A stretch of DNA of 37,027 nt from an uncultured Candidatus Saccharibacteria bacterium (lineage in GTDB: Bacteria; Patescibacteriota; Minisyncoccia; Phycocordibacterales; Phycocordibacteraceae): the NCBI GenBank assembly GCA_964357805.1, contig CAYHMS010000003.1, forward strand, positions 1 through 37,027, written 5' to 3'. The notes below the pieces were generated by a model. The model was given only the letters and a program-made list of their open reading frames with translations, did not search any database and was not told the DNA's origin. This document shows, piece by piece, positions 1 to 37,027 of this stretch. Both the position numbers and the translations under genes were made by a program. Positions within the stretch are counted from its first letter, which is position 1; every line of letters starts with the position of its first letter.

Positions 1-95
1 GTGAGCGCCCCGCCGAAGAAACTCGTACCGCTGACATAACTCGTCCCGTGCACTGCGAAGCCCGCAGAGGGCGAAGTAGTGCCGATGCCGACGTT
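1..95. repeat. 95-bp exact repeat, copy 1 (starts at the window edge)
   Basis: Bases 1-95 (gtgagcgccccgccgaagaaactcg...gccgatgccgacgtt) are identical to 1786-1880. Both copies lie in the coding frame of the giant gene (GNVGIGTTSPSAGFAVHGTSYVSGTSFFGGAL). Confidence 0.9.
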
Positions 96-3000
96 CCCGC
101 TCGGGTTGATGTAGAGAGAGTTCGCGGAGGCCGCCTGATTCACCACCAGAGCGGCGTTGTTGCCCGCCGAGAAGCCGCCCGAGAAGGTACTCGTCGCCGT
201 TGTGCTTGTCGCGAGGAAATACGAGGCGCGGGCGTAGTCGCCGAAGTGCCCGATGCCTTCTACCGAGAGTTTGTAGGTCGGAGAGGTGGTCCCGATGCCG
301 ACGTTGCCGGTAGAGAGCGTGGTGTCCGTGCCGTCAAGTCCAGTAGCGAAAATCAAGTTACCAATGTTGAGCGTGTTCGCGCTATTCACGGCGGGAGTGT
401 CAATGTTGTAGCCGATGACGATGTTGTTACTGCCGGTGGTAAGTGTTTCCCCCGCGTAATTGCCCAGTAGTGTGTTGTTACCGCCGGAAGAAACAGCGGC
501 TCCAGCCCGATATCCTATTCCCAGATTATTAGAACCGGCATTCGCGTTAAGAGCGTAGGAGCCGATGCTGATACTGCTTGAAGGATTACTCTGCTGGTTT
601 GCTTGGTAGCCGATGGCGATATTATTACTGCCGGTAGTAAGGGCGAGAAGAGGACCGCCGCCGCCAACTGCGATATTGTTGGCGCCGGAGACATTGTTCT
701 GGAGGGCGAGGTAGCCAACCGCGAGATTGTCGTTGCCCGTGGTGTTGGAAAAGAGAGCTTTTGCGCCGAATGCGGCATTTTCGTTGCCAGTGGTGTTCGC
801 CTTTCCCGCATTCAGACCGACAAAAGTATTATTGAGCGTTGATGTACTTGCCCGCAATTCCAGCGACACATTGCCGAGCGGGTCGCGGAGCGTGATAATC
901 GGCGTGCTGGTGGCGGAGTTGGTTATGTCCAAGCGCGACGCGGGCGCCGTGTTCCCAATCCCGACGTTGCCGCTTGAATTCCAAATACCAGAACCGGGGA
1001 AATACGCGGTGTTTGAGACCGACAACTGCGTGGTGGAAGCGTTGCCGAGCGTGGAGAGGCCCGTAACATTCAGGGTTGAAGTGGCGGTAACCGCCCCGCC
1101 GACAAAGAGCGAACTGGAAATGTATCCCGTGCCGTGCACCGAGAGCAGTTGCGCCGGACTCGTCGTCCCGATGCCGACGTTGCCGTTCGATCTTATTCTC
1201 ATTTTTTCTCCACCTACTCCGGTAAAAATATAACCGTCATAACCTACCTCATCGCCATAGAAATACAAATATCCATCGGTTACATTCCTCCCAATATTAT
1301 AGCCTTGCGCGTTTGAACTATTTGCCAATCTGAAATTATAACCATCCCCAGCGACGCTTAATTTATATCCCGGACTCGTCGTCCCGATGCCGACGTTGCC
1401 TTGTATGATTAATCCATTTGACGGAGCCGCCGTCCCAGCGTACCCGATACCGACGCTCGCACCCCCCGCAAAGGCTGATTCACCCAACACACTTAACTTT
1501 GACACAGGACTCGTCGTCCCAATCCCGACGTTGCCTTGTATGATTAATCCGTTTGACGGAGCCGCCGTCCCCGCGTACCCGATACCAACGCTCGCTCCTC
1601 CCGCAAACGCTGATTCACCCAACACACTCAGTTTGCTCACCGGACTCGTCGTCCCGATGCCGACGTTGCCGCTACTATTCCATATCCCTGACCCCGGGAA
1701 ATACGCGGTGTTTGAGACCGACAACTGCGTGGTGGAAGCATTCGCCAGTGTAGTGAGACCCGTAACATTTAACGTTGACGTTGCCGTGAGCGCCCCGCCG
1801 AAGAAACTCGTACCGCTGACATAACTCGTCCCGTGCACTGCGAAGCCCGCAGAGGGCGAAGTAGTGCCGATGCCGACGTTGCCGGCAGATGTGATGTTAA
1901 AAAGGTAGCCGCCGCTGGAGGAGGCGATGCGGAAAATGTCGGCGGTTTGGCCGGCGACGGCTTTCAGGTCAAGCGTGGTGACTGACGTAGAAGCGGAGGC
2001 GTTTTCTATATAGAGCGGATGGTTGAACTCAAACCGCTCGCCGGCATTCCAGGTGAGGAGCGCGTTCGGCGATACGCTTCCGCGCTCAAAGGCGAGATAG
2101 GAGTTCTCGGTGTCGGCGGTGGCATTGTCCGAATTGATGGTGAACGTCTCCGCGACGAGATTGCCGCCGGTCAGGGTGCCCACGAGCGTGGTGGCGTTGA
2201 CTTCGTTGGCATAGATTTTGTCAAAGCGCACTCCTGCCGTGCCGATATCCACCGTGTCGTCCAAGGCCTGAATGTTCCCGATGATGGTATTGCTGCCGAT
2301 GCGGAGCGTTCCCGCCGACGCCGTGATGTCGTGATTGCCCGTGCCGGTGAAGGTGAGACCGGCGCCGGCGCCGGTCAGTACCGCGCCGGTGGTGCCGTCA
2401 AGCATGAAATTGCCGGATACCGCGAGGGCGCTTGAAGGCGAGGTGGTGCCGATGCCGACTAATCCTCCGTTCGTAACGATGAAATTCGTGGCGGTGGATG
2501 AACCGACGACGAAGGCGGGGCCGCTGATGCCGTTCGGGTTGACCGAAAGGAGTCCCCAGGGGCTGGTGGTCCCGAGCCCGAGGTTGCCGGAAGAATCAAT
2601 GCGCAGGCGCTCCGCGCCGCCGGTGGAGAGAGCGAGCGAGGAGGCGGCGGGCGACCAGAGGCCGGTCGTAAGGTCGCCCGCGAAGGTGTATGCGGGCGCC
2701 GCCGCGGCGCCGAGATTTGATGCGATGAAGTTGAGCGCGGTGGTCGTCGCAGTGGCGAGGATGGAGCCATCGGTCGTGTTCACCGCGCCGACGCCGAGCC
2801 CGCCGGTCAGGTATGCGGAGCCGTTTATGCTGAGCGTAGCCGAAGGCGAAGTCGAAGCGAGACCGACAAAGCCCGTGTTGCTTGATATGTACAAGAGTGG
2901 CGAGGAGGTGCCGACGGTGAGGAGACCGTCGCCGTAGGGCGTCGTGGTGCCGACCGAGAGGCGGCCCGCAAAGGTGCTGGTCGCGGTCGTGGAAGTGGCG

Positions 3001-4772
3001 GTGAAGTAGGGGGAGGAGATGGAGGTGCCGGCGGACACGACGGCGGGAGTGACGGTGCCCGAGACGGCGAGGTCGCCGGTAACGGTCGTCCCGCCGAGAG
3101 CCGTCGTGCCACCCGTGAGGTTAGTAAAGGTACCGGTTGTTGCAGACACCAAGATGCCGCTGGTAAGCGAGCCGCCACGAAAGTCGCCGTTGGTCACGAT
3201 GAGCTCGTTAAGCTTCTGTATCATATTGACTTGTTGGATGGTCGTTTGGTTGGTCACTACCTGACGGCTGACGGGCTGAAGCAGACCGGATACCGTTGCG
3301 AGGATGTCGGTGCGAAGTCCTGCGAGCGACTGATTCATAAAATCCTCGGAGATTCCTTTTACAATCGTGTTGTATGTGGGATACGAATTTACCGTTTGCT
3401 TTTGAGTGGAGGTCGCGATGGCGAGCGTAGGCTCAGGCGGGACGACACCGGGCAAAACGATGGTGGGCGCTGGAGCGAACAAGAACGCAAGTCCGCGATT
3501 CGCCGCGCTGAAGAAACTCTTAACCGTCTCGTAGGTGGCGAGCGCCACTTGTTGGCCGACTGTGAGTCCTTGAAGCACAGCGGCAACCTGATTGTTTGTT
3601 CGAAGTCGAACTTCAATTGAATTAAGTGCGAGAGCACCCTTGCCGAGTGCGCCGAGATACGCGTTTTGGACCGTGTCGGGCGCCGAAGCGATAAACAATC
3701 CCGCCGAATAAAAAACGTTTCGCGTTCCTTTTGCACTCTCATACGCGAGGCGGCCGGCAGCCGCAAGCGATGCGAGGTAGCCCTGCGACATGGTGTCGGT
3801 AAACGCTACGAAGCGGCGAGCCCCTGCATATTCTGCGTCGAAGACCGCGCCCGCGATACGCGGCGACATTTCTGCGACCCCGTAGGAAATCGCCACGTCA
3901 GCGCGTATCGCCGCGTGCGTCGCCTCAATGATTGCCGTGCCGAACGCGAGATTTGCTTGATTGACGAGGTGGGGTGTTTCTGCGAAGAGAAGCGGCAGCG
4001 AGGTGATGAACGCATACACATCACGTGCTGCCGTTTGTACATTTTTAAATGTAATCGGCGTGACCGAAAAAGAAATTGTTGATGGGAAAGAAGTAACACG
4101 AGGTTCGCGATGAGTACTAACAATCGCCAGGGGGAGTGGAGAGAAATCTAAGTCTGTAAGAAGCGATAACTTTGCTTCGCTAAAGTTACGCAGGGCAAGC
4201 GCGAGTGCACTCTTTGTTACAACGCGCGGAGCAATCTCATTCACTTCTATTCTCACGGCATCAATTCTCGATGCGATGCGTGACGGGATGCCGCCAAACG
4301 TATCAGAGAACCCGGAAGCGGCTTCGCGTACAATCACTGCCGCTTGATGTGCGAGCTGCGACACTGTCACTGCGCGCGCCGCGAATGCTCCGGAGACAAC
4401 CACCGCCGTCGCGAGTGAGAGCGCGAGAACCTGCCCCCATAACGGCCTATCGGACATAAGGGACATCTGCTGTCCAATACTTTTATGCAGCGTATGCAAG
4501 GGTGCATTAAGGACACGATGGAGCGGAAAACGATGTGCGCGATATTCAGCCTCGCGCGCACGCGCGAGCGCGCGCGCGTAATCGATCTTGCGACTCCCTT
4601 GCTCGTCGAGGAAGCGCGTCAACGACTCACTGTCGATAAGCCAACTGTGTCCGACCCTTCTGCCGATAATTTTTCCAGAACGCGCAAGGCGTGCAAGATA
4701 GTCCGAAGTGTAGCCGGATAGTTCTCCCGCATTTTTTGTCGTTATGAAATTTTTATCAAAGAGTGTATCCAT
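1..4772 (-). CDS. Giant membrane-anchored fibre/adhesin-like protein; 5' end complete, 3' end beyond the left edge (about 1590 codons in window)
   Basis: The minus frame opens at ATG 4772-4770 (MDTLFDKNFITTKNAGELSGYTSDYLARLARSGKIIGRRVGHSWLIDSESL...). It stayed open to position 3 in my hand translation. It is absent from the ORF track because it has no in-window stop, and no other ORF is listed in that minus frame across 4.7 kb. Domains: aa ~9-55 excisionase/MerR-type HTH; aa ~111-132 hydrophobic helix LWGQVLALSLATAVVVSGAFAA; an Ala-rich helical region; then at least 10 GNVGIGTTSP-x-KLSV units and NN(I/T)A(I/V)G head-like repeats. Confidence 0.8.
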   Translation of the reverse strand, partial: MDTLFDKNFITTKNAGELSGYTSDYLARLARSGKIIGRRVGHSWLIDSESLTRFLDEQGSRKIDYARALARAREAEYRAHRFPLHRVLNAPLHTLHKSIGQQMSLMSDRPLWGQVLALSLATAVVVSGAFAARAVTVSQLAHQAAVIVREAASGFSDTFGGIPSRIASRIDAVRIEVNEIAPRVVTKSALALALRNFSEAKLSLLTDLDFSPLPLAIVSTHREPRVTSFPSTISFSVTPITFKNVQTAARDVYAFITSLPLLFAETPHLVNQANLAFGTAIIEATHAAIRADVAISYGVAEMSPRIAGAVFDAEYAGARRFVAFTDTMSQGYLASLAAAGRLAYESAKGTRNVFYSAGLFIASAPDTVQNAYLGALGKGALALNSIEVRLRTNNQVAAVLQGLTVGQQVALATYETVKSFFSAANRGLAFLFAPAPTIVLPGVVPPEPTLAIATSTQKQTVNSYPTYNTIVKGISEDFMNQSLAGLRTDILATVSGLLQPVSRQVVTNQTTIQQVNMIQKLNELIVTNGDFRGGSLTSGILVSATTGTFTNLTGGTTALGGTTVTGDLAVSGTVTPAVVSAGTSISSPYFTATSTTATSTFAGRLSVGTTTPYGDGLLTVGTSSPLLYISSNTGFVGLASTSPSATLSINGSAYLTGGLGVGAVNTTDGSILATATTTALNFIASNLGAAAAPAYTFAGDLTTGLWSPAASSLALSTGGAERLRIDSSGNLGLGTTSPWGLLSVNPNGISGPAFVVGSSTATNFIVTNGGLVGIGTTSPSSALAVSGNFMLDGTTGAVLTGAGAGLTFTGTGNHDITASAGTLRIGSNTIIGNIQALDDTVDIGTAGVRFDKIYANEVNATTLVGTLTGGNLVAETFTINSDNATADTENSYLAFERGSVSPNALLTWNAGERFEFNHPLYIENASASTSVTTLDLKAVAGQTADIFRIASSSGGYLFNITSAGNVGIGTTSPSAGFAVHGTSYVSGTSFFGGALTATSTLNVTGLTTLANASTTQLSVSNTAYFPGSGIWNSSGNVGIGTTSPVSKLSVLGESAFAGGASVGIGYAGTAAPSNGLIIQGNVGIGTTSPVSKLSVLGESAFAGGASVGIGYAGTAAPSNGLIIQGNVGIGTTSPGYKLSVAGDGYNFRLANSSNAQGYNIGRNVTDGYLYFYGDEVGYDGYIFTGVGGEKMRIRSNGNVGIGTTSPAQLLSVHGTGYISSSLFVGGAVTATSTLNVTGLSTLGNASTTQLSVSNTAYFPGSGIWNSSGNVGIGNTAPASRLDITNSATSTPIITLRDPLGNVSLELRASTSTLNNTFVGLNAGKANTTGNENAAFGAKALFSNTTGNDNLAVGYLALQNNVSGANNIAVGGGGPLLALTTGSNNIAIGYQANQQSNPSSSISIGSYALNANAGSNNLGIGYRAGAAVSSGGNNTLLGNYAGETLTTGSNNIVIGYNIDTPAVNSANTLNIGNLIFATGLDGTDTTLSTGNVGIGTTSPTYKLSVEGIGHFGDYARASYFLATSTTATSTFSGGFSAGNNAALVVNQAASANSLYINPSGNVGIGTTSPSAGFAVHGTSYVSGTSFFGGAL
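1372..1641 (-). repeat. 2 x 135-bp tandem repeat inside the giant gene (45-aa unit)
   Basis: Units start with ggactcgtcgtccc at 1372 and 1507, and the next boundary is at 1642. The copies differ at roughly 15 nt, yet both translate to VSKLSVLGESAFAGGASVGIGYAGTAAPSNGLIIQGNVGIGTTSP. Confidence 0.9.
1786..1880. repeat. 95-bp exact repeat, copy 2
   Basis: Identical to 1-95. Identity ends at 96/1881 (c versus g). Confidence 0.9.
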
Positions 4773-5212
4773 GTCGGATATCCGAATTAACTAAATCATA
4801 CCTTATGTTTCCGGCGACCGGTGAGAAAAAATAATGGAGCGTGTGGATAAGATTTGGAAATTTTTGGCGAATATCCGGCTAAAAATTCGCCCTATACTAA
4901 TTTTTGCGCGTAGAGCCGCCTATACTCATGGGAATAACGCCTCGTATGGCCTCTCGCTGGCGTAAAAAGGACCCTCGCGGAGTCCAGTCGGAGACCTGAA
5001 GAACAATTCTGAAAAATAAAGCTGTAGAAATTCGTTTTTATCCGCCCACATCGCTTCACAAAGAAATTGTTTGGTCGTTTGCATACTAATTCAGACGCTA
5101 ATACTGATGCTGAAGTTTCTAAAATGCACCGTACCTGTTAGCTATATCGGATATGCGAAGTAAAAATATATCCTGAACACTGCGAAGCAATTTGGAACGT
5201 ATTTTTATACAC

Positions 5213-5245
5213 TTTTCGCACAATATTGAACACATTGTGCGAAAA
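5213..5245. repeat. Perfect 12-bp-stem inverted repeat in the non-coding gap (function unknown)
   Basis: ttttcgcacaat (5213-5224), a 9-nt loop, then attgtgcgaaaa (5234-5245). No clean U-tract follows on either strand. Confidence 0.6.
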
Positions 5246-5399
5246 TATGCGTTTAAAATCGCCTTTCCAAGCCGACGCTAAACATGCTCATGCCGTTTTA
5301 CGGCAAATAAGTCCCGAAGCGGCGTTTTTGGCAATTTAAATTCTTATCTGGATATATGTGTAAACTCGCCTATACAAGACGAGAAAATAGGTAAATAAG

Positions 5400-6080
5400 C
5401 TATTTATTATAGAATACAACTCCAGCTAATATACTTACTTGTCTATTCGAGAGTATATAGGTATCAAAATAACCGCTACCAAGAACTGCTGTAGTGGCTA
5501 AAATTACTGCAACAAGAGCTCCTGCAAGCTGCACCATTGGCATCACTATTGATTTCTTCCCTTTCCGTTCTTCCTGCTGTCGTATAGGTTCTTTTCTCGG
5601 TAGAAGCTCCTCTGGGGGGGCCTGATATATCGCCTTATATACCGTGCGAATGGGTATATTCACTTCTTTTTCGGGCTCTGGGACCGTGATTGGAGTTATT
5701 ATCGGTTCAATATCTCCAACACGGTCGAACCACGCGCGCCAAGAATCCTGTAAATGCTGTGAGAATTCTGACTCTTTTTCCTTGTCATCTTCCTCTCGCA
5801 ATCGATTTATCGAAGGAAGAAATTCATCTTTAGACGCCTCATAACGCGGCGCCTCCCACGTTGGTCTTTTTTCATTTTCTGTCGGTGGGGCATCCATTAC
5901 ATCGCCAAAGCGATGGTCTTTGATAGCCGATTCAAGCACATACCAACTACGCCCGACAAGACGCGCCGGCACTCGACCCTCCCGGCATAGCTGACCAATA
6001 TAATCCTTGGCGTATCCCGTTATTTTCGCGGCTCGCTTCGACGATACGTATTTCTTTTCCTCTATGAGAATCTCGTCCAT
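5400..6080 (-). CDS. Small excisionase/MerR-like HTH protein with a C-terminal TM anchor
   Basis: Track ORF 5400..6140. I prefer the ATG at 6080 (MDEILIEEKKYVSSKRAAKITGYAKDYIGQLCREGRVPARLVGRSWYVLESAI), because the longer form starts at TTG and overlaps the gatB stop. An acidic linker is followed by the hydrophobic helix VQLAGALVAVILATTAVLGSGYF near the C-terminus. Confidence 0.7.
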   Translation of the reverse strand: MDEILIEEKKYVSSKRAAKITGYAKDYIGQLCREGRVPARLVGRSWYVLESAIKDHRFGDVMDAPPTENEKRPTWEAPRYEASKDEFLPSINRLREEDDKEKESEFSQHLQDSWRAWFDRVGDIEPIITPITVPEPEKEVNIPIRTVYKAIYQAPPEELLPRKEPIRQQEERKGKKSIVMPMVQLAGALVAVILATTAVLGSGYFDTYILSNRQVSILAGVVFYNK

Positions 6081-6132
6081 ACTCGTAGTATAAGCATATC
6101 TCGGCTCGTAGGGAAGGGCTGTGCATAACCAC

Positions 6133-7560
6133 CTAATCAAGCTTCTCGATAAGCAATTTTTTGAAACTTTCTGGGTTCCCCGCCCCGCGGCTCTCCTTCA
6201 TCGCCTTCCCGATAAGGTACTGGAGTGCCGCCTGTTTGCCGCTCTTGTACTCCCCAACCGCCTTCGCCTCTGCAGCGATAACTTTATCCACCGCTTCCCC
6301 GAGCGCCGTGACATCGTGGACCTGTATGAGGCCTTGCTCCTTCGCTATGACGTCTGGGTCTCCGCCCTTTTCAACCATAATGAGCAAAGTGTCTTTTGCA
6401 CCGCGCGATGACAGATTGTGCGCGGCAAACATCCGTATAAGTTTTGCAAATGAAGCCGGTGTGGCATTCCCAGATTCTCCCGCGAGATCAGATATAAAAT
6501 AATTCGCCGCAAGCACGACAGGCTCATGTCCGCCATCAAGTTCTTTTACCACAGCATCAAAAAATACTCCGCGCGCGACGGAAGCAATGATACATTCAAC
6601 ATCCTCCGCCTTAAGACCGAATTTTGTATATCGCGCGCGCCGCTCCCACGGGAGTTCTGGCAAGGACGTGCGTATTGCTTCCGGCGAAAATTCAGAAATC
6701 TCTGAAAGGAACAGTTTCGGAAGGTCCGGCTCCGGGAAGTAGCGATAGTCGGCGCTCCCTTCTTTGAATCGCTGATGGAAGGTTTCCTGCTTCGCTTCGT
6801 CCCAACCGCGCGTCTCCTGCACCACCCTCTCTCCTGCTTTGATAAGCGCAGTTTGACGTTCTATTTCATAGGTAATCGCCCGTTCCACGGAACGGAATGA
6901 ATTTAAGTTTTTCACTTCGACTTTTGTTCCCAACAACGAAACAAGGTTCGACCTTGAGGATTCGGATTTAAGGTCGGACCTTGTTTCGCGCGCAACGCTC
7001 ACGTTTGCCTCTATCCGCATTTCCCCTTTCTCTAGATTCGCTTCGCCGGCACCAAGCGTACGCACAAGGAGCTGTAATTCGCGCGCAAAGCGTCCTGCGG
7101 TTTCTGCATCCTGTATCACCGGTTCGGTGACGAGCTCCATAAGCGGGATGCCGGCACGATTAAAATCCACCAATGACTTGTTTTGAGAATGTATCGAGCG
7201 GGCTGTATCCTCTTCAAGGTGCACGCGGGTGATGTCTACTCCCGCGAGTTTCCCGCCGGTAACCAGCGGATGAATATATTGGCTGATTTGATACCCCTTC
7301 GGAATATCCGGATAGAAATAACTCTTGCGGTCGAACTCGCTAAAGTCGGCGAGCGTCCCGCCCACGGCCGTACCGAGACGAAGAACATGACGTACCGCCT
7401 CCCGATTGATGACCGGCAGAGTCCCGGGATGCGCCATACAGACAGGACAGATATTTACATTTGGGCGCGTTTCATCTGGGTCGTTTTTTGAGTCGCAAAA
7501 CATCTTGGTTCGCGTCTTCAGCTCGGCATGTATTTCCAGCCCTATAGTGGGACGATACAT
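6133..7560 (-). CDS. gatB: Asp/Glu-tRNA(Asn/Gln) amidotransferase subunit B
   Basis: MYRPTIGLEIHAELKTRTKMFC...NICPVCMAHPGTLPV...VEVKNLNSFRSVERAI. Full-length GatB architecture with a C-terminal YqeY-like tail. Confidence 0.95.
   Translation of the reverse strand: MYRPTIGLEIHAELKTRTKMFCDSKNDPDETRPNVNICPVCMAHPGTLPVINREAVRHVLRLGTAVGGTLADFSEFDRKSYFYPDIPKGYQISQYIHPLVTGGKLAGVDITRVHLEEDTARSIHSQNKSLVDFNRAGIPLMELVTEPVIQDAETAGRFARELQLLVRTLGAGEANLEKGEMRIEANVSVARETRSDLKSESSRSNLVSLLGTKVEVKNLNSFRSVERAITYEIERQTALIKAGERVVQETRGWDEAKQETFHQRFKEGSADYRYFPEPDLPKLFLSEISEFSPEAIRTSLPELPWERRARYTKFGLKAEDVECIIASVARGVFFDAVVKELDGGHEPVVLAANYFISDLAGESGNATPASFAKLIRMFAAHNLSSRGAKDTLLIMVEKGGDPDVIAKEQGLIQVHDVTALGEAVDKVIAAEAKAVGEYKSGKQAALQYLIGKAMKESRGAGNPESFKKLLIEKLD
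6937..6988. repeat. 19-bp-stem inverted repeat (one mismatch) embedded in frame in gatB
   Basis: cgaaacaaggttcgacctt (6937-6955), a 14-nt loop, then aaggtcggaccttgtttcg (6970-6988). It encodes RETRSDLKSESSRSNLVS, within a loop that looks longer than in the GatB sequences I recall. Confidence 0.85.
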
Positions 7561-7561
7561 A

Positions 7562-8530
7562 TTAAGAGAGTATCACGGAGAGCGCACCGGCAAATATTTT
7601 GAGCGACACTTTGTCTTTTACCGATACCGGAAGCACTTCCCTGCCGGTCTCCCGAGCAAGGAGCTGTTTCTTCGTTTCGCACTCCAGCGCCGAGACGAGG
7701 TCCGTTTTAGACAGGACGACGAGCTCCTTCTTACTCGCTAGACCGTGTCCGAACGCCTCTAGTTCTCTCCTCACTTCCCCGTATGCCTTGAGGGGGTCGT
7801 CTTGGTCAGCCGAGACGAGATGCAGAAGGATTCCGGTGCGTTCAACATGCTTGAGGAATTTTATGCCGAGGCCCTTCCCAGCCGAAGCGCCTTCAATAAG
7901 GCCCGGTATGTCGGCGAGAATGCGCCCGTAGAAATCACCGAGATTCGGTTCCAGTGTCGTGAACGGATAATCGCCGACTTTTGACTTGGCCCGTGTTAGA
8001 GCGTTCAGGAGGGAGGACTTGCCCGCGTTCGGCAAGCCGATAAGCCCGGCGTCCGCAATGAGCTTGAGCGTGAGTTCGAGCTCCCCACCCTTCCCCTCTT
8101 TGCCCTGCGTTTGCTGGAAGGGATTCTGGTTCGTCGAACTCTTAAAACGAGCATTGCCTAATCCGCCTTTACCGCCGCGGAATAAGACGATGTGTTCATC
8201 CTCCTTCGTGAGCTCATACTCTTCTCCGGTTTCGACAACGCGCACAAACGTGCCGATGGGCACTTCTAAAATAACCGGGGCACCATTCTTGCCGTGTTTC
8301 AATTCACTTTTCCCCGCCTCGCCGTTCTCCGCATGAAATTTTTTCTCATAGCGATAGTGGGCGAGCGCAGCCAAGTCCCGGACGCCGACCAGAATGACAT
8401 CGCCGCCTCTGCCGCCGTCGCCGCCGGAGGGCCCGCCGCGCGCGGACTCCTTGGTGCGCAGCCAGCGGATGACGCCGTCGCCGCCCTTCCCCGACTTCGC
8501 ATGTATACTCGCCTCATCAACAAATGCCAT
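7562..8530 (-). CDS. obg: Obg/CgtA-family GTPase
   Basis: MAFVDEASIHAKSGKGGDGVIRWLRTKESARGGPSGGDGGRGGDV (glycine-rich Obg fold). G-domain motifs GLPNAGKSSLL and DIPGLIEGAS. Confidence 0.95.
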   Translation of the reverse strand: MAFVDEASIHAKSGKGGDGVIRWLRTKESARGGPSGGDGGRGGDVILVGVRDLAALAHYRYEKKFHAENGEAGKSELKHGKNGAPVILEVPIGTFVRVVETGEEYELTKEDEHIVLFRGGKGGLGNARFKSSTNQNPFQQTQGKEGKGGELELTLKLIADAGLIGLPNAGKSSLLNALTRAKSKVGDYPFTTLEPNLGDFYGRILADIPGLIEGASAGKGLGIKFLKHVERTGILLHLVSADQDDPLKAYGEVRRELEAFGHGLASKKELVVLSKTDLVSALECETKKQLLARETGREVLPVSVKDKVSLKIFAGALSVILS

Positions 8531-8672
8531 ACCACCACCCTAGCACAGGTGGAAATCCGAAGCACGAAGCACGAAATTCGAAATAAATTAAAAATAAGAG
8601 GATGGCTGCGCGGTACGAAGTTGGAAGATTAGAGTTCAACTTTCCGCATGGTAGAACTCAATGTATTGATTG

Positions 8673-8695
8673 TGATGGACACGTCGTGTCCATCA
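8673..8695. repeat. 23-bp perfect palindrome (left hairpin of the element)
   Basis: tgatggacacg-t-cgtgtccatca. It ends 2 nt from the transposase stop codon. Confidence 0.9.
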
Positions 8696-8696
8696 A

Positions 8697-9392
8697 TTAA
8701 TCAAACTCTGATTCAAGTTGCTCGAGTCGGTATAACATCGACTCTCGTGCGAATTTTTTGAAAGATTCTGGCGTTTCGAACAACTCTCCGAGCAAATCCT
8801 TTGTGATGATTGGCGACACTTGAGTACCTGCGTATGCTCCTAAACTACTGAATGGATCGCCTGCTATTCGTTCATACGCGTCGTCAAAGTTCTCAATCGC
8901 ACGTTGCACCCCGCCCGGGTAGAGCTCGAAAGGATTTTTTACCATTATGTATATTGCGAGGTTACGAAAATCAGTGTCCTCTTCAACTAAACGTGATTTA
9001 AATGGTCTCTGGAACAAAGAGCCATTTTCTCCATATTTCTCATTGATGAATTTAGAATAGGCCATACTCACGCGATGCATAAACCTGCTCGTACCGCCCT
9101 CGACAATCTCCTTAATCATAAGGTGCAGATGGTTTGGCATAATGCTGAAGGCAAGAATTGAAACAATTGGTTGTCGCTCTCCCCACGCATCAGGCCACTG
9201 AAAGTGCGCTAGATGCCCTGACATTTCAAGTTCACGTTTCCAATTGTCCGGCATTCGGTCGTTATGATTGAAATAATAAAAATTAAGAAGCAGTCGTCGC
9301 AAATCTCCTTTTTGCCGAAAGATAGGCAATTTCTTCACGCCACGAGTATATACATGGGCATATGAGTCGATACCGATAGGTTCACGAGCCAT
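8697..9392 (-). CDS. HUH/Y1 tyrosine transposase (IS200-like / REP-associated RayT-like)
   Basis: HUH motif in SIMPNHLHLMIKE and a catalytic-Tyr region in LAIYIMVKNPFE. I prefer the ATG at 9392 (MAREPIGIDSYAHVYTRG), because the longer track ORF (to 9431) would translate through the right hairpin. Confidence 0.75.
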   Translation of the reverse strand: MAREPIGIDSYAHVYTRGVKKLPIFRQKGDLRRLLLNFYYFNHNDRMPDNWKRELEMSGHLAHFQWPDAWGERQPIVSILAFSIMPNHLHLMIKEIVEGGTSRFMHRVSMAYSKFINEKYGENGSLFQRPFKSRLVEEDTDFRNLAIYIMVKNPFELYPGGVQRAIENFDDAYERIAGDPFSSLGAYAGTQVSPIITKDLLGELFETPESFKKFARESMLYRLEQLESEFD

Positions 9393-9415
9393 TATCAATT
9401 CAGAATAAATTGACC

Positions 9416-9454
9416 GACACGACGTGTCCATCAGAAGCGTGTGGACAACGCTTC
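9416..9454. repeat. Right-end hairpins of the element
   Basis: 13-bp palindrome gacacg-a-cgtgtc (9416-9428) followed by ccatca. A second hairpin follows: gaagcgt, a 7-nt loop, acgcttc (9434-9454). Confidence 0.85.
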
Positions 9455-9465
9455 AAATTTCGTGC

Positions 9466-11973
9466 TTATTGTTCTACGATCTCCCACCCTTCGGCGAGGA
9501 ACGGTTCGGCTTTTTTAAATTTGAGGGTTTTTGTCTCGTTGCCCTTCTTGATGGTGACAAAATCGTTGCGGCCGTGTCCGGCGGGCTTCACGAGCGGCGC
9601 TTGAACGCCTCCTTCTTCCTTCCCTGCAGCGATGAGCGCGGCGCGCGTCCTCTCTTCTTCAGCGCGAATACGCGCAGCATCGGCAGATTGGATACGCGGC
9701 AACGCTTCTGCCACTGCCGCTCTAATATTCTCTTCAAGCTGCCGAAAGCGCTGGAGCCCCTCGCGCCGGTACTCAATAAGGGGGTCTCGCTGACCGTATG
9801 CGCGAAGCGATACCGAGCGGCGCAGATAATCCATAGTCTCAAGATGCTCAAGCCAGAACGTATCAATAACCTGCAAGAGCAGACGACGGAGATGTTCTAC
9901 AAAGGTCGTACCGAGCTCACTCTTCTTCGCTTCGAGCGCTTCGGAGGAGCCTATGAGCGCACGAATGAGTTCTTCCATTTCTGCATCGCTCCCCAAAAGC
10001 GCGGCACGGCGGCGCGCATAGATGGCGAGACGCTGCGTATTCATCACATCGTCGTAGGCGAGTACTTGTTTGCGCGAGTCAAAGTTGAATCCTTCAATGC
10101 GGCCCTGGGCGGTCTCAAGCGAGCGCGTTATCATCGCACTTTCAATTGGCTCGTCTTCGGGGATGCCGAAACGTCCCATCACCTTCTTCAGAGTTTCAGA
10201 AGCAAAGACACGCATCAGCTTGTCTTCCAGCGAGACATAGAAGCGCGTCTCACCGGGGTCGCCCTGGCGGCCCGAACGGCCGCGCAGCTGGTTGTCGATG
10301 CGGCGCGCGTCGTGCCGCTCCGTGCCGACGACCATAAGACCGCCATTCGCGATGACTGCAGAGCGCATCTCCGGAGTCGCGAGCGCGCCGCCGAGCTTGA
10401 TGTCAACACCGCGACCTGCGAGATTTGTCGCGACCGTCACGCGCCCCGCCGAACCGGCGTTCGCGATAATCTCGCCTTCGCGTTCGTGATTCTTCGCATT
10501 CAATACTTCGTGCGGCACGCCTTCGCCCGATAGATACTCGCTGACCGTTTCGTTGTCTTCAATAGAGACCGTTCCCACAAGAACCGGTTGTCCCTTTATA
10601 TGACGCTCTTTCACCGCGCGGGCGACCGCGCGGTACTTCCCCGCACTCGTCTGGAAGATGAGGTCGTCATAATCCTTGCGCGCCGTCGGCCTATTGGTCG
10701 GCACTGCCACGACCTCAAGTCCGTAGACGGTGTAGAACTCCTCCTCGGAGGAGAGCGCGGTGCCCGTCATACCGGCGAGCCGCTTGTACATACGAAAGAG
10801 ATTTTGAAAGGTCACCGTCGCATAGGTGCGCGTCTCCGCCTGGACTTTCACGCCCTCCTTTGCCTCAACGGCCTGATGCAATCCTTCCGACCAGCGACGT
10901 CCGGGCTGAAGCCTTCCCGTGAATTCGTCCACAATAATGACTTCATTGTCTTTCACTACGTACTCTTTATCCTTCTGGAAGAGCGCCTTCGCGCGCACCG
11001 CCGTCTCAAGATGATGCGCGTACTTCACACCGCCCTCGGTATAGAGATTTTCAAGACCGAGCGCCGTTTCGGCCTTCTTCATGCCCTCTTCAGTGAGCTG
11101 GATGGCCTTCTGCTTTTCGTCAACAGTGTAATCCTCCCCTTCTTTCAGAGCGTTAACGATTCCGGCGAAACGCTCATAGAACATGTGCGAATCACCCGTG
11201 GGCCCGCTGATGATGAGCGGCGTGCGCGCTTCATCAATAAGGATGGAATCAACCTCGTCGATGATTGCGTAGTGATAGTGGCGCTGTACAATCTGTGATG
11301 CGTCGTAGGCGGTGTTGTCGCGCAGGTAGTCAAACCCGAGCTCGTTGTTGGTGACGTAGGTTATGTCCGCGGCATAGGCTTCTTTCTTTTCAACGGGACG
11401 CAGATAGTCATAGAACACTTTAAAAGAACCCTTGGCGTCGTGCTCGGCATCTTCTTCTTGCGAAACGTGCGACGAATCGTAACGATATGCGCCCGTACTG
11501 GTAACAACGCCGATGGTGAGCCCGCAATAGTCATAGACCTCTCCCATCCACGCGCCGTCGCGACGCGCGAGATAGTCATTCACCGTAACGACCTGCACCC
11601 CTTTGCCCGCGAGCGCGTGGAAGATTGCCGGAAGTGTTGCGACGAGCGTCTTCCCTTCGCCGGTACGCATCTCGGCAATCTTACCGCGAAGCAATGCAAG
11701 ACCGCCCAGTAGTTGCACATCAAAATGAGGTTGGCGGAGTGTGCGGCGAGCTGCCTCGCGCACGAGCGCAAAGACGAGCGGGAGGTCATTCTCGTTCGTC
11801 GCGCCCGCCGCCTCGGCGCGGGCGCGTATCTCCCCGAATCGCGCACATATCTCCTCGTCAGAAAGGCTTTTCAGCTCCTCTTGAAGCGCGTTCGCGGCCG
11901 TAACGACCGGCGCCGCGGCCTTCAAGAAGGCCGCGGATTGGTTCTTTGAGAAAAAATGGGAAAGCCCGAGCAT
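9466..11973 (-). CDS. secA: Preprotein translocase ATPase SecA
   Basis: The 849-aa track ORF carries SecA motifs (MRTGEGKTLVATLP, DEVDSILIDEARTPLIISG, TNLAGRGVDIKLGG). The start is probably ATG 11973 (MLGLSHFFSK) or 11979. The track's GTG start at 12015 lies inside a terminator hairpin. Confidence 0.95.
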   Translation of the reverse strand: MLGLSHFFSKNQSAAFLKAAAPVVTAANALQEELKSLSDEEICARFGEIRARAEAAGATNENDLPLVFALVREAARRTLRQPHFDVQLLGGLALLRGKIAEMRTGEGKTLVATLPAIFHALAGKGVQVVTVNDYLARRDGAWMGEVYDYCGLTIGVVTSTGAYRYDSSHVSQEEDAEHDAKGSFKVFYDYLRPVEKKEAYAADITYVTNNELGFDYLRDNTAYDASQIVQRHYHYAIIDEVDSILIDEARTPLIISGPTGDSHMFYERFAGIVNALKEGEDYTVDEKQKAIQLTEEGMKKAETALGLENLYTEGGVKYAHHLETAVRAKALFQKDKEYVVKDNEVIIVDEFTGRLQPGRRWSEGLHQAVEAKEGVKVQAETRTYATVTFQNLFRMYKRLAGMTGTALSSEEEFYTVYGLEVVAVPTNRPTARKDYDDLIFQTSAGKYRAVARAVKERHIKGQPVLVGTVSIEDNETVSEYLSGEGVPHEVLNAKNHEREGEIIANAGSAGRVTVATNLAGRGVDIKLGGALATPEMRSAVIANGGLMVVGTERHDARRIDNQLRGRSGRQGDPGETRFYVSLEDKLMRVFASETLKKVMGRFGIPEDEPIESAMITRSLETAQGRIEGFNFDSRKQVLAYDDVMNTQRLAIYARRRAALLGSDAEMEELIRALIGSSEALEAKKSELGTTFVEHLRRLLLQVIDTFWLEHLETMDYLRRSVSLRAYGQRDPLIEYRREGLQRFRQLEENIRAAVAEALPRIQSADAARIRAEEERTRAALIAAGKEEGGVQAPLVKPAGHGRNDFVTIKKGNETKTLKFKKAEPFLAEGWEIVEQ

Positions 11974-11987
11974 TGACATATAGTATA

Positions 11988-12028
11988 CCAAAAATAGAAA
12001 AATCCCTCCATTCACGAAGGGATTTTTC
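11988..12028 (-). terminator. Rho-independent terminator (minus strand)
   Basis: 11-bp perfect stem: gaaaaatccct (11997-12007) and agggatttttc (12018-12028), with a 10-nt loop. On the minus strand it is followed by TATTTTTG. Confidence 0.75.
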
Positions 12029-12039
12029 TTGGTACGAAA

Positions 12040-12096
12040 CTATGCGCGCTTCTTTGCTGCTTTGCGCTTCTTCGCGGCCTTACGCTTTTTTGCCAT
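12040..12096 (-). CDS. Candidate 18-aa polybasic micro-protein (MAKKRKAAKKRKAAKKRA)
   Basis: ATG at 12096 and TAG at 12042-12040. It lies between murB and secA and is followed within about 12 nt by the terminator. No clear Shine-Dalgarno sequence. Too short for the ORF track. Confidence 0.35.
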   Translation of the reverse strand: MAKKRKAAKKRKAAKKRA

Positions 12097-12234
12097 GGTG
12101 GTTGCGAATTATGGGTGAGGGTTGATATGTCGACCCGTCCGTCCTTCAACATTGTTCAGGACAAACGTTTCTACATGACAGTATGACGCGTTAAAAACTT
12201 TTTGTGTGAGAAAAAATTACGATGTGTGGATAAC

Positions 12235-13263
12235 TTATGAAAAAAAGATTTCACCGAATGTTTCCACCTCGCGTTCAATCGTGATGCCAGTCGCTCTCCG
12301 AACACGCTCGGTGACTTCGCGCGCAAGCGCGTCGACTTCTGCGGCGCGCGCGCCTGCGCGCGTGACAATAATGAGCGGTTGCTCTTCATACAGTCGCACG
12401 CGGCCTTTTGTAAATCCCTTGAGTGACAGAACATGGTCGAAGAGCCATGCGAGCGGAATTTTTACCGAACCATCCTCCTGCGAAAAGGTCGGAAGCCCCG
12501 GGAAACGCCTCTCGAGCGAATCTGCAAGCTCGCGCGAAATGATTGAATTCTTGAAAAACGAGCCGGCGGTGCCTTCTTCTGGCGCGTGAGGAAACTTTTT
12601 GGCGCGGATGGCGCGGATGGCGCGAGCGATGTCGGCCGGCGTCGAGAGCGGCTCTCCGGCGGCGTGCATACGGGCTACGTCGGCGTAGGCGATGTTTGGT
12701 ATCGCATTTTTTGCAAAACGCAACGCAACTTTCGTGATGATGAGTTCGCGATGTTTTTTAAAAAAACTTGTCCGATAGGCGAACGCGGCTTCGGCGCGAG
12801 TGATGCGTCGGCGCACACCAAGCGTACTATCGATACTATCGGCATACTCAAATACAGTAGAAAATTCCGCGCCGTAGGCGCCGATGTTCTGCACCGCCGC
12901 GCCGCCAATCGTGCCCGGAATACCCGCGAGGTTTTCGATACCGAAGATGCCGCGTCTCCCCACTTCGTCAACAACGTCGTCCCAGAGCGCGCCTGCCCCC
13001 GCGATGAGCACTATGCTTCCGTCGGCATTATGATATACACTATCGCGCATCGCGATTTTCAACACTACACCTTCGATACCTGTATCCGGCACAAGCACGT
13101 TGCTCCCTTTACCTAACGCGAACAAGGGGAGGTTCTGCGTCCGTGCGAGTGCTATCGCGTCTTCTATGTCTGCCTCGGTATGCGCTTCAACAAAAAAACG
13201 CGCCGTCCCACCCACGCCGAGCGTTGTGAGGGGCGCGAGCGGGACGTGTTCTTCCAGCTTCAT
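12235..13263 (-). CDS. murB: UDP-N-acetylenolpyruvoylglucosamine reductase
   Basis: MKLEEHVPLAPLTTLGVGGTARFF...GKGSNVLV...GAGALWDDVV. The ATG at 13263 overlaps the upstream TGA (ATGA). The track's longer N-terminus runs into the upstream gene. Confidence 0.9.
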   Translation of the reverse strand: MKLEEHVPLAPLTTLGVGGTARFFVEAHTEADIEDAIALARTQNLPLFALGKGSNVLVPDTGIEGVVLKIAMRDSVYHNADGSIVLIAGAGALWDDVVDEVGRRGIFGIENLAGIPGTIGGAAVQNIGAYGAEFSTVFEYADSIDSTLGVRRRITRAEAAFAYRTSFFKKHRELIITKVALRFAKNAIPNIAYADVARMHAAGEPLSTPADIARAIRAIRAKKFPHAPEEGTAGSFFKNSIISRELADSLERRFPGLPTFSQEDGSVKIPLAWLFDHVLSLKGFTKGRVRLYEEQPLIIVTRAGARAAEVDALAREVTERVRRATGITIEREVETFGEIFFS

Positions 13264-15425
13264 TGCCCTTCTATCTGTTTCAGAGCGTCCGCACCGGCAG
13301 AAGCCGCTTCTGGAAACTTCGCGATTGCGGCACGAATTGTTGCAGCGGCATTCACAGTATCGCCTGCCGCGTAGTAAGCTGCGGCGAGCGAGAACCATTT
13401 CTCAACACCCGCATCCGGCGCCGCCGCACGTACCTTCCATAACGCGATGAGCCGCGACCAGTTCTTCGCGCGATAATACGCGACCGCGAGAATGTCGCTA
13501 TCCACATTCGTGGTACCAAAGACGCTCTGCAACACCTTATCGGCCGTAGCTGTATCGCCAACGGCGAAGTTGCCAGCGGCGGCGTATATGGCGAGGTCGG
13601 TGAATTGCGGCCCGAGCTGGTACGCGGTATTGAAGTTCGTTTGAGCCGCCTTGATATTTCCCATATCCCATTCGACCGAGCCGGCCTCGATCCAGAAACT
13701 TTCTTTTTTCGGCGACAAGACGATGGCGGCTTGAATTTCTTTCAGTACATTCGCACCATCGCCAGCGGCGCGATACGCGTAGGAGAGTTGGAGGCGCGCG
13801 CGCGCATCAAGCGGATACGCGGCAACCTGCTTCTGCATCTCGCTCACTGCCAACGAGACCACTCTCTGTTTCTCTTCTTGTGTCGTCTGCGAACTTTGTG
13901 CAACAGACGCCGCAAACGAAACGAGTTGTTCACGAATCTCCTGTGCGGCAAAGGCCGGATGGCGAGCGAGGTCTTCAAAAGCGGCGATGTTCGCCTTGAT
14001 GCCGGCGGGAGACGGCGAAATCGCCTTAATAAGCTTGGTTGCTGCCTGCATGCCTGAAATATTGACGGACCAGACGAGTGCGAATACGGCAACAGCGGCT
14101 ATTGGGAGTGCGTACGTCACGCCGTCTGTAGCCGTGAGTTCAGGCATACGTTCGAATCGCTCGATGGGTCGCGCGACTTGTGAATCAATGAGCGCCAGTA
14201 TCGCAAAGAAGTATACGTACGAATAGAGATTGTCGAAGACGAAAATATTATGGATGGCGTATCCGACAAGCGCGGCGGTAAGCGCGATGCGTTCAGGCCG
14301 CGAAAGTTCAGAACTCTTCCACAAGAGCATAAAAGCCGAACCGAAAAGCGAAAGGTAGAGCAGGAATGCCGGCAGGCCCCCCGCGGAGAGCCAGTCAATG
14401 AATGCGTTGTGCGCCCGGTCAAACCATGGCTCTTGCGCATACAGCGATGGGTCATAATATTTGTTGAAAACATAATTGAAACCTTCCTGCCCCCAACCGG
14501 TAAGCGGACGCTCGAGGACTCCCTGAAATGCCATACGCCATATAGTGAAGCGCGTCTGACCGTCGGAGAGCGATATGGAGGAAACGCTCTGAAGAACGCG
14601 ATTGTTCTGAACGAAGTTAGAATCGCGCGCAATATAAAAACTGCAGATGAGGACGAGTATGAGCACAAGCGCGCCCGCGGCTGCGCCGCGGGCGCGCTTG
14701 CTCGCGGTAATTAGTGTGAGAAATGCGGCAAGCGTTAGCGCGAGAACGAGCCCAATGACCGTCCCGCGCGTCTCGGTAAAGAAAATGAGCACCGCTTCCA
14801 GAGCGGCAAGCGCGATAAGAGACCACTTGAGCCACGAATATTTTTCGGTGAGTGCGAGCCAAAGCGCGATGAATACATTAAAAAGGAGGTAGATTGCAAG
14901 ATAGGCAGAATTGCCGAGCGAGGCATCAATGCGCACCGAGCCCTGATGAATCGCGTAGGTGCCATTGAGTTGCAAAAGCGCGTATGCAGAAACGGCGACA
15001 GAAACCCCAAGCGAGGTCAGAAACCACGCACGCCATTTCTTTTCTACCCGGAGCACTGCGCTCGCTGAAAAGAAGAATCCGAGGAGATGGACGAGGAGCA
15101 CCCAGCCCTCCATGCGCTCAAAATTGCTCCAAAAGGCCTTCGCCGCATTCGGCGCGAATGCGTCCGCGATGAACATCCAGACGACAAAGGCGAGTACTGC
15201 CATTCCGACCCAAGAAAAACGCGGGCGATATTCCCTATCAAGAAATGCGAGCACCGCCCATCCCGCAACCGCCACCTCGACCAATATACGGAAATAAAAC
15301 GCCTTGCCAGTGATGAAGGGGAAAAAGTAGGTATTGGCGACCAGAAGCGGCGCGAGCGGAATCAAAAAGAGCGCGCCAAGCGCCACCCACCGCGCAACCT
15401 GCTTTGCGGTACCGTTGTCCTGCAT
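13260..15425 (-). CDS. O-antigen ligase/Wzy_C-like polytopic membrane protein fused to C-terminal TPR repeats
   Basis: About 12 hydrophobic segments. Ligase-type motifs FFTETRGTVIGLVLAL and AHNAFIDWLSAGGLPAFLLYL. The C-terminal ~270 aa are Ala/Tyr-rich and TPR-like (AAAYYAAGD, LSYAYRAAGD). Confidence 0.75.
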   Translation of the reverse strand: MQDNGTAKQVARWVALGALFLIPLAPLLVANTYFFPFITGKAFYFRILVEVAVAGWAVLAFLDREYRPRFSWVGMAVLAFVVWMFIADAFAPNAAKAFWSNFERMEGWVLLVHLLGFFFSASAVLRVEKKWRAWFLTSLGVSVAVSAYALLQLNGTYAIHQGSVRIDASLGNSAYLAIYLLFNVFIALWLALTEKYSWLKWSLIALAALEAVLIFFTETRGTVIGLVLALTLAAFLTLITASKRARGAAAGALVLILVLICSFYIARDSNFVQNNRVLQSVSSISLSDGQTRFTIWRMAFQGVLERPLTGWGQEGFNYVFNKYYDPSLYAQEPWFDRAHNAFIDWLSAGGLPAFLLYLSLFGSAFMLLWKSSELSRPERIALTAALVGYAIHNIFVFDNLYSYVYFFAILALIDSQVARPIERFERMPELTATDGVTYALPIAAVAVFALVWSVNISGMQAATKLIKAISPSPAGIKANIAAFEDLARHPAFAAQEIREQLVSFAASVAQSSQTTQEEKQRVVSLAVSEMQKQVAAYPLDARARLQLSYAYRAAGDGANVLKEIQAAIVLSPKKESFWIEAGSVEWDMGNIKAAQTNFNTAYQLGPQFTDLAIYAAAGNFAVGDTATADKVLQSVFGTTNVDSDILAVAYYRAKNWSRLIALWKVRAAAPDAGVEKWFSLAAAYYAAGDTVNAAATIRAAIAKFPEAASAGADALKQIEGQ

Positions 15426-15441
15426 AGTGCGGATAACTATA

Positions 15442-17208
15442 TCACGTCCGCTGCATTTTGTAGAAGTAAGAATTGTGGTCCTTGAGCAATTCTTGCGGGG
15501 TGCCGCGCTCCACGATGCGCCCGCGGCTCAAGACAAATATAGTATCGGCCTCGGCGACCGTAGACGGGCGATGTGCGATAATAAAGACAGCCACTTCCCC
15601 GCGAAGATTTCGAATAGATTCGTGGATGAGCTTTTCAGACTCGTGGTCAAGAGCGCTCGTCGCCTCGTCAAGTACCAGGAGAGAGGGCTTGCCCACGAGC
15701 GCGCGGGCGAGCGCGATGCGCTGGCGTTGTCCGCCGGAGAGCATGACGCCCCGATCGCCCGTCATGGTCTTGAATCCTTCCGGCAGTTCTTTTATGAAGT
15801 CGTAGATGTTCGCCTGCTTCGTGGCATTCTTTATATCTTCCGCGGTTACCGCAGTATTATAAAATCGGATGTTCTCTTCAATGGTGGAGTTGAGCAGGAA
15901 TACATCTTGCGATACATAGCCGATGTGCGTGCGCCACTCCGAAAGCGCGATAGCCGTACTCGGCACGCCGTCAAGAAGTATCTCTCCTGCGCTCGGTTTA
16001 AAAAGTCGCAAAAGGAGGTCGGCAATAGAGGTCTTTCCCGTCCCCGACGGACCAATAAGTCCGACCGTTTCTCCCGCCCGAATCCTGAAATCTACTCCAT
16101 CGAGAACCGGCTTCTTCCCCTCGCTATACGAAAATGAAACGTCCCTGAAAGCGAGTTCTTTTTTAAATACGAACGGCATCGTGCCCTCTGGCGACTCTTT
16201 ATGCAGGTCAAGATTGTGTTTGAACGTCGCCAAGTTCTTAGTATAGGGCAAGAGCCCGCTTATAGATTGCAGACCGCTTTGACCGGATTCAAGATAGGTA
16301 AATATTTTCTGTATCAAGTACAGCGATGCGGCGAAGGATATGATGCTGAACCCCGGCGTATGATAGGTCAATAAAAAGAGCAGTACCACAAGTACGAGCG
16401 CGAACGGCTGGAAAAAGCTCGAGCTCACCGTGCTCACGAGTGATTGCCGTATGGAAAGGTGGCGCAAGAGGCGAATGTGCGCTACACCGTTTTCTATAGC
16501 GGCGCGCTCCACGCCGGCGGCCTTTATGGATTTCATCCCGATGATATGTTCGCTCAAGAACTGCGAGAACTGCTTTTCAACTCCGGCAGTCTGTTGGCCT
16601 ATACTCTTCGTACGCCGTATGAGCGGCCGCAGAACAAACAGCAGAATGGCTCCCCCGCCGAGCGTATAGAACGTCATCACGGGCGAGATATTTACCGCTA
16701 CCAGGAGGTACATGAGAAAACCGCTGAAGGATTGCAAGATTTGAACTCCGGCGCCCAGCAGACCGCCGGTCTGCTGTACGTCACGTACCAGCGTATTGTG
16801 CATCGTGCCAATTTTTTGCTTCAGCGAAAACGGCCACGAAGAAAGAAGAGCCTGTCGAAGCACGTTTTCACTCTCCCTGCCGAGGAAATCGGCACTTATC
16901 CATCCGCGAATGTAACCGAACACGATGACGGAGATCGCTCGTACGATGAAGAGGCCGAATATAAAGATGACCAGAAAACGGAAACTGAATGGTATATGCA
17001 GAAAGGCGAAAAGTCCCTGTATGGTCCTCGTAATAAAATCCGTTGCGGCTCCGCCGCCGCCGCCCGTAAAAAATGACATGAGCGGGATAACCGCATTGAT
17101 ACCGATGCCCTCAAGAAGAGGGCTCAGCATGGCAAGCACCACCAGCGCCGCCACGTGCCAGCGATACCTGCCAAACGCGCTCCATAGCGTCTGTAGTGCG
17201 TCTTTCAT
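15442..17208 (-). CDS. ABC exporter, fused permease-ATPase (MsbA/PglK-like)
   Basis: N-terminal 6-TM domain. Walker A GPSGTGKTS, signature LSGGQRQRIALARAL, Walker B LLVLDEATSALD. Confidence 0.9.
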   Translation of the reverse strand: MKDALQTLWSAFGRYRWHVAALVVLAMLSPLLEGIGINAVIPLMSFFTGGGGGAATDFITRTIQGLFAFLHIPFSFRFLVIFIFGLFIVRAISVIVFGYIRGWISADFLGRESENVLRQALLSSWPFSLKQKIGTMHNTLVRDVQQTGGLLGAGVQILQSFSGFLMYLLVAVNISPVMTFYTLGGGAILLFVLRPLIRRTKSIGQQTAGVEKQFSQFLSEHIIGMKSIKAAGVERAAIENGVAHIRLLRHLSIRQSLVSTVSSSFFQPFALVLVVLLFLLTYHTPGFSIISFAASLYLIQKIFTYLESGQSGLQSISGLLPYTKNLATFKHNLDLHKESPEGTMPFVFKKELAFRDVSFSYSEGKKPVLDGVDFRIRAGETVGLIGPSGTGKTSIADLLLRLFKPSAGEILLDGVPSTAIALSEWRTHIGYVSQDVFLLNSTIEENIRFYNTAVTAEDIKNATKQANIYDFIKELPEGFKTMTGDRGVMLSGGQRQRIALARALVGKPSLLVLDEATSALDHESEKLIHESIRNLRGEVAVFIIAHRPSTVAEADTIFVLSRGRIVERGTPQELLKDHNSYFYKMQRT

Positions 17209-17993
17209 ATATCGAGAATATTCCGAATGAGGGATGACACCATCTGGTTGGCGACAACGTAATGAACTGAGTGAGTGAGAGGGTCAGCGACAGTGTAGAC
17301 GACATCGGCACCTGCGAGCCGGGCGAGCACAAGACCGGCGGCAATATCCCACCATTTGGTATGCCGACCAAAACATCCCCCGAGACGTCCTTCTGCAACA
17401 TACGTGAGGTTGAGAGAGGCGGATCCGGTTCGCAAGCATCCCATCGTCGCATCGTTTATCTTTTGAAATGCATTGAATTCAGCGTCTCTGTCCGGATGAT
17501 TCGCGCCAGAAAAAGTGCCGGCGCATAACACTTGCCCTGCCGGGAGATTCAAACTAGCGATACGAGTATGATTCTTGTAGACACCGAGACCGTCTCCACC
17601 GTAATACAATTCGTTCTGAAATGGGTTATAGACAACGCCGACTACCGGTTTACCTTCATCTACGTACGCAATTGACACCGCACAGAATGGAATTCTACTC
17701 ACGTAATTAACAGTGCCGTCAAGCGGATCAACTATCCAGTATGTTCCGGTCGCTAAATCAACCTTGCGCGACATACCGGACTCCTCCGCAACCACTGGAA
17801 TATCGCTTGAGGCATTGAGTATATTGATTATTTTTTGTTCGGCATACGTATCAACCTCGGTAGCGATATCTCTAAAAGATTCCTTACGATGTACCACAGA
17901 ACGTCCCGTTTCATCTACATATGACTGAAGGATTCCTCCCGCCGCAACTGCTGCAGAAAGAGCTAATTTCAATTGCGGTTGATACGAAGTCAT
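17205..17993 (-). CDS. Inositol-monophosphatase-family sugar-phosphate phosphatase
   Basis: VVAEESG, WIVDPLDGTVNY, WDIAAGLVLARLAGA. An ATGA overlap with the ABC gene was checked in the sequence. Confidence 0.85.
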   Translation of the reverse strand: MTSYQPQLKLALSAAVAAGGILQSYVDETGRSVVHRKESFRDIATEVDTYAEQKIINILNASSDIPVVAEESGMSRKVDLATGTYWIVDPLDGTVNYVSRIPFCAVSIAYVDEGKPVVGVVYNPFQNELYYGGDGLGVYKNHTRIASLNLPAGQVLCAGTFSGANHPDRDAEFNAFQKINDATMGCLRTGSASLNLTYVAEGRLGGCFGRHTKWWDIAAGLVLARLAGADVVYTVADPLTHSVHYVVANQMVSSLIRNILDI

Positions 17994-19102
17994 ACGAGAG
18001 AAAGATTTTTTAGAAAAGCGCTATTTCCTTCCCATTCGGTCAGAAGCAGACGCGAGAGAGCCTCGTGCGGCTCAAGTCCCATGACGATACGGAGAAAATC
18101 TTTTGGCAACAAAGCATCAGCAACGTAACGGATATTGGCATCGTTGTCCTTTGGATTGTCATAAAAAAATGCCGCCATAATCCCCATCATAAGATACTTT
18201 GGATACACACCCGCACTCAAACAGAGTTGTGCCGCTCCAAGAAGCCGTTCATTGGGAGCAAGCTTGCGAAATGGCTCTCTTGCCACGCGGCTCACTGGGT
18301 CAAATAAAAGAGCGTTGCTGAAACGGGCCAGTTCCTTGTCGGCATACCATGTGGAAAATGCTTTATCAAGTTTAGCTGTTTTCACAAGCGTTTCCTGCAT
18401 TTCATGCATCGCCCCCGCGACAACCTCGGATCCAGCCGCCAAACTCATTGCCTCGTGTATATACTTCACCGACAAAAGGGAGCCGAGATACGCAACAATG
18501 CAGTGTGGCGTATTATGCAGATACAATTTCGCCATCCATTGCCGTGCTAATTCTGCGGCAGAAATGTACGTACACGCTCCACCTGCAGAGGAGGCACCCT
18601 CATCGGCATAACATATGCCGTTTTCAGTCACAATACCGAGAGGGTCTTCTTGCTGAATTTCGGGAGACGCTGTATTGGAGGTAATAACATCAGGCACCGC
18701 AAATACTACGTTGGGATTCCCTGTAACCATCAGCAGGGCTTCGGCGGATGCCGGATCATTCTCACAGCACAAGATCGGCATTGTGGTGCCTTTGAGTGCC
18801 TCTGCAATTGCGAGAACATTTCGTGGGCCGACCGCCGTTACGACTGCATGTGCCTTGCGAATAGCATCGCTCTCTTCGCCGGGAGCGTAACAAGCGGCCA
18901 CAGGTACGTCGAGTACCTCGTATTTGCCCGCAACAGTCTTGTATGTTTTATATCGTCTTGCCGCAACAAGTGCTTCTCGTAAAGACTCATTCTTCTCTAC
19001 AAAAAACAAGTCATGGGTGTCAGGGGAGAATACCCATGGCATAAAACCCCTACCGATAGCGCCTGCCCCATATATCACGATTAGTTTGTGCGGGGTGTTC
19101 AT
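17990..19102 (-). CDS. Mannitol-1-phosphate 5-dehydrogenase (MtlD)-family oxidoreductase
   Basis: It aligns by eye with E. coli MtlD blocks: YGAGAIGRGF (GAGNIGRGF), TAVGP, CEN, LHNTPHCIVAYLG (LNTGHAITAYLG) and VAREPFRKLAPNERL (VGRQPLRKLSAGDRL). Confidence 0.7.
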   Translation of the reverse strand: MNTPHKLIVIYGAGAIGRGFMPWVFSPDTHDLFFVEKNESLREALVAARRYKTYKTVAGKYEVLDVPVAACYAPGEESDAIRKAHAVVTAVGPRNVLAIAEALKGTTMPILCCENDPASAEALLMVTGNPNVVFAVPDVITSNTASPEIQQEDPLGIVTENGICYADEGASSAGGACTYISAAELARQWMAKLYLHNTPHCIVAYLGSLLSVKYIHEAMSLAAGSEVVAGAMHEMQETLVKTAKLDKAFSTWYADKELARFSNALLFDPVSRVAREPFRKLAPNERLLGAAQLCLSAGVYPKYLMMGIMAAFFYDNPKDNDANIRYVADALLPKDFLRIVMGLEPHEALSRLLLTEWEGNSAFLKNLSLV

Positions 19103-20331
19103 TTGGTGACAACTGTAATTGCTTTTTGGGCTTTCTCAAGCGTTGCACGTGCTTCAGCTTCATCCTTTCCAGTCACAATAATAAAACAGACACGGGAGGT
19201 GCCATCAATATATGGTGATACGATGTCGCCGACGACGCGGCGAAAAAAGATGTGCTCCACACCCCTGATACGCCGCGCCTGCGCGAGGCCCTTTATAGAG
19301 ACTATCTTCCCCGGCTTCGGCCACACCGAGCCGGTTATACCGATGCGGTGCTTGGTATCGGTGAGCAATTTTTTTGGAAATGTTTTACCAATTGCGGTCA
19401 GAATGGCCGCACGCAATACATTTTTTCCCGTCGCCGCAGGGACAAGATACTGGCAATCAAACCCTCCGGACAAACGCGTTGTCATCTCGAGCATCACCGG
19501 GCCTTTTTTTGTCAGTATCATATCAGCCTTTGCCGCGCCGATAGTAATCCCAAGAAGATCTGCCGTCTTTTTTGTCAGTGCATATAGTTTCCTTTGTGTG
19601 GCTGGTGGGAGCGACGTCGGATGACGCAGTCCTATCTCGACCGCCCACTCACTTTTAGGGTCAAAAGGTCGGTCGGTGATAAAGCACTTATGAAATACAC
19701 CATGAACATCGTAGAGGGACTCCACAGTTTGTTCAAGCCCGAAGAGGACTTCTTCAATGAGTGCCGTTTTGGATGTAGAGGCATTACGGGCCGCAGCAAG
19801 GGCTTTTTTAAGCAAAGGACCAGAGGGTATCGAAAAAAACTTTCGCGTCCCTTGGCTCGCAGAGTTATCAATGTTTTTAATAATGAAAGGGATTCCGATC
19901 TTCTTCACCGCCCTGTGTGCTTCATTCAATGTGGCTACTTCTTCATAGAGCGGGCACGGGAGTTTGTGCTCGGTGAGAAATTTTCTGAACGCCGGCTTAT
20001 GATGGGTGACGTACGCCGCTTGTGGGTCAACTCCCGGCAATCCTGCAATACGTGCAAGAACTGCTGCCGTGATGTTGGCATCAATGCCTGCCGCGAGTAC
20101 CCCTACGATGTCTAATCCATCAAAATGCTTAAGACGAAATAAGAGATCGACATTGCCTGCAACATCAAATATGTCGACTGGATAAAAATAATCAGCGTGA
20201 GCTTTTGCCACGCATTTTGAGCTCATATCCGTAACCAGAGTAGCTAGTCCGAGTTTCTTCGCTTCTTCTATAATCGGGATCTGGAGCGACCCGCCACCAA
20301 TAACCCATAACACTCTTTTGGATTTTTTCAT
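19099..20331 (-). CDS. ATP-grasp-fold carboxylate-amine ligase
   Basis: 410 aa. N-terminal Rossmann-like pre-ATP-grasp (VLWVIGGGSLQIPIIEEAKKLG), a central K...IKN...S.G region, and a C-terminal E/N metal-site region (ADMILTKKGPVMLEMTTRLSGG). Confidence 0.7.
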   Translation of the reverse strand: MKKSKRVLWVIGGGSLQIPIIEEAKKLGLATLVTDMSSKCVAKAHADYFYPVDIFDVAGNVDLLFRLKHFDGLDIVGVLAAGIDANITAAVLARIAGLPGVDPQAAYVTHHKPAFRKFLTEHKLPCPLYEEVATLNEAHRAVKKIGIPFIIKNIDNSASQGTRKFFSIPSGPLLKKALAAARNASTSKTALIEEVLFGLEQTVESLYDVHGVFHKCFITDRPFDPKSEWAVEIGLRHPTSLPPATQRKLYALTKKTADLLGITIGAAKADMILTKKGPVMLEMTTRLSGGFDCQYLVPAATGKNVLRAAILTAIGKTFPKKLLTDTKHRIGITGSVWPKPGKIVSIKGLAQARRIRGVEHIFFRRVVGDIVSPYIDGTSRVCFIIVTGKDEAEARATLEKAQKAITVVTK

Positions 20332-20332
20332 G

Positions 20333-21220
20333 TCATTGTTTCTTAGCGATAATCATGAATTCACGCCCTATACCCGCAGCAATTAGACCGGCATAGAGGT
20401 CGTTCAGCAAACCAGGGTCTCTTTTATACAACGCCAATTCAAAAGCTTTGCGTTTTGCATGACAAGCTCGGCCTATCGTATGATTGCCGACATAGTTCTT
20501 GCCCGCAAGCAAAAATGTCTCTAGGGGATACGTGGCGAGCATGTCCTCTATAGTAAAACCGAGGCGAATTAATAAACGTTTCATACTCTCCATAGTGAAA
20601 TAATTGAGATGATGCTTCGGCGCGACCCACCACGGCTTGAAGCTATGCTTTTCGCGCAGGAGGCGTTGGAGCGGGTTGTAATCGTTTGGGCAGAAGACAA
20701 CAATACGACCACCCTTTTTAAGCATCTTCTTCATATTAGTGATGAAGCCGGCCGGGTCCGGTACATGTTCAAGCACCAGCGCCGCATGCACGACGTCGAA
20801 CATACCCAGTTTTTTTGCGCGGTCGTAACTGAAAAAGTCGTTCACGGTTGTAAGTCCGCGTTTGGCGCTGTACCGCGCCGCAGGAGATGAAGGCTCTATG
20901 CCGACCGTTTTCCATCCGCGCCTTTTGCCACACGCCAAGAAGTGACCTGGTCCCGAACCGATATCAAGAAGAGTGCGGCCTTTGGCCCGGCGTTCAAGCA
21001 GTTTGTAATAGTTATTGTAGGTCGCCGTCCACCACGAAAGGTCTTCTTTGGTCTCGCTAAAATAGTTCGGCCGTTCATGCTGATAAAATTCCTGTTCATA
21101 AAAATGTTTGAGTTCTTTGTCGCCCGGAAGAGGATACACGTGCGCAAAGCCACATACACGACAATTGATGACGCGTACACCGTCTTTTGTATCCAGTGTT
21201 GTGCCGGAATGTCTTTTCAT
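20333..21220 (-). CDS. Class I SAM-dependent methyltransferase with an N-terminal Zn-ribbon-like CxxC
   Basis: NCRVCGFAHVYP; motif I LLDIGSGPGHF; acidic loop VGIEPS. Confidence 0.75.
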   Translation of the reverse strand: MKRHSGTTLDTKDGVRVINCRVCGFAHVYPLPGDKELKHFYEQEFYQHERPNYFSETKEDLSWWTATYNNYYKLLERRAKGRTLLDIGSGPGHFLACGKRRGWKTVGIEPSSPAARYSAKRGLTTVNDFFSYDRAKKLGMFDVVHAALVLEHVPDPAGFITNMKKMLKKGGRIVVFCPNDYNPLQRLLREKHSFKPWWVAPKHHLNYFTMESMKRLLIRLGFTIEDMLATYPLETFLLAGKNYVGNHTIGRACHAKRKAFELALYKRDPGLLNDLYAGLIAAGIGREFMIIAKKQ

Positions 21221-22296
21221 ACTGCGATATCCTCTTTGGTAATCGGGGAGCGGGCGGGTATGGCGCGGGAAGCTTTTTTGCCCACGATAGTTTGCAGGTC
21301 CTTGGGCTCAATGCCGCGCATCGGTCGGAGTGTGAGCACCATATCTTCTGTAAGCGTCTCACCTGCTTTAATCTCGCATGCCGCATAGAGCGAACGGCGC
21401 GTGCCGCGCTCGCTCATTTCATCTGTCGCACGATCAGGTGCAACAACAGGTGCCTTCACCCCCGAACCCGAGAGCGCGGAGGAAAGGAAGCGTACTTCAG
21501 CAACCATCGCCTTAAACTGTGCTACCGTCATTGAATTTTTATCATCATTACTTCCCCCTTCCTGTGAGTCGGTAATATGGCGCTCGATAATACAGGCGCC
21601 GAGCGCCACGGCGCCGAGTGTTGCGGCGTTTGACGAGGGCGCGGAGTGGTCAGAATAGCCAATCGGGAGCGCTAATTCGCGGCGCATTGTCTCTATCGCC
21701 TTCAGATTCAGATCTTCGGGCTGTGGGGGGTAGAGCGACACACAATGAAGCACGGCTATCTGTTCGGCTATCTGTTCATTCCCAGCCTGTCGAATAACCT
21801 CTACAGCGTGCTTCACTTCGTCGAGATACGCCATACCGGTCGATATGATGATGGGCTTCCCCTTCTTCGCAATGTAGCGCAATAATATATCATCGGTTAA
21901 TTCATATGAGGCGACCTTAAATGCTGGTACGCCAGCTTCATCGAGCACCTCGACTGCTTCGTGATCAAAGGGCGTGGAGAGGAAGATGATGTTCCGTTCC
22001 TTTGCTCGTGCGACGAGCTGTGGCGTCCACTCGTACGGCAACTCGGACTTTGCATAAAATGCCGAGAGTGTACCGACCGGCTTGCCGTTCCACAGTGTGT
22101 CTATGGGAATGTCGGCAGCAATTGTGGTGCCTGTGAGATGCTGAAATTTTACTGCGTCCGCACCGGCCTCGGCCGCCGCGTCGATTGCAGAAAGTGCTGT
22201 CTCAATCTTGCCGCGATGATTCGCACTCACCTCGGCAATAATAAAAACCGGCTGACCCTCCCCAACCTCGCGCCCGCCGATAGTGATGTTCTTCAT
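21217..22296 (-). CDS. neuB: NeuB-family nonulosonic acid synthase, paralog 1 (candidate PseI-like), with a C-terminal SAF domain
   Basis: MKNITIGGREVGEGQPVFIIAEVSANHRGKIE...AVKFQ...FLSTPFD...KVASYELTD...IISTGMA...GYSDHS...IIERH. Start ATG at 22296. The track's longer form overlaps the upstream gene. Confidence 0.85.
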   Translation of the reverse strand: MKNITIGGREVGEGQPVFIIAEVSANHRGKIETALSAIDAAAEAGADAVKFQHLTGTTIAADIPIDTLWNGKPVGTLSAFYAKSELPYEWTPQLVARAKERNIIFLSTPFDHEAVEVLDEAGVPAFKVASYELTDDILLRYIAKKGKPIIISTGMAYLDEVKHAVEVIRQAGNEQIAEQIAVLHCVSLYPPQPEDLNLKAIETMRRELALPIGYSDHSAPSSNAATLGAVALGACIIERHITDSQEGGSNDDKNSMTVAQFKAMVAEVRFLSSALSGSGVKAPVVAPDRATDEMSERGTRRSLYAACEIKAGETLTEDMVLTLRPMRGIEPKDLQTIVGKKASRAIPARSPITKEDIAV

Positions 22297-22309
22297 AGAT
22301 GGTTCGATG

Positions 22310-22918
22310 TTACACCGGCCGCTCTCTTTTGTCCTCAATCGAAGCGGGCTTATAGGTGCCACTTTTAATAGCTTCAATACCGTGCGCCTCGGCGGCGAGA
22401 CGCGTCTGGTAGGCGAGAGACTTTTTCACCTGCTCGAATTCTTCGGCAAAAGCAGAATCATGCTGGCTAAGCACGAACTCGGAGGAGATAGTGGTCGCGG
22501 TGATGTTATTTTTTTCCTGCTCGTAAAATGTTTGGATGCGCGGTATCTGAAATTCGCTTGAGAGCAGGAGGAGGTGCTTCCATCCCTTCTCTTTTGCCAT
22601 CCGCAATACCTCCACTATTGAAGTGCGAGTGTTAACCGACTCTTCTTCTTTCTCTATTCGGTCGGGGGCTACACCCAAAGCCTGTAATTCATCGGCGTAA
22701 GTGTCCGCAAGCGTCGGGAGTACGTGATCCATCCGCTGACAGGTTGTCACAATCATTGCATCTGGATATTGTTTCGCCAAGAGAGCGGCGGCCTCCACGC
22801 GGTCGCGACCGCCCATCGTGCCAAACGCGTCGCTTTCATCATAGGTCGTGGTGCGCCATCCTCCCGCCTCAAGCGGCATCACGCCTGCTGAAAATATGAC
22901 GATGGCATCGGGGGACAT
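22310..22918 (-). CDS. DUF218 (YdcF/ElyC/SanA-like) protein
   Basis: DAIVIFSAG..., EEESVNTRTSIVE and LLLLSSEFQIPRIQ match the DUF218 pattern. The start is either ATG 22918 or ATG 23014. Confidence 0.6.
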   Translation of the reverse strand: MSPDAIVIFSAGVMPLEAGGWRTTTYDESDAFGTMGGRDRVEAAALLAKQYPDAMIVTTCQRMDHVLPTLADTYADELQALGVAPDRIEKEEESVNTRTSIVEVLRMAKEKGWKHLLLLSSEFQIPRIQTFYEQEKNNITATTISSEFVLSQHDSAFAEEFEQVKKSLAYQTRLAAEAHGIEAIKSGTYKPASIEDKRERPV

Positions 22919-23043
22919 ATCAATAGTATACAAAGAAAAAGGGCCCGAGGTTTTCCTCGAGCCCGCGTTCTGTATCGTCTTGATGTCGTTCGTTATCCAC
23001 CAAATCACAATCATGTTTGTCCAGCTACTCTACAAAATGCACT

Positions 23044-23081
23044 TGTATCTATTTTTGTCCTATAGGATATAATTTGATACA
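23044..23081. promoter_or_regulatory. 38-bp nested palindrome (operator copy 1) overlapping the promoter and start codon of the PaaX-like gene
   Basis: TGTATC (23044-49), N8, TCCTATAGGA (23058-67), N8, GATACA (23076-81). TATAAT lies at 23068-73, only 7 nt before the ATG at 23081 (suggesting a leaderless mRNA). A TTGTAT -35-like hexamer lies at 23043-48. Confidence 0.6.
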
Positions 23082-23671
23082 TGAGAAAAATGCGGACTGA
23101 AACGAAATACAGGCACCTACCAATGCGCAACCTTATTCTACGAACGTTAGCAGCAAGCGGTGTAGTAGGCGTTGCTCTTGTCGCACCGAAAACATTGTCT
23201 CTCTTGAAGAAATTAGACCGAGGGGCGGTTCATCGTAAAAATCTCTACCGACGGATTACGCAAGCGATATCCCGCCTTGAACGCGCCGGACTCGTACAAA
23301 CCTCAGGAGAGTACGGTCAGCGCCGCATTGAGCTAACATCGAAAGGGTACCGAGTGATTGAGACCGTATATGCGAATGAATATCGCATTCCCGAACCCGC
23401 GTTCTGGGACGGCAAGTGGAGAGTCGTTATGTTCGACATCCGCGAAAAACGCCGCAAGGCTCGCGCGCAACTTCGAGCACTGTTGAGAGGTGCCGGTTTT
23501 CTGCGGCTTCAAGACAGTGTTTGGGTATATCCCTATCCCTGCGATGAATTCATCGGACTCGTCCGTGCACACCTGAAAAGCGGCACAGGCGAGATGCTTT
23601 CTTTCGTCGCTGAAGCACTCGAATCAGACAAGAGACTGCGAGAACATTTCCATCTCCCCTCTCTATCTTAA
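23081..23671 (+). CDS. PaaX-like regulator: winged HTH plus a Cas2-like (PaaX middle) domain, lacking the long PaaX C-terminal domain
   Basis: wHTH: RRITQAISRLERAGLVQTSGEYGQRRIELTSKG. Cas2-like/PaaX_M pattern: WDGKWRVVMFDIREKRRKARAQLRALLRGAGFLRLQDSVWVYP. This is the only plus-strand gene I support in the window. Confidence 0.55.
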   Translation: MRKMRTETKYRHLPMRNLILRTLAASGVVGVALVAPKTLSLLKKLDRGAVHRKNLYRRITQAISRLERAGLVQTSGEYGQRRIELTSKGYRVIETVYANEYRIPEPAFWDGKWRVVMFDIREKRRKARAQLRALLRGAGFLRLQDSVWVYPYPCDEFIGLVRAHLKSGTGEMLSFVAEALESDKRLREHFHLPSLS

Positions 23672-23672
23672 A

Positions 23673-23710
23673 TGTATCGCTTTTTGTCCTATAGGATGAA
23701 GACTGATACA
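23673..23710. promoter_or_regulatory. 38-bp nested palindrome (operator copy 2), immediately 3' of the PaaX-like gene
   Basis: TGTATC (23673-78), N8, TCCTATAGGA (23687-96), N8, GATACA (23705-10). The geometry matches copy 1, and the 17-mer tttttgtcctataggat is identical. It starts 2 nt after the stop codon. Confidence 0.55.
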
Positions 23711-23736
23711 TTGCAATGAACAAACCCCGTAGTGGA

Positions 23737-24654
23737 CTAGGTGAGCTTTATCTTGCTCCAGAGACTCGGGTTGATGGCGCCGCGGTTGAGGTCGCTGAAC
23801 GCCTCTTGTATCTCGGCTACCAAACCGCTCTCTCCCCCCTTCTCAACGCCAGTATCTTCCGCGAGCTGTGCAGGAGTATCCACGCCAAACACGATGCGAT
23901 CCGCGCGGCACGCGCCATTGACGAACTGGAATGAGGATTCTACGGGCGAAAGACCGTACTTATTGCTTATTGCAATGAATTGTTCCAACTGCGGTCGTAA
24001 CGTTGCGAGATGTTCCGGCAATTCACTCGGTCGCATGAGCAGAAGCCCTTGCAAAAATGGGCTACGGGCAAAGACCGTGACTTTGTTTTTTTTTGCGATG
24101 TCAAAAAAATCGGTGGCGTCCAACCGCTGGTCAAATGCATTGTACGGCACCTGCACATAGTCAACGCCAAGCTCGGCTGCCTGGAGTGCCTCTGCTTCAT
24201 CATAGATAGACACGCCTATGTTCTTCACGAGACCATCTTCTTTTGCTTTCTGCATCCCTTTCACCATGTGCTTGAGAAATATGTAATGGGACGAGTGGAA
24301 GAGATACCCGTCGAGCGATGTTATGTTAAGTCGCTTCAGTGACTTCTCAAGTTCTGTTCGTACAATATCAACGGCTTTTGTTCCATCGGAATAATCGTTC
24401 AAAGCGTGCGGTTTCATCTTAGAAATAACCCGTACCTTGCCCGCGAGGGCGCGCACCTTAATCCACACACCGAGAACATCTTCTGCCGAACCATAAGCCC
24501 ACGCCGTATCAAACGTATCAATACCGGCCGCGAAAGCCGTGTCCAAGATTGCAAATGCCTCTTCTCTCGTCGGCTGGCCGTGAGTATTATTGAGTCCGTA
24601 CTTCATCCCAAATTGAACGGTACCGAGTACGAGTTTATTTTTTTGCGTGGTCAT
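23737..24654 (-). CDS. Aldo/keto reductase
   Basis: LVLGTVQFGMKYG...DTAWAYGSAEDVLG...HS...SIYD: AKR (TIM-barrel) motif spacing, 305 aa. Confidence 0.8.
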   Translation of the reverse strand: MTTQKNKLVLGTVQFGMKYGLNNTHGQPTREEAFAILDTAFAAGIDTFDTAWAYGSAEDVLGVWIKVRALAGKVRVISKMKPHALNDYSDGTKAVDIVRTELEKSLKRLNITSLDGYLFHSSHYIFLKHMVKGMQKAKEDGLVKNIGVSIYDEAEALQAAELGVDYVQVPYNAFDQRLDATDFFDIAKKNKVTVFARSPFLQGLLLMRPSELPEHLATLRPQLEQFIAISNKYGLSPVESSFQFVNGACRADRIVFGVDTPAQLAEDTGVEKGGESGLVAEIQEAFSDLNRGAINPSLWSKIKLT

Positions 24655-25424
24655 ACAGATTTTTTAAACGCCTCATCTTCTTTCAAAGATTTTTCTAGAC
24701 CCTCATAGCCCGTACCTCCTTTATTTATTTCCAAAAGTTCCGGTCGTTGTGCGAGCAAGGCGAGAACATCGTCTTTATTAAAACTCGGATTTATGGGATA
24801 AAGTTGCTCGTATATTTTTGCCACAAAATCGAAATCCTGCTCGGTATCCACCGACCAGTGCATGGCGGAATGGTCGCCGCCGCCGCTCGTCCACGCGCCA
24901 TCAATATGAAATAATTCCGGATGATTGCGAATGTAGGGTGTTACATGCTCGCGTTCCGAAGGCAGCTTCGCTTCCTTCCATGCGCGCTCAAGCGCTTCAA
25001 ACGAAAATACTTCCGTATCTAATCCTTCTGGATAATTCGCAGGGGAGTGCGTGTAATCAACTTTACTGTTCAAGAAATGTCCAATGACTTCATCAATAAC
25101 TGCAGGGTCGTGGAGCGGACAATCACCCGTGAGGCGCACGACAACACCCGCTCCGGTCTCTTTAGCCGCTTTATAAAACCGGTCTAGCACATCGTGTTCA
25201 TCGCCGCGGAAGACCTGCACGCCGCATCTTTTCGCGAGTTCTGCGGTCGCATCATCTTCTGGCTTATCCGTCGTCGCAACGACGACCGCATCGAGCTTCT
25301 TCGCGCGCTTCACGCGCTCCAGCATCCGCGCGAGCATCGGCTCGCTCAATATCGGCTTCAGTATCTTCCCCGGCAATCGTGTTGACCCCATCCGCGCTTG
25401 AATAATGCCGACTGTTTCCGTCAT
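24651..25424 (-). CDS. SpsF-like cytidylyltransferase (CMP-sugar/acylneuraminate cytidylyltransferase superfamily)
   Basis: GIIQARMGSTRLPGKILKPI...VVVATTD...RGDEHDVLDRF...RLTGDCPL. Confidence 0.75.
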   Translation of the reverse strand: MTETVGIIQARMGSTRLPGKILKPILSEPMLARMLERVKRAKKLDAVVVATTDKPEDDATAELAKRCGVQVFRGDEHDVLDRFYKAAKETGAGVVVRLTGDCPLHDPAVIDEVIGHFLNSKVDYTHSPANYPEGLDTEVFSFEALERAWKEAKLPSEREHVTPYIRNHPELFHIDGAWTSGGGDHSAMHWSVDTEQDFDFVAKIYEQLYPINPSFNKDDVLALLAQRPELLEINKGGTGYEGLEKSLKEDEAFKKSV

Positions 25425-25431
25425 ATTATTA

Positions 25432-26772
25432 TTAGTTCAATCGCGCGAAATGGGAATGCGCGATGGGACCTTTGAGACGTTTGCGCACCGAATCGGTGTC
25501 CAGCGCTTTGCGAATTTCGGCGAACACGCCGTCAAGAGCTTTGCTATACCGTTTGATATGCGCAGACGTGTGCGCACACGACGGGTTGAATTCGGTTGAG
25601 GCGAGGAATCCACGCTCAAGCATTTCTTGCGTAAAAAGAGTTTTCAGCGCTTGTGCGTCGTCATACTGGAAAGAAAATAAATTGTAAGGGACTGTTCCGC
25701 CGATGTTGATTTTCAGTCCGTGTTTTTTTGCTACACTCGCCCAGCCCGCGCGCATCTGCGCGGCCGCGGCCTTGATGCGCTTTGGCACGTTCACCTTCTT
25801 CATCTTCTTCAAGGTCGCGAGCGCGGCCGCAGGGCCCGTGCGGTCGGTCCAGTAGGTGCTTGAGATAAACGTGTCCTGCGCCGCTTGCATGACGGCGCGC
25901 TTCCCGATAATCGCCGCCATCGGGAAGCCGTTGCTCATCGCTTTGCTGAATACCGCCATATCCGGATTGACGCCATATATAAGGTGCGCCCCGCCGTAGG
26001 TGAGTTTCCAACCGATGGACACTTCGTCAAAGATAAGCACCGCGCCGGTTTTGTCGGCAATCGCACGAATTTTTTTAAGAAAATTATCTTTCGGCTCCTC
26101 GCTGTGAAGCGGTTCCATGACAATTGCCGCGAGCCGTTTGCCTGCATGCTTCACGATTGCTTCCAGCTCTTCAAGATGGTTGTAGCGGAACGGCAGGATG
26201 CTTCCGCGCAATCCTCGCGGCACGCCCTTCGCGTCAAGCCCGGCGAGCAAATGTTCCTTGAGCCCGTCGGTCGTGCCGAGATTCGTCGCCAGATACCAAT
26301 CGGCCCACCCGTGATACCCGCAAAAGGCGATAATATCGCGGTCGGTATGGGCGCGCGCGATGCGCACCGCGATAGCCATCGCCTCCCCTCCGCCGCGCGC
26401 AAAGCGCGCCATATGCGCCCAGGGGTGTAGAGCGCATAAGAGTTCAGCAAGCTCCACTTCTTCGGGTGCGTTCAGAGTGGACATAGAACCGCGGTTTACA
26501 GCGTCTTTGACCGCTTTGTTTACGTCAGGGTCGGCATAGCCCAAGAGACAGCTCCCCACCGCCATCCTGCCCATATCGTAATAATGGTTGCTGTCGAGGT
26601 CCCATACTTCGCACCCTTTCGCTTTTGAGTAATACGCCGGCCACTGGTCGGGCAGGAACATCTCCGCGCGCTTGGAGAGCAGTTGGTTCCCGCCCGGGAT
26701 CAGCTTCTTAGCTTTCTGCCATAATTTCTGCCCGGTTCCTTTTTTGCTGCCATATTTTTTTGCTTTTTTCAT
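25432..26772 (-). CDS. Class-III PLP aminotransferase (glutamate-1-semialdehyde aminomutase-like)
   Basis: LIPGGNQLLSKR...DLDSNHYYDM...GGGEAMAIAVRIARA...IFDEVSIGWKLTYGG...VFSKAMSNGFP (the PLP-binding Lys context). Confidence 0.8.
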   Translation of the reverse strand: MKKAKKYGSKKGTGQKLWQKAKKLIPGGNQLLSKRAEMFLPDQWPAYYSKAKGCEVWDLDSNHYYDMGRMAVGSCLLGYADPDVNKAVKDAVNRGSMSTLNAPEEVELAELLCALHPWAHMARFARGGGEAMAIAVRIARAHTDRDIIAFCGYHGWADWYLATNLGTTDGLKEHLLAGLDAKGVPRGLRGSILPFRYNHLEELEAIVKHAGKRLAAIVMEPLHSEEPKDNFLKKIRAIADKTGAVLIFDEVSIGWKLTYGGAHLIYGVNPDMAVFSKAMSNGFPMAAIIGKRAVMQAAQDTFISSTYWTDRTGPAAALATLKKMKKVNVPKRIKAAAAQMRAGWASVAKKHGLKINIGGTVPYNLFSFQYDDAQALKTLFTQEMLERGFLASTEFNPSCAHTSAHIKRYSKALDGVFAEIRKALDTDSVRKRLKGPIAHSHFARLN

Positions 26773-26774
26773 AG

Positions 26775-27437
26775 TTATGCGGCGTATCCGATGCCCAATT
26801 TTTTCTGGTACAATGTCACAACTGCACGCATATTATCTGGCGTACGCGTGTTTATCTGCTTGTTGGTCCGATAATCATGTATAAACCGTTCGACGAGCCG
26901 GTAATTGCCAGTCGCTTCGAAAAGCGCACCATAGTCCATTTTCCAGGTGGAGACGCCGCTCTTGAGATGATGATAATGATTCCTGCGCGGTGTGCGGGGT
27001 AAAAAGTCGCTTACCAGAAGATACCCGCCCTCGGCAACAACGCGATCTATCTCGACGATGGAAGCGAGAAGCTCTTCTCGCGAAACCCAATGCAGGACAA
27101 ATATAACAAGCACGAGATCGAACACACTTTTAACCGGCAATGCGGAAGCCACTCCGCGTAGCAACATCAGTTTCGGGAAAGCTTTCTTCCCTGCTCGTAC
27201 CGCCGCACGCGATGGCTCGACGCCGACATATGAAACGCGCGGTCGGCGCATACGCAGCGCTTCAAGCCGCCAACCATTGCTCGCTCCCACTTCAAGTACG
27301 CTTTTTGGTGCAAGCTTATGGCGGCGCAGAAGCATGAGTGGGATGTCGCCGGTGCGCTTCACAGGAGCGAGCGCGTGCGCGTTGCGTTTGTACCATGCAT
27401 CGGCCTCACTTTTTAAAAAAATATCCTCTTGTGTCAT
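26775..27437 (-). CDS. SAM-dependent methyltransferase (resembles the pseudaminic-acid-associated methylase family)
   Basis: Motif I VLEVGASNG; VGVEPS; LVLVIFVLHWV. It sits directly downstream of pseB-pseC. Confidence 0.6.
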   Translation of the reverse strand: MTQEDIFLKSEADAWYKRNAHALAPVKRTGDIPLMLLRRHKLAPKSVLEVGASNGWRLEALRMRRPRVSYVGVEPSRAAVRAGKKAFPKLMLLRGVASALPVKSVFDLVLVIFVLHWVSREELLASIVEIDRVVAEGGYLLVSDFLPRTPRRNHYHHLKSGVSTWKMDYGALFEATGNYRLVERFIHDYRTNKQINTRTPDNMRAVVTLYQKKLGIGYAA

Positions 27438-28576
27438 ATTGAGGCAAGTATATGTTTCAGTGTATCAGCAACATACTTCTGCTGCTTCTGCGTGATGCTC
27501 GGGAACAACGGAATGGAAATTTCTGATGCGACAAATGCCTCGGCGTTCGGGCAAATACCTTTTTTATAGCCAAGTTTCTCATAAAAAAGATGCTGGTAGA
27601 CCGGTAGGTGATGCACCTGTACGCCGATGCCCGCCCCGCGGAGCGCGGCAAAAATTTCGTCGCGGCGATGTGCGATGTTCGGTGCGAGGCGTATAGGATA
27701 CAGATGCCATGCCGATTTTTCATACGTACGTTCGGCTGATGGAAGTATGAGATTCGGAACATGTGCCAGTAATTTTTGGTATCGCTTTGCCGCTGCACGG
27801 CGTTTCGCAATAAATGAATCCAGACGCTTTAATTGACTCTCGCCAAGCGCCGCCGACATCTCTGGCATGCGGTAATTAAATCCGAGCTCCTGCATCTCCT
27901 GATACCACTCACCGTGCTCTTTTCGCGTGAACGTTTTTGTGTCTTTGCTAATGCCGTGACTGCGGAATAGTTTAAGTTTTGTGTTGAATATCGGATTATT
28001 CGTCACGATGGCACCGCCCTCGCCTGTGGTGATAGATTTCACCGGATGGAAGCTGAACATTGTCATATCCGCCTGTGCACCTATTGATTTACCACGATAT
28101 GAAGCACCTAACGCCTGCGCCGCGTCCTCAATGAAAACAAGCTTGTGTTTCTTCGCGAGCGCGCGGAATGCGCGCAGGTCTGCCGGGCGGCCGCCGTAAT
28201 CAACCGGCACAATCGCTTTTGTTTTCTTCGTTATCTTTTTACGCGCATCGGCAACGCTCATATTCCCGGCCTGTATATCGGAATCAGCGAACACTGGCGT
28301 CGCGCCGAGGTAGAGCGCGGCGTTCGCCGTGGCGGCGAATGTTAAGGCCGGTACGATGACCTCATCACCCTTCCCCACTCCTGCGGCGAAATATGCCGCA
28401 TGGAGCGCGGCGGTGCCGGAGTTGAAGGCGATGGCGAATTTTGTTCCGGCTTTTTTTGCGAGCGCTTTTTCAAACCGCTCCAGCGCGGGACCTTGTGTCA
28501 GATACGGTGAGCGCAGAACCTTCTGCACTGCCCTGATATCGGCTTCATTGATGTCTTGCGTGGAGTACGGGATCAT
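27434..28576 (-). CDS. pseC: DegT-family aminotransferase, PseC-like (UDP-4-amino-4,6-dideoxy-AltNAc transaminase)
   Basis: MIPYSTQDINEADIRAVQKVLRSPYLTQGPALERFEKALA...FSFHPVKSITTGEGG. Start ATG at 28576, 2 nt after the pseB stop. Confidence 0.75.
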   Translation of the reverse strand: MIPYSTQDINEADIRAVQKVLRSPYLTQGPALERFEKALAKKAGTKFAIAFNSGTAALHAAYFAAGVGKGDEVIVPALTFAATANAALYLGATPVFADSDIQAGNMSVADARKKITKKTKAIVPVDYGGRPADLRAFRALAKKHKLVFIEDAAQALGASYRGKSIGAQADMTMFSFHPVKSITTGEGGAIVTNNPIFNTKLKLFRSHGISKDTKTFTRKEHGEWYQEMQELGFNYRMPEMSAALGESQLKRLDSFIAKRRAAAKRYQKLLAHVPNLILPSAERTYEKSAWHLYPIRLAPNIAHRRDEIFAALRGAGIGVQVHHLPVYQHLFYEKLGYKKGICPNAEAFVASEISIPLFPSITQKQQKYVADTLKHILASI

Positions 28577-28578
28577 GT

Positions 28579-29616
28579 TCAAGCCAACACCTCCTTTGCA
28601 CGCTTCGCGGGAAGAAGACACCGCTTGTGGTCGCTTGAGTGGACGGCGCCTTTAGGGAGCAGAGGGTAGTGGACGAGCGAGTTAGGGCGAGCCCAGCTCG
28701 TGAACTCAGGTTCGATGACGTACATTGAGCCGGTGTCGCGTGTGCGCTTAGACTCATACTCGGTGATGATGGTCTCGTGGATTTTCTCTCCCGGGCGCAT
28801 GCCAATCACCGTCAGTGTGCACTCCGGCGCAAGCGCCTTGATAAGGTCGATAACCTTGGTCGAGGACATCTTGGGGATAAATATCTCGCCGCTTTCCATC
28901 AGCAAGAGCACCTCGATGACGTGACCGATGACCTTATCAATGTGTATCCAATAGCGAGTCATGCGTTTGTCGGTGAGCGGAATGACACCGCTCGCGCGCT
29001 GTTTTTCTATAAGATCGACGATGCTACCGCGACTCCCCAGCACGTTGCCATACCGTATGACGCTGATGCGGGTTGTGCCCTTCGTCCCGCGATAGGAGTT
29101 GGCGGCAATAGCAAGACGCTCGGCACACATCTTGGTGGCGCCGTAGAGATTGACCGGATGAACTGCCTTGTCGGAGGAAATGACGAGGAGTTGCGCGACA
29201 TTGCAATCAAGCGCCGCCTCGATGACATTGCGCGTGCCGATGACATTGGTATCGATAGCTTCAGTGGGATTGTACTCAAGGGCGGGCACCTGCTTGAGCG
29301 CGGCGGCGTGGATGACGATATCGACGCCATTAAACGCACGCAGTAATCGCTCTTTGTTGCGAACATCTCCGAGAAAAAAAAGCAGACGCGAGTCCTTGAA
29401 TTCGCGCGCCATCTCGCTCTGCTTAAACTCGTCGCGCGAGAATACGACGACCCGGAACACCTTCGGAATGGCAAGCAGATGGCGCACGATGGCGCGCCCG
29501 AAAGTCCCTGTCCCTCCTGTAATGAGGATATTTTTGCCGTGTAAATGCGTCATTTTCATAGTGGAAATAGAGTATCTAAAAATACGAGATGTGTCAAATT
29601 TTTTATTATTGGCCAT
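28579..29616 (-). CDS. pseB: UDP-GlcNAc 4,6-dehydratase (inverting), PseB/FlaA1-like
   Basis: It matches H. pylori FlaA1, as I recall that sequence, block by block: ILITGGTGTFG, FSRDEFKQSEMA, GDVRNKERL, NLYGATK (SYK triad), TDKRMTRYWIHID, GEIFIPKMSSTKVIDLIKALAP, GMRPGEK. The start is ATG 29616, or 29559/29553. Confidence 0.85.
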   Translation of the reverse strand: MANNKKFDTSRIFRYSISTMKMTHLHGKNILITGGTGTFGRAIVRHLLAIPKVFRVVVFSRDEFKQSEMAREFKDSRLLFFLGDVRNKERLLRAFNGVDIVIHAAALKQVPALEYNPTEAIDTNVIGTRNVIEAALDCNVAQLLVISSDKAVHPVNLYGATKMCAERLAIAANSYRGTKGTTRISVIRYGNVLGSRGSIVDLIEKQRASGVIPLTDKRMTRYWIHIDKVIGHVIEVLLLMESGEIFIPKMSSTKVIDLIKALAPECTLTVIGMRPGEKIHETIITEYESKRTRDTGSMYVIEPEFTSWARPNSLVHYPLLPKGAVHSSDHKRCLLPAKRAKEVLA

Positions 29617-30596
29617 TACAGAGATTTTCGTATCAAATACACCAGCCGAGAGCCCGTGCCAGATATTTTTGACTTGAATAGACTTATACCTTTCTCGCGC
29701 TCGGAAGTGAAAACGGGTCCCAAGTCATAGTAGCGGATACCGCGCGCGAGCAACTCTTCCACTGCCCTACATTGTAGCTGATAGCCGATGCACGACTTGC
29801 TCATTTCTGGCGCGACCGCAACCGAACCATAGTATGCCGTACCTTTATACACATTTATGAGTGCCATGCCCGCAATGGCGCCCGTTTTCTTATGTCTAGC
29901 AACGACATAAAAACCTTCTCCCTCCCTCGCCGAGTCCGTTTGTTTACCATAACTTTCTCTTGACCTGAACTGGCCTCCGGCATCGGAAACATGCAACGCA
30001 AAATACTTTTCCTCCAACTCAAGAGATATGCACGCTCCTTCTGCAACAGAAAGCTCAAAGAATGGCGAGAAGCGTTTGTAGTCATATCGAGAGCATACGC
30101 GGACCAATAGCTGTGGCATAACTTCCGTGAAGTGGTGTTCAGAGATAATTGTTTCGTATCCATTCCGAAAAGCGATGCGGCGTACCCGCGACTCCTCATT
30201 GCTGGTATTCTGCGGTGGCGCAAAAAAGACGAAGATACTCTCTGCGCCCGCTTTGCGGGCGCGTTGCTCCAGTTCTGTACATGCAAAATCTTCCAATGCT
30301 TCTCTATTCTGCACATCCTTTCTGAAGCACGGCCACGGGAGAAATCCCGAGTAGTAAGCGGCTTGAAGAGTACCCTCCCGTTCTTCGATTATGAGCGGCA
30401 CGACACCAACAGCCCGTCCTCTGTCATATACAAAAAAAGAAAGGTCCCTCGCTGCATATTTCTCTCCTGCACAGAGATTGAACTCGTGCGAGAGCCACGT
30501 ATGCCACAGCCATCCGTCGCTGGAGGCATCCACTATCTCTTGCCAAAGTTTTGGCGCTCCGTCCACTTTTGCTATATCAATTGCTTGTAGGTCCAT
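29616..30596 (-). CDS. FemAB/BioF2-like GNAT-fold acyl- or aminoacyl-transferase
   Basis: I prefer the ATG at 30596 (MDLQAIDIAKV...). The upstream ~100 codons of the track ORF overlap the preceding gene. The C-terminal block GFYVVARHKKTGAIAGMALINVYKGTAYYGSVAVAPEMSKSCIGYQLQCRAVEELLARGIRYYDLG resembles FemX/FemAB and Acetyltransf_6. Confidence 0.5.
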   Translation of the reverse strand: MDLQAIDIAKVDGAPKLWQEIVDASSDGWLWHTWLSHEFNLCAGEKYAARDLSFFVYDRGRAVGVVPLIIEEREGTLQAAYYSGFLPWPCFRKDVQNREALEDFACTELEQRARKAGAESIFVFFAPPQNTSNEESRVRRIAFRNGYETIISEHHFTEVMPQLLVRVCSRYDYKRFSPFFELSVAEGACISLELEEKYFALHVSDAGGQFRSRESYGKQTDSAREGEGFYVVARHKKTGAIAGMALINVYKGTAYYGSVAVAPEMSKSCIGYQLQCRAVEELLARGIRYYDLGPVFTSEREKGISLFKSKISGTGSRLVYLIRKSL

Positions 30597-32439
30597 GTTG
30601 TTTCCGTGAAAGCCGTCTGATGAATGCTCCCATACGCTCAGATGATTTCCCATCGAAGGAACATCTCTCAAGAAAATGCTTCTGTCGCGCCAGAAGTTCT
30701 TCGCGATACAACGAATCGGCAAAAATGCGTGCAAGAACATCAACAAGCTCCCCCGCAGTATGAGTGAGCGGCGCCGCAGGTGCGTACACCTGTGCATTGC
30801 AGGTATCAAAGGATTTCCATGGATACAAGACGAGAGGCTTCTGTGCCAGCATTGTTTCATAGATGACCGTTGAATTTCCGCACACCACGGCATCACTCGC
30901 GCATACAAGCGGGAAAAGTTCTTCGCTTCCGGCTATCGCGCTATCGGCGGGAAATAATTCTTGAATATATTCCCGCATCGCTCCATCACACTCATGGCGG
31001 CGAAATTTAAAAAGCACCTGCATACCGGGAATCGTGCTCTGCGCCGCATGGACCGCTTCAAAGAACTCGGCACATTGATACGAATCAAATGCGGACGTAT
31101 TTACATCGGAAAACGGCACTGCAACGAGGAGGACCGGTCGCGTATGGTCGAGTCCGAGTTGTGCGAGCATCTGTTTCCCTTTTTCAAGCGCACCGGCCCG
31201 CGCGTTAACATACCCATCAAAGCGCGGCGAGCCTATCGCGATAAGCCGCTCGCGCGGACGACCCATGCGTTCATGCCACGCATTTGTGTCAGCGCCGTAG
31301 GTCGCAAGATAGTCGGTCTCAAAACGGGAATACGCCGTGCGGAGGTCGAAAGAGTTTATCCCGTGCTGCAACTCTATAGAAGGTATGGCGAGCTGTGCGG
31401 CGACGCGCGCCATGATGAAAAAGTAGTGATGCCGACCGGCGACGGATGCCGACTGGAGCACGACATCCGGTTTTTCCTCTTCCATGATGCGGCGCACCGC
31501 GCCTATGTCGGCGATAACTCGCAGTGCATAGGAGGCCACGAGATATTCGCATGCCTGCAGTACAGGACTCCAGTCGAGTCCTTCTCGCGCGCTGGCGAAG
31601 TATTCTGCGACTTCTTTTTTTGCCGTTTCCCACTGCTTCGCAAACTTCGCTGAAATCCGAACGGCTTCCTTCCTCTCTTCACCATGTATCTCATCACGAG
31701 GATGCCGGACGCGGATGCGATGGGCAAGTAATTGCCGCCAGGATATCTGCTTGAGCGCGCCGCTTTCCATAAGTACGAGCTCCACATCGTCCATCTTCTC
31801 TATAATCGGTGCGATATGCGACCAATACTCGCCGGCATATATCTTGAGACTGCGACGTGGTACGAAACTGATGATGCTATTATATATCCGTATAAGGAGC
31901 GACTTCCTTACGGTCTGAAAAAACGGGGGTGCAGGAGACGCTACCAATTTACCGAGAACGTCGAAGCGCAGACCAGCCATGCGTGCCGCATCCGTGGCTA
32001 TCCGTCGCTCGAAAGACACCAGACACTCGTCGGTTGACCTGTCCTCTATGATAAGGGCGGGAATGGAGACGTGTGCGCCAGGGTACGTTTTTTTAAGAGC
32101 CGCATATATCCGCACGTAATAAAATAGCTTGGACAGATATTCTTCCAGTATTGGTTCTACGACTTCGGCAATCCGAATATTATTGTACTCAAAAAATTTC
32201 ATAGCGGGCAGATGATACCACTTATATGCGACCTCTTGGGCGAGGAGCCACCACTCTTCTTCCGTATGCTCCGGAATCACCACATCTCTTAGAGAGACGC
32301 ATGGAACACCCTTTTTTATAAGCTCCCGCTCAACCAAGAAATTAAGGCACACTATTGTTGCATCGCGCGCCGCGTGCGCGCGCGCGAGGTCTACATGCCA
32401 TAATTCGTAGGCTATACATAGCTCCTTTGGTTCGGTCAT
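30577..32439 (-). CDS. 620-aa uncharacterised protein with a GT-B-like C-terminal half (TagF/glycerophosphotransferase-like or capsule-synthesis-like)
   Basis: Start ATG at 32439 (MTEPKELCIAY). C-terminal motifs: IAIGSPRFDGYV, RPVLLVAVPF, VVCGNSTVIYETMLAQKPLVLYPW. I recognised no family for the N-terminal half. Confidence 0.35.
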   Translation of the reverse strand: MTEPKELCIAYELWHVDLARAHAARDATIVCLNFLVERELIKKGVPCVSLRDVVIPEHTEEEWWLLAQEVAYKWYHLPAMKFFEYNNIRIAEVVEPILEEYLSKLFYYVRIYAALKKTYPGAHVSIPALIIEDRSTDECLVSFERRIATDAARMAGLRFDVLGKLVASPAPPFFQTVRKSLLIRIYNSIISFVPRRSLKIYAGEYWSHIAPIIEKMDDVELVLMESGALKQISWRQLLAHRIRVRHPRDEIHGEERKEAVRISAKFAKQWETAKKEVAEYFASAREGLDWSPVLQACEYLVASYALRVIADIGAVRRIMEEEKPDVVLQSASVAGRHHYFFIMARVAAQLAIPSIELQHGINSFDLRTAYSRFETDYLATYGADTNAWHERMGRPRERLIAIGSPRFDGYVNARAGALEKGKQMLAQLGLDHTRPVLLVAVPFSDVNTSAFDSYQCAEFFEAVHAAQSTIPGMQVLFKFRRHECDGAMREYIQELFPADSAIAGSEELFPLVCASDAVVCGNSTVIYETMLAQKPLVLYPWKSFDTCNAQVYAPAAPLTHTAGELVDVLARIFADSLYREELLARQKHFLERCSFDGKSSERMGAFIRRLSRKQHGPTSN

Positions 32440-32455
32440 GGTTGCGCAGTTTTTG

Positions 32456-33406
32456 CTAGTGTGCGACGTACTTGTTGTTCCGGGCCTTTTTTGCTCCCGG
32501 ATACTGATAGGGTCCCAATGCATCTACCATAGCGGATGTGTACGGATGAATGATGAACATGCTTTTCGTTTCCAAGGTGTGGCTCATTTCCTCGGTAGTC
32601 AAGAGTGCTTCGCGTAACTTTTCTCCGGGTCGCATACCGATGAAAGAGAGCATTGTCTTTTTACTGTTCCCATATTTTGCTATAGCAGCTTTAGCGAAGT
32701 CTACGATGAAGCGTTCTTTCATTTTCAGCACAAAAATTTCTCCCCCCTTCATGAGGCGCATCCCCTCAAAGATAAATCGAACCGCTTCCGGTATTTCCAT
32801 AAAGAAACGGAGCGCTTTTCGATGAGTGACCGTTACCGGGCCGCCAGCTTCTATCTGCTTGCGCCAAAGATGAATGACCGACCCGCGCGAGTTCAGCACA
32901 TTGCCAAACCGCACGGCAGAAAATCTCGTGCGAGACGGGCCGGTCATAAGGTTTGCGGCAATAATGAGCCGCTCCATCATGAGCTTGGAGGCACCAAGCA
33001 CCGACTCGGGACTTACCGCCTTGTCGGTTGAGATAGCGACTACTTTTTCAAGATTGTGCTTAATGCTGACATCGATGACATTTTGAGTTCCTACAATGTT
33101 CGTCTTCACCGCTTCGAACGGATTATATTCGCATACCGGAACGTGCTTCAGCGCGGCAGCATGAAAGCAAATATCCGCTCCCTGAAAAGCGAAATCAAGA
33201 CGGTCCCTATCCCGAACATCACCGACAAGATACCGAAGACGCTTGTCATCGCCGAGCTCCTGATTAAGCTCGTGCTGTTTATGCTCATCTCGGCTGTAGA
33301 TGCGTATTTGGGCCGCCTTGGTCGCGAGCAACTGACGGACAATTTCTGACCCAATAGAGCCGGTTCCGCCCGTCACGAGAATAACTTTATTTTTGAACTC
33401 TTTCAT
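32456..33406 (-). CDS. PglF/CapD/WbpM-type (probably retaining) UDP-GlcNAc 4,6-dehydratase
   Basis: VILVTGGTGSIGSEI, YSRDEHKQHEL, GDVRDRDRL, HAAALKHVP. The SDR Tyr position reads L (SVLGASK), whereas PseB has NLYGATK. Confidence 0.75.
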   Translation of the reverse strand: MKEFKNKVILVTGGTGSIGSEIVRQLLATKAAQIRIYSRDEHKQHELNQELGDDKRLRYLVGDVRDRDRLDFAFQGADICFHAAALKHVPVCEYNPFEAVKTNIVGTQNVIDVSIKHNLEKVVAISTDKAVSPESVLGASKLMMERLIIAANLMTGPSRTRFSAVRFGNVLNSRGSVIHLWRKQIEAGGPVTVTHRKALRFFMEIPEAVRFIFEGMRLMKGGEIFVLKMKERFIVDFAKAAIAKYGNSKKTMLSFIGMRPGEKLREALLTTEEMSHTLETKSMFIIHPYTSAMVDALGPYQYPGAKKARNNKYVAH

Positions 33407-34523
33407 GTTGTTGAAGTGTTGTGCCCAATATTTCTACTATGTTTTTTATGTCCTGTCTAGTAAGCCCGATGTAAAACGGCAGTGCGAGCACGGAAGCGCT
33501 TATGCTCTCTGCAATGGGAAAGTCTCCCGCGTCATACCCGAAGCGGTCTTTATAAAAAGAGAAGAGGTGTATGGAGGGCAAATACGGTTTACTGCTCACT
33601 CCTCTTTTTGCCAGCTCTTGTATGACGGTGTCTCGGTTGGTGCGCGAATTTTTTATTTGCACTACATACACAAACCACGTGTGCGTCGCCCCAGGAGCGG
33701 TCCGGGGAATTTCGACCAACGAGCGTATTCGTTTCAACTCTTTTCCATACCAGCGCGCAATTTCTTGGCGCTTCTTTATTAGAAAATCAATTTTCTCTAT
33801 TTGAGCTAAACCGAGTGCCGCGCTCATCTCGTCCATGCGATAGTTAAAGCCCAAGTACTTATGGTCAAGCCACTGCATGTCAGGAGTGCGCCCTTGGTTG
33901 CGCAAACTTCTGCACAGTTCATCTACAGCCCTGTCGTTGGTGACAATCATGCCGCCCTCTCCAGTCGTCATCTGTTTATTCGCATAAAAAGCAAAAACTC
34001 CCGATTGTCCGAATGTACCCGCCATCTTCCCCTTATGCTTCGCGCCGAGAGATTCGCAGGCATCTTCAATGACCATGAGTTTATGCTTTTTAGCGATTTT
34101 CATTATGGCCCCCATTTCCGCAGGCTGTCCGAAGATATGGACGGGCAAAATTGCCTTTGTCTTTTTTGTTACGGCTTTTTCAACTTTCTTCGGGTCTATA
34201 TTGCCGGTGCGCTGGTCGACATCGACAAACACTGGCTTCGCACCGACATACAAAATCACGTTTGCTGAAGCGATAAAAGAAAACGGCGAAGTGATGACTT
34301 CGTCGCCTTTCTTGATGCCAACGGCAATGAGCGCGAGATGCAATCCTGCCGTACCGCTGGAAACAGCACAGGCGTACTTCGCGCCAACGAATTTTGCAAA
34401 CTTCTTTTCAAATGCTTCTATTTTAGGTCCGATGCTGAGAGTGCCGGAGCGCAGAACTTCAAGGACGTATTTCTCCTCCTTTTTGCCGATATGAGGGTGC
34501 GCCATCGGATATGACTTTTTCAT
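33387..34523 (-). CDS. DegT/DnrJ/EryC1-family sugar aminotransferase (PglE/LegC-like)
   Basis: VLEVLRSGTLSIGPKIEAFEKKFA...SSGTAGLHLAL...FAFYANKQMTTGEGG. Confidence 0.8.
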   Translation of the reverse strand: MKKSYPMAHPHIGKKEEKYVLEVLRSGTLSIGPKIEAFEKKFAKFVGAKYACAVSSGTAGLHLALIAVGIKKGDEVITSPFSFIASANVILYVGAKPVFVDVDQRTGNIDPKKVEKAVTKKTKAILPVHIFGQPAEMGAIMKIAKKHKLMVIEDACESLGAKHKGKMAGTFGQSGVFAFYANKQMTTGEGGMIVTNDRAVDELCRSLRNQGRTPDMQWLDHKYLGFNYRMDEMSAALGLAQIEKIDFLIKKRQEIARWYGKELKRIRSLVEIPRTAPGATHTWFVYVVQIKNSRTNRDTVIQELAKRGVSSKPYLPSIHLFSFYKDRFGYDAGDFPIAESISASVLALPFYIGLTRQDIKNIVEILGTTLQQHERVQK

Positions 34524-34567
34524 AGAGTATCGAGTTTATCACTATAACCAGATAACGATAAGTTACG

Positions 34568-34960
34568 TTACTTAGACACGATCTTCGCCGGAATGCCGTA
34601 GGCGAGGGCGCCGGCGGGAATATCTTTCTTGACGAAGCTGTATGCGCCGATGACGGCGCCCTCTCCGATGGTTACTCCCGGCATGATAGTAGCGTGGGCA
34701 CCAATTTTTGCGCCCCTGCCAATGGTTACCTTGCCTGATGTGTTGTCCTCGGTGTTAAGGCTATAAATGGAACAGTGTGAACCAATTTGGACTTCGTCGC
34801 CAATCTCCACACCATGATGCGCGAAGATGGCAGTGAATGCGCCGATGTCGGTCTTCCTCCCCAATTTCAAGTTTTCAGGACGGAAGACGACCCACAGCCA
34901 TTTCGTCATTTCGCCGTGTTTCATCACCGGTGGCGTCCACGTATCAAAGCGATCTGACAT
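34568..34960 (-). CDS. Left-handed beta-helix (hexapeptide-repeat) acyl/acetyltransferase (PglD/LegH-like role)
   Basis: Hexapeptide repeats: IGDEVQIGSHCSI, IGRGAKIGAHATI, PGVTIGEGAVIGAYSFV. Confidence 0.75.
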   Translation of the reverse strand: MSDRFDTWTPPVMKHGEMTKWLWVVFRPENLKLGRKTDIGAFTAIFAHHGVEIGDEVQIGSHCSIYSLNTEDNTSGKVTIGRGAKIGAHATIMPGVTIGEGAVIGAYSFVKKDIPAGALAYGIPAKIVSK

Positions 34961-34970
34961 ATTTTTATTG

Positions 34971-36110
34971 TTAGTAATTAATTTGCTTAGCTAAAAGTCG
35001 CACATCAATAACTAAATCTTCAAGAATTTTAGCGACACGGGGGCCGGTTGTGCCGTCGCCCCAGGGACTTTTCACCTTCTGAAGTTTATCTCGGTACGCC
35101 TCGTCATGCAAAGATTTTTCAATCGCCGCGATTATTTCATTTCTTGCATAGCCGACATCCAACACATTTCCCCCTCTTTGTCGGCCGGTCTGGCGCGTGC
35201 CGATATTCACCACCGGCGTTTTAAATGACGGAGATTCTATGAGCGCTCCGCTTGAATTGCCGACCCAGACTGCGGCTTCCCGCTCCAAGGCGAGAAACTG
35301 CGTGTGCGAGAGACTTGGGACGATGCGGAACAGAGGATTCTTTTTCTCCCTATCAATGATAGCAATCATCTTCCGTCCGCCGGCGTCCGCATGCGGATAT
35401 GTGATGACCACAGGCAGATTAAACGTCTTGACTGCTTCAATAGTTTCTTTCATTTGCCTTTCAGCATCGTTTATTTCTTCACTTACCGGATGCTGGCTGA
35501 CTAAGATGATTTGCTCTTTCGGGTCGAGCTTGAGTTCGCGGAAGAGTTCTTCACGCGTCGGCAACTTCTCATTCAGAATGGTATCCAAGGCCGGCGCTCC
35601 GACCACATGAATGCGCCACTCGTCCTCGCCCATCTTTTTAATCCTCTCAGCTGATTCTTCAGTTGCTGGGAAATGAATATGGGAAAGTTTGGTGATGGCG
35701 TGCCGAGCCAACTCATCAACAGTTGAAGTTCTCTCCCCGCCATGCACGTGTCCGATCGGGATGCCGAGATAGAGGCATGCCACGGCTGTGCAGAGCATTT
35801 CCGGCCTATCGCCCAGAGTCAGAACGAAATCAGGCCGGTCGTGAGAAAAAATGCCAACTAATTTGTTTAAAAAATCTCCGGTAAACTTCGCCATGCCCTG
35901 TCGGTTATCATTCTCAAACGTCGCTGATATTTCTTTCGTCTCGGGAAATTCTTTTCTAACCTGTTCTATCGTTTTACCAAATTCCGGCATCAGGTGAATG
36001 CCGGTCGCGTACATCTGTAACTCCAGTTTCGGGCTGTCAATAATTGCCTTGAGAATAGGGACCATCAGACCGAAATCCGCTCTTGTCCCAGTTATATACG
36101 CAATCTTCAT
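34971..36110 (-). CDS. neuC: UDP-N-acetylglucosamine (or UDP-diNAcBac) 2-epimerase, hydrolysing (NeuC/LegG-like)
   Basis: MKIAYITGTRADFGLMVPILKAI...LTLGDRPEML...IGHVHGGERTSTVDE...NSSGALIESPSF. Confidence 0.85.
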   Translation of the reverse strand: MKIAYITGTRADFGLMVPILKAIIDSPKLELQMYATGIHLMPEFGKTIEQVRKEFPETKEISATFENDNRQGMAKFTGDFLNKLVGIFSHDRPDFVLTLGDRPEMLCTAVACLYLGIPIGHVHGGERTSTVDELARHAITKLSHIHFPATEESAERIKKMGEDEWRIHVVGAPALDTILNEKLPTREELFRELKLDPKEQIILVSQHPVSEEINDAERQMKETIEAVKTFNLPVVITYPHADAGGRKMIAIIDREKKNPLFRIVPSLSHTQFLALEREAAVWVGNSSGALIESPSFKTPVVNIGTRQTGRQRGGNVLDVGYARNEIIAAIEKSLHDEAYRDKLQKVKSPWGDGTTGPRVAKILEDLVIDVRLLAKQINY

Positions 36111-36121
36111 TTTTTATATCG

Positions 36122-37027
36122 TTATGCGAGCATTTCCCATTGTAATGGCGTGCCGCGGGAAATAGTTTGTTTTGCCGTTTTGCCGACAATCTCATCAAAA
36201 TGCTTTGGCGGAATGCCCGTGCCCGGACGTACGATATAAATGTCTTCGGCCGCAATCCGCGTATTCGCCGGGATATCGCGGCGCGCGACGACACTCTTGC
36301 GGGAGACCTTCGCCGTATCCAATTCCCCTTTGCTCGGTTTCTTCTCCGGCGAGCCGAGTGCCTGTTCTATCACGCGAATGCACCGTATCATTTCTTTGAG
36401 TTCACTGGGTTCCAGCGATGCTTTATGGTCAGGACCCGGCAGACTGCGGTCAAGAGTAAAATGTTTTTCTATGAGCTGTGCGCCGAGCGCCGCCGCCGCA
36501 ATGGCGACGCATATGCCCTCACTGTGGTCAGAGAGCCCCGTCGGGAGCCCGAACTCACCCGCGAGCGTCTGCATCGCGCGCAAATTTATATCGGCAGGAG
36601 GAGTCGGGTATTCCGAGGTGCAATGGAAGATGGCGATGTCTGTGGCTCCATTTTTTTTGAGCACATCGAGCGCCTCGCGGACCTCTTCAAGCGTACCCAT
36701 CCCTGTTGATAAAATGACGGGTTTCCCTTTTTTTGCAATATGCGCGAGGAAGGGTAGGTTGTTCAGTTCGCCCGAAGGAATTTTGTATGCCGCGATATCC
36801 AGCGTCTCCAAGAAATCAGCATCAGGCATACTAAAGGGCGTTGAAAGAAAAACTAATCTCTTCTCTTCGGCGTACTTCTTCAACGCGCTATGCTCTTTGT
36901 GCGGAAGCACGAGGTCGCGGAGCATGTTTATCTGACTTTCTTCTTTTCCGGTATTCGTTACCTGATATTCCGCCTGCAGAGCGTCATCGCTCACGAGTTC
37001 TTCAGGCGTAAACGTTTGAAATTTAAC
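36122..37027 (-). CDS. neuB: NeuB-family nonulosonic acid synthase, paralog 2 (LegI/NeuB-like); 5' end beyond the right edge
   Basis: The frame is open to the window end (..LNFQTFTPEELVSDDALQAEYQ...). Motifs: FLSTPFS, YKIPSGELNN, ILSTGMG, GLSDHS, LIEKHFTLD and a C-terminal SAF domain. The track's M at 36994 is an internal GTG. Confidence 0.85.
   Translation of the reverse strand, partial: VKFQTFTPEELVSDDALQAEYQVTNTGKEESQINMLRDLVLPHKEHSALKKYAEEKRLVFLSTPFSMPDADFLETLDIAAYKIPSGELNNLPFLAHIAKKGKPVILSTGMGTLEEVREALDVLKKNGATDIAIFHCTSEYPTPPADINLRAMQTLAGEFGLPTGLSDHSEGICVAIAAAALGAQLIEKHFTLDRSLPGPDHKASLEPSELKEMIRCIRVIEQALGSPEKKPSKGELDTAKVSRKSVVARRDIPANTRIAAEDIYIVRPGTGIPPKHFDEIVGKTAKQTISRGTPLQWEMLA

Follow-up and report, generated by a model that had tools for sequence, protein, structure and literature searches.

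The question raised by this locus, which occupies one end of a window of 37,027 nucleotides (the whole stretch of DNA that was analysed; GCA_964357805.1 CAYHMS010000003.1:1-37027), is why a polypeptide should begin with a domain of DNA-binding type and then continue, beyond one hydrophobic helix, into an enormous fibre. A first-pass annotation of the sequence had proposed a giant minus-strand gene whose stop codon lies outside the window, and that gene is real: translation of the minus frame from 4772 to 3 yielded 1,590 codons with zero stops, an open frame of a length that would arise in random sequence with a chance of approximately 1e-33. Its absence from the ORF track is explained, as had been surmised, by its position at the edge, since ORFs running off the source sequence are not listed there. 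The assigned ATG at 4772 is the first to follow an in-frame TAG located six codons upstream, and every homologue starts in register with the corresponding N-terminus, MD(T/P)LF(D/E)KN. Because the left-edge segment of the window matches a second copy inside the gene (Table 1), the contig ends within a gene repeat, which is the likely reason for its termination at this point; an exact-match search for a continuation of the contig found nothing. On the best overall explanation, the product is probably the N-terminal part (1,590 residues) of a giant fibre on the surface of an ultra-small bacterium (Patescibacteria/CPR).

Table 1. Positions of the features discussed, numbered from the first nucleotide of the window (aa, residues of the encoded protein)
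Feature	Position (nt)	Strand	Basis or detail
Giant gene, 5' part only	1..4772	-	1,590 codons from ATG 4772; stop beyond left edge
Left-edge repeat copy	1..112	-	94% identical to 1786-1897
Fibre shaft, aa 558-1590	3..3101	-	25% Ser+Thr, no Cys, repeat units
NNxAxG-type repeat stretch, aa 1314-1479	336..833	-	tail-spike/tail-fibre profile matches
135-nt tandem duplication	1354..1623	-	exact 55-aa repeat at aa 1035 and 1080; 89% nt identity
Neck, aa 463-534 (SYPTYNT...VNMIQKLNELIVTNGDFRGG), leading into fibre	3171..3386	-	alignment
Ala-rich (17% Ala) membrane-proximal ectodomain, aa 135-470	3363..4370	-	conserved across 17 sequences
Single TM helix, aa 111-134, ending in G-A-x-x-A-(R/Q/N/H)-A	4371..4442	-	hydropathy, homologue alignment
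Basic juxtamembrane region, aa 59-110, with conserved helix RKIDYARALARAREAEYRAH	4443..4598	-	conserved columns, AF2
Winged HTH, MerR/excisionase (HTH_17) type, aa 9-58	4599..4748	-	Pfam, AF2, Foldseek
Non-coding gap, 627 nt, between two HTH-TM genes	4773..5399	-	gap lengths over loci
Palindromic 14-mer TTCGGATATCCGAC, abutting ATG	4773..4786	-	near-invariant across loci
-10-like hexamer TATGAT, 22 nt before ATG	4795..4800	-	TATTAT in most species; conserved
TTATCCACA box, 78 nt before ATG	4842..4850	-	identical to DnaA-box consensus
Terminator-like hairpin then T-run, within gap	4969..4985	-	
Third weak 14-mer copy in gap	4987-5000		
Second, degenerate 14-mer copy TTCGCATATCCGAT, mid-gap	5146..5159	-	conserved flank ATA-GCT-AAC-AGG-TAC
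Small paralogue, 226 aa	5400..6080	-	HTH aa 9-55, acidic/Pro-rich linker, TM aa 179-201, tail
Neighbours gatB, obg, IS200-like insertion, secA, murB, Wzy_C+TPR protein	6133..15425	-	Pfam

The N-terminal domain had been described as a helix-turn-helix (HTH) of the MerR/excisionase type, and family-level HTH_17 matches, the predicted fold and its structural neighbours all agree with that description. The window protein alone scores under the gathering cut-off of Pfam HTH_17 (PF12728), which is 27 bits, its match over aa 10-58 scoring 17.7 bits when the whole protein is used and 23.8 bits when aa 1-85 are taken alone; the same profile is matched by 21 of the 22 aligned family members (best E-value 1.5e-9), scores of relatives reach 50.9-64.3 bits, and PF12728 is listed for many homologues in the database's precomputed annotation. 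An AM32/TraN profile also matches the domain (2.4e-4). The AF2 monomer model (E9-11, H12-19, H23-32, E37-40, E43-47 and H48-80) reproduces the beta-alpha-alpha-beta-beta-alpha arrangement expected of HTH_17, namely a strand, a helix-turn-helix, a two-stranded wing and a C-terminal helix, with a juxtamembrane helix spanning aa 48-84; it is of high confidence only for the HTH (pLDDT 85-92 over aa 11-60). Foldseek returned Xis (probability 0.99, TMt 0.70), TraN, RacA bound to DNA (0.92), BldC and the MerR family as neighbours, at high probabilities (0.8-0.99) but with E-values of only 0.1-0.4, the domain being small. Basic residues are conserved on the recognition helix and the wing, and the HTH as a whole displays 68% conservation across species, as compared with 40-50% for the remainder of the protein.

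A single transmembrane (TM) helix, with the N-terminus inside, had likewise been claimed, and the claim held: (i) aa 111-134 form the sole Kyte-Doolittle peak above 1.6 among the first 420 residues; (ii) one TM segment is found within aa 103-138 in all 39 of 39 homologues; and (iii) lysine and arginine residues average 2.1 in the 20 residues before the helix versus 0.95 in a stretch of equal length immediately beyond it. An N-terminal signal peptide is absent, and the 110-residue segment ahead of the helix carries a mean net charge of +6.2 over the 39 homologues. We infer a type-II signal-anchor role for the helix, which would keep the HTH in the cytoplasm and place the fibre on the exterior of the cell.

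The outer end of the helix bears the motif G-A-x-x-A-(R/Q/N/H)-(A/T/S) in 32 of the 39 homologues, alanine occupying -3 in 31 of these and the residue at -1 being small in every one, a pattern that fits the A-x-A rule of signal peptidase and according to which the fibre might be cut from an HTH-TM stub; an equally good reading is helix packing through a GxxxA motif. If cleavage does occur, the helix would be an internal export signal cut after A-x-A (aa 132-134), the released fibre would be secreted or held by something else, and the 134-aa stub, remaining in the membrane or freed by intramembrane proteolysis, would act as a regulator that reports the amount of fibre exported. The breadth of the motif's conservation, the resemblance of a small paralogue (HTH, linker, TM and a 25-aa tail) to such a stub, and the operator-like conserved DNA upstream of the gene all speak for this scheme, which we nevertheless regard as improbable: the hydrophobic stretch of about 22 residues is typical of a membrane anchor, the motif doubles as a GxxxA packing motif in an Ala-rich region, and no protease gene was seen within the window. 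To our knowledge there is no precedent for a folded domain of 110 aa ahead of a cleavable signal peptide.

Beyond the membrane, aa 135-470 are predicted by AF2 to be helical at low confidence (pLDDT below 50 in the ectodomain), have no relative in the PDB, and constitute a module that is specific to the HTH-TM-fibre family. The neck that follows is the best-conserved block of the ectodomain. As to the shaft, which is rich in Ser, Thr, Gly and Ala, the claim of at least ten GNVGIGTTSP-type units was matched by a count of ten G[NL][VL]G[IL]G(T/N)T(S/A)P units between aa 729 and 1559, and its tail-fibre-like character was corroborated by PHROG tail-fibre profiles (1.7e-22 and 2.5e-17), by GenBank phage tail fibres (1e-6 to 1e-11) and by Bd2133 (8OND), a prey-recognition fibre of Bdellovibrio that is its sole sequence match in the PDB (3e-9). 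The description of the NNxAxG-type units as 'YadA-head-like' was not supported: there are only about four to six of them (aa 1314-1479), no Pfam YadA_head match was found at E<=1, and the similarity is instead to phage proteins, with the tail-spike profile phrog_4636 matching aa 1343-1456 (5e-9) and tail fibres of Pelagibacter/Roseobacter podophages displaying 37-41% identity. A trimeric autotransporter adhesin of the YadA type was rejected, as neither the head nor the anchor profile matches: YadA_anchor, like YadA_head, is absent from the window protein at E<=1, and both are absent from the C-termini of four complete orthologues at E<=0.01 (Pfam).

The search for relatives found 28 homologues, with E-values down to 1.6e-124, almost all from metagenome-assembled genomes of Patescibacteria (Paceibacteria/Kaiserbacteria-like) and most of them ending at contig ends; beyond the Patescibacteria there were two small Anaerolineae matches, to the HTH only. 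A survey of other genomes for the HTH-TM-fibre architecture, as had been envisaged, found it conserved across Patescibacteria. Complete orthologues are 2,175-3,928 aa long and others exceed 4,000 aa. The Peptidase_S74 chaperone that had been predicted for the C-terminus is known from the orthologues only, the C-terminus of the window protein lying outside the window: the complete proteins end with a Peptidase_S74 or Peptidase_G2 intramolecular-chaperone domain and Ig-like domains, and their S74 matches (1e-8 to 3e-22) contain the motifs SDERLK and SDARLK, of the catalytic type SDxxxK.

Similarities of this kind raise the possibility that the gene encodes a phage or tailocin tail fibre left by a prophage, rather than a cellular surface organelle, a suggestion to which the shaft's PHROG and GenBank matches, the S74 chaperones typical of phage fibres and a nearby IS200-like gene all lend some colour. 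It is, however, very hard to sustain. Housekeeping genes lie on both sides and are the same in about 40 species, in the order wzyC/TPR-murB-secA-obg-gatB-smallHTH-gap-giant with GAPDH downstream (the order being kept in 27-40 of 42 core loci); there are no phage genes within 37 kb; 2.9 million viral contigs yielded no relative of the N-terminal module; and an N-terminal cytoplasmic domain with a TM anchor is incompatible with a virion fibre. The giant gene is a conserved chromosomal gene of Patescibacteria, not a prophage gene. Since its product is about 40% identical across loci, as against 59-83% for the products of the conserved neighbouring genes and 72-83% for the housekeeping proteins nearby, it evolves fast, as would be expected, judging from sequence comparison, for a surface protein that interacts with a host. 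The neighbouring glycan island is real and contains a nonulosonic-acid pathway; about 8.5 kb of housekeeping genes separate it from the giant gene, and that its sugars decorate the fibre, as had been suggested, is no more than conceivable.

The gene directly upstream, across about 50 loci and species, is always a small HTH-TM paralogue, which combines an HTH of the HTH_17 type (Pfam 4e-5) with a conserved outside tail of 25 aa; its HTH core is 84% identical across species and its remainder 40-50%. The two genes are separated by a gap of 427-999 nucleotides (mostly 500-760) in 49 loci, in which no conserved small ORF, Rfam family or tRNA was found. Abutting the ATG is the 14-mer, present at that position in 45 of the 49 loci (with at most two mismatches) and displaced upstream in two more; six matches to it occur in the window where 1.05 are expected, and the 49 gaps hold 12 extra copies as compared with 0.33 expected. 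No RNA structure was predicted at the 14-mer (-0.88 kcal/mol), and a sigma-70 scan called no full promoter at the -10-like hexamer, the assignment of a promoter there being inferred. Further upstream, one copy of TTATCCACA is found at -68 to -86 in 48 of the 49 loci, nearly always in one of two spacing classes (68-69 and 76-81). The box precedes 64 of 159 HTH-TM genes (40%) versus 6 of 493 neighbours (1.2%), an odds ratio of 55 (p = 2.5e-37) obtained from loci that were picked via the HTH gene and with crude gene calls; by this comparison of upstream sequences it is specific to HTH-TM genes. DnaA, or some other factor, is a potential binder of the box, whose sequence is that of the DnaA-box consensus.

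Two roles had first been suggested for the HTH, that of a ToxR-like sensor and that of a fold re-used as an anchor; conserved upstream DNA that is specific to the gene family favours, rather than proves, a DNA-related role. On the strength of the HTH fold and of this conservation, the domain is regarded as putatively DNA-binding; on modelling and sequence it most likely binds DNA, its own promoter being the proposed site. Binding at sites in the gap is proposed because both genes flank the conserved gap and the box is specific to HTH-TM genes, and of the two proteins the small paralogue is the likelier binder, given the near-invariance of its recognition helix and wing, which parallels that of the DNA sites.

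The combination of HTH and single TM helix extends far beyond this locus: 10,590 protein clusters match the module at E<=1e-3, with diverse ectodomains, and nearly all sufficiently long top matches contain a hydrophobic segment after the HTH or HTHs, mostly as the sole one found. A signature, GYxxDYxxxLxRxG, is common to thousands of HTH-TM paralogues; some members contain tandem double HTHs, as in the DNA binder TraN/AM32, and two or three paralogues lie side by side at some loci (L043 and L051). Such breadth invites another reading, namely that the HTH is a re-used fold that docks the base of this fibre, and thousands of other surface proteins, onto a common cytoplasmic partner (potentially a cytoskeletal, divisome or export component), with a different regulator binding the box. 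A module spread over more than 10,000 clusters with diverse ectodomains, its adjoining paralogues, and a scaffold signature that is identical throughout would all suit a surface that contacts one protein partner; paralogous transcription factors normally diverge at such scaffold positions, and the HTH of RodZ, which docks onto MreB, provides a precedent. Against these points, the high-probability structural neighbours (0.8-0.99) are all DNA-binding proteins of the Xis/MerR type, the basic residues of the recognition helix and wing are kept, the upstream box is specific to the gene family, and the tandem double HTHs resemble those of a DNA binder, so that docking appears unlikely.

We favour, with fair confidence, a type-II membrane-anchored trimeric adhesion fibre whose cytoplasmic HTH most likely binds DNA. 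Its shaft would trimerise into a beta-helical fibre, with a length of no less than 60 nm here and of as much as about 200 nm in orthologues (taking as the scale the ~550 Å model of Bd3182, a protein of 922 aa), and would present variable tips for attachment to host or partner cells, by analogy with the fibres of the predator Bdellovibrio; a host-attachment device is plausible. One or both of the membrane-tethered HTHs may bind the box and 14-mer sites and so set expression of the fibre gene, or alternatively such binding may hold the locus at the membrane during co-translational insertion of the giant protein.

More tentatively, and as a possibility that we would call doubtful rather than established, a large class of bitopic proteins, so far undescribed, may exist in Patescibacteria, with an HTH of the DNA-binding MerR/Xis type connected via one TM helix straight to surface structures, among them host-attachment fibres that reach 7,000 aa. 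Either the fibre's own HTH or that of the conserved small paralogue would recognise TTATCCACA, as a DnaA-box-like operator, and the 14-bp palindrome at the fibre-gene promoter, such that attachment, export or cleavage of the fibre is reported straight to transcription, or the locus is tethered to the envelope. If true, this would amount to 'adhesin-to-gene' signalling within one polypeptide, analogous to Notch or ToxR, in organisms with very few conventional regulators. A literature search found no description of this large HTH-TM-fibre family; the gap and near-invariant DNA between the paralogues, the enrichment of the box, and the HTH+single-TM module of more than 10,000 clusters are new here.

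Several known systems resemble parts of this arrangement. RacA of Bacillus subtilis, which binds a 14-bp palindrome and links the chromosome to the envelope at the cell pole, is a structural neighbour of the HTH (probability 0.92), although the likeness is in fold only: RacA is soluble, reaches the membrane via DivIVA, and has neither a TM helix nor an ectodomain. RodZ, in which a cytoplasmic HTH that binds MreB is followed by one TM helix and a periplasmic domain, is bitopic in the same way, its HTH fold likewise facing the cytoplasm, but this HTH is of the Xre type (HTH_25) and is accompanied by DUF4115; neither Pfam family, nor any NCBIfam family, was matched by the giant or the small protein, and membership of the RodZ family was rejected on the lack of both domains.

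The membrane-tethered one-component regulators ToxR, TcpP, CadC and VtrA also possess an N-terminal cytoplasmic winged-helix domain of DNA-binding type, one TM helix and an extracytoplasmic C-terminal part. The giant protein has this layout with an HTH of a different class (MerR/Xis, that is HTH_17, rather than OmpR) and with more than 1,400 aa of fibre outside in place of a small sensor. It also shares with them a second bitopic protein encoded next door and conserved DNA at its own promoter, which is suggestive, but no more, of transcriptional control from the membrane in answer to an outside signal. ToxR- and VtrA-type regulators have the co-components ToxS and VtrC (PMC9214523); here, the neighbouring gene encodes an HTH-TM paralogue instead of a lipocalin like ToxS.

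With phage tail fibres and spikes (Peptidase_S74 of the K1F endosialidase type, or Peptidase_G2), the protein has in common the homology of its shaft and, in full-length orthologues, the chaperone; it differs in being encoded by a chromosomal, syntenic gene, in having a cytoplasmic domain and membrane anchor, and in not being part of a virion. The mosaic adhesive trimeric (MAT) fibres of Bdellovibrio bacteriovorus are about 1,000 aa long; their signal peptide is cleaved, and their N-terminal domain of ~130 aa is conserved and beta-rich, with an unestablished mode of anchoring (PMC10769870). The shaft repeat of Bd2133 and Bd3182, xSGN(V/L)G(I/L)GTxxPxxKL(x)V, is common to the giant protein, and orthologues of the latter contain an S74 chaperone/protease with SDxxxK, as does the S74 subgroup of MATs. 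In contrast to MATs, the base of the present fibre consists of an HTH, a TM helix and a helical module of ~330 aa, the proteins are two to seven times longer, and the orthologues' S74 domain is not terminal, being followed by ~400 aa more (a beta-domain and one or two Ig-like domains). Both are cellular rather than viral, the MATs belonging to a bacterium that lives on other cells and the giant fibre, on the reading favoured here, likewise. Because its N-terminus comprises an HTH, a TM helix and a helical module, the giant protein is not a strict member of the MAT family, and it is through the shaft, and the shaft only, that the two are homologous.

Translation of the minus strand from position 4772 to position 3 yields 1,590 codons and zero stops, in keeping with the claim of the first-pass annotation that a frame of about 1,590 codons is open from ATG 4772 to the left edge; the computed chance of such a run in random sequence is approximately 1e-33. 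An in-frame TAG lies six codons upstream of that ATG, and alignment indicates that the corresponding N-terminus, MD(T/P)LF(D/E)KN, is the start common to every homologue. The ORF listing omits frames that run off the source, and the giant gene was therefore missed by it, as had been explained at the outset; the many ORFs of 100-200 aa that are listed in other frames of 1-4772, overlapping the giant gene, are regarded as by-products of G+C-rich, repetitive Gly/Ala/Ser/Thr coding. The leftmost 112 nt of the window repeat positions 1786-1897 at 94% identity, and the contig therefore ends inside a repeat of the giant gene; an exact 43-nt search of metagenome contigs for its continuation toward the C-terminus found nothing.

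Coordinates of features in the window and along the giant protein
Feature	Position	Strand	Remarks
Tandem duplication	1354-1623		135-nt unit, within giant gene
TTCGGATATCCGAC and TTATCCACA elements	within 4773-4862		upstream of giant gene
Degenerate 14-mer copies	5146-5159; 4987-5000		in gap
Small HTH-TM paralogue	5400-6080	-	226 aa; start is the ATG aligning with orthologues
Exact TTATCCACA-type boxes	4842-4850; 12225-12233	-	before giant gene; in murB-secA spacer
One-mismatch TTATCCACA-type boxes	6120-6128; 9440-9448; 15428-15436	-	small HTH gene; IS200-like gene; Wzy_C gene
Wzy_C (O-antigen-ligase-like) + TPR protein	13260-15425	-	721 aa
Nonulosonic-acid island (pseudaminic/legionaminic-type)	about 17990-36994
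Basic linker	aa 59-110		includes conserved helix RKIDYARALARAREAEYRAH
Ala-rich (17%) family-specific module	aa 135-470		helical prediction, low confidence
'Neck'	aa 463-534		best-conserved outside block
Shaft	from about aa 558		25% Ser+Thr; Cys absent

The giant protein opens with a helix-turn-helix (HTH) domain at aa 9-58, and its initial assignment as an excisionase/MerR-type fold (aa ~9-55) is supported by both family and structure comparisons. The Pfam model HTH_17 scores 17.7 bits against the whole protein and 23.8 bits against aa 1-85, below the Pfam cut-off of 27; all but one of the 22 aligned family members match it (best E-value, 1.5e-9). Structure prediction of aa 1-557 was usable for the HTH only, where AlphaFold2 (given a 22-sequence alignment) returned a strand, a helix-turn-helix, a two-stranded wing and a long helix, at pLDDT 85-92. 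The high-probability Foldseek neighbours of that domain include mycobacteriophage Xis (prob 0.99), TraN/AM32, DNA-bound RacA, BldC and MerR-family regulators; their E-values are weak (0.1-0.4), as expected because the domain spans only 50 residues, and a sequence-profile search reached AM32, a DNA-binding protein of a type IV secretion system, at 2.4e-4. The HTHs are the most conserved parts of both the giant protein and the small paralogue encoded beside it (core identity across species of 68% and 84%, respectively), and the recognition helix and wing of the small protein are at least 90% conserved.

Following the basic linker, aa 111-134 represent the sole hydrophobic stretch of the giant protein, in agreement with the single helix previously placed at about aa 111-132, and an equivalent helix is found at aa 103-138 in 39 homologues. 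Across those 39 sequences the 20 residues before the helix contain a mean of 2.1 K/R and the 20-residue stretch just after it 0.95, and the N-terminal segment carries a net charge of +6.2. This charge asymmetry, together with the lack of an N-terminal signal peptide, argues for a type-II orientation, in which the HTH would lie inside and the fibre outside, and the helix would anchor the giant protein in that manner. The outer end of the helix displays G-A-x-x-A-(R/Q/N/H)-A in 32 of 39 sequences, a motif that could be either a GxxxA packing motif or a signal-peptidase A-x-A site; in the latter case, one of the main rivals to a fibre that stays anchored, signal peptidase would release the fibre and leave an HTH-TM stub. 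In the anchored arrangement the Ala-rich module and the neck (together aa 135-534) would form the base of the ectodomain; a PDB profile search with the Ala-rich module found no relative.

The shaft contains ten G[NL][VL]G[IL]GTTSP units, where at least ten had been noted, and its homology to trimeric fibres, first described as a tail-fibre-like ectodomain, is documented by matches to PHROG tail-fibre families (1.7e-22 and 2.5e-17) and a tail-spike family (5e-9), to annotated tail fibres of Synechococcus, Pelagibacter and Roseobacter phages, and to Bd2133 of Bdellovibrio bacteriovorus (3e-9), its only PDB sequence match. The accompanying suggestion that NN(I/T)A(I/V)G repeats correspond to YadA heads was rejected: Pfam YadA_head gives no match even at E<=1, and the NNxAxG stretch (aa 1314-1479) falls within the tail-fibre and tail-spike matches of the shaft.

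The C-terminus of the window protein lies off the contig; a Peptidase_S74 chaperone had been named as one example of what might stand there. Among complete orthologues, some carry S74 (1e-8 to 3e-22), in which motifs of the SDERLK/SDARLK type are seen, and others a chaperone domain of the Peptidase_G2 family; a conserved beta-rich domain and then one or two Bact_surface_Ig-like domains come after it. In phage spikes, and in one subgroup (also termed S74) of the Bdellovibrio mosaic adhesive trimeric (MAT) fibres, S74 is the domain that chaperones trimerisation; the predator carries these MAT fibres on its surface, and prey glycans are bound by one of them (PMC10769870). The shaft would likewise form trimers and, scaled from the approximately 550 Å model of the 922-aa Bd3182 (PMC10769870), the fibre may measure at least 60 nm in its visible part and about 200 nm in the longest orthologues. 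In the C-terminal 450 aa of five homologous loci (L002, L013, L017, L032 and L042) the S74/G2 domain is non-terminal, being followed by a coiled-coil-like stretch, the beta-rich domain (…WYISDKQNGSF…FDYFLVQTEG) and one or two Ig-like domains; self-cleavage by S74 in these orthologues, if it occurs, would free some 400 aa or leave them attached non-covalently, in contrast to classic tail spikes. A further orthologue of 2,699 aa (L004:10001-18097) ends with an intein-splicing-like (Hint) segment directly after S74, and an ORF 2.8 kb downstream (region to 21989) opens with what appears to be the other intein half, which suggests an intein or mobile insertion splitting the 3' end of that fibre gene.

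The survey of other genomes that the first-pass annotation had proposed for the HTH-TM-fibre architecture recovered relatives almost exclusively from Patescibacteria. The N-terminal 557 aa match 28 database proteins at 32-46% identity, all of them fragments (most flagged 'partial'), and those with a named source derive from Patescibacteria or unclassified-bacterium MAGs, except for one fragment labelled Burkholderiales. A one-genome-per-species scan produced 107 relatives, from which 80 loci were kept; all are from Patescibacteria-type MAGs (with record names including Paceibacterota, Kaiserbacteria, Minisyncoccia and Nomurabacteria) save two small Anaerolineae HTH proteins. The giant gene runs off the contig in 31 of 39 loci, is complete in six (2,175-3,928 aa) and exceeds 3,970 aa in three more whose frames are still open; it is nearly invisible in annotations because it breaks assemblies and leaves its homologues as fragments.

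The HTH-TM module is far broader than the giant gene: a profile of the HTH and juxtamembrane helix matches 10,590 clusters at E<=1e-3 (3,525 at E<=1e-10) among 1.84 billion representatives, including proteins of 7,214, 5,533 and 4,883 aa and many two-HTH proteins of 300-400 aa. Nearly all of the long-enough top matches possess a hydrophobic segment after the HTH(s), which is the sole one found in most. Two tandem HTHs precede the membrane helix in some members (related proteins P0014, P0031, P0035 and P0108; loci L043, L048, L051, L059 and L076), the 7,214-aa protein with its 47 GNVGIG units among them, and the large set of 300-400-aa proteins has two HTHs, a membrane helix and a short tail; TraN/AM32, a DNA-binding protein of solved structure, likewise has two such domains. 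Pfam recognises no known outside domains in nine other HTH-TM proteins, and NCBIfam has no family for either the giant or the small protein. A signature common to thousands of these paralogues, GYxxDYxxxLxRxG, favours a second main rival, in which the HTH would serve a RodZ-like docking role.

The chromosomal setting of the giant gene is cellular. Of the 42 core loci compared for synteny, 27-40 share the order Wzy_C/TPR, murB, secA, obg, gatB, small HTH gene, gap, giant gene; where the downstream side is visible, it holds GAPDH and pentose-phosphate genes. Identity to the window proteins is 72-83% for most neighbours (MurB, 59-66%), as compared with approximately 40% for the giant N-terminal part and 50% for the small HTH protein, and the giant gene thus diverges fast in sequence relative to its neighbours. 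A search of 2.9 million viral contigs with the N-terminal module found no relative, and a prophage reading was rejected on that result and on the syntenic neighbourhood. The small paralogue, a finding beyond the first-pass annotation, is in about 50 loci the gene immediately upstream, co-oriented with the giant gene, and comprises an HTH_17-type HTH, an acidic/Pro-rich linker with conserved motifs (TWExPRYEA and LQDSWxAWFDR), a membrane helix near the C-terminus and a conserved 25-aa outside tail. Between obg and secA, an IS200-like Y1 transposase gene (8697-9431, minus strand; Pfam Y1_Tnp, 7.6e-7) is a recent mobile insertion in the otherwise conserved block; only three core loci have a homologue, which is 79% identical in one of them and 27-38% in the other two, and not at this position. 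The listed murB ORF (12235-13398) overlaps the Wzy_C gene by 139 nt, and its start is probably further downstream because the Pfam MurB match begins at residue 68.

The small and giant genes are separated by a non-coding gap (627 nt in the window; 427-999 nt, mostly 500-760, in 49 loci) that is unusually long for such compact genomes. Apart from its nucleotide-conserved 3' end the gap holds no conserved ORF; no tRNA or tmRNA was found in it, and Rfam gave no match at gathering scores across the window or at E<=1 within the gap, so that a known RNA or small protein is not supported. The gap may encode a novel non-coding RNA, serve as a long leader under regulation, or be what is left of a third HTH-TM gene; in loci L043 and L051 an HTH-TM gene of about 600 aa occupies its position. 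Within it are a 12-bp perfect hairpin (~5215-5248, minus strand; TTTTCGCACAAT...ATTGTGCGAAAA) that recurs in other species, a block at 5131-5159 (minus strand) with a 14-mer-like site and ATAGCTAACAGGTAC, conserved in several species, and a terminator-like hairpin at 4969-4985. An origin of replication was rejected, since each gap has one DnaA-type box at a fixed position and the flanking genes run in the same direction.

The last ~80 nt of the gap are nearly invariant in DNA, though the proteins are only about 40% identical. In 48 of 49 loci a DnaA-box-like element, TTATCCACA or TTATCCCCA, is located between -68 and -86 relative to the giant ATG, nearly always in one of two spacing classes (-68/-69 and -76 to -81) that differ by about one helical turn, and a conserved -10-like TATTAT is found 3' of it. 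The palindromic 14-mer TTCGGnTATCCGAC adjoins the giant ATG in 45 of 49 loci and sits slightly further upstream in two more; degenerate extra copies occur 12 times in mid-gap across the 49 gaps, versus 0.33 expected. A leader RNA hairpin is not supported: RNAalifold returned three pairs at -0.88 kcal/mol, with one compensatory case (L016) and several uncompensated changes, and with only three base pairs RNA structure does not account for the conservation. A sigma-70 scan of 4650-6250 called no convincing promoter. Most genes of the window, and those of loci L043-L080, have no Shine-Dalgarno, and TATACT/TATAAT-like hexamers end ~7 nt before many ATGs (for example at 6081-6093 and 7561-7576). 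Leaderless mRNAs would accordingly be frequent in these organisms, although the giant gene departs from the pattern in having a conserved leader, ~15-20 nt long.

The box T[TG][AG]TCC[AC]CA is present within 120 nt upstream of 64 of 159 HTH-TM genes versus 6 of 493 neighbouring genes (odds ratio 55, p = 2.5e-37, for loci chosen via the HTH gene and with crude gene calls), and on this distribution appears specific to the HTH-TM gene family; a third main rival is that the box is a true DnaA site. We propose instead that the HTH of the giant protein and/or, more likely, that of the nearly invariant small paralogue would bind the sites upstream of the giant gene, and that such binding would regulate expression of the fibre or, alternatively, retain the locus at the membrane as the protein is being inserted co-translationally, a proposal that we hold with marginally more doubt than confidence.

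The nonulosonic-acid island contains two NeuB, two PseB-like dehydratases, two DegT aminotransferases, a CMP-sugar synthetase, a NeuC-like epimerase, acetyl- and methyltransferases, an ATP-grasp/LAL ligase and a Glyphos_transf protein; a PaaX_M-like gene (23081-23671, plus strand) interrupts its otherwise all-minus orientation. Counterparts of the Wzy_C+TPR protein in other species share 69-76% identity with it, and 28 core loci keep its synteny with the fibre gene, in a comparison covering the flanks as far as the Wzy_C gene. Since these bacteria presumably have no outer membrane, its function may be that of a protein O-oligosaccharyltransferase and not of an O-antigen ligase; Wzy_C domains occur in such enzymes, which, with the Ser/Thr content of the shaft, makes shaft glycosylation plausible.

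Patescibacteria (CPR) represent a large share of bacterial diversity, and those studied live attached to other cells. The giant-gene locus is a concrete candidate for host recognition in Paceibacteria-type lineages: a fast-evolving fibre, predicted to reach up to cell length, related to Bdellovibrio prey-recognition fibres and held at a fixed chromosomal position in ~50 species. Its proposed role, attachment to a host or partner cell, draws on the analogy of MAT fibres and on the episymbiotic habit of the Patescibacteria that have been studied. The HTH fusion, the adjacent HTH-TM paralogue and the family-specific DnaA-box-like element raise a testable question, namely whether a membrane-tethered HTH couples the status of a surface fibre to gene expression or chromosome position, and a further one concerning the role of more than 10,000 related HTH-TM proteins. 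If the HTH is only an anchor, the locus would still supply a protein family, and a signature in sequence with which surface proteomes of CPR could be mined.

We rate the giant protein as a probable S74-type adhesive fibre built onto a membrane-tethered HTH. Searches of full-text literature found no description of an HTH_17-TM-fibre architecture or of such a Patescibacteria locus. Compared with known systems, (i) the shaft is of the usual tail-fibre/MAT kind, while MAT proteins possess a signal peptide and a beta-rich N-domain, unlike the base found here; (ii) ToxR-type regulators, which the base also does not resemble, have OmpR-type HTHs and small sensor domains; and (iii) the HTH of RodZ is of the Xre type, which that of the giant protein is not.

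Follow-up and report, generated by a model that had tools for sequence, protein, structure and literature searches.

A tandem pair of 45-residue shaft cassettes, identical in protein and silently diverged in DNA, in a giant fibre gene of a groundwater Patescibacteria bacterium

Introduction

Among the closest known relatives of the protein treated here are the mosaic adhesive trimer (MAT) fibres of Bdellovibrio bacteriovorus. They are described as intertwined trimeric beta-helices with an invariant N-terminal domain (Caulton et al., Nat Microbiol 2024, PMC10769870). The same paper cites two S74 chaperone fibres, the T5 L-shaped tail fibre (4UW8) and the K1F endosialidase (3GW6), and gives a capping-loop motif, V-G-G/N-pi-X-X-P-X-X-X-L (PMC10769870). 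The locus compared with them lies in a window (the whole stretch of DNA analysed, 37,027 nucleotides) that is contig C3, positions 1–37027, of G000, a 0.65-Mb groundwater Patescibacteria assembly of 94.6% completeness. When the shaft of its giant fibre protein (aa 558–1590) was searched against the PDB, the sole match at E≤0.1 was Bd2133 (8OND_A; E=3e-9, 38.8 bits), a 246-aa piece of the shaft alone reaching E=0.12; judged by its sequence, the shaft is homologous to this MAT fibre. The 8OND alignment contains SGNLGLGTAAP and AGNVGIGATAP, the same type of recurring motif as the junction motif of the window protein. By eye, the latter (V-G-I-G-T-T-S-P-V-S-K-L) resembles the capping loop, with one extra residue between V-G and P, and relatives of the window fibre likewise carry an S74 or other tip. 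The general plan, a large mosaic surface fibre of repeated beta-helix segments with exchangeable parts, appears common to both. There are also differences. In place of the invariant N-terminal domain described for Bdellovibrio, the window protein starts with an HTH-like and a hydrophobic segment; its host is a Patescibacteria bacterium; its trimeric state is a prediction; and the passages of PMC10769870 consulted make no mention of an ultra-conserved shaft cassette.

Phage tail fibres and tailspikes offer a second comparison. Peptidase_S74 (PF13884) occurs in the relatives P0064, P0074, P0357 and P0416, and in the first two, which bear the cassette described below, this C-terminal chaperone family scores above the Pfam cut-off. 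Many members of the family are annotated as ‘tail fiber domain-containing protein’, and Atlas matches to phage PTL_trimer and T4 gp9/10 clusters, with scores of 0.90–0.93, are leads only. Unlike a phage fibre gene, however, the window gene stands among housekeeping genes in no prophage setting, a pattern search for the cassette core matched 0 viral contigs, and PF13884 has no match in G000 (94.6% complete), where the window gene is cut before its C-terminus.

A third comparison concerns repeats as such. Concerted evolution, by gene conversion or unequal crossing-over, makes the DNA of repeats alike too. The window units resemble concertedly evolving tandem repeats of surface proteins in being in-frame and identical in protein, but their DNA is 89% identical against 100% for the protein, so homogenization is not what keeps the copies alike.

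Architecture of the Fibre Gene

The gene encodes at least 1590 aa and is truncated by the contig end, its C-terminus lying beyond window position 1. Its features, in window coordinates, are as follows.

3..4772, minus strand: giant fibre gene (open reading frame listing; start codon at 4772)
4599..4745, minus strand: HTH-like segment at the N-terminus, aa 10–58 (Pfam HTH_17, E=0.0044; 17.7 bits, weak, below the 27-bit cut-off)
4377..4442, minus strand: hydrophobic segment, aa 111–132, presumed membrane anchor (Kyte–Doolittle)
1641..1883, minus strand: 81-aa control repeat, the unit adjoining the cassette, aa 964–1044
1536..1670, minus strand: cassette copy 1 (unit 1), aa 1035–1079, GNVGIGTTSP junction motif plus 35-aa body
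1401..1535, minus strand: cassette copy 2 (unit 2), aa 1080–1124, same peptide as copy 1, 15 silent nucleotide differences
1371..1400, minus strand: third junction motif, aa 1125–1134, closing copy 2, codons as in the first motif
942..1184, minus strand: 81-aa control repeat, second copy, aa 1197–1277
30..473, minus strand: stretch aligning best to the solved Bd2133 beta-helix, aa 1434–1581
3..98, minus strand: near-identical copy of aa 964–995 (nt 1788–1883) at the contig end, 1 of 96 nt different

An N-terminal MerR or HTH_17 match recurs in the relatives P0005, P0022, P0120, P0132 and P0416. The hydrophobic segment is a presumed membrane anchor, and the fibre protein appears membrane-anchored; the 19-residue Kyte–Doolittle mean peaks there at 1.87 (aa 114), the maximum of the whole protein. 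Pfam matched no family in the fibre part. Searching longer proteins brought up no full-length orthologue that is nearly identical; the protein P0078, from another contig, matches the window protein exactly over aa 1–1072 and then continues with a different unit type.

Silent Divergence of the Tandem Pair

Each cassette opens with the GNVGIGTTSP junction motif and continues with the body VSKLSVLGESAFAGGASVGIGYAGTAAPSNGLIIQ. Tandem Repeats Finder reports a single array at 1372–1670, with a period of 135, 2.2 copies and 90% matches. A preliminary description of this DNA had drawn two units at 1372–1506 and 1507–1641; those limits capture the same periodic repeat and the same 15 differences, but they lie one base out of frame, give stops on direct translation, and are shifted about 30 nt from the natural boundary. 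Its central observation, of two 45-aa units identical in protein and about 11% diverged in DNA, holds when the units are read in frame: all 45 residues and 120 of 135 nt are the same, and the 15 nucleotide differences fall in 12 codons, every one of them synonymous. Re-translation returns exactly the codon list first given, with no replacement: GGC/GGG, ATC/ATT, CCG/CCT, AGC/TCA, AAA/AAG, CTG/TTA, GCG/GCC, GGA/GGG, GGA/GGT, GTT/GTC, GCG/GCT and AAC/AAT. The junction motif of copy 2 accordingly carries the variant codons GGG ATT … CCT. Protein identity extends 10 residues past unit 2, through the third GNVGIGTTSP motif, which adds three silent differences by reverting to the codons of the first.

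Of the 405 single substitutions possible in a unit, 108 are silent (0.267), and in 200,000 simulations of 15 random substitutions per unit the peptide was never left unchanged; chance does not produce the all-silent pattern. A Nei–Gojobori comparison of the units, a check that the preliminary description had suggested, gave S=36, N=99, Sd=12.8 and Nd=2.2, with a dS of 0.48 and no replacement differences, the value of Nd being due solely to path averaging through the serine switch. The neighbouring 81-aa repeat of the same gene evolves normally: its copies (aa 964–1044 vs. aa 1197–1277) differ at 16 of 81 residues, with dS 1.01 and dN 0.18. At its dN/dS of about 0.18 (0.177), 8.4 replacements would be expected in the cassette pair, and the probability of finding none is 2.3e-4. 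An overlapping antisense gene was considered as a source of the constraint and rejected: one plus-strand frame stays open throughout the two units, yet the peptides it encodes for them differ at 5 residues.

The AGC/TCA pair had been singled out as a step that single synonymous changes cannot reach. The switch is there, but a special status for it is not supported. Changes between the AGY and TCN codon classes occur at conserved serines under long-term purifying selection, and among 12 distinct copies of the cassette both classes are found at all five serine positions, with no difference in kind; the switch is therefore ordinary, and such switches common, at this level of divergence.

The Cassette Outside the Window

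Searched with a degenerate DNA pattern that encodes 12 residues of the core, metagenome contigs yielded 12 loci, 10 of them distinct. This selection counts against the reading of extreme constraint: demanding 12 identical core residues leaves out diverged descendants by construction, so constraint is overstated at those positions. In all 12 loci the remaining 33 residues are near-invariant, while the flanking proteins are unrelated. Alignment A1 (10 rows) has 42 invariant columns. Pairwise, distinct copies differ at 9–45 of 135 nt with 0–8 residue changes, and three pairs without any amino acid change differ at 24 nt (L093/L096), 30 nt (L096/L099) and 28 nt (L096/L100). Beyond the two junction motifs, DNA identity between loci drops at once to the random level. 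The inference of very strong purifying selection on the peptide is thus sustained by a cassette that is near-invariant in about 10 other gene contexts with DNA up to 45 of 135 nt apart. Comparison with metagenomic variants, also suggested at the outset, finds silent-dominated divergence in the other cassette copies as well, so the silent-only pattern is not special to the window pair.

Among 313 family proteins (864,458 residues), identity to the 35-aa body is bimodal: a sequence window reaches either 28–34 of 35 residues, as nine do in eight of these proteins, or at most 19, with none at 20–27. Copies known as protein include P0016, P0025, P0167 and P0416. The 45-aa cassette class was defined in the present analysis by at least 28 of 35 body identities and bounding GNVGIGT motifs, and both window units belong to it. 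In all, 14,177 representative proteins match the unit, and a scan of genome contigs with the 100-aa tandem returned at least 673 stretches, the best 80 matches reaching at most 63% identity. Literature searches did not find the motif strings, nor, among the papers listed for CPR, giant surface or tail fiber proteins, anything on this cassette.

The preliminary description had offered selection against recombinational collapse as one cause of the divergence. Under such a view, synonymous differences are themselves favoured, or only diverged pairs survive loss by slippage or recombination. The longest in-register identity between the units is 26 nt, which is short for efficient homologous recombination, and P0016, known as protein, likewise carries the cassette in tandem. 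Yet dispersed copies in other genes are equally or more diverged, again silently, so no tandem-specific force is needed. At the related fibre locus L083 a tandem pair persists with 0 of 144 nt different, and within the window gene itself a single nucleotide in 96 separates two copies that lie 1.8 kb from each other. Selection for divergence at the DNA level is accordingly very unlikely. Of the 13 adjacent plus-strand pairs in six arrays of related fibre loci, 12 differ in DNA, and each of these 12 differs in protein too, by 4–33 residues.

The Junction Motif as DNA

In the flanking GNVGIGTT junction motif, unlike in the cassette body, conservation extends to the DNA. The codons of the motif are far less diverse than those of the body (mean diversity 0.16 vs. 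0.52; Mann–Whitney P=6e-6). Across 284 motifs in 79 diverse loci, the codons of the word GGC AAC GTC GGC ATC GGG ACG are used at about twice background, and the exact 18-mer is found in 44 of the 284. In sequencing data the junction words reach summed depths of 4,500–17,600, against 9–25 in unique parts in the same samples, where very many other contigs share them; this is several hundred times the depth of the organism. Codon usage, the shared 18-mer and this depth are the observations that point towards a speculative and rather unlikely reading. Fibre genes in groundwater Patescibacteria, perhaps also in DPANN archaea, may make up a community-wide cassette system, in which the GNVGIGTT DNA word would be a micro-homology crossover site for the exchange of shaft and tip cassettes from gene to gene and from genome to genome, and the rare frozen 45-aa cassette would be an adaptor (a docking, hinge or processing site) and not plain shaft filler.

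Relationship of the Two Copies

The earlier suggestion of repeats acquired from differently coded sources corresponds to a mosaic origin, in which the copies come wholly or partly from different cassette lineages and were juxtaposed, or partly overwritten, by homologous recombination at GNVGIGTT words. Over codons 1–15, unit 1 differs by 1, 3 and 4 nt from the copies at L103, L099 and L098 and by 9 nt from unit 2, while over codons 34–45 the two units are 1 nt apart. Consistent with such a patchwork, Ser12 is AGC in unit 1, L098, L099 and L103, and TCA in unit 2 and L093–L096. The low variability of the junction codons, the sharp cassette boundaries at the motifs with unrelated flanks, and the change of unit type in P0078 after aa 1072 would all suit exchange at these words.

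The phylogeny points the other way. A maximum-likelihood tree groups unit 1 and unit 2 with the L103 copy in a single clade (support 97/99). Within it the order is uncertain, since the two units are sisters with support of only 61/76; over the whole unit, unit 1 is 9 nt from L103 and 15 nt from unit 2. Both units also share a SNGLIIQ end that is absent from the other copies among the 14 compared, although it occurs in P0416 and, as a near variant, in P0167. The 12 changed codons are not significantly clustered (P=0.30), and 135 nt is too short for mapping a conversion tract. Differently coded sources are therefore at most weakly indicated, by the pattern in codons 1–15, and a mosaic origin is rather unlikely; duplication inside one cassette lineage is the preferred reading of the pair.

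The tandem copy number rests on a single assembly, and the assembler could in principle have joined variants of one unit, from different strains or paralogues, into a false pair. None of the sequence records compared spans the tandem. The contig ends within the repeats of the gene, where nt 3–98 nearly repeat nt 1788–1883; the Logan contigs of run X1 are interrupted within the unit-2 junction motif; P0078, on another contig, departs from the window protein after unit 1; and the junction words are common to very many other contigs of the same samples. Over the unit bodies, Logan cover from runs X2 and X6 is slight or absent, and X9 reaches the motifs only. The X1 pieces at 1425–1537 (depth 9.2) and 1508–1641 (depth 9.7), however, match with 0 differences and together span both bodies. 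Their 30-nt overlap falls in the motif variant specific to unit 2, as it would for adjacent nodes of one path, and their depths are close to those of the unique flanks (11.6–14.6). A false join would need to have occurred through at most 26 nt of shared sequence, and P0016 provides an independent tandem of the cassette. An artefact is, on this evidence, highly improbable.

Origin and Significance of the Pair

The pair is thus probably best explained as old adjacent duplicates of a rare 45-aa shaft cassette, under extreme purifying selection on its peptide, within the extracellular fibre part of a giant surface protein whose relatives include MAT fibres and phage tail fibres. The cassette peptide would be under unusually strong purifying selection in every context in which it occurs. 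Both copies probably arose by duplication inside one cassette lineage, after which synonymous changes alone would have accumulated, to a dS of about 0.5, as replacements were removed. Both AlphaFold2 monomer models of the region are poor (pLDDT 35.4 for aa 990–1200 without alignment; pLDDT 50.4, with no secondary structure, for aa 1020–1140 modelled from the 10-row alignment A1), so the structural cause of this constraint is one that we infer: probably, a Gly-rich segment has to pack tightly inside an intertwined trimeric beta-helix, and the cassette may perhaps also have a specific docking or hinge role. Rarity counts against reading the pair as duplicates under extreme constraint: an element essential to the shaft should be more widespread, yet a pattern search for the cassette core through 401 genomes of the same order matched G000 itself and no other.

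For genome scanning, the lesson of the locus is that where tandem repeats are identical in protein and diverged in DNA, conservation of the unit outside the pair should be checked first. The DNA-conserved junction motif, for its part, gives a testable handle on the shuffling of mosaic genes. In Patescibacteria genomes, genes for giant fibre proteins rank among the largest; by analogy with MAT and phage tail fibres, their products probably mediate contact with other cells. In a fibre family that is otherwise very variable, a rare shaft unit stands out whose peptide is held fixed as the underlying DNA diverges to saturation, and its residues must do more than add length.

Silent-only divergence of a tandem cassette

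The fibre gene occupies a minus-strand open reading frame (4772 to 3) that runs off the contig and encodes 1590 aa with no stop, in an assembly (G000; 645,157 bases, 78 contigs, the window being on contig C3) rated 94.6% complete. Tandem Repeats Finder places an array at 1372-1670 (period 135 nt, 2.2 copies, 90% matches), which comprises two copies of a 45-aa shaft unit, the cassette, itself made of a GNVGIGTTSP junction motif and a 35-aa body, and a further motif.

Features of the window protein
aa 10-58 (-): sub-threshold HTH_17, the sole Pfam match in the protein
aa 111-132 (-): strongest hydrophobic segment of the protein, from hydrophobicity
aa 1035-1079, nt 1536-1670 (-): unit 1, from in-frame translation
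aa 1080-1124, nt 1401-1535 (-): unit 2, from in-frame translation
nt 1371-1400 (-): third GNVGIGTTSP motif, through which the protein identity of the repeat continues

All 45 residues are identical between the two units, and the 15 nucleotide differences, spread over 12 codons, are all synonymous. A preliminary description had reported about 15 nucleotides over 12 codons, and its codon pairs, including Ser AGC/TCA and Leu CTG/TTA, match exactly in frame; its units were shifted out of frame by one base and began ~30 nt from the natural boundary, but the differences it recorded, and hence the silent-only divergence, are real. The three variable codons of the third motif are those of the first motif again. 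Of the 405 possible single substitutions in the unit 108 are silent, and 15 random substitutions preserved the peptide in none of 200,000 simulations; the all-silent divergence of the pair (Nei–Gojobori dS 0.48) thus far exceeds chance. The cassette occurs only these two times in the assembly, the next best tblastn match being 46% identical.

Other repeats behave differently. The neighbouring 81-aa repeat (aa 964-1044 versus aa 1197-1277) shows dS 1.01 and dN 0.18 with 16 of 81 residues changed, a ratio at which 8.4 replacements would be expected in the tandem pair (P(0)=2.3e-4). Among 13 adjacent plus-strand pairs from six related fibre arrays, 12 have DNA differences, every one with 4-33 changed residues as well; the thirteenth, at locus L083, is identical in DNA. 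Five arrays lie outside this count: those at L007, L054 and L073, scored on the minus strand, carry 8-22 residue differences in every open frame, L006 has an open frame on the minus strand only, and L078 is without a full pair in register.

Integrity and variation of the array

That the tandem might be an assembly artefact is very improbable. Assembled Logan pieces of sequencing run X1 match 1425-1537 (depth 9.2) and 1508-1641 (depth 9.7) with zero differences, at depths close to those of the unique flanks (11.6-14.6), and overlap by 30 nt within the motif variant specific to unit 2. The artefact reading draws on the fact that no single Logan contig crosses the whole tandem, and on the contig end, which near-repeats an earlier part of the fibre gene (1 difference in 96 nt). 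The break in the overlap shows that this 30-mer also occurs in other sequences of the sample, and the pieces fit a true tandem, short of proof.

The related protein P0078, from a 4,021-nt contig, was compared with window aa 1-1095; it is identical over aa 1-1072, differs at aa 1073, 1074, 1076, 1086, 1088 and 1090, and then continues with a different unit type. Either the array varies between related populations, as this suggests, or else there is an error in one of these assemblies. Two short contigs of the same assembly, C62 (L107) and C75 (L108), are open end to end with further fibre repeats: C75 shares 80% identity with window aa 963-1052, and C62 is a C-terminal-type piece that resembles part of P0016 and has a weak Ig-like match. 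Possibly they continue the truncated fibre gene, or a paralogue.

The fibre gene, its family and its surroundings

Beyond its N-terminal features, the protein consists of Gly/Thr/Ser-rich repeats interspersed with nine GN(V/L)G(I/L)G motifs. A PDB sequence search with aa 558-1590 gave a single match, Bdellovibrio Bd2133 (8OND_A, E=3e-9), which PMC10769870 assigns to the mosaic adhesive trimer (MAT) fibres: trimeric beta-helices that intertwine, carry swappable tips and are related to phage S74 tail fibres. The family is very large: at E<=1e-3 the fibre region has 3,119 matches among 8,000 scored candidates, and the 55-aa unit 14,177 among representative proteins. Those of its members that have names are called "tail fiber domain-containing protein" or "MerR family regulator", the latter because of the N-terminal HTH. 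Peptidase_S74 is present in the relatives P0064 and P0074; the C-terminal tip of the window gene lies beyond the contig end, and no S74 domain was found anywhere in the 94.6% complete assembly. GatB, encoded next to the fibre gene, has its nearest named relatives in Patescibacteria, Paceibacterota, Parcubacteria and Kaiserbacteria (75-81% identity), and the runs containing the window stretch are labelled groundwater metagenomes.

Elsewhere in the assembly, contig C68 (L106:1-1377, -) carries GNVGIGTTSPWGLLSVNPNGIAGPAFVVGSST, a paralogue of the fibre repeats (cf. window aa 729-760), into which an intein is inserted (Pfam Intein_splicing, E=3.9e-18) that itself encloses an NYN domain (E=5.1e-24); the pair PF01936 and PF14890 is also found in the large family proteins P0077, P0142, P0406 and P0425. 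Three minus-strand regions of the window were also noted.

5400-6140 (-): 246-aa ORF adjoining the fibre gene, with a similar helix-turn-helix-like start, a hydrophobic segment near its end and no Pfam match at E<=1e-5
8697-9431 (-): IS200-like Y1 transposase domain (E=7.6e-7), between obg and secA
13260-36994 (-): O-antigen-ligase-like protein (Wzy_C and TPR), ABC exporter and nonulosonic-acid type sugar pathway

This pathway comprises two NeuB, two PseB-like dehydratases, two DegT aminotransferases, a cytidylyltransferase, a UDP-GlcNAc 2-epimerase, a hexapeptide acyltransferase and methyltransferases, and may glycosylate surface proteins.

A rare cassette conserved as protein

Protein search recovered the near-unchanged 45-aa cassette in P0016 (in tandem), P0064, P0074 and P0078, proteins that otherwise differ. 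A degenerate DNA pattern fixing 12 core residues matched 12 metagenome loci (10 distinct) and no viral contigs; the remaining residues, free in the search, are almost invariant in all 12, and the flanking protein is unrelated among them. Up to the first junction motif DNA identity between loci is random; precisely there it climbs to 73-100%, and ~160 nt further on it drops again. Between distinct copies, 9-45 of the 135 nt and 0-8 residues differ, and several pairs combine 24-30 nt differences with zero residue changes; pairwise dS ranges from 0.23 up to saturation, and alignment A1 (10 rows) holds 42 invariant columns. The very strong purifying selection proposed from the window pair is supported by this near-invariance of the cassette, as by the neighbour-repeat ratio.

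Because the pattern fixes 12 residues, diverged descendants such as P0025, with a T in the core, would escape it. A pattern-independent scan of 313 family proteins (864,458 residues) found nine windows, in eight proteins, that match the body at 28-34 of 35 positions, none at 20-27 and all others at 19 or fewer, a gap that marks the cassette as a discrete, rare class. A search of 400 further genomes from the order of G000 did not recover it, and among 40 relatives the best protein match outside G000 was 63% identical. The silent-only pattern is a property of the cassette, not of the window pair, and selection for DNA divergence, earlier raised as a possible guard against repeat collapse, is not needed. 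Nor is the Ser AGC/TCA switch, earlier remarked on as out of reach of single synonymous steps, exceptional, since AGY and TCN codons both occur at all five Ser positions among 12 copies.

Origin of the two copies

In a maximum-likelihood tree of 11 cassette DNAs (135 nt; partial L097 and duplicates L101 and L102 left out), units 1 and 2 form a clade with L103 (support 97/99), within which branching order is weak (61/76) and the unit 2 terminal branch long (0.13). Both units share an SNGLIIQ end that is absent from the other copies among 14 compared; P0416 also has it, and P0167 a near variant. The shared end and common clade favour duplication within one cassette lineage. Codons 1-15 of unit 1 differ by 1-4 nt from L103, L099 and L098 versus 9 nt from unit 2, and could be a small conversion tract, but changed codons show no significant clustering (P=0.30). 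Acquisition from differently coded sources, as earlier suggested, is at most weakly indicated and may apply to part of one copy; against it stand the single clade and the non-significant clustering. L103, a sister copy, lies in the quite different context of protein P0074, so cassettes move between contexts.

A junction motif conserved as DNA

Among cassette copies, mean codon diversity is 0.16 in GNVGIGTT versus 0.52 in the body (P=6e-6).

Junction motifs in the window
69-98, 279-308, 942-971, 1155-1184, 1371-1400, 1506-1535, 1641-1670, 1854-1883, 2559-2588 (-): junction motifs
1-112 and 1786-1897: motif-containing stretches

Codon use in 284 motifs from 79 loci of many phyla, with the same frames as background
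GGC: motif 56%, background 27%
AAC: motif 53%, background 35%
GTC: motif 56%, background 21%
ATC: motif 56%, background 28%
GGG: motif 44%, background 14%
ACG: motif 42%, background 18%

An exact 18-mer recurs in 44 of the 284, and most of the 14 instances in the assembly use the same codons. In the groundwater runs, summed word depth is as high as 4,500-17,600 in motif bins versus 9-25 in unique parts; motif words are several hundred times as abundant there as the organism itself. Low codon diversity, codon preference and word depth together indicate that the motif is kept as DNA and the cassette body as protein only. Gene conversion among the many copies, or recombination at motif words, would explain the former.

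No paper mentioning the cassette or junction motifs was found in the literature; the supplements of PMC10769870, outside this scope, may list related ones. What is new is a rare, protein-frozen cassette, contrasted with a DNA-frozen junction motif. The tandem pair is most likely an old duplicate of this peptide cassette, which would lie in the shaft of a MAT/tail-fibre-like surface fibre and whose peptide would be under extreme purifying selection.

Follow-up and report, generated by a model that had tools for sequence, protein, structure and literature searches.

Two parallel nonulosonate pathways are probably encoded in a hypervariable surface-glycan island of Candidatus Kaiserbacteria

The window analyzed here, a stretch of 37,027 nucleotides, carries on its minus strand genes for two NeuB-family synthases, two Polysacc_synt_2 dehydratases, and two DegT aminotransferases, along with one NeuC-type hydrolyzing epimerase, one hexapeptide acetyltransferase, and one SpsF-like cytidylyltransferase. 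This raises the question of whether the island directs the synthesis of two nonulosonates or of a single hybrid sugar, between which an earlier note on this DNA had not chosen. All of the genes named there were recovered as intact minus-strand open reading frames with strong family matches. The host is an ultra-small groundwater bacterium of Candidatus Kaiserbacteria (Patescibacteria), with a genome of roughly 1 Mb. We consider it likely that the island represents one allelic form of a hypervariable locus for surface glycans in this genome, and that it specifies two nonulosonate pathways, each complete and parallel to the other: a legionaminic-acid (Leg) type module on the right (module A), and a pseudaminic-acid (Pse) like module in the middle (module B), the latter being a Patescibacteria-specific route that lacks two textbook enzymes, PseG and PseH.

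Transcription runs from right to left, and all coordinates below refer to the minus strand unless stated otherwise. The right-hand block, in the order synthase, epimerase, acetyltransferase, aminotransferase, and dehydratase, is separated from the middle block by two further genes that the earlier note passed over, encoding a 620-aa TagB/F-like protein (GT620) and a 326-aa FemAB/GNAT-like protein (Fem326). Leftward, the island extends past 21217 to about 13260, with genes for a methyltransferase, an ATP-grasp ligase, a mannitol-dehydrogenase-like protein, an IMPase-like protein, an ABC exporter, and a Wzy_C/TPR protein. The DNA beyond base 37027 is covered by a second sequence from the same genome (L001), which matched over 12,057 nt with 0 mismatches. 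It adds a second CTP_transf_3 gene, a wbuX gene (316 bits, above the cut-off of 203), a gene in which HisF and HisH are fused, and another putative transferase gene, U633. The earlier note's concern that only one cytidylyltransferase was available holds inside the window, but is an artefact of its edge: the added 233-aa CTP_transf_3 gene (L001:8228-8929) lies directly upstream of the right-hand synthase gene, 4 bp away.

That synthase, NeuB#1 (36122-37027 and beyond), has its 3' 301 codons in the window and its 5' end outside it. The full-length protein (351 aa, from L001) scored 463 bits against TIGR03569, above the cut-off of 399.65, and 319 bits against the PseI model. It is followed by a NeuC/LegG-type hydrolyzing 2-epimerase (34971-36110; TIGR03568 399 bits, above the cut-off of 235.9) and by a short left-handed beta-helix (LbH) N-acetyltransferase of 130 aa (34568-34960; Hexapep 55.8 bits), which reached 67 bits, below cut-off, against the NeuD/PglB/VioB family and has an 86% identical copy within the Leg-only island of L009. 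The sugar C4 aminotransferase DegT#1 (33387-34523) resembles LegC and perosamine synthase, with 317 bits against the LegC family and 336 bits against PseC, both below cut-off; among solved structures it is closest to perosamine synthetase 3BN1 (296 bits). The last gene of the block encodes a 4,6-dehydratase, dehydratase#1 (32456-33406; Polysacc_synt_2 344 bits), in which a leucine replaces the catalytic tyrosine within the motif STDKAVSPESVLGASK, common to the dehydratases of other Leg-like modules. In lacking this tyrosine it is like the retaining enzymes PglF and SpsM, and overall it is nearer to inverting PseB (2GN4, 265 bits) than to retaining PglF (5BJU, 167 bits); the missing tyrosine and the gene context suggest that it may be a retaining enzyme.

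Judged by these family matches, the right-hand block fits a legionaminic-acid gene set, as had been proposed from the sequence at the outset. In such a route, the non-tyrosine dehydratase, DegT#1, the hexapeptide N-acetyltransferase, the hydrolyzing 2-epimerase, and NeuB#1 would act in succession, and the 233-aa cytidylyltransferase would then form the CMP-sugar. Acetamido sugars, Leg and Pse among them, are substrates of WbuX and HisFH amidotransferases, and the WbuX/HisF-HisH set encoded here would probably convert one acetamido group to an acetamidino group. Alternatively, the block could serve two unrelated products, with NeuC, NeuB#1, and the cytidylyltransferase making CMP-Neu5Ac, and the dehydratase, aminotransferase, and acetyltransferase making a UDP-diNAcBac residue. 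NeuB#1 indeed passes a model named N-acetylneuraminate synthase (TIGR03569) and NeuC passes TIGR03568, two models that make no distinction between Neu and Leg enzymes, and some public sources give homologs the N-acetylneuraminate synthase label, among them NCBI for a closer homolog at 81% identity. We nevertheless find this split unlikely. Within the window, the 5 genes of the block either overlap or lie no more than 44 bp apart, and together with the cytidylyltransferase gene 4 bp upstream of NeuB#1 they form the exact reverse of the pathway order. Moreover, NeuC is nearer to a solved GDP/UDP-diNAcBac hydrolyzing 2-epimerase (5XVS, its best solved relative, 208 bits) than to human GNE (184 bits), both NeuB#1 homologs named by JGI (about 71-72% identity) are labeled N,N'-diacetyllegionaminate synthase, and the amidotransferase genes adjoin the block.

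The middle block opens with a PseB-like, Tyr-type UDP-GlcNAc 4,6-dehydratase (28579-29616), which scored 388 bits against TIGR03589, below the cut-off of 407.75, and 310 bits against H. pylori FlaA1 (2GN4), and carries the motif NLYGATK. Next to it lies a PseC aminotransferase (27434-28576; TIGR03588 486 bits, above the equivalog cut-off of 423.5) that is 50% identical to B. cereus PseC, bearing out the PseB and PseC front end recognized in the earlier note. These are followed by a class I SAM methyltransferase of 220 aa (26775-27437; Methyltransf_11 45 bits), which matched the Pse-associated methylase TIGR03587 weakly (33 bits), and a class-III, glutamate-semialdehyde-aminomutase-like aminotransferase (25432-26772; PRK06209 268 bits, below cut-off; GntE-like 230 bits). 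The SpsF-like cytidylyltransferase (24651-25424; CTP_transf_3 136 bits, PseF model only 36 bits) is 30% identical (E 4e-30) to a "glycosyltransferase family protein" of the B. cereus pse operon, and is the probable CMP-nonulosonate synthetase of this module. In B. subtilis, the putative role of SpsF is that of cytidylyltransferase in the Leg pathway, and upon its deletion Leg was found in the mother cell and not on the spore surface (PMC7439481). The block continues with an aldo-keto reductase (AKR; 23737-24654; Aldo_ket_red 122 bits) and a 202-aa DUF218 (YdcF-like) protein (22310-22918; 47 bits), which precedes the second synthase, NeuB#2 (21217-22296). A 295-aa methyltransferase (20333-21220; Methyltransf_23 86 bits) and an ATP-grasp ligase of the L-amino-acid-ligase type (19099-20331; LAL_C2 65.5 bits, above the cut-off of 29.4; ATP-grasp_4) complete the set.

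As suspected earlier, canonical PseG and PseH are both missing: tblastn with the B. cereus proteins gave no match for PseG and 1 chance-level match of 49 residues for PseH (E 0.72), and hhalign and BLASTP comparisons were likewise negative. Fem326 (29616-30596; Acetyltransf_6 27.7, Acetyltransf_1 24.9, FemAB_IMCC1989 37 bits) showed no similarity to PseH when the two were compared, and is a candidate substitute for it in this genome only. For DUF218, a structure model (pLDDT 95.7) reached a TM-score of at most 0.5 to known folds, and its matches, all weak, were to nucleotide-binding folds (e.g., argininosuccinate synthase, YdcF, and universal stress protein). From homology and context, we infer a route in which PseB-like and PseC would yield a UDP-4-amino-4,6-dideoxy-L-AltNAc-type intermediate, the amine of which may be acylated by the FemAB/GNAT-like protein and/or the ATP-grasp ligase. 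UDP would then be removed, with DUF218 as the leading guess for the enzyme, after which NeuB#2 would condense the free sugar with phosphoenolpyruvate and the SpsF-like enzyme would form the CMP-sugar. The aldo-keto reductase, the class-III aminotransferase, and the methyltransferases would contribute tailoring.

Module B is conserved beyond this genome. In all 7 genomes examined, the NeuB#2-type synthase gene occurred with genes for PseB, PseC, the SpsF-like cytidylyltransferase, DUF218, a methyltransferase, and the L-amino-acid-ligase-type ATP-grasp; the aldo-keto reductase and class-III aminotransferase were present in 6 of them. The 295-aa methyltransferase was found in every one of the 7 modules, directly after the synthase in 5. 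Several of these proteins are fused to one another: CTP_transf_3 to DUF218 in L089 and L103, AKR to DUF218 in L101, and CTP_transf_3 to the class-III aminotransferase (Aminotran_3) in L102. Similarly, a Pse cluster of Vibrio contains an aldo-keto reductase joined to an SpsF-like domain in one protein (PMC7371886). We found no published description of this conserved gene set.

The product of module B may still be something other than a pseudaminic-type sugar, either another stereoisomer or a 2-keto-3-deoxy acid with other substituents (e.g., a triamino or N-aminoacyl nonulosonate), in which case the NeuB#2 clade would constitute a new functional class. NeuB#2 fell below both equivalog cut-offs (PseI model 308 bits, cut-off 340; NeuB model 289 bits). 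In a neighbor-joining tree with few experimentally characterized references, it grouped with 11 homologs in a Patescibacteria clade of its own (100% bootstrap), joined to the PseI clade (100%) as sister at only 58%. Its homologs carry inconsistent labels in public sources (SpsE, legionaminate synthase, "family protein"), and the missing PseG and PseH, as well as the conserved and mutually fused accessory proteins, fit a different product too. Yet the first genes of module B always encode a PseB-like enzyme of the Tyr type and a PseC above its equivalog cut-off, and this front end should yield an L-altro-type precursor if the enzymes act like their homologs. The closest solved structure to NeuB#2 is also a PseI (8H2C, 195 bits). 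We therefore regard a non-pseudaminic product as possible but rather doubtful, and retain the pseudaminic-acid-like reading.

In the same tree, NeuB#1 fell apart from NeuB#2, in a 98%-bootstrap Patescibacteria clade among neuB genes adjoining neuC. The paralogs thus belong to different clades and neither dehydratase/aminotransferase pair is degenerate, the opposite of the outcome that the earlier note had held against its reading. What the analysis establishes directly is the gene content, the families and paralogy of the proteins, their synteny and domain fusions, and the separation of the clades; the chemical steps of both modules are predictions. Below their equivalog cut-offs were the PseB-like dehydratase, NeuB#2, DegT#1, the LbH protein, and both cytidylyltransferases. 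Five steps are duplicated as intact, divergent paralog pairs (25-43% identity), and each set occurs alone in relatives: the Leg-like module in L098, L099, and the recovered part of L100, and the Pse-like module in L087, L088, L101, and others. This favors two sugars over a hybrid. A single, heavily tailored nonulosonate fed by both front ends and synthases, or one set kept as a redundant back-up, would fit the tightly packed, co-directional genes with their many overlapping stop and start codons, and the distribution of methyltransferases, class-III aminotransferase, and amidotransferase over both blocks. Such sharing or redundancy is very unlikely, however, given that the cytidylyltransferase and putative transferase are among the duplicated steps, that either module is found alone beside the same ABC exporter, and that the dehydratases differ at the catalytic tyrosine in a module-specific manner: among 11 sequences, the Leu-type occurred only in Leg-like and the Tyr-type only in Pse-like modules.

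Under two separate pathways, each module would have its own transferase. GT620 (30577-32439; Glyphos_transf 34 bits, above the cut-off of 22.1) is a TagB/F-like GT-B protein and a paralog of the 633-aa GT-B protein U633 (E 8e-43), the likely transferase of module A. Homologs of GT620 stand ahead of PseB in L087, L088, and L101, and by analogy it is the putative nonulosonate transferase that would transfer the module B sugar. In T. forsythia, the transfer of Pse and Leg derivatives depends on TagB-like proteins of the BFO_1060 family (PMC5420450); GT620 scored 32 bits against this family, well below its 200-bit cut-off. As the Glyphos_transf-type SpsB is not the Leg transferase in B. subtilis, the role is assigned to GT620 and U633 by analogy only.

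Nonulosonate genes had seemed unusual for such an organism, an expectation that the relatives contradict: among the 10 relatives (Kaiserbacteria/Paceibacterota) for which the retrieved DNA extended to the ABC exporter gene, 6 had NeuB-family genes at the same chromosomal site, and NeuB#2 homologs (58-85% identity) are widespread among Patescibacteria. The site is hypervariable and adjoins two conserved genes. One encodes the ABC exporter (15442-17208; ABC_membrane + ABC_tran), with fused membrane and ATPase domains, which is 61-77% identical in relatives sharing the secA backbone and 51% identical in the more distant L035; it is a candidate flippase for a lipid-linked glycan. The other, kept beside the exporter and murB-secA in relatives, encodes a Wzy_C (O-antigen-ligase-like) membrane protein with C-terminal TPR (13260-15425; Wzy_C 70.8 bits), a candidate glycan ligase or O-oligosaccharyltransferase. 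Together they would export the glycan and then attach it to a surface acceptor; the acceptor, like the stereochemistry of the sugars, is predicted.

An inositol-monophosphatase-family phosphatase (17205-17993; Inositol_P 162 bits) is accessory, as is the mannitol-1-phosphate-dehydrogenase-like oxidoreductase (17990-19102; Mannitol_dh_C 84 bits, all NCBIfam matches below cut-off), which is particular to this island. The sole gene on the opposite strand encodes a PaaX_M/Cas2-like protein (23081-23671, plus strand; PaaX_M 63 bits) and interrupts the array between the genes for AKR and DUF218; this protein is possibly a regulator. In L087 the interval between these two genes contains no called gene, and in L101 AKR and DUF218 form a single fused gene.

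Rightward of approximately position 13260, nearly all genes of the window lie on the minus strand and are tightly packed, with stop and start codons that often overlap. At the right-hand end is a legionaminic acid (Leg)-type set, here called module A, whose synthase gene NeuB#1 runs from 36122 to beyond 37027. At full length, its product scored 463 bits against TIGR03569 (cut-off 399.65) and 319 bits against the PseI model, models that do not separate neuraminic acid (Neu) from Leg specificity. The adjacent NeuC (34971–36110) passed the cut-off of TIGR03568 (399 bits, cut-off 235.9), and its best solved relative is 5XVS, a GDP/UDP-diNAcBac hydrolysing 2-epimerase (208 bits). Next come a 130-aa hexapeptide (LbH) acetyltransferase (34568–34960; Hexapep, 55.8 bits), which matched the NeuD/PglB family at 67 bits, below the cut-off of 160.8, and an aminotransferase, DegT#1 (33387–34523), which likewise stayed below the family cut-offs (LegC, 317 bits, cut-off 420). 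Among solved structures, DegT#1 is nearest to a perosamine synthetase (296 bits), with PseC and PglE ranking behind it, which fits a LegC-like enzyme. The last member is a Polysacc_synt_2 dehydratase, dehydratase#1 (32456–33406; Pfam, 344 bits), which carries a leucine at the position of the catalytic tyrosine. Over its whole sequence it resembles PseB more than PglF, and the sequence does not reveal its stereochemistry. A minor alternative is that this block directs the synthesis of Neu5Ac plus diNAcBac instead of Leg. The dehydratase, aminotransferase, and acetyltransferase genes directly adjoin NeuC and NeuB#1 and run in the same direction, which is not the composition of a pathway made up of NeuC, NeuB, and NeuA only.

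The module continues beyond position 37027 in L001, a public locus of the same genome that overlaps the end of the window over 12,057 nt without a mismatch and adds another 9 kb. At L001:8228–8929, directly upstream of NeuB#1, is a gene for a 233-aa CTP_transf_3 cytidylyltransferase (PseF model, 193 bits, cut-off 205.7). The search upstream of 37027 for a CMP-Leg synthetase, which the earlier note had proposed, yielded this CMP-nonulosonate synthetase candidate, and the single cytidylyltransferase reported there was an artefact of the window edge. Also upstream of NeuB#1 in L001 are genes for a WbuX N-acetyl-sugar amidotransferase (316 bits, cut-off 203), a WbuZ/WbuY-like HisF-HisH fusion, an FkbM methyltransferase, and U633, a 633-aa TagB/F-like GT-B protein (L001:3424–5325). 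Module A as a whole would lead to a CMP-legionaminic acid derivative that possibly bears an acetamidino group. Farthest upstream in the locus (L001:1–2378) are genes for alpha and beta subunits resembling pyruvate dehydrogenase E1 and for an RfaE-like PfkB kinase; these could serve additional sugar tailoring or a heptose branch within the island. A protein identical to NeuC is encoded on 14 public contigs, mostly from Hainich groundwater well H41 and many from the 0.1-μm filter fraction.

The middle of the island, also on the minus strand, holds a pseudaminic acid (Pse)-like set, module B. Its PseB-like protein (28579–29616) scored 388 bits against TIGR03589, just under the cut-off of 407.75, with an intact Tyr/Lys motif and 310 bits to 2GN4, and PseC (27434–28576) exceeded the cut-off of TIGR03588 (486 bits, cut-off 423.5). 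To the right of these are GT620, a 620-aa Glyphos_transf-like GT-B protein (30577–32439; 34 bits, cut-off 22.1), and Fem326, a 326-aa FemAB/GNAT-like protein (29616–30596; Acetyltransf_6, 27.7 bits). To the left follow a methyltransferase (26775–27437; Methyltransf_11, 45 bits), a class-III aminotransferase (25432–26772; PRK06209, 268 bits, below the cut-off), an SpsF-like CTP_transf_3 protein (24651–25424; 136 bits), an aldo-keto reductase (AKR; 23737–24654; 122 bits), a DUF218 protein (22310–22918; 47 bits), a second synthase, NeuB#2 (21217–22296), a second methyltransferase (20333–21220; Methyltransf_23, 86 bits), and an ATP-grasp protein with a LAL_C2 domain (19099–20331; 65.5 bits). Still on the minus strand are genes for a mannitol-dehydrogenase-like protein (17990–19102; Mannitol_dh_C, 84 bits), an inositol-monophosphatase-like protein (17205–17993; 162 bits), an ABC exporter (15442–17208; ABC_membrane and ABC_tran), and a Wzy_C/TPR protein (13260–15425; Wzy_C, 70.8 bits), to the left of which lie murB, secA, an IS200-like gene, obg, and gatB. 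The gene list of the earlier note was thus correct in all genes it named, but it left out GT620, Fem326, and DUF218 and did not follow the island further to the left. No RNA genes were detected in the window with Rfam gathering thresholds, with Rfam in E-value mode on bases 1–5600, or with ARAGORN.

Modules A and B form two parallel sets, in which five steps are present twice, as intact, divergent paralogs: the dehydratases (dehydratase#1 and the PseB-like protein, 43% identity), the aminotransferases (DegT#1 and PseC, 38%), the synthases (NeuB#1 and NeuB#2, 36%), the cytidylyltransferases (the 233-aa and SpsF-like proteins, similar at the N-terminus only), and the GT-B proteins of approximately 620 aa (U633 and GT620, 25% over the full length, E 8e-43). 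We rejected the possibility that one set, or one dehydratase/aminotransferase pair, is degenerate, since all of these proteins are full-length and retain their motifs. At the catalytic tyrosine, the PseB-like protein reads NLYGATK, as does H. pylori FlaA1, and dehydratase#1 reads SVLGASK. Among 11 dehydratases of related loci, the Leu type was confined to modules with NeuC and a NeuB#1-type synthase, and the Tyr type to modules with a NeuB#2-type synthase. Polysacc_synt_2 dehydratases of Leg-like modules with this Leu motif (SVLGASK) were found, besides that of the window, at L098:15230–16168, L099:14157–15095, and L089:891–1940. PglF and B. subtilis SpsM are retaining dehydratases with a methionine at this position (PMC7439481), and CapE has a methionine there as well.

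A neighbour-joining tree (Kimura distances, 41 sequences, 342 columns, 200 bootstraps), distance-based rather than maximum likelihood, was used to place the two synthases. References, few of them experimentally characterised, were the solved structures of PseI (8H2C), B. subtilis SpsE (1VLI), and N. meningitidis NeuB (1XUU), together with plasmid-borne genes annotated as pseI or neuB. The PseI clade was recovered at 100%. NeuB#1 fell outside it, in a 98% clade of Patescibacteria sequences among neuB genes that adjoin neuC. NeuB#2 grouped apart with 11 Patescibacteria homologs (100%), and a sister position of this clade to PseI received only 58%. Judged by this tree, the two synthases clearly belong to different clades, contrary to the single clade that the earlier note had named as part of the outcome that would speak against its reading. 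NeuB#2 scored 308 bits against the PseI model TIGR03586 (cut-off 340.25) and 289 bits, also below the cut-off, against the NeuB model, and names of its homologs (58–85% identity) are inconsistent across public sources. It is best described as a putative lineage-specific relative of PseI.

No canonical form of three enzymes of the Pse pathway was detected in the window. For PseH, there was no NCBIfam match, and tblastn with the B. cereus protein gave one chance-level match of 49 residues (E 0.72); Fem326, a different GNAT-like protein that showed no similarity to PseH, and the ATP-grasp ligase are present instead. For PseG, neither an NCBIfam match nor any tblastn match to the B. cereus protein was obtained, and hhalign comparisons of PseG gave probabilities of 3.5% with the GT620 family and 0.4% with the DUF218 family. 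Taken together, NCBIfam, tblastn, hhalign, and BLASTP searches for PseG and PseH were negative throughout. In place of canonical PseF, the SpsF-like protein, which reached only 36 bits on TIGR03584, represents a different CTP_transf_3 subfamily. It shares 30% identity with a protein that the pse operon of B. cereus encodes under the label "glycosyltransferase family protein", without a gene name. In the Leg pathway of B. subtilis, SpsF itself is the putative cytidylyltransferase (PMC7439481).

The gene content of module B was compared with that around six homologs of NeuB#2, all from other Patescibacteria; the source records of two of them give the names Nomurabacteria and Taylorbacteria. All seven modules contained genes for a PseB-like protein, a PseC-like protein, an SpsF-like CTP_transf_3 protein, DUF218, a methyltransferase, and an ATP-grasp ligase, while the aldo-keto reductase and the class-III aminotransferase were each present in six of the seven. 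NeuC was found in none of them. The fully recovered Leg-like modules (L098 and L099, n = 2) showed NeuC and no DUF218; a further one, in L100, ends one gene past NeuB. In addition, several of the genes are fused in related genomes: CTP_transf_3 with DUF218 in L089 (8582–9934) and L103 (8486–9940), AKR with DUF218 in L101 (8447–9988), and CTP_transf_3 with the class-III aminotransferase (Aminotran_3) in L102 (11751–13829). Such fusions, in different Patescibacteria genomes, point to a tie between the unknown members of module B.

DUF218 is, to our knowledge, a family without an assigned reaction. Its predicted structure (pLDDT 95.7) gave TM-scores of at most 0.5 in a Foldseek search against the PDB, with matches to YdcF, the argininosuccinate synthase N-domain, and universal stress proteins. 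These folds are compatible with nucleotide binding and assign no reaction; given how weak the matches are, no function follows from them. Neither the DUF218 and GT620 families nor Fem326 had a significant match in sequence searches against solved structures. A longer reading frame of 234 aa for DUF218 was rejected, as its homologs measure 200–202 aa and a terminator-like hairpin lies inside the extension. This hairpin (22941–22964, minus strand), with a 10-bp stem, 8 GC pairs, and a T-run, is just upstream of the likely start at 22918.

Module B would produce a CMP-activated Pse-like sugar, in which N-acylation is probably carried out by the L-amino-acid-ligase-type ATP-grasp protein, Fem326, or both, and UDP release by an enzyme for which DUF218 is the leading guess. 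GT620 and U633, TagB-like proteins with weak matches to the BFO_1060 family, are candidate transferases, and the ABC exporter and the Wzy_C/TPR protein would export and then attach the glycan. A tentative reading, which we regard as possible but rather unlikely, is that Patescibacteria possess their own PseG- and PseH-free route to a pseudaminic-type or stereochemically new nonulosonate. The SpsF-like, AKR, DUF218, and class-III aminotransferase unit would then substitute for the middle steps, and the L-amino-acid-ligase-type ATP-grasp protein and a methyltransferase would round off the set. The resulting sugar would in that case be N-aminoacylated and methylated, possibly with additional amination, and DUF218 would gain a first biochemical role, e.g., in nucleotide release from a UDP-sugar or in tailoring of a CMP-sugar.

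SecA of the window is 76–84% identical to proteins of Candidatus Kaiserbacteria/Paceibacterota, among which one complete chromosome measures 993 kb. In these relatives, the backbone gatB-obg-secA-murB-Wzy_C/TPR-ABC exporter is kept, while the region past the exporter varies: a Leg-like module alone (L009 and L098), other NeuB clades with SpsF-like or NeuA-like genes (L010, L012, L014, L017, L019, and L020), or no NeuB at all. Besides the NeuB#1 and NeuB#2 clades, at least four further NeuB-family lineages occupy the site among the relatives. This pattern of a conserved backbone and variable content suggests that the island is one allele of a hypervariable surface-glycan locus. The earlier note expected its reading to be unusual for a small-genome organism; in this lineage, nonulosonate genes are common and are found at the same site in relatives. 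Among the loci compared here, the combination of a Leg-type and a Pse-like module is specific to the window allele. L099, an abundant Hainich H41 contig of Patescibacteria (coverage 377x), likewise holds two NeuB-family genes in one island; one encodes a protein of 317 aa without a SAF domain and adjoins a gene for a Glyphos_transf-like protein, and the Leg-like module of L099 includes a formyltransferase.

Pathways for both sugars in one locus are also found in the flagellin glycosylation locus of C. jejuni (PseBCHGIF and LegB/C/H/G/I/F), which has one synthase for each sugar (NeuB3/PseI and NeuB2/LegI), methyltransferases, and a WbuX-like enzyme, PseA, for acetamidino tailoring. That locus uses GDP-linked Leg precursors, a LegB-type dehydratase, canonical PseG, PseH, and PseF, and Maf-type transferases that act on flagellin. 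The window island, in contrast, lacks canonical PseG, PseH, PseF, and Maf-type transferases, reaches only 60 bits with the LegB-type dehydratase model, and has the ABC exporter and the Wzy_C/TPR protein as its conserved flanks. The K loci of A. baumannii (lga/psa) resemble it in that interchangeable nonulosonate modules occupy one fixed chromosomal site and in that a short soluble Polysacc_synt_2 dehydratase begins the Leg module; 5XVS, the solved structure nearest to the window NeuC, is presumably also from this species. A K locus normally has a single nonulosonate module and belongs to a diderm cell with Wzx/Wzy export, whereas the window combines two in a Patescibacteria genome whose close relatives have approximately 1 Mb.

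The B. subtilis sps (Leg) operon shares the UDP-based route, a non-Tyr dehydratase (SpsM, Met146, where dehydratase#1 has Leu), and an SpsF-type cytidylyltransferase (PMC7439481). Unlike the window, which has no PseG- or PseH-type genes, this operon and the Pse operons of B. cereus/thuringiensis retain SpsG, SpsD, pseG, and pseH. SpsB, a Glyphos_transf-type protein of B. subtilis, is not the Leg transferase (PMC7439481). In T. forsythia, paralogous TagB-like GT-B proteins of the BFO_1060 family are needed for transfer of a Pse or Leg derivative (PMC5420450). GT620 and U633 are similarly full-length paralogs with weak matches to this family and to Glyphos_transf, although the BFO_1060 match reached 32 bits against a cut-off of 200. 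Each module having its own TagB/F-like GT-B paralog recalls T. forsythia, in which the Pse and Leg transferases are strain-specific and a strain has one sugar and one transferase; the window organism has both in one genome. The Pse cluster of Vibrio sp. B9-25K2 encodes an SpsF-like/AKR fusion after PseC, in place of NeuA/PseF (PMC7371886), and so shares the link between an SpsF-like cytidylyltransferase and an aldo-keto reductase. It retains PseG and a PseH domain, however, both of which module B lacks, and DUF218, the class-III aminotransferase, and the ATP-grasp protein of module B are not reported for it.

Dual Pse and Leg loci are thus already known, e.g., in C. jejuni. New relative to these are the conserved PseG- and PseH-free module of Patescibacteria with its fused set of unknowns, and the modular hotspot beside a conserved exporter/ligase pair. 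In our literature search, no paper connected nonulosonic, pseudaminic, or legionaminic acids with Patescibacteria, the candidate phyla radiation, or Kaiserbacteria, and none connected DUF218 with these sugars. Patescibacteria have genomes of approximately 1 Mb and miss many core biosynthetic pathways. The island, of at least 33 kb, would take up more than 3% of such a genome for two sialic acid-like sugars at a hypervariable locus, which points to strong selection on surface identity, e.g., for host attachment, phage evasion, or grazing avoidance. Under the tentative reading of a Patescibacteria-specific PseG- and PseH-free route, ultra-small episymbiotic bacteria would diversify their surfaces by module swapping at one chromosomal hotspot. 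The PseG- and PseH-free module offers testable candidates for the missing enzyme activities, including DUF218, and suggests possible new nonulosonate structures.

A few further features of the window were observed. The sole opposite-strand gene of the island (23081–23671, plus strand) encodes a PaaX_M/Cas2-like protein, with 63 bits to the PaaX central Cas2-like domain. The matching position in L087 has no called gene, and in L101 the flanking AKR and DUF218 genes are one fused gene; the PaaX_M/Cas2-like gene may encode a regulator and have been inserted so as to divide the operon. The IS200-like gene between secA and obg (8697–9431, minus strand) encodes a Y1 transposase-family protein of 244 aa, and a Y1_Tnp gene adjoins the Wzy_C gene in L089 as well. 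Finally, an ORF of at least 1596 aa (3–4790, minus strand) continues past the left edge of the window. Pfam gave no match for it, a tandem repeat of 135 bp lies within it at 1372–1670, and it has an N-terminus that resembles the HTH_17-like N-terminus of a neighbouring 246-aa protein (5400–6140); its product may be a giant surface protein and a target of glycosylation.
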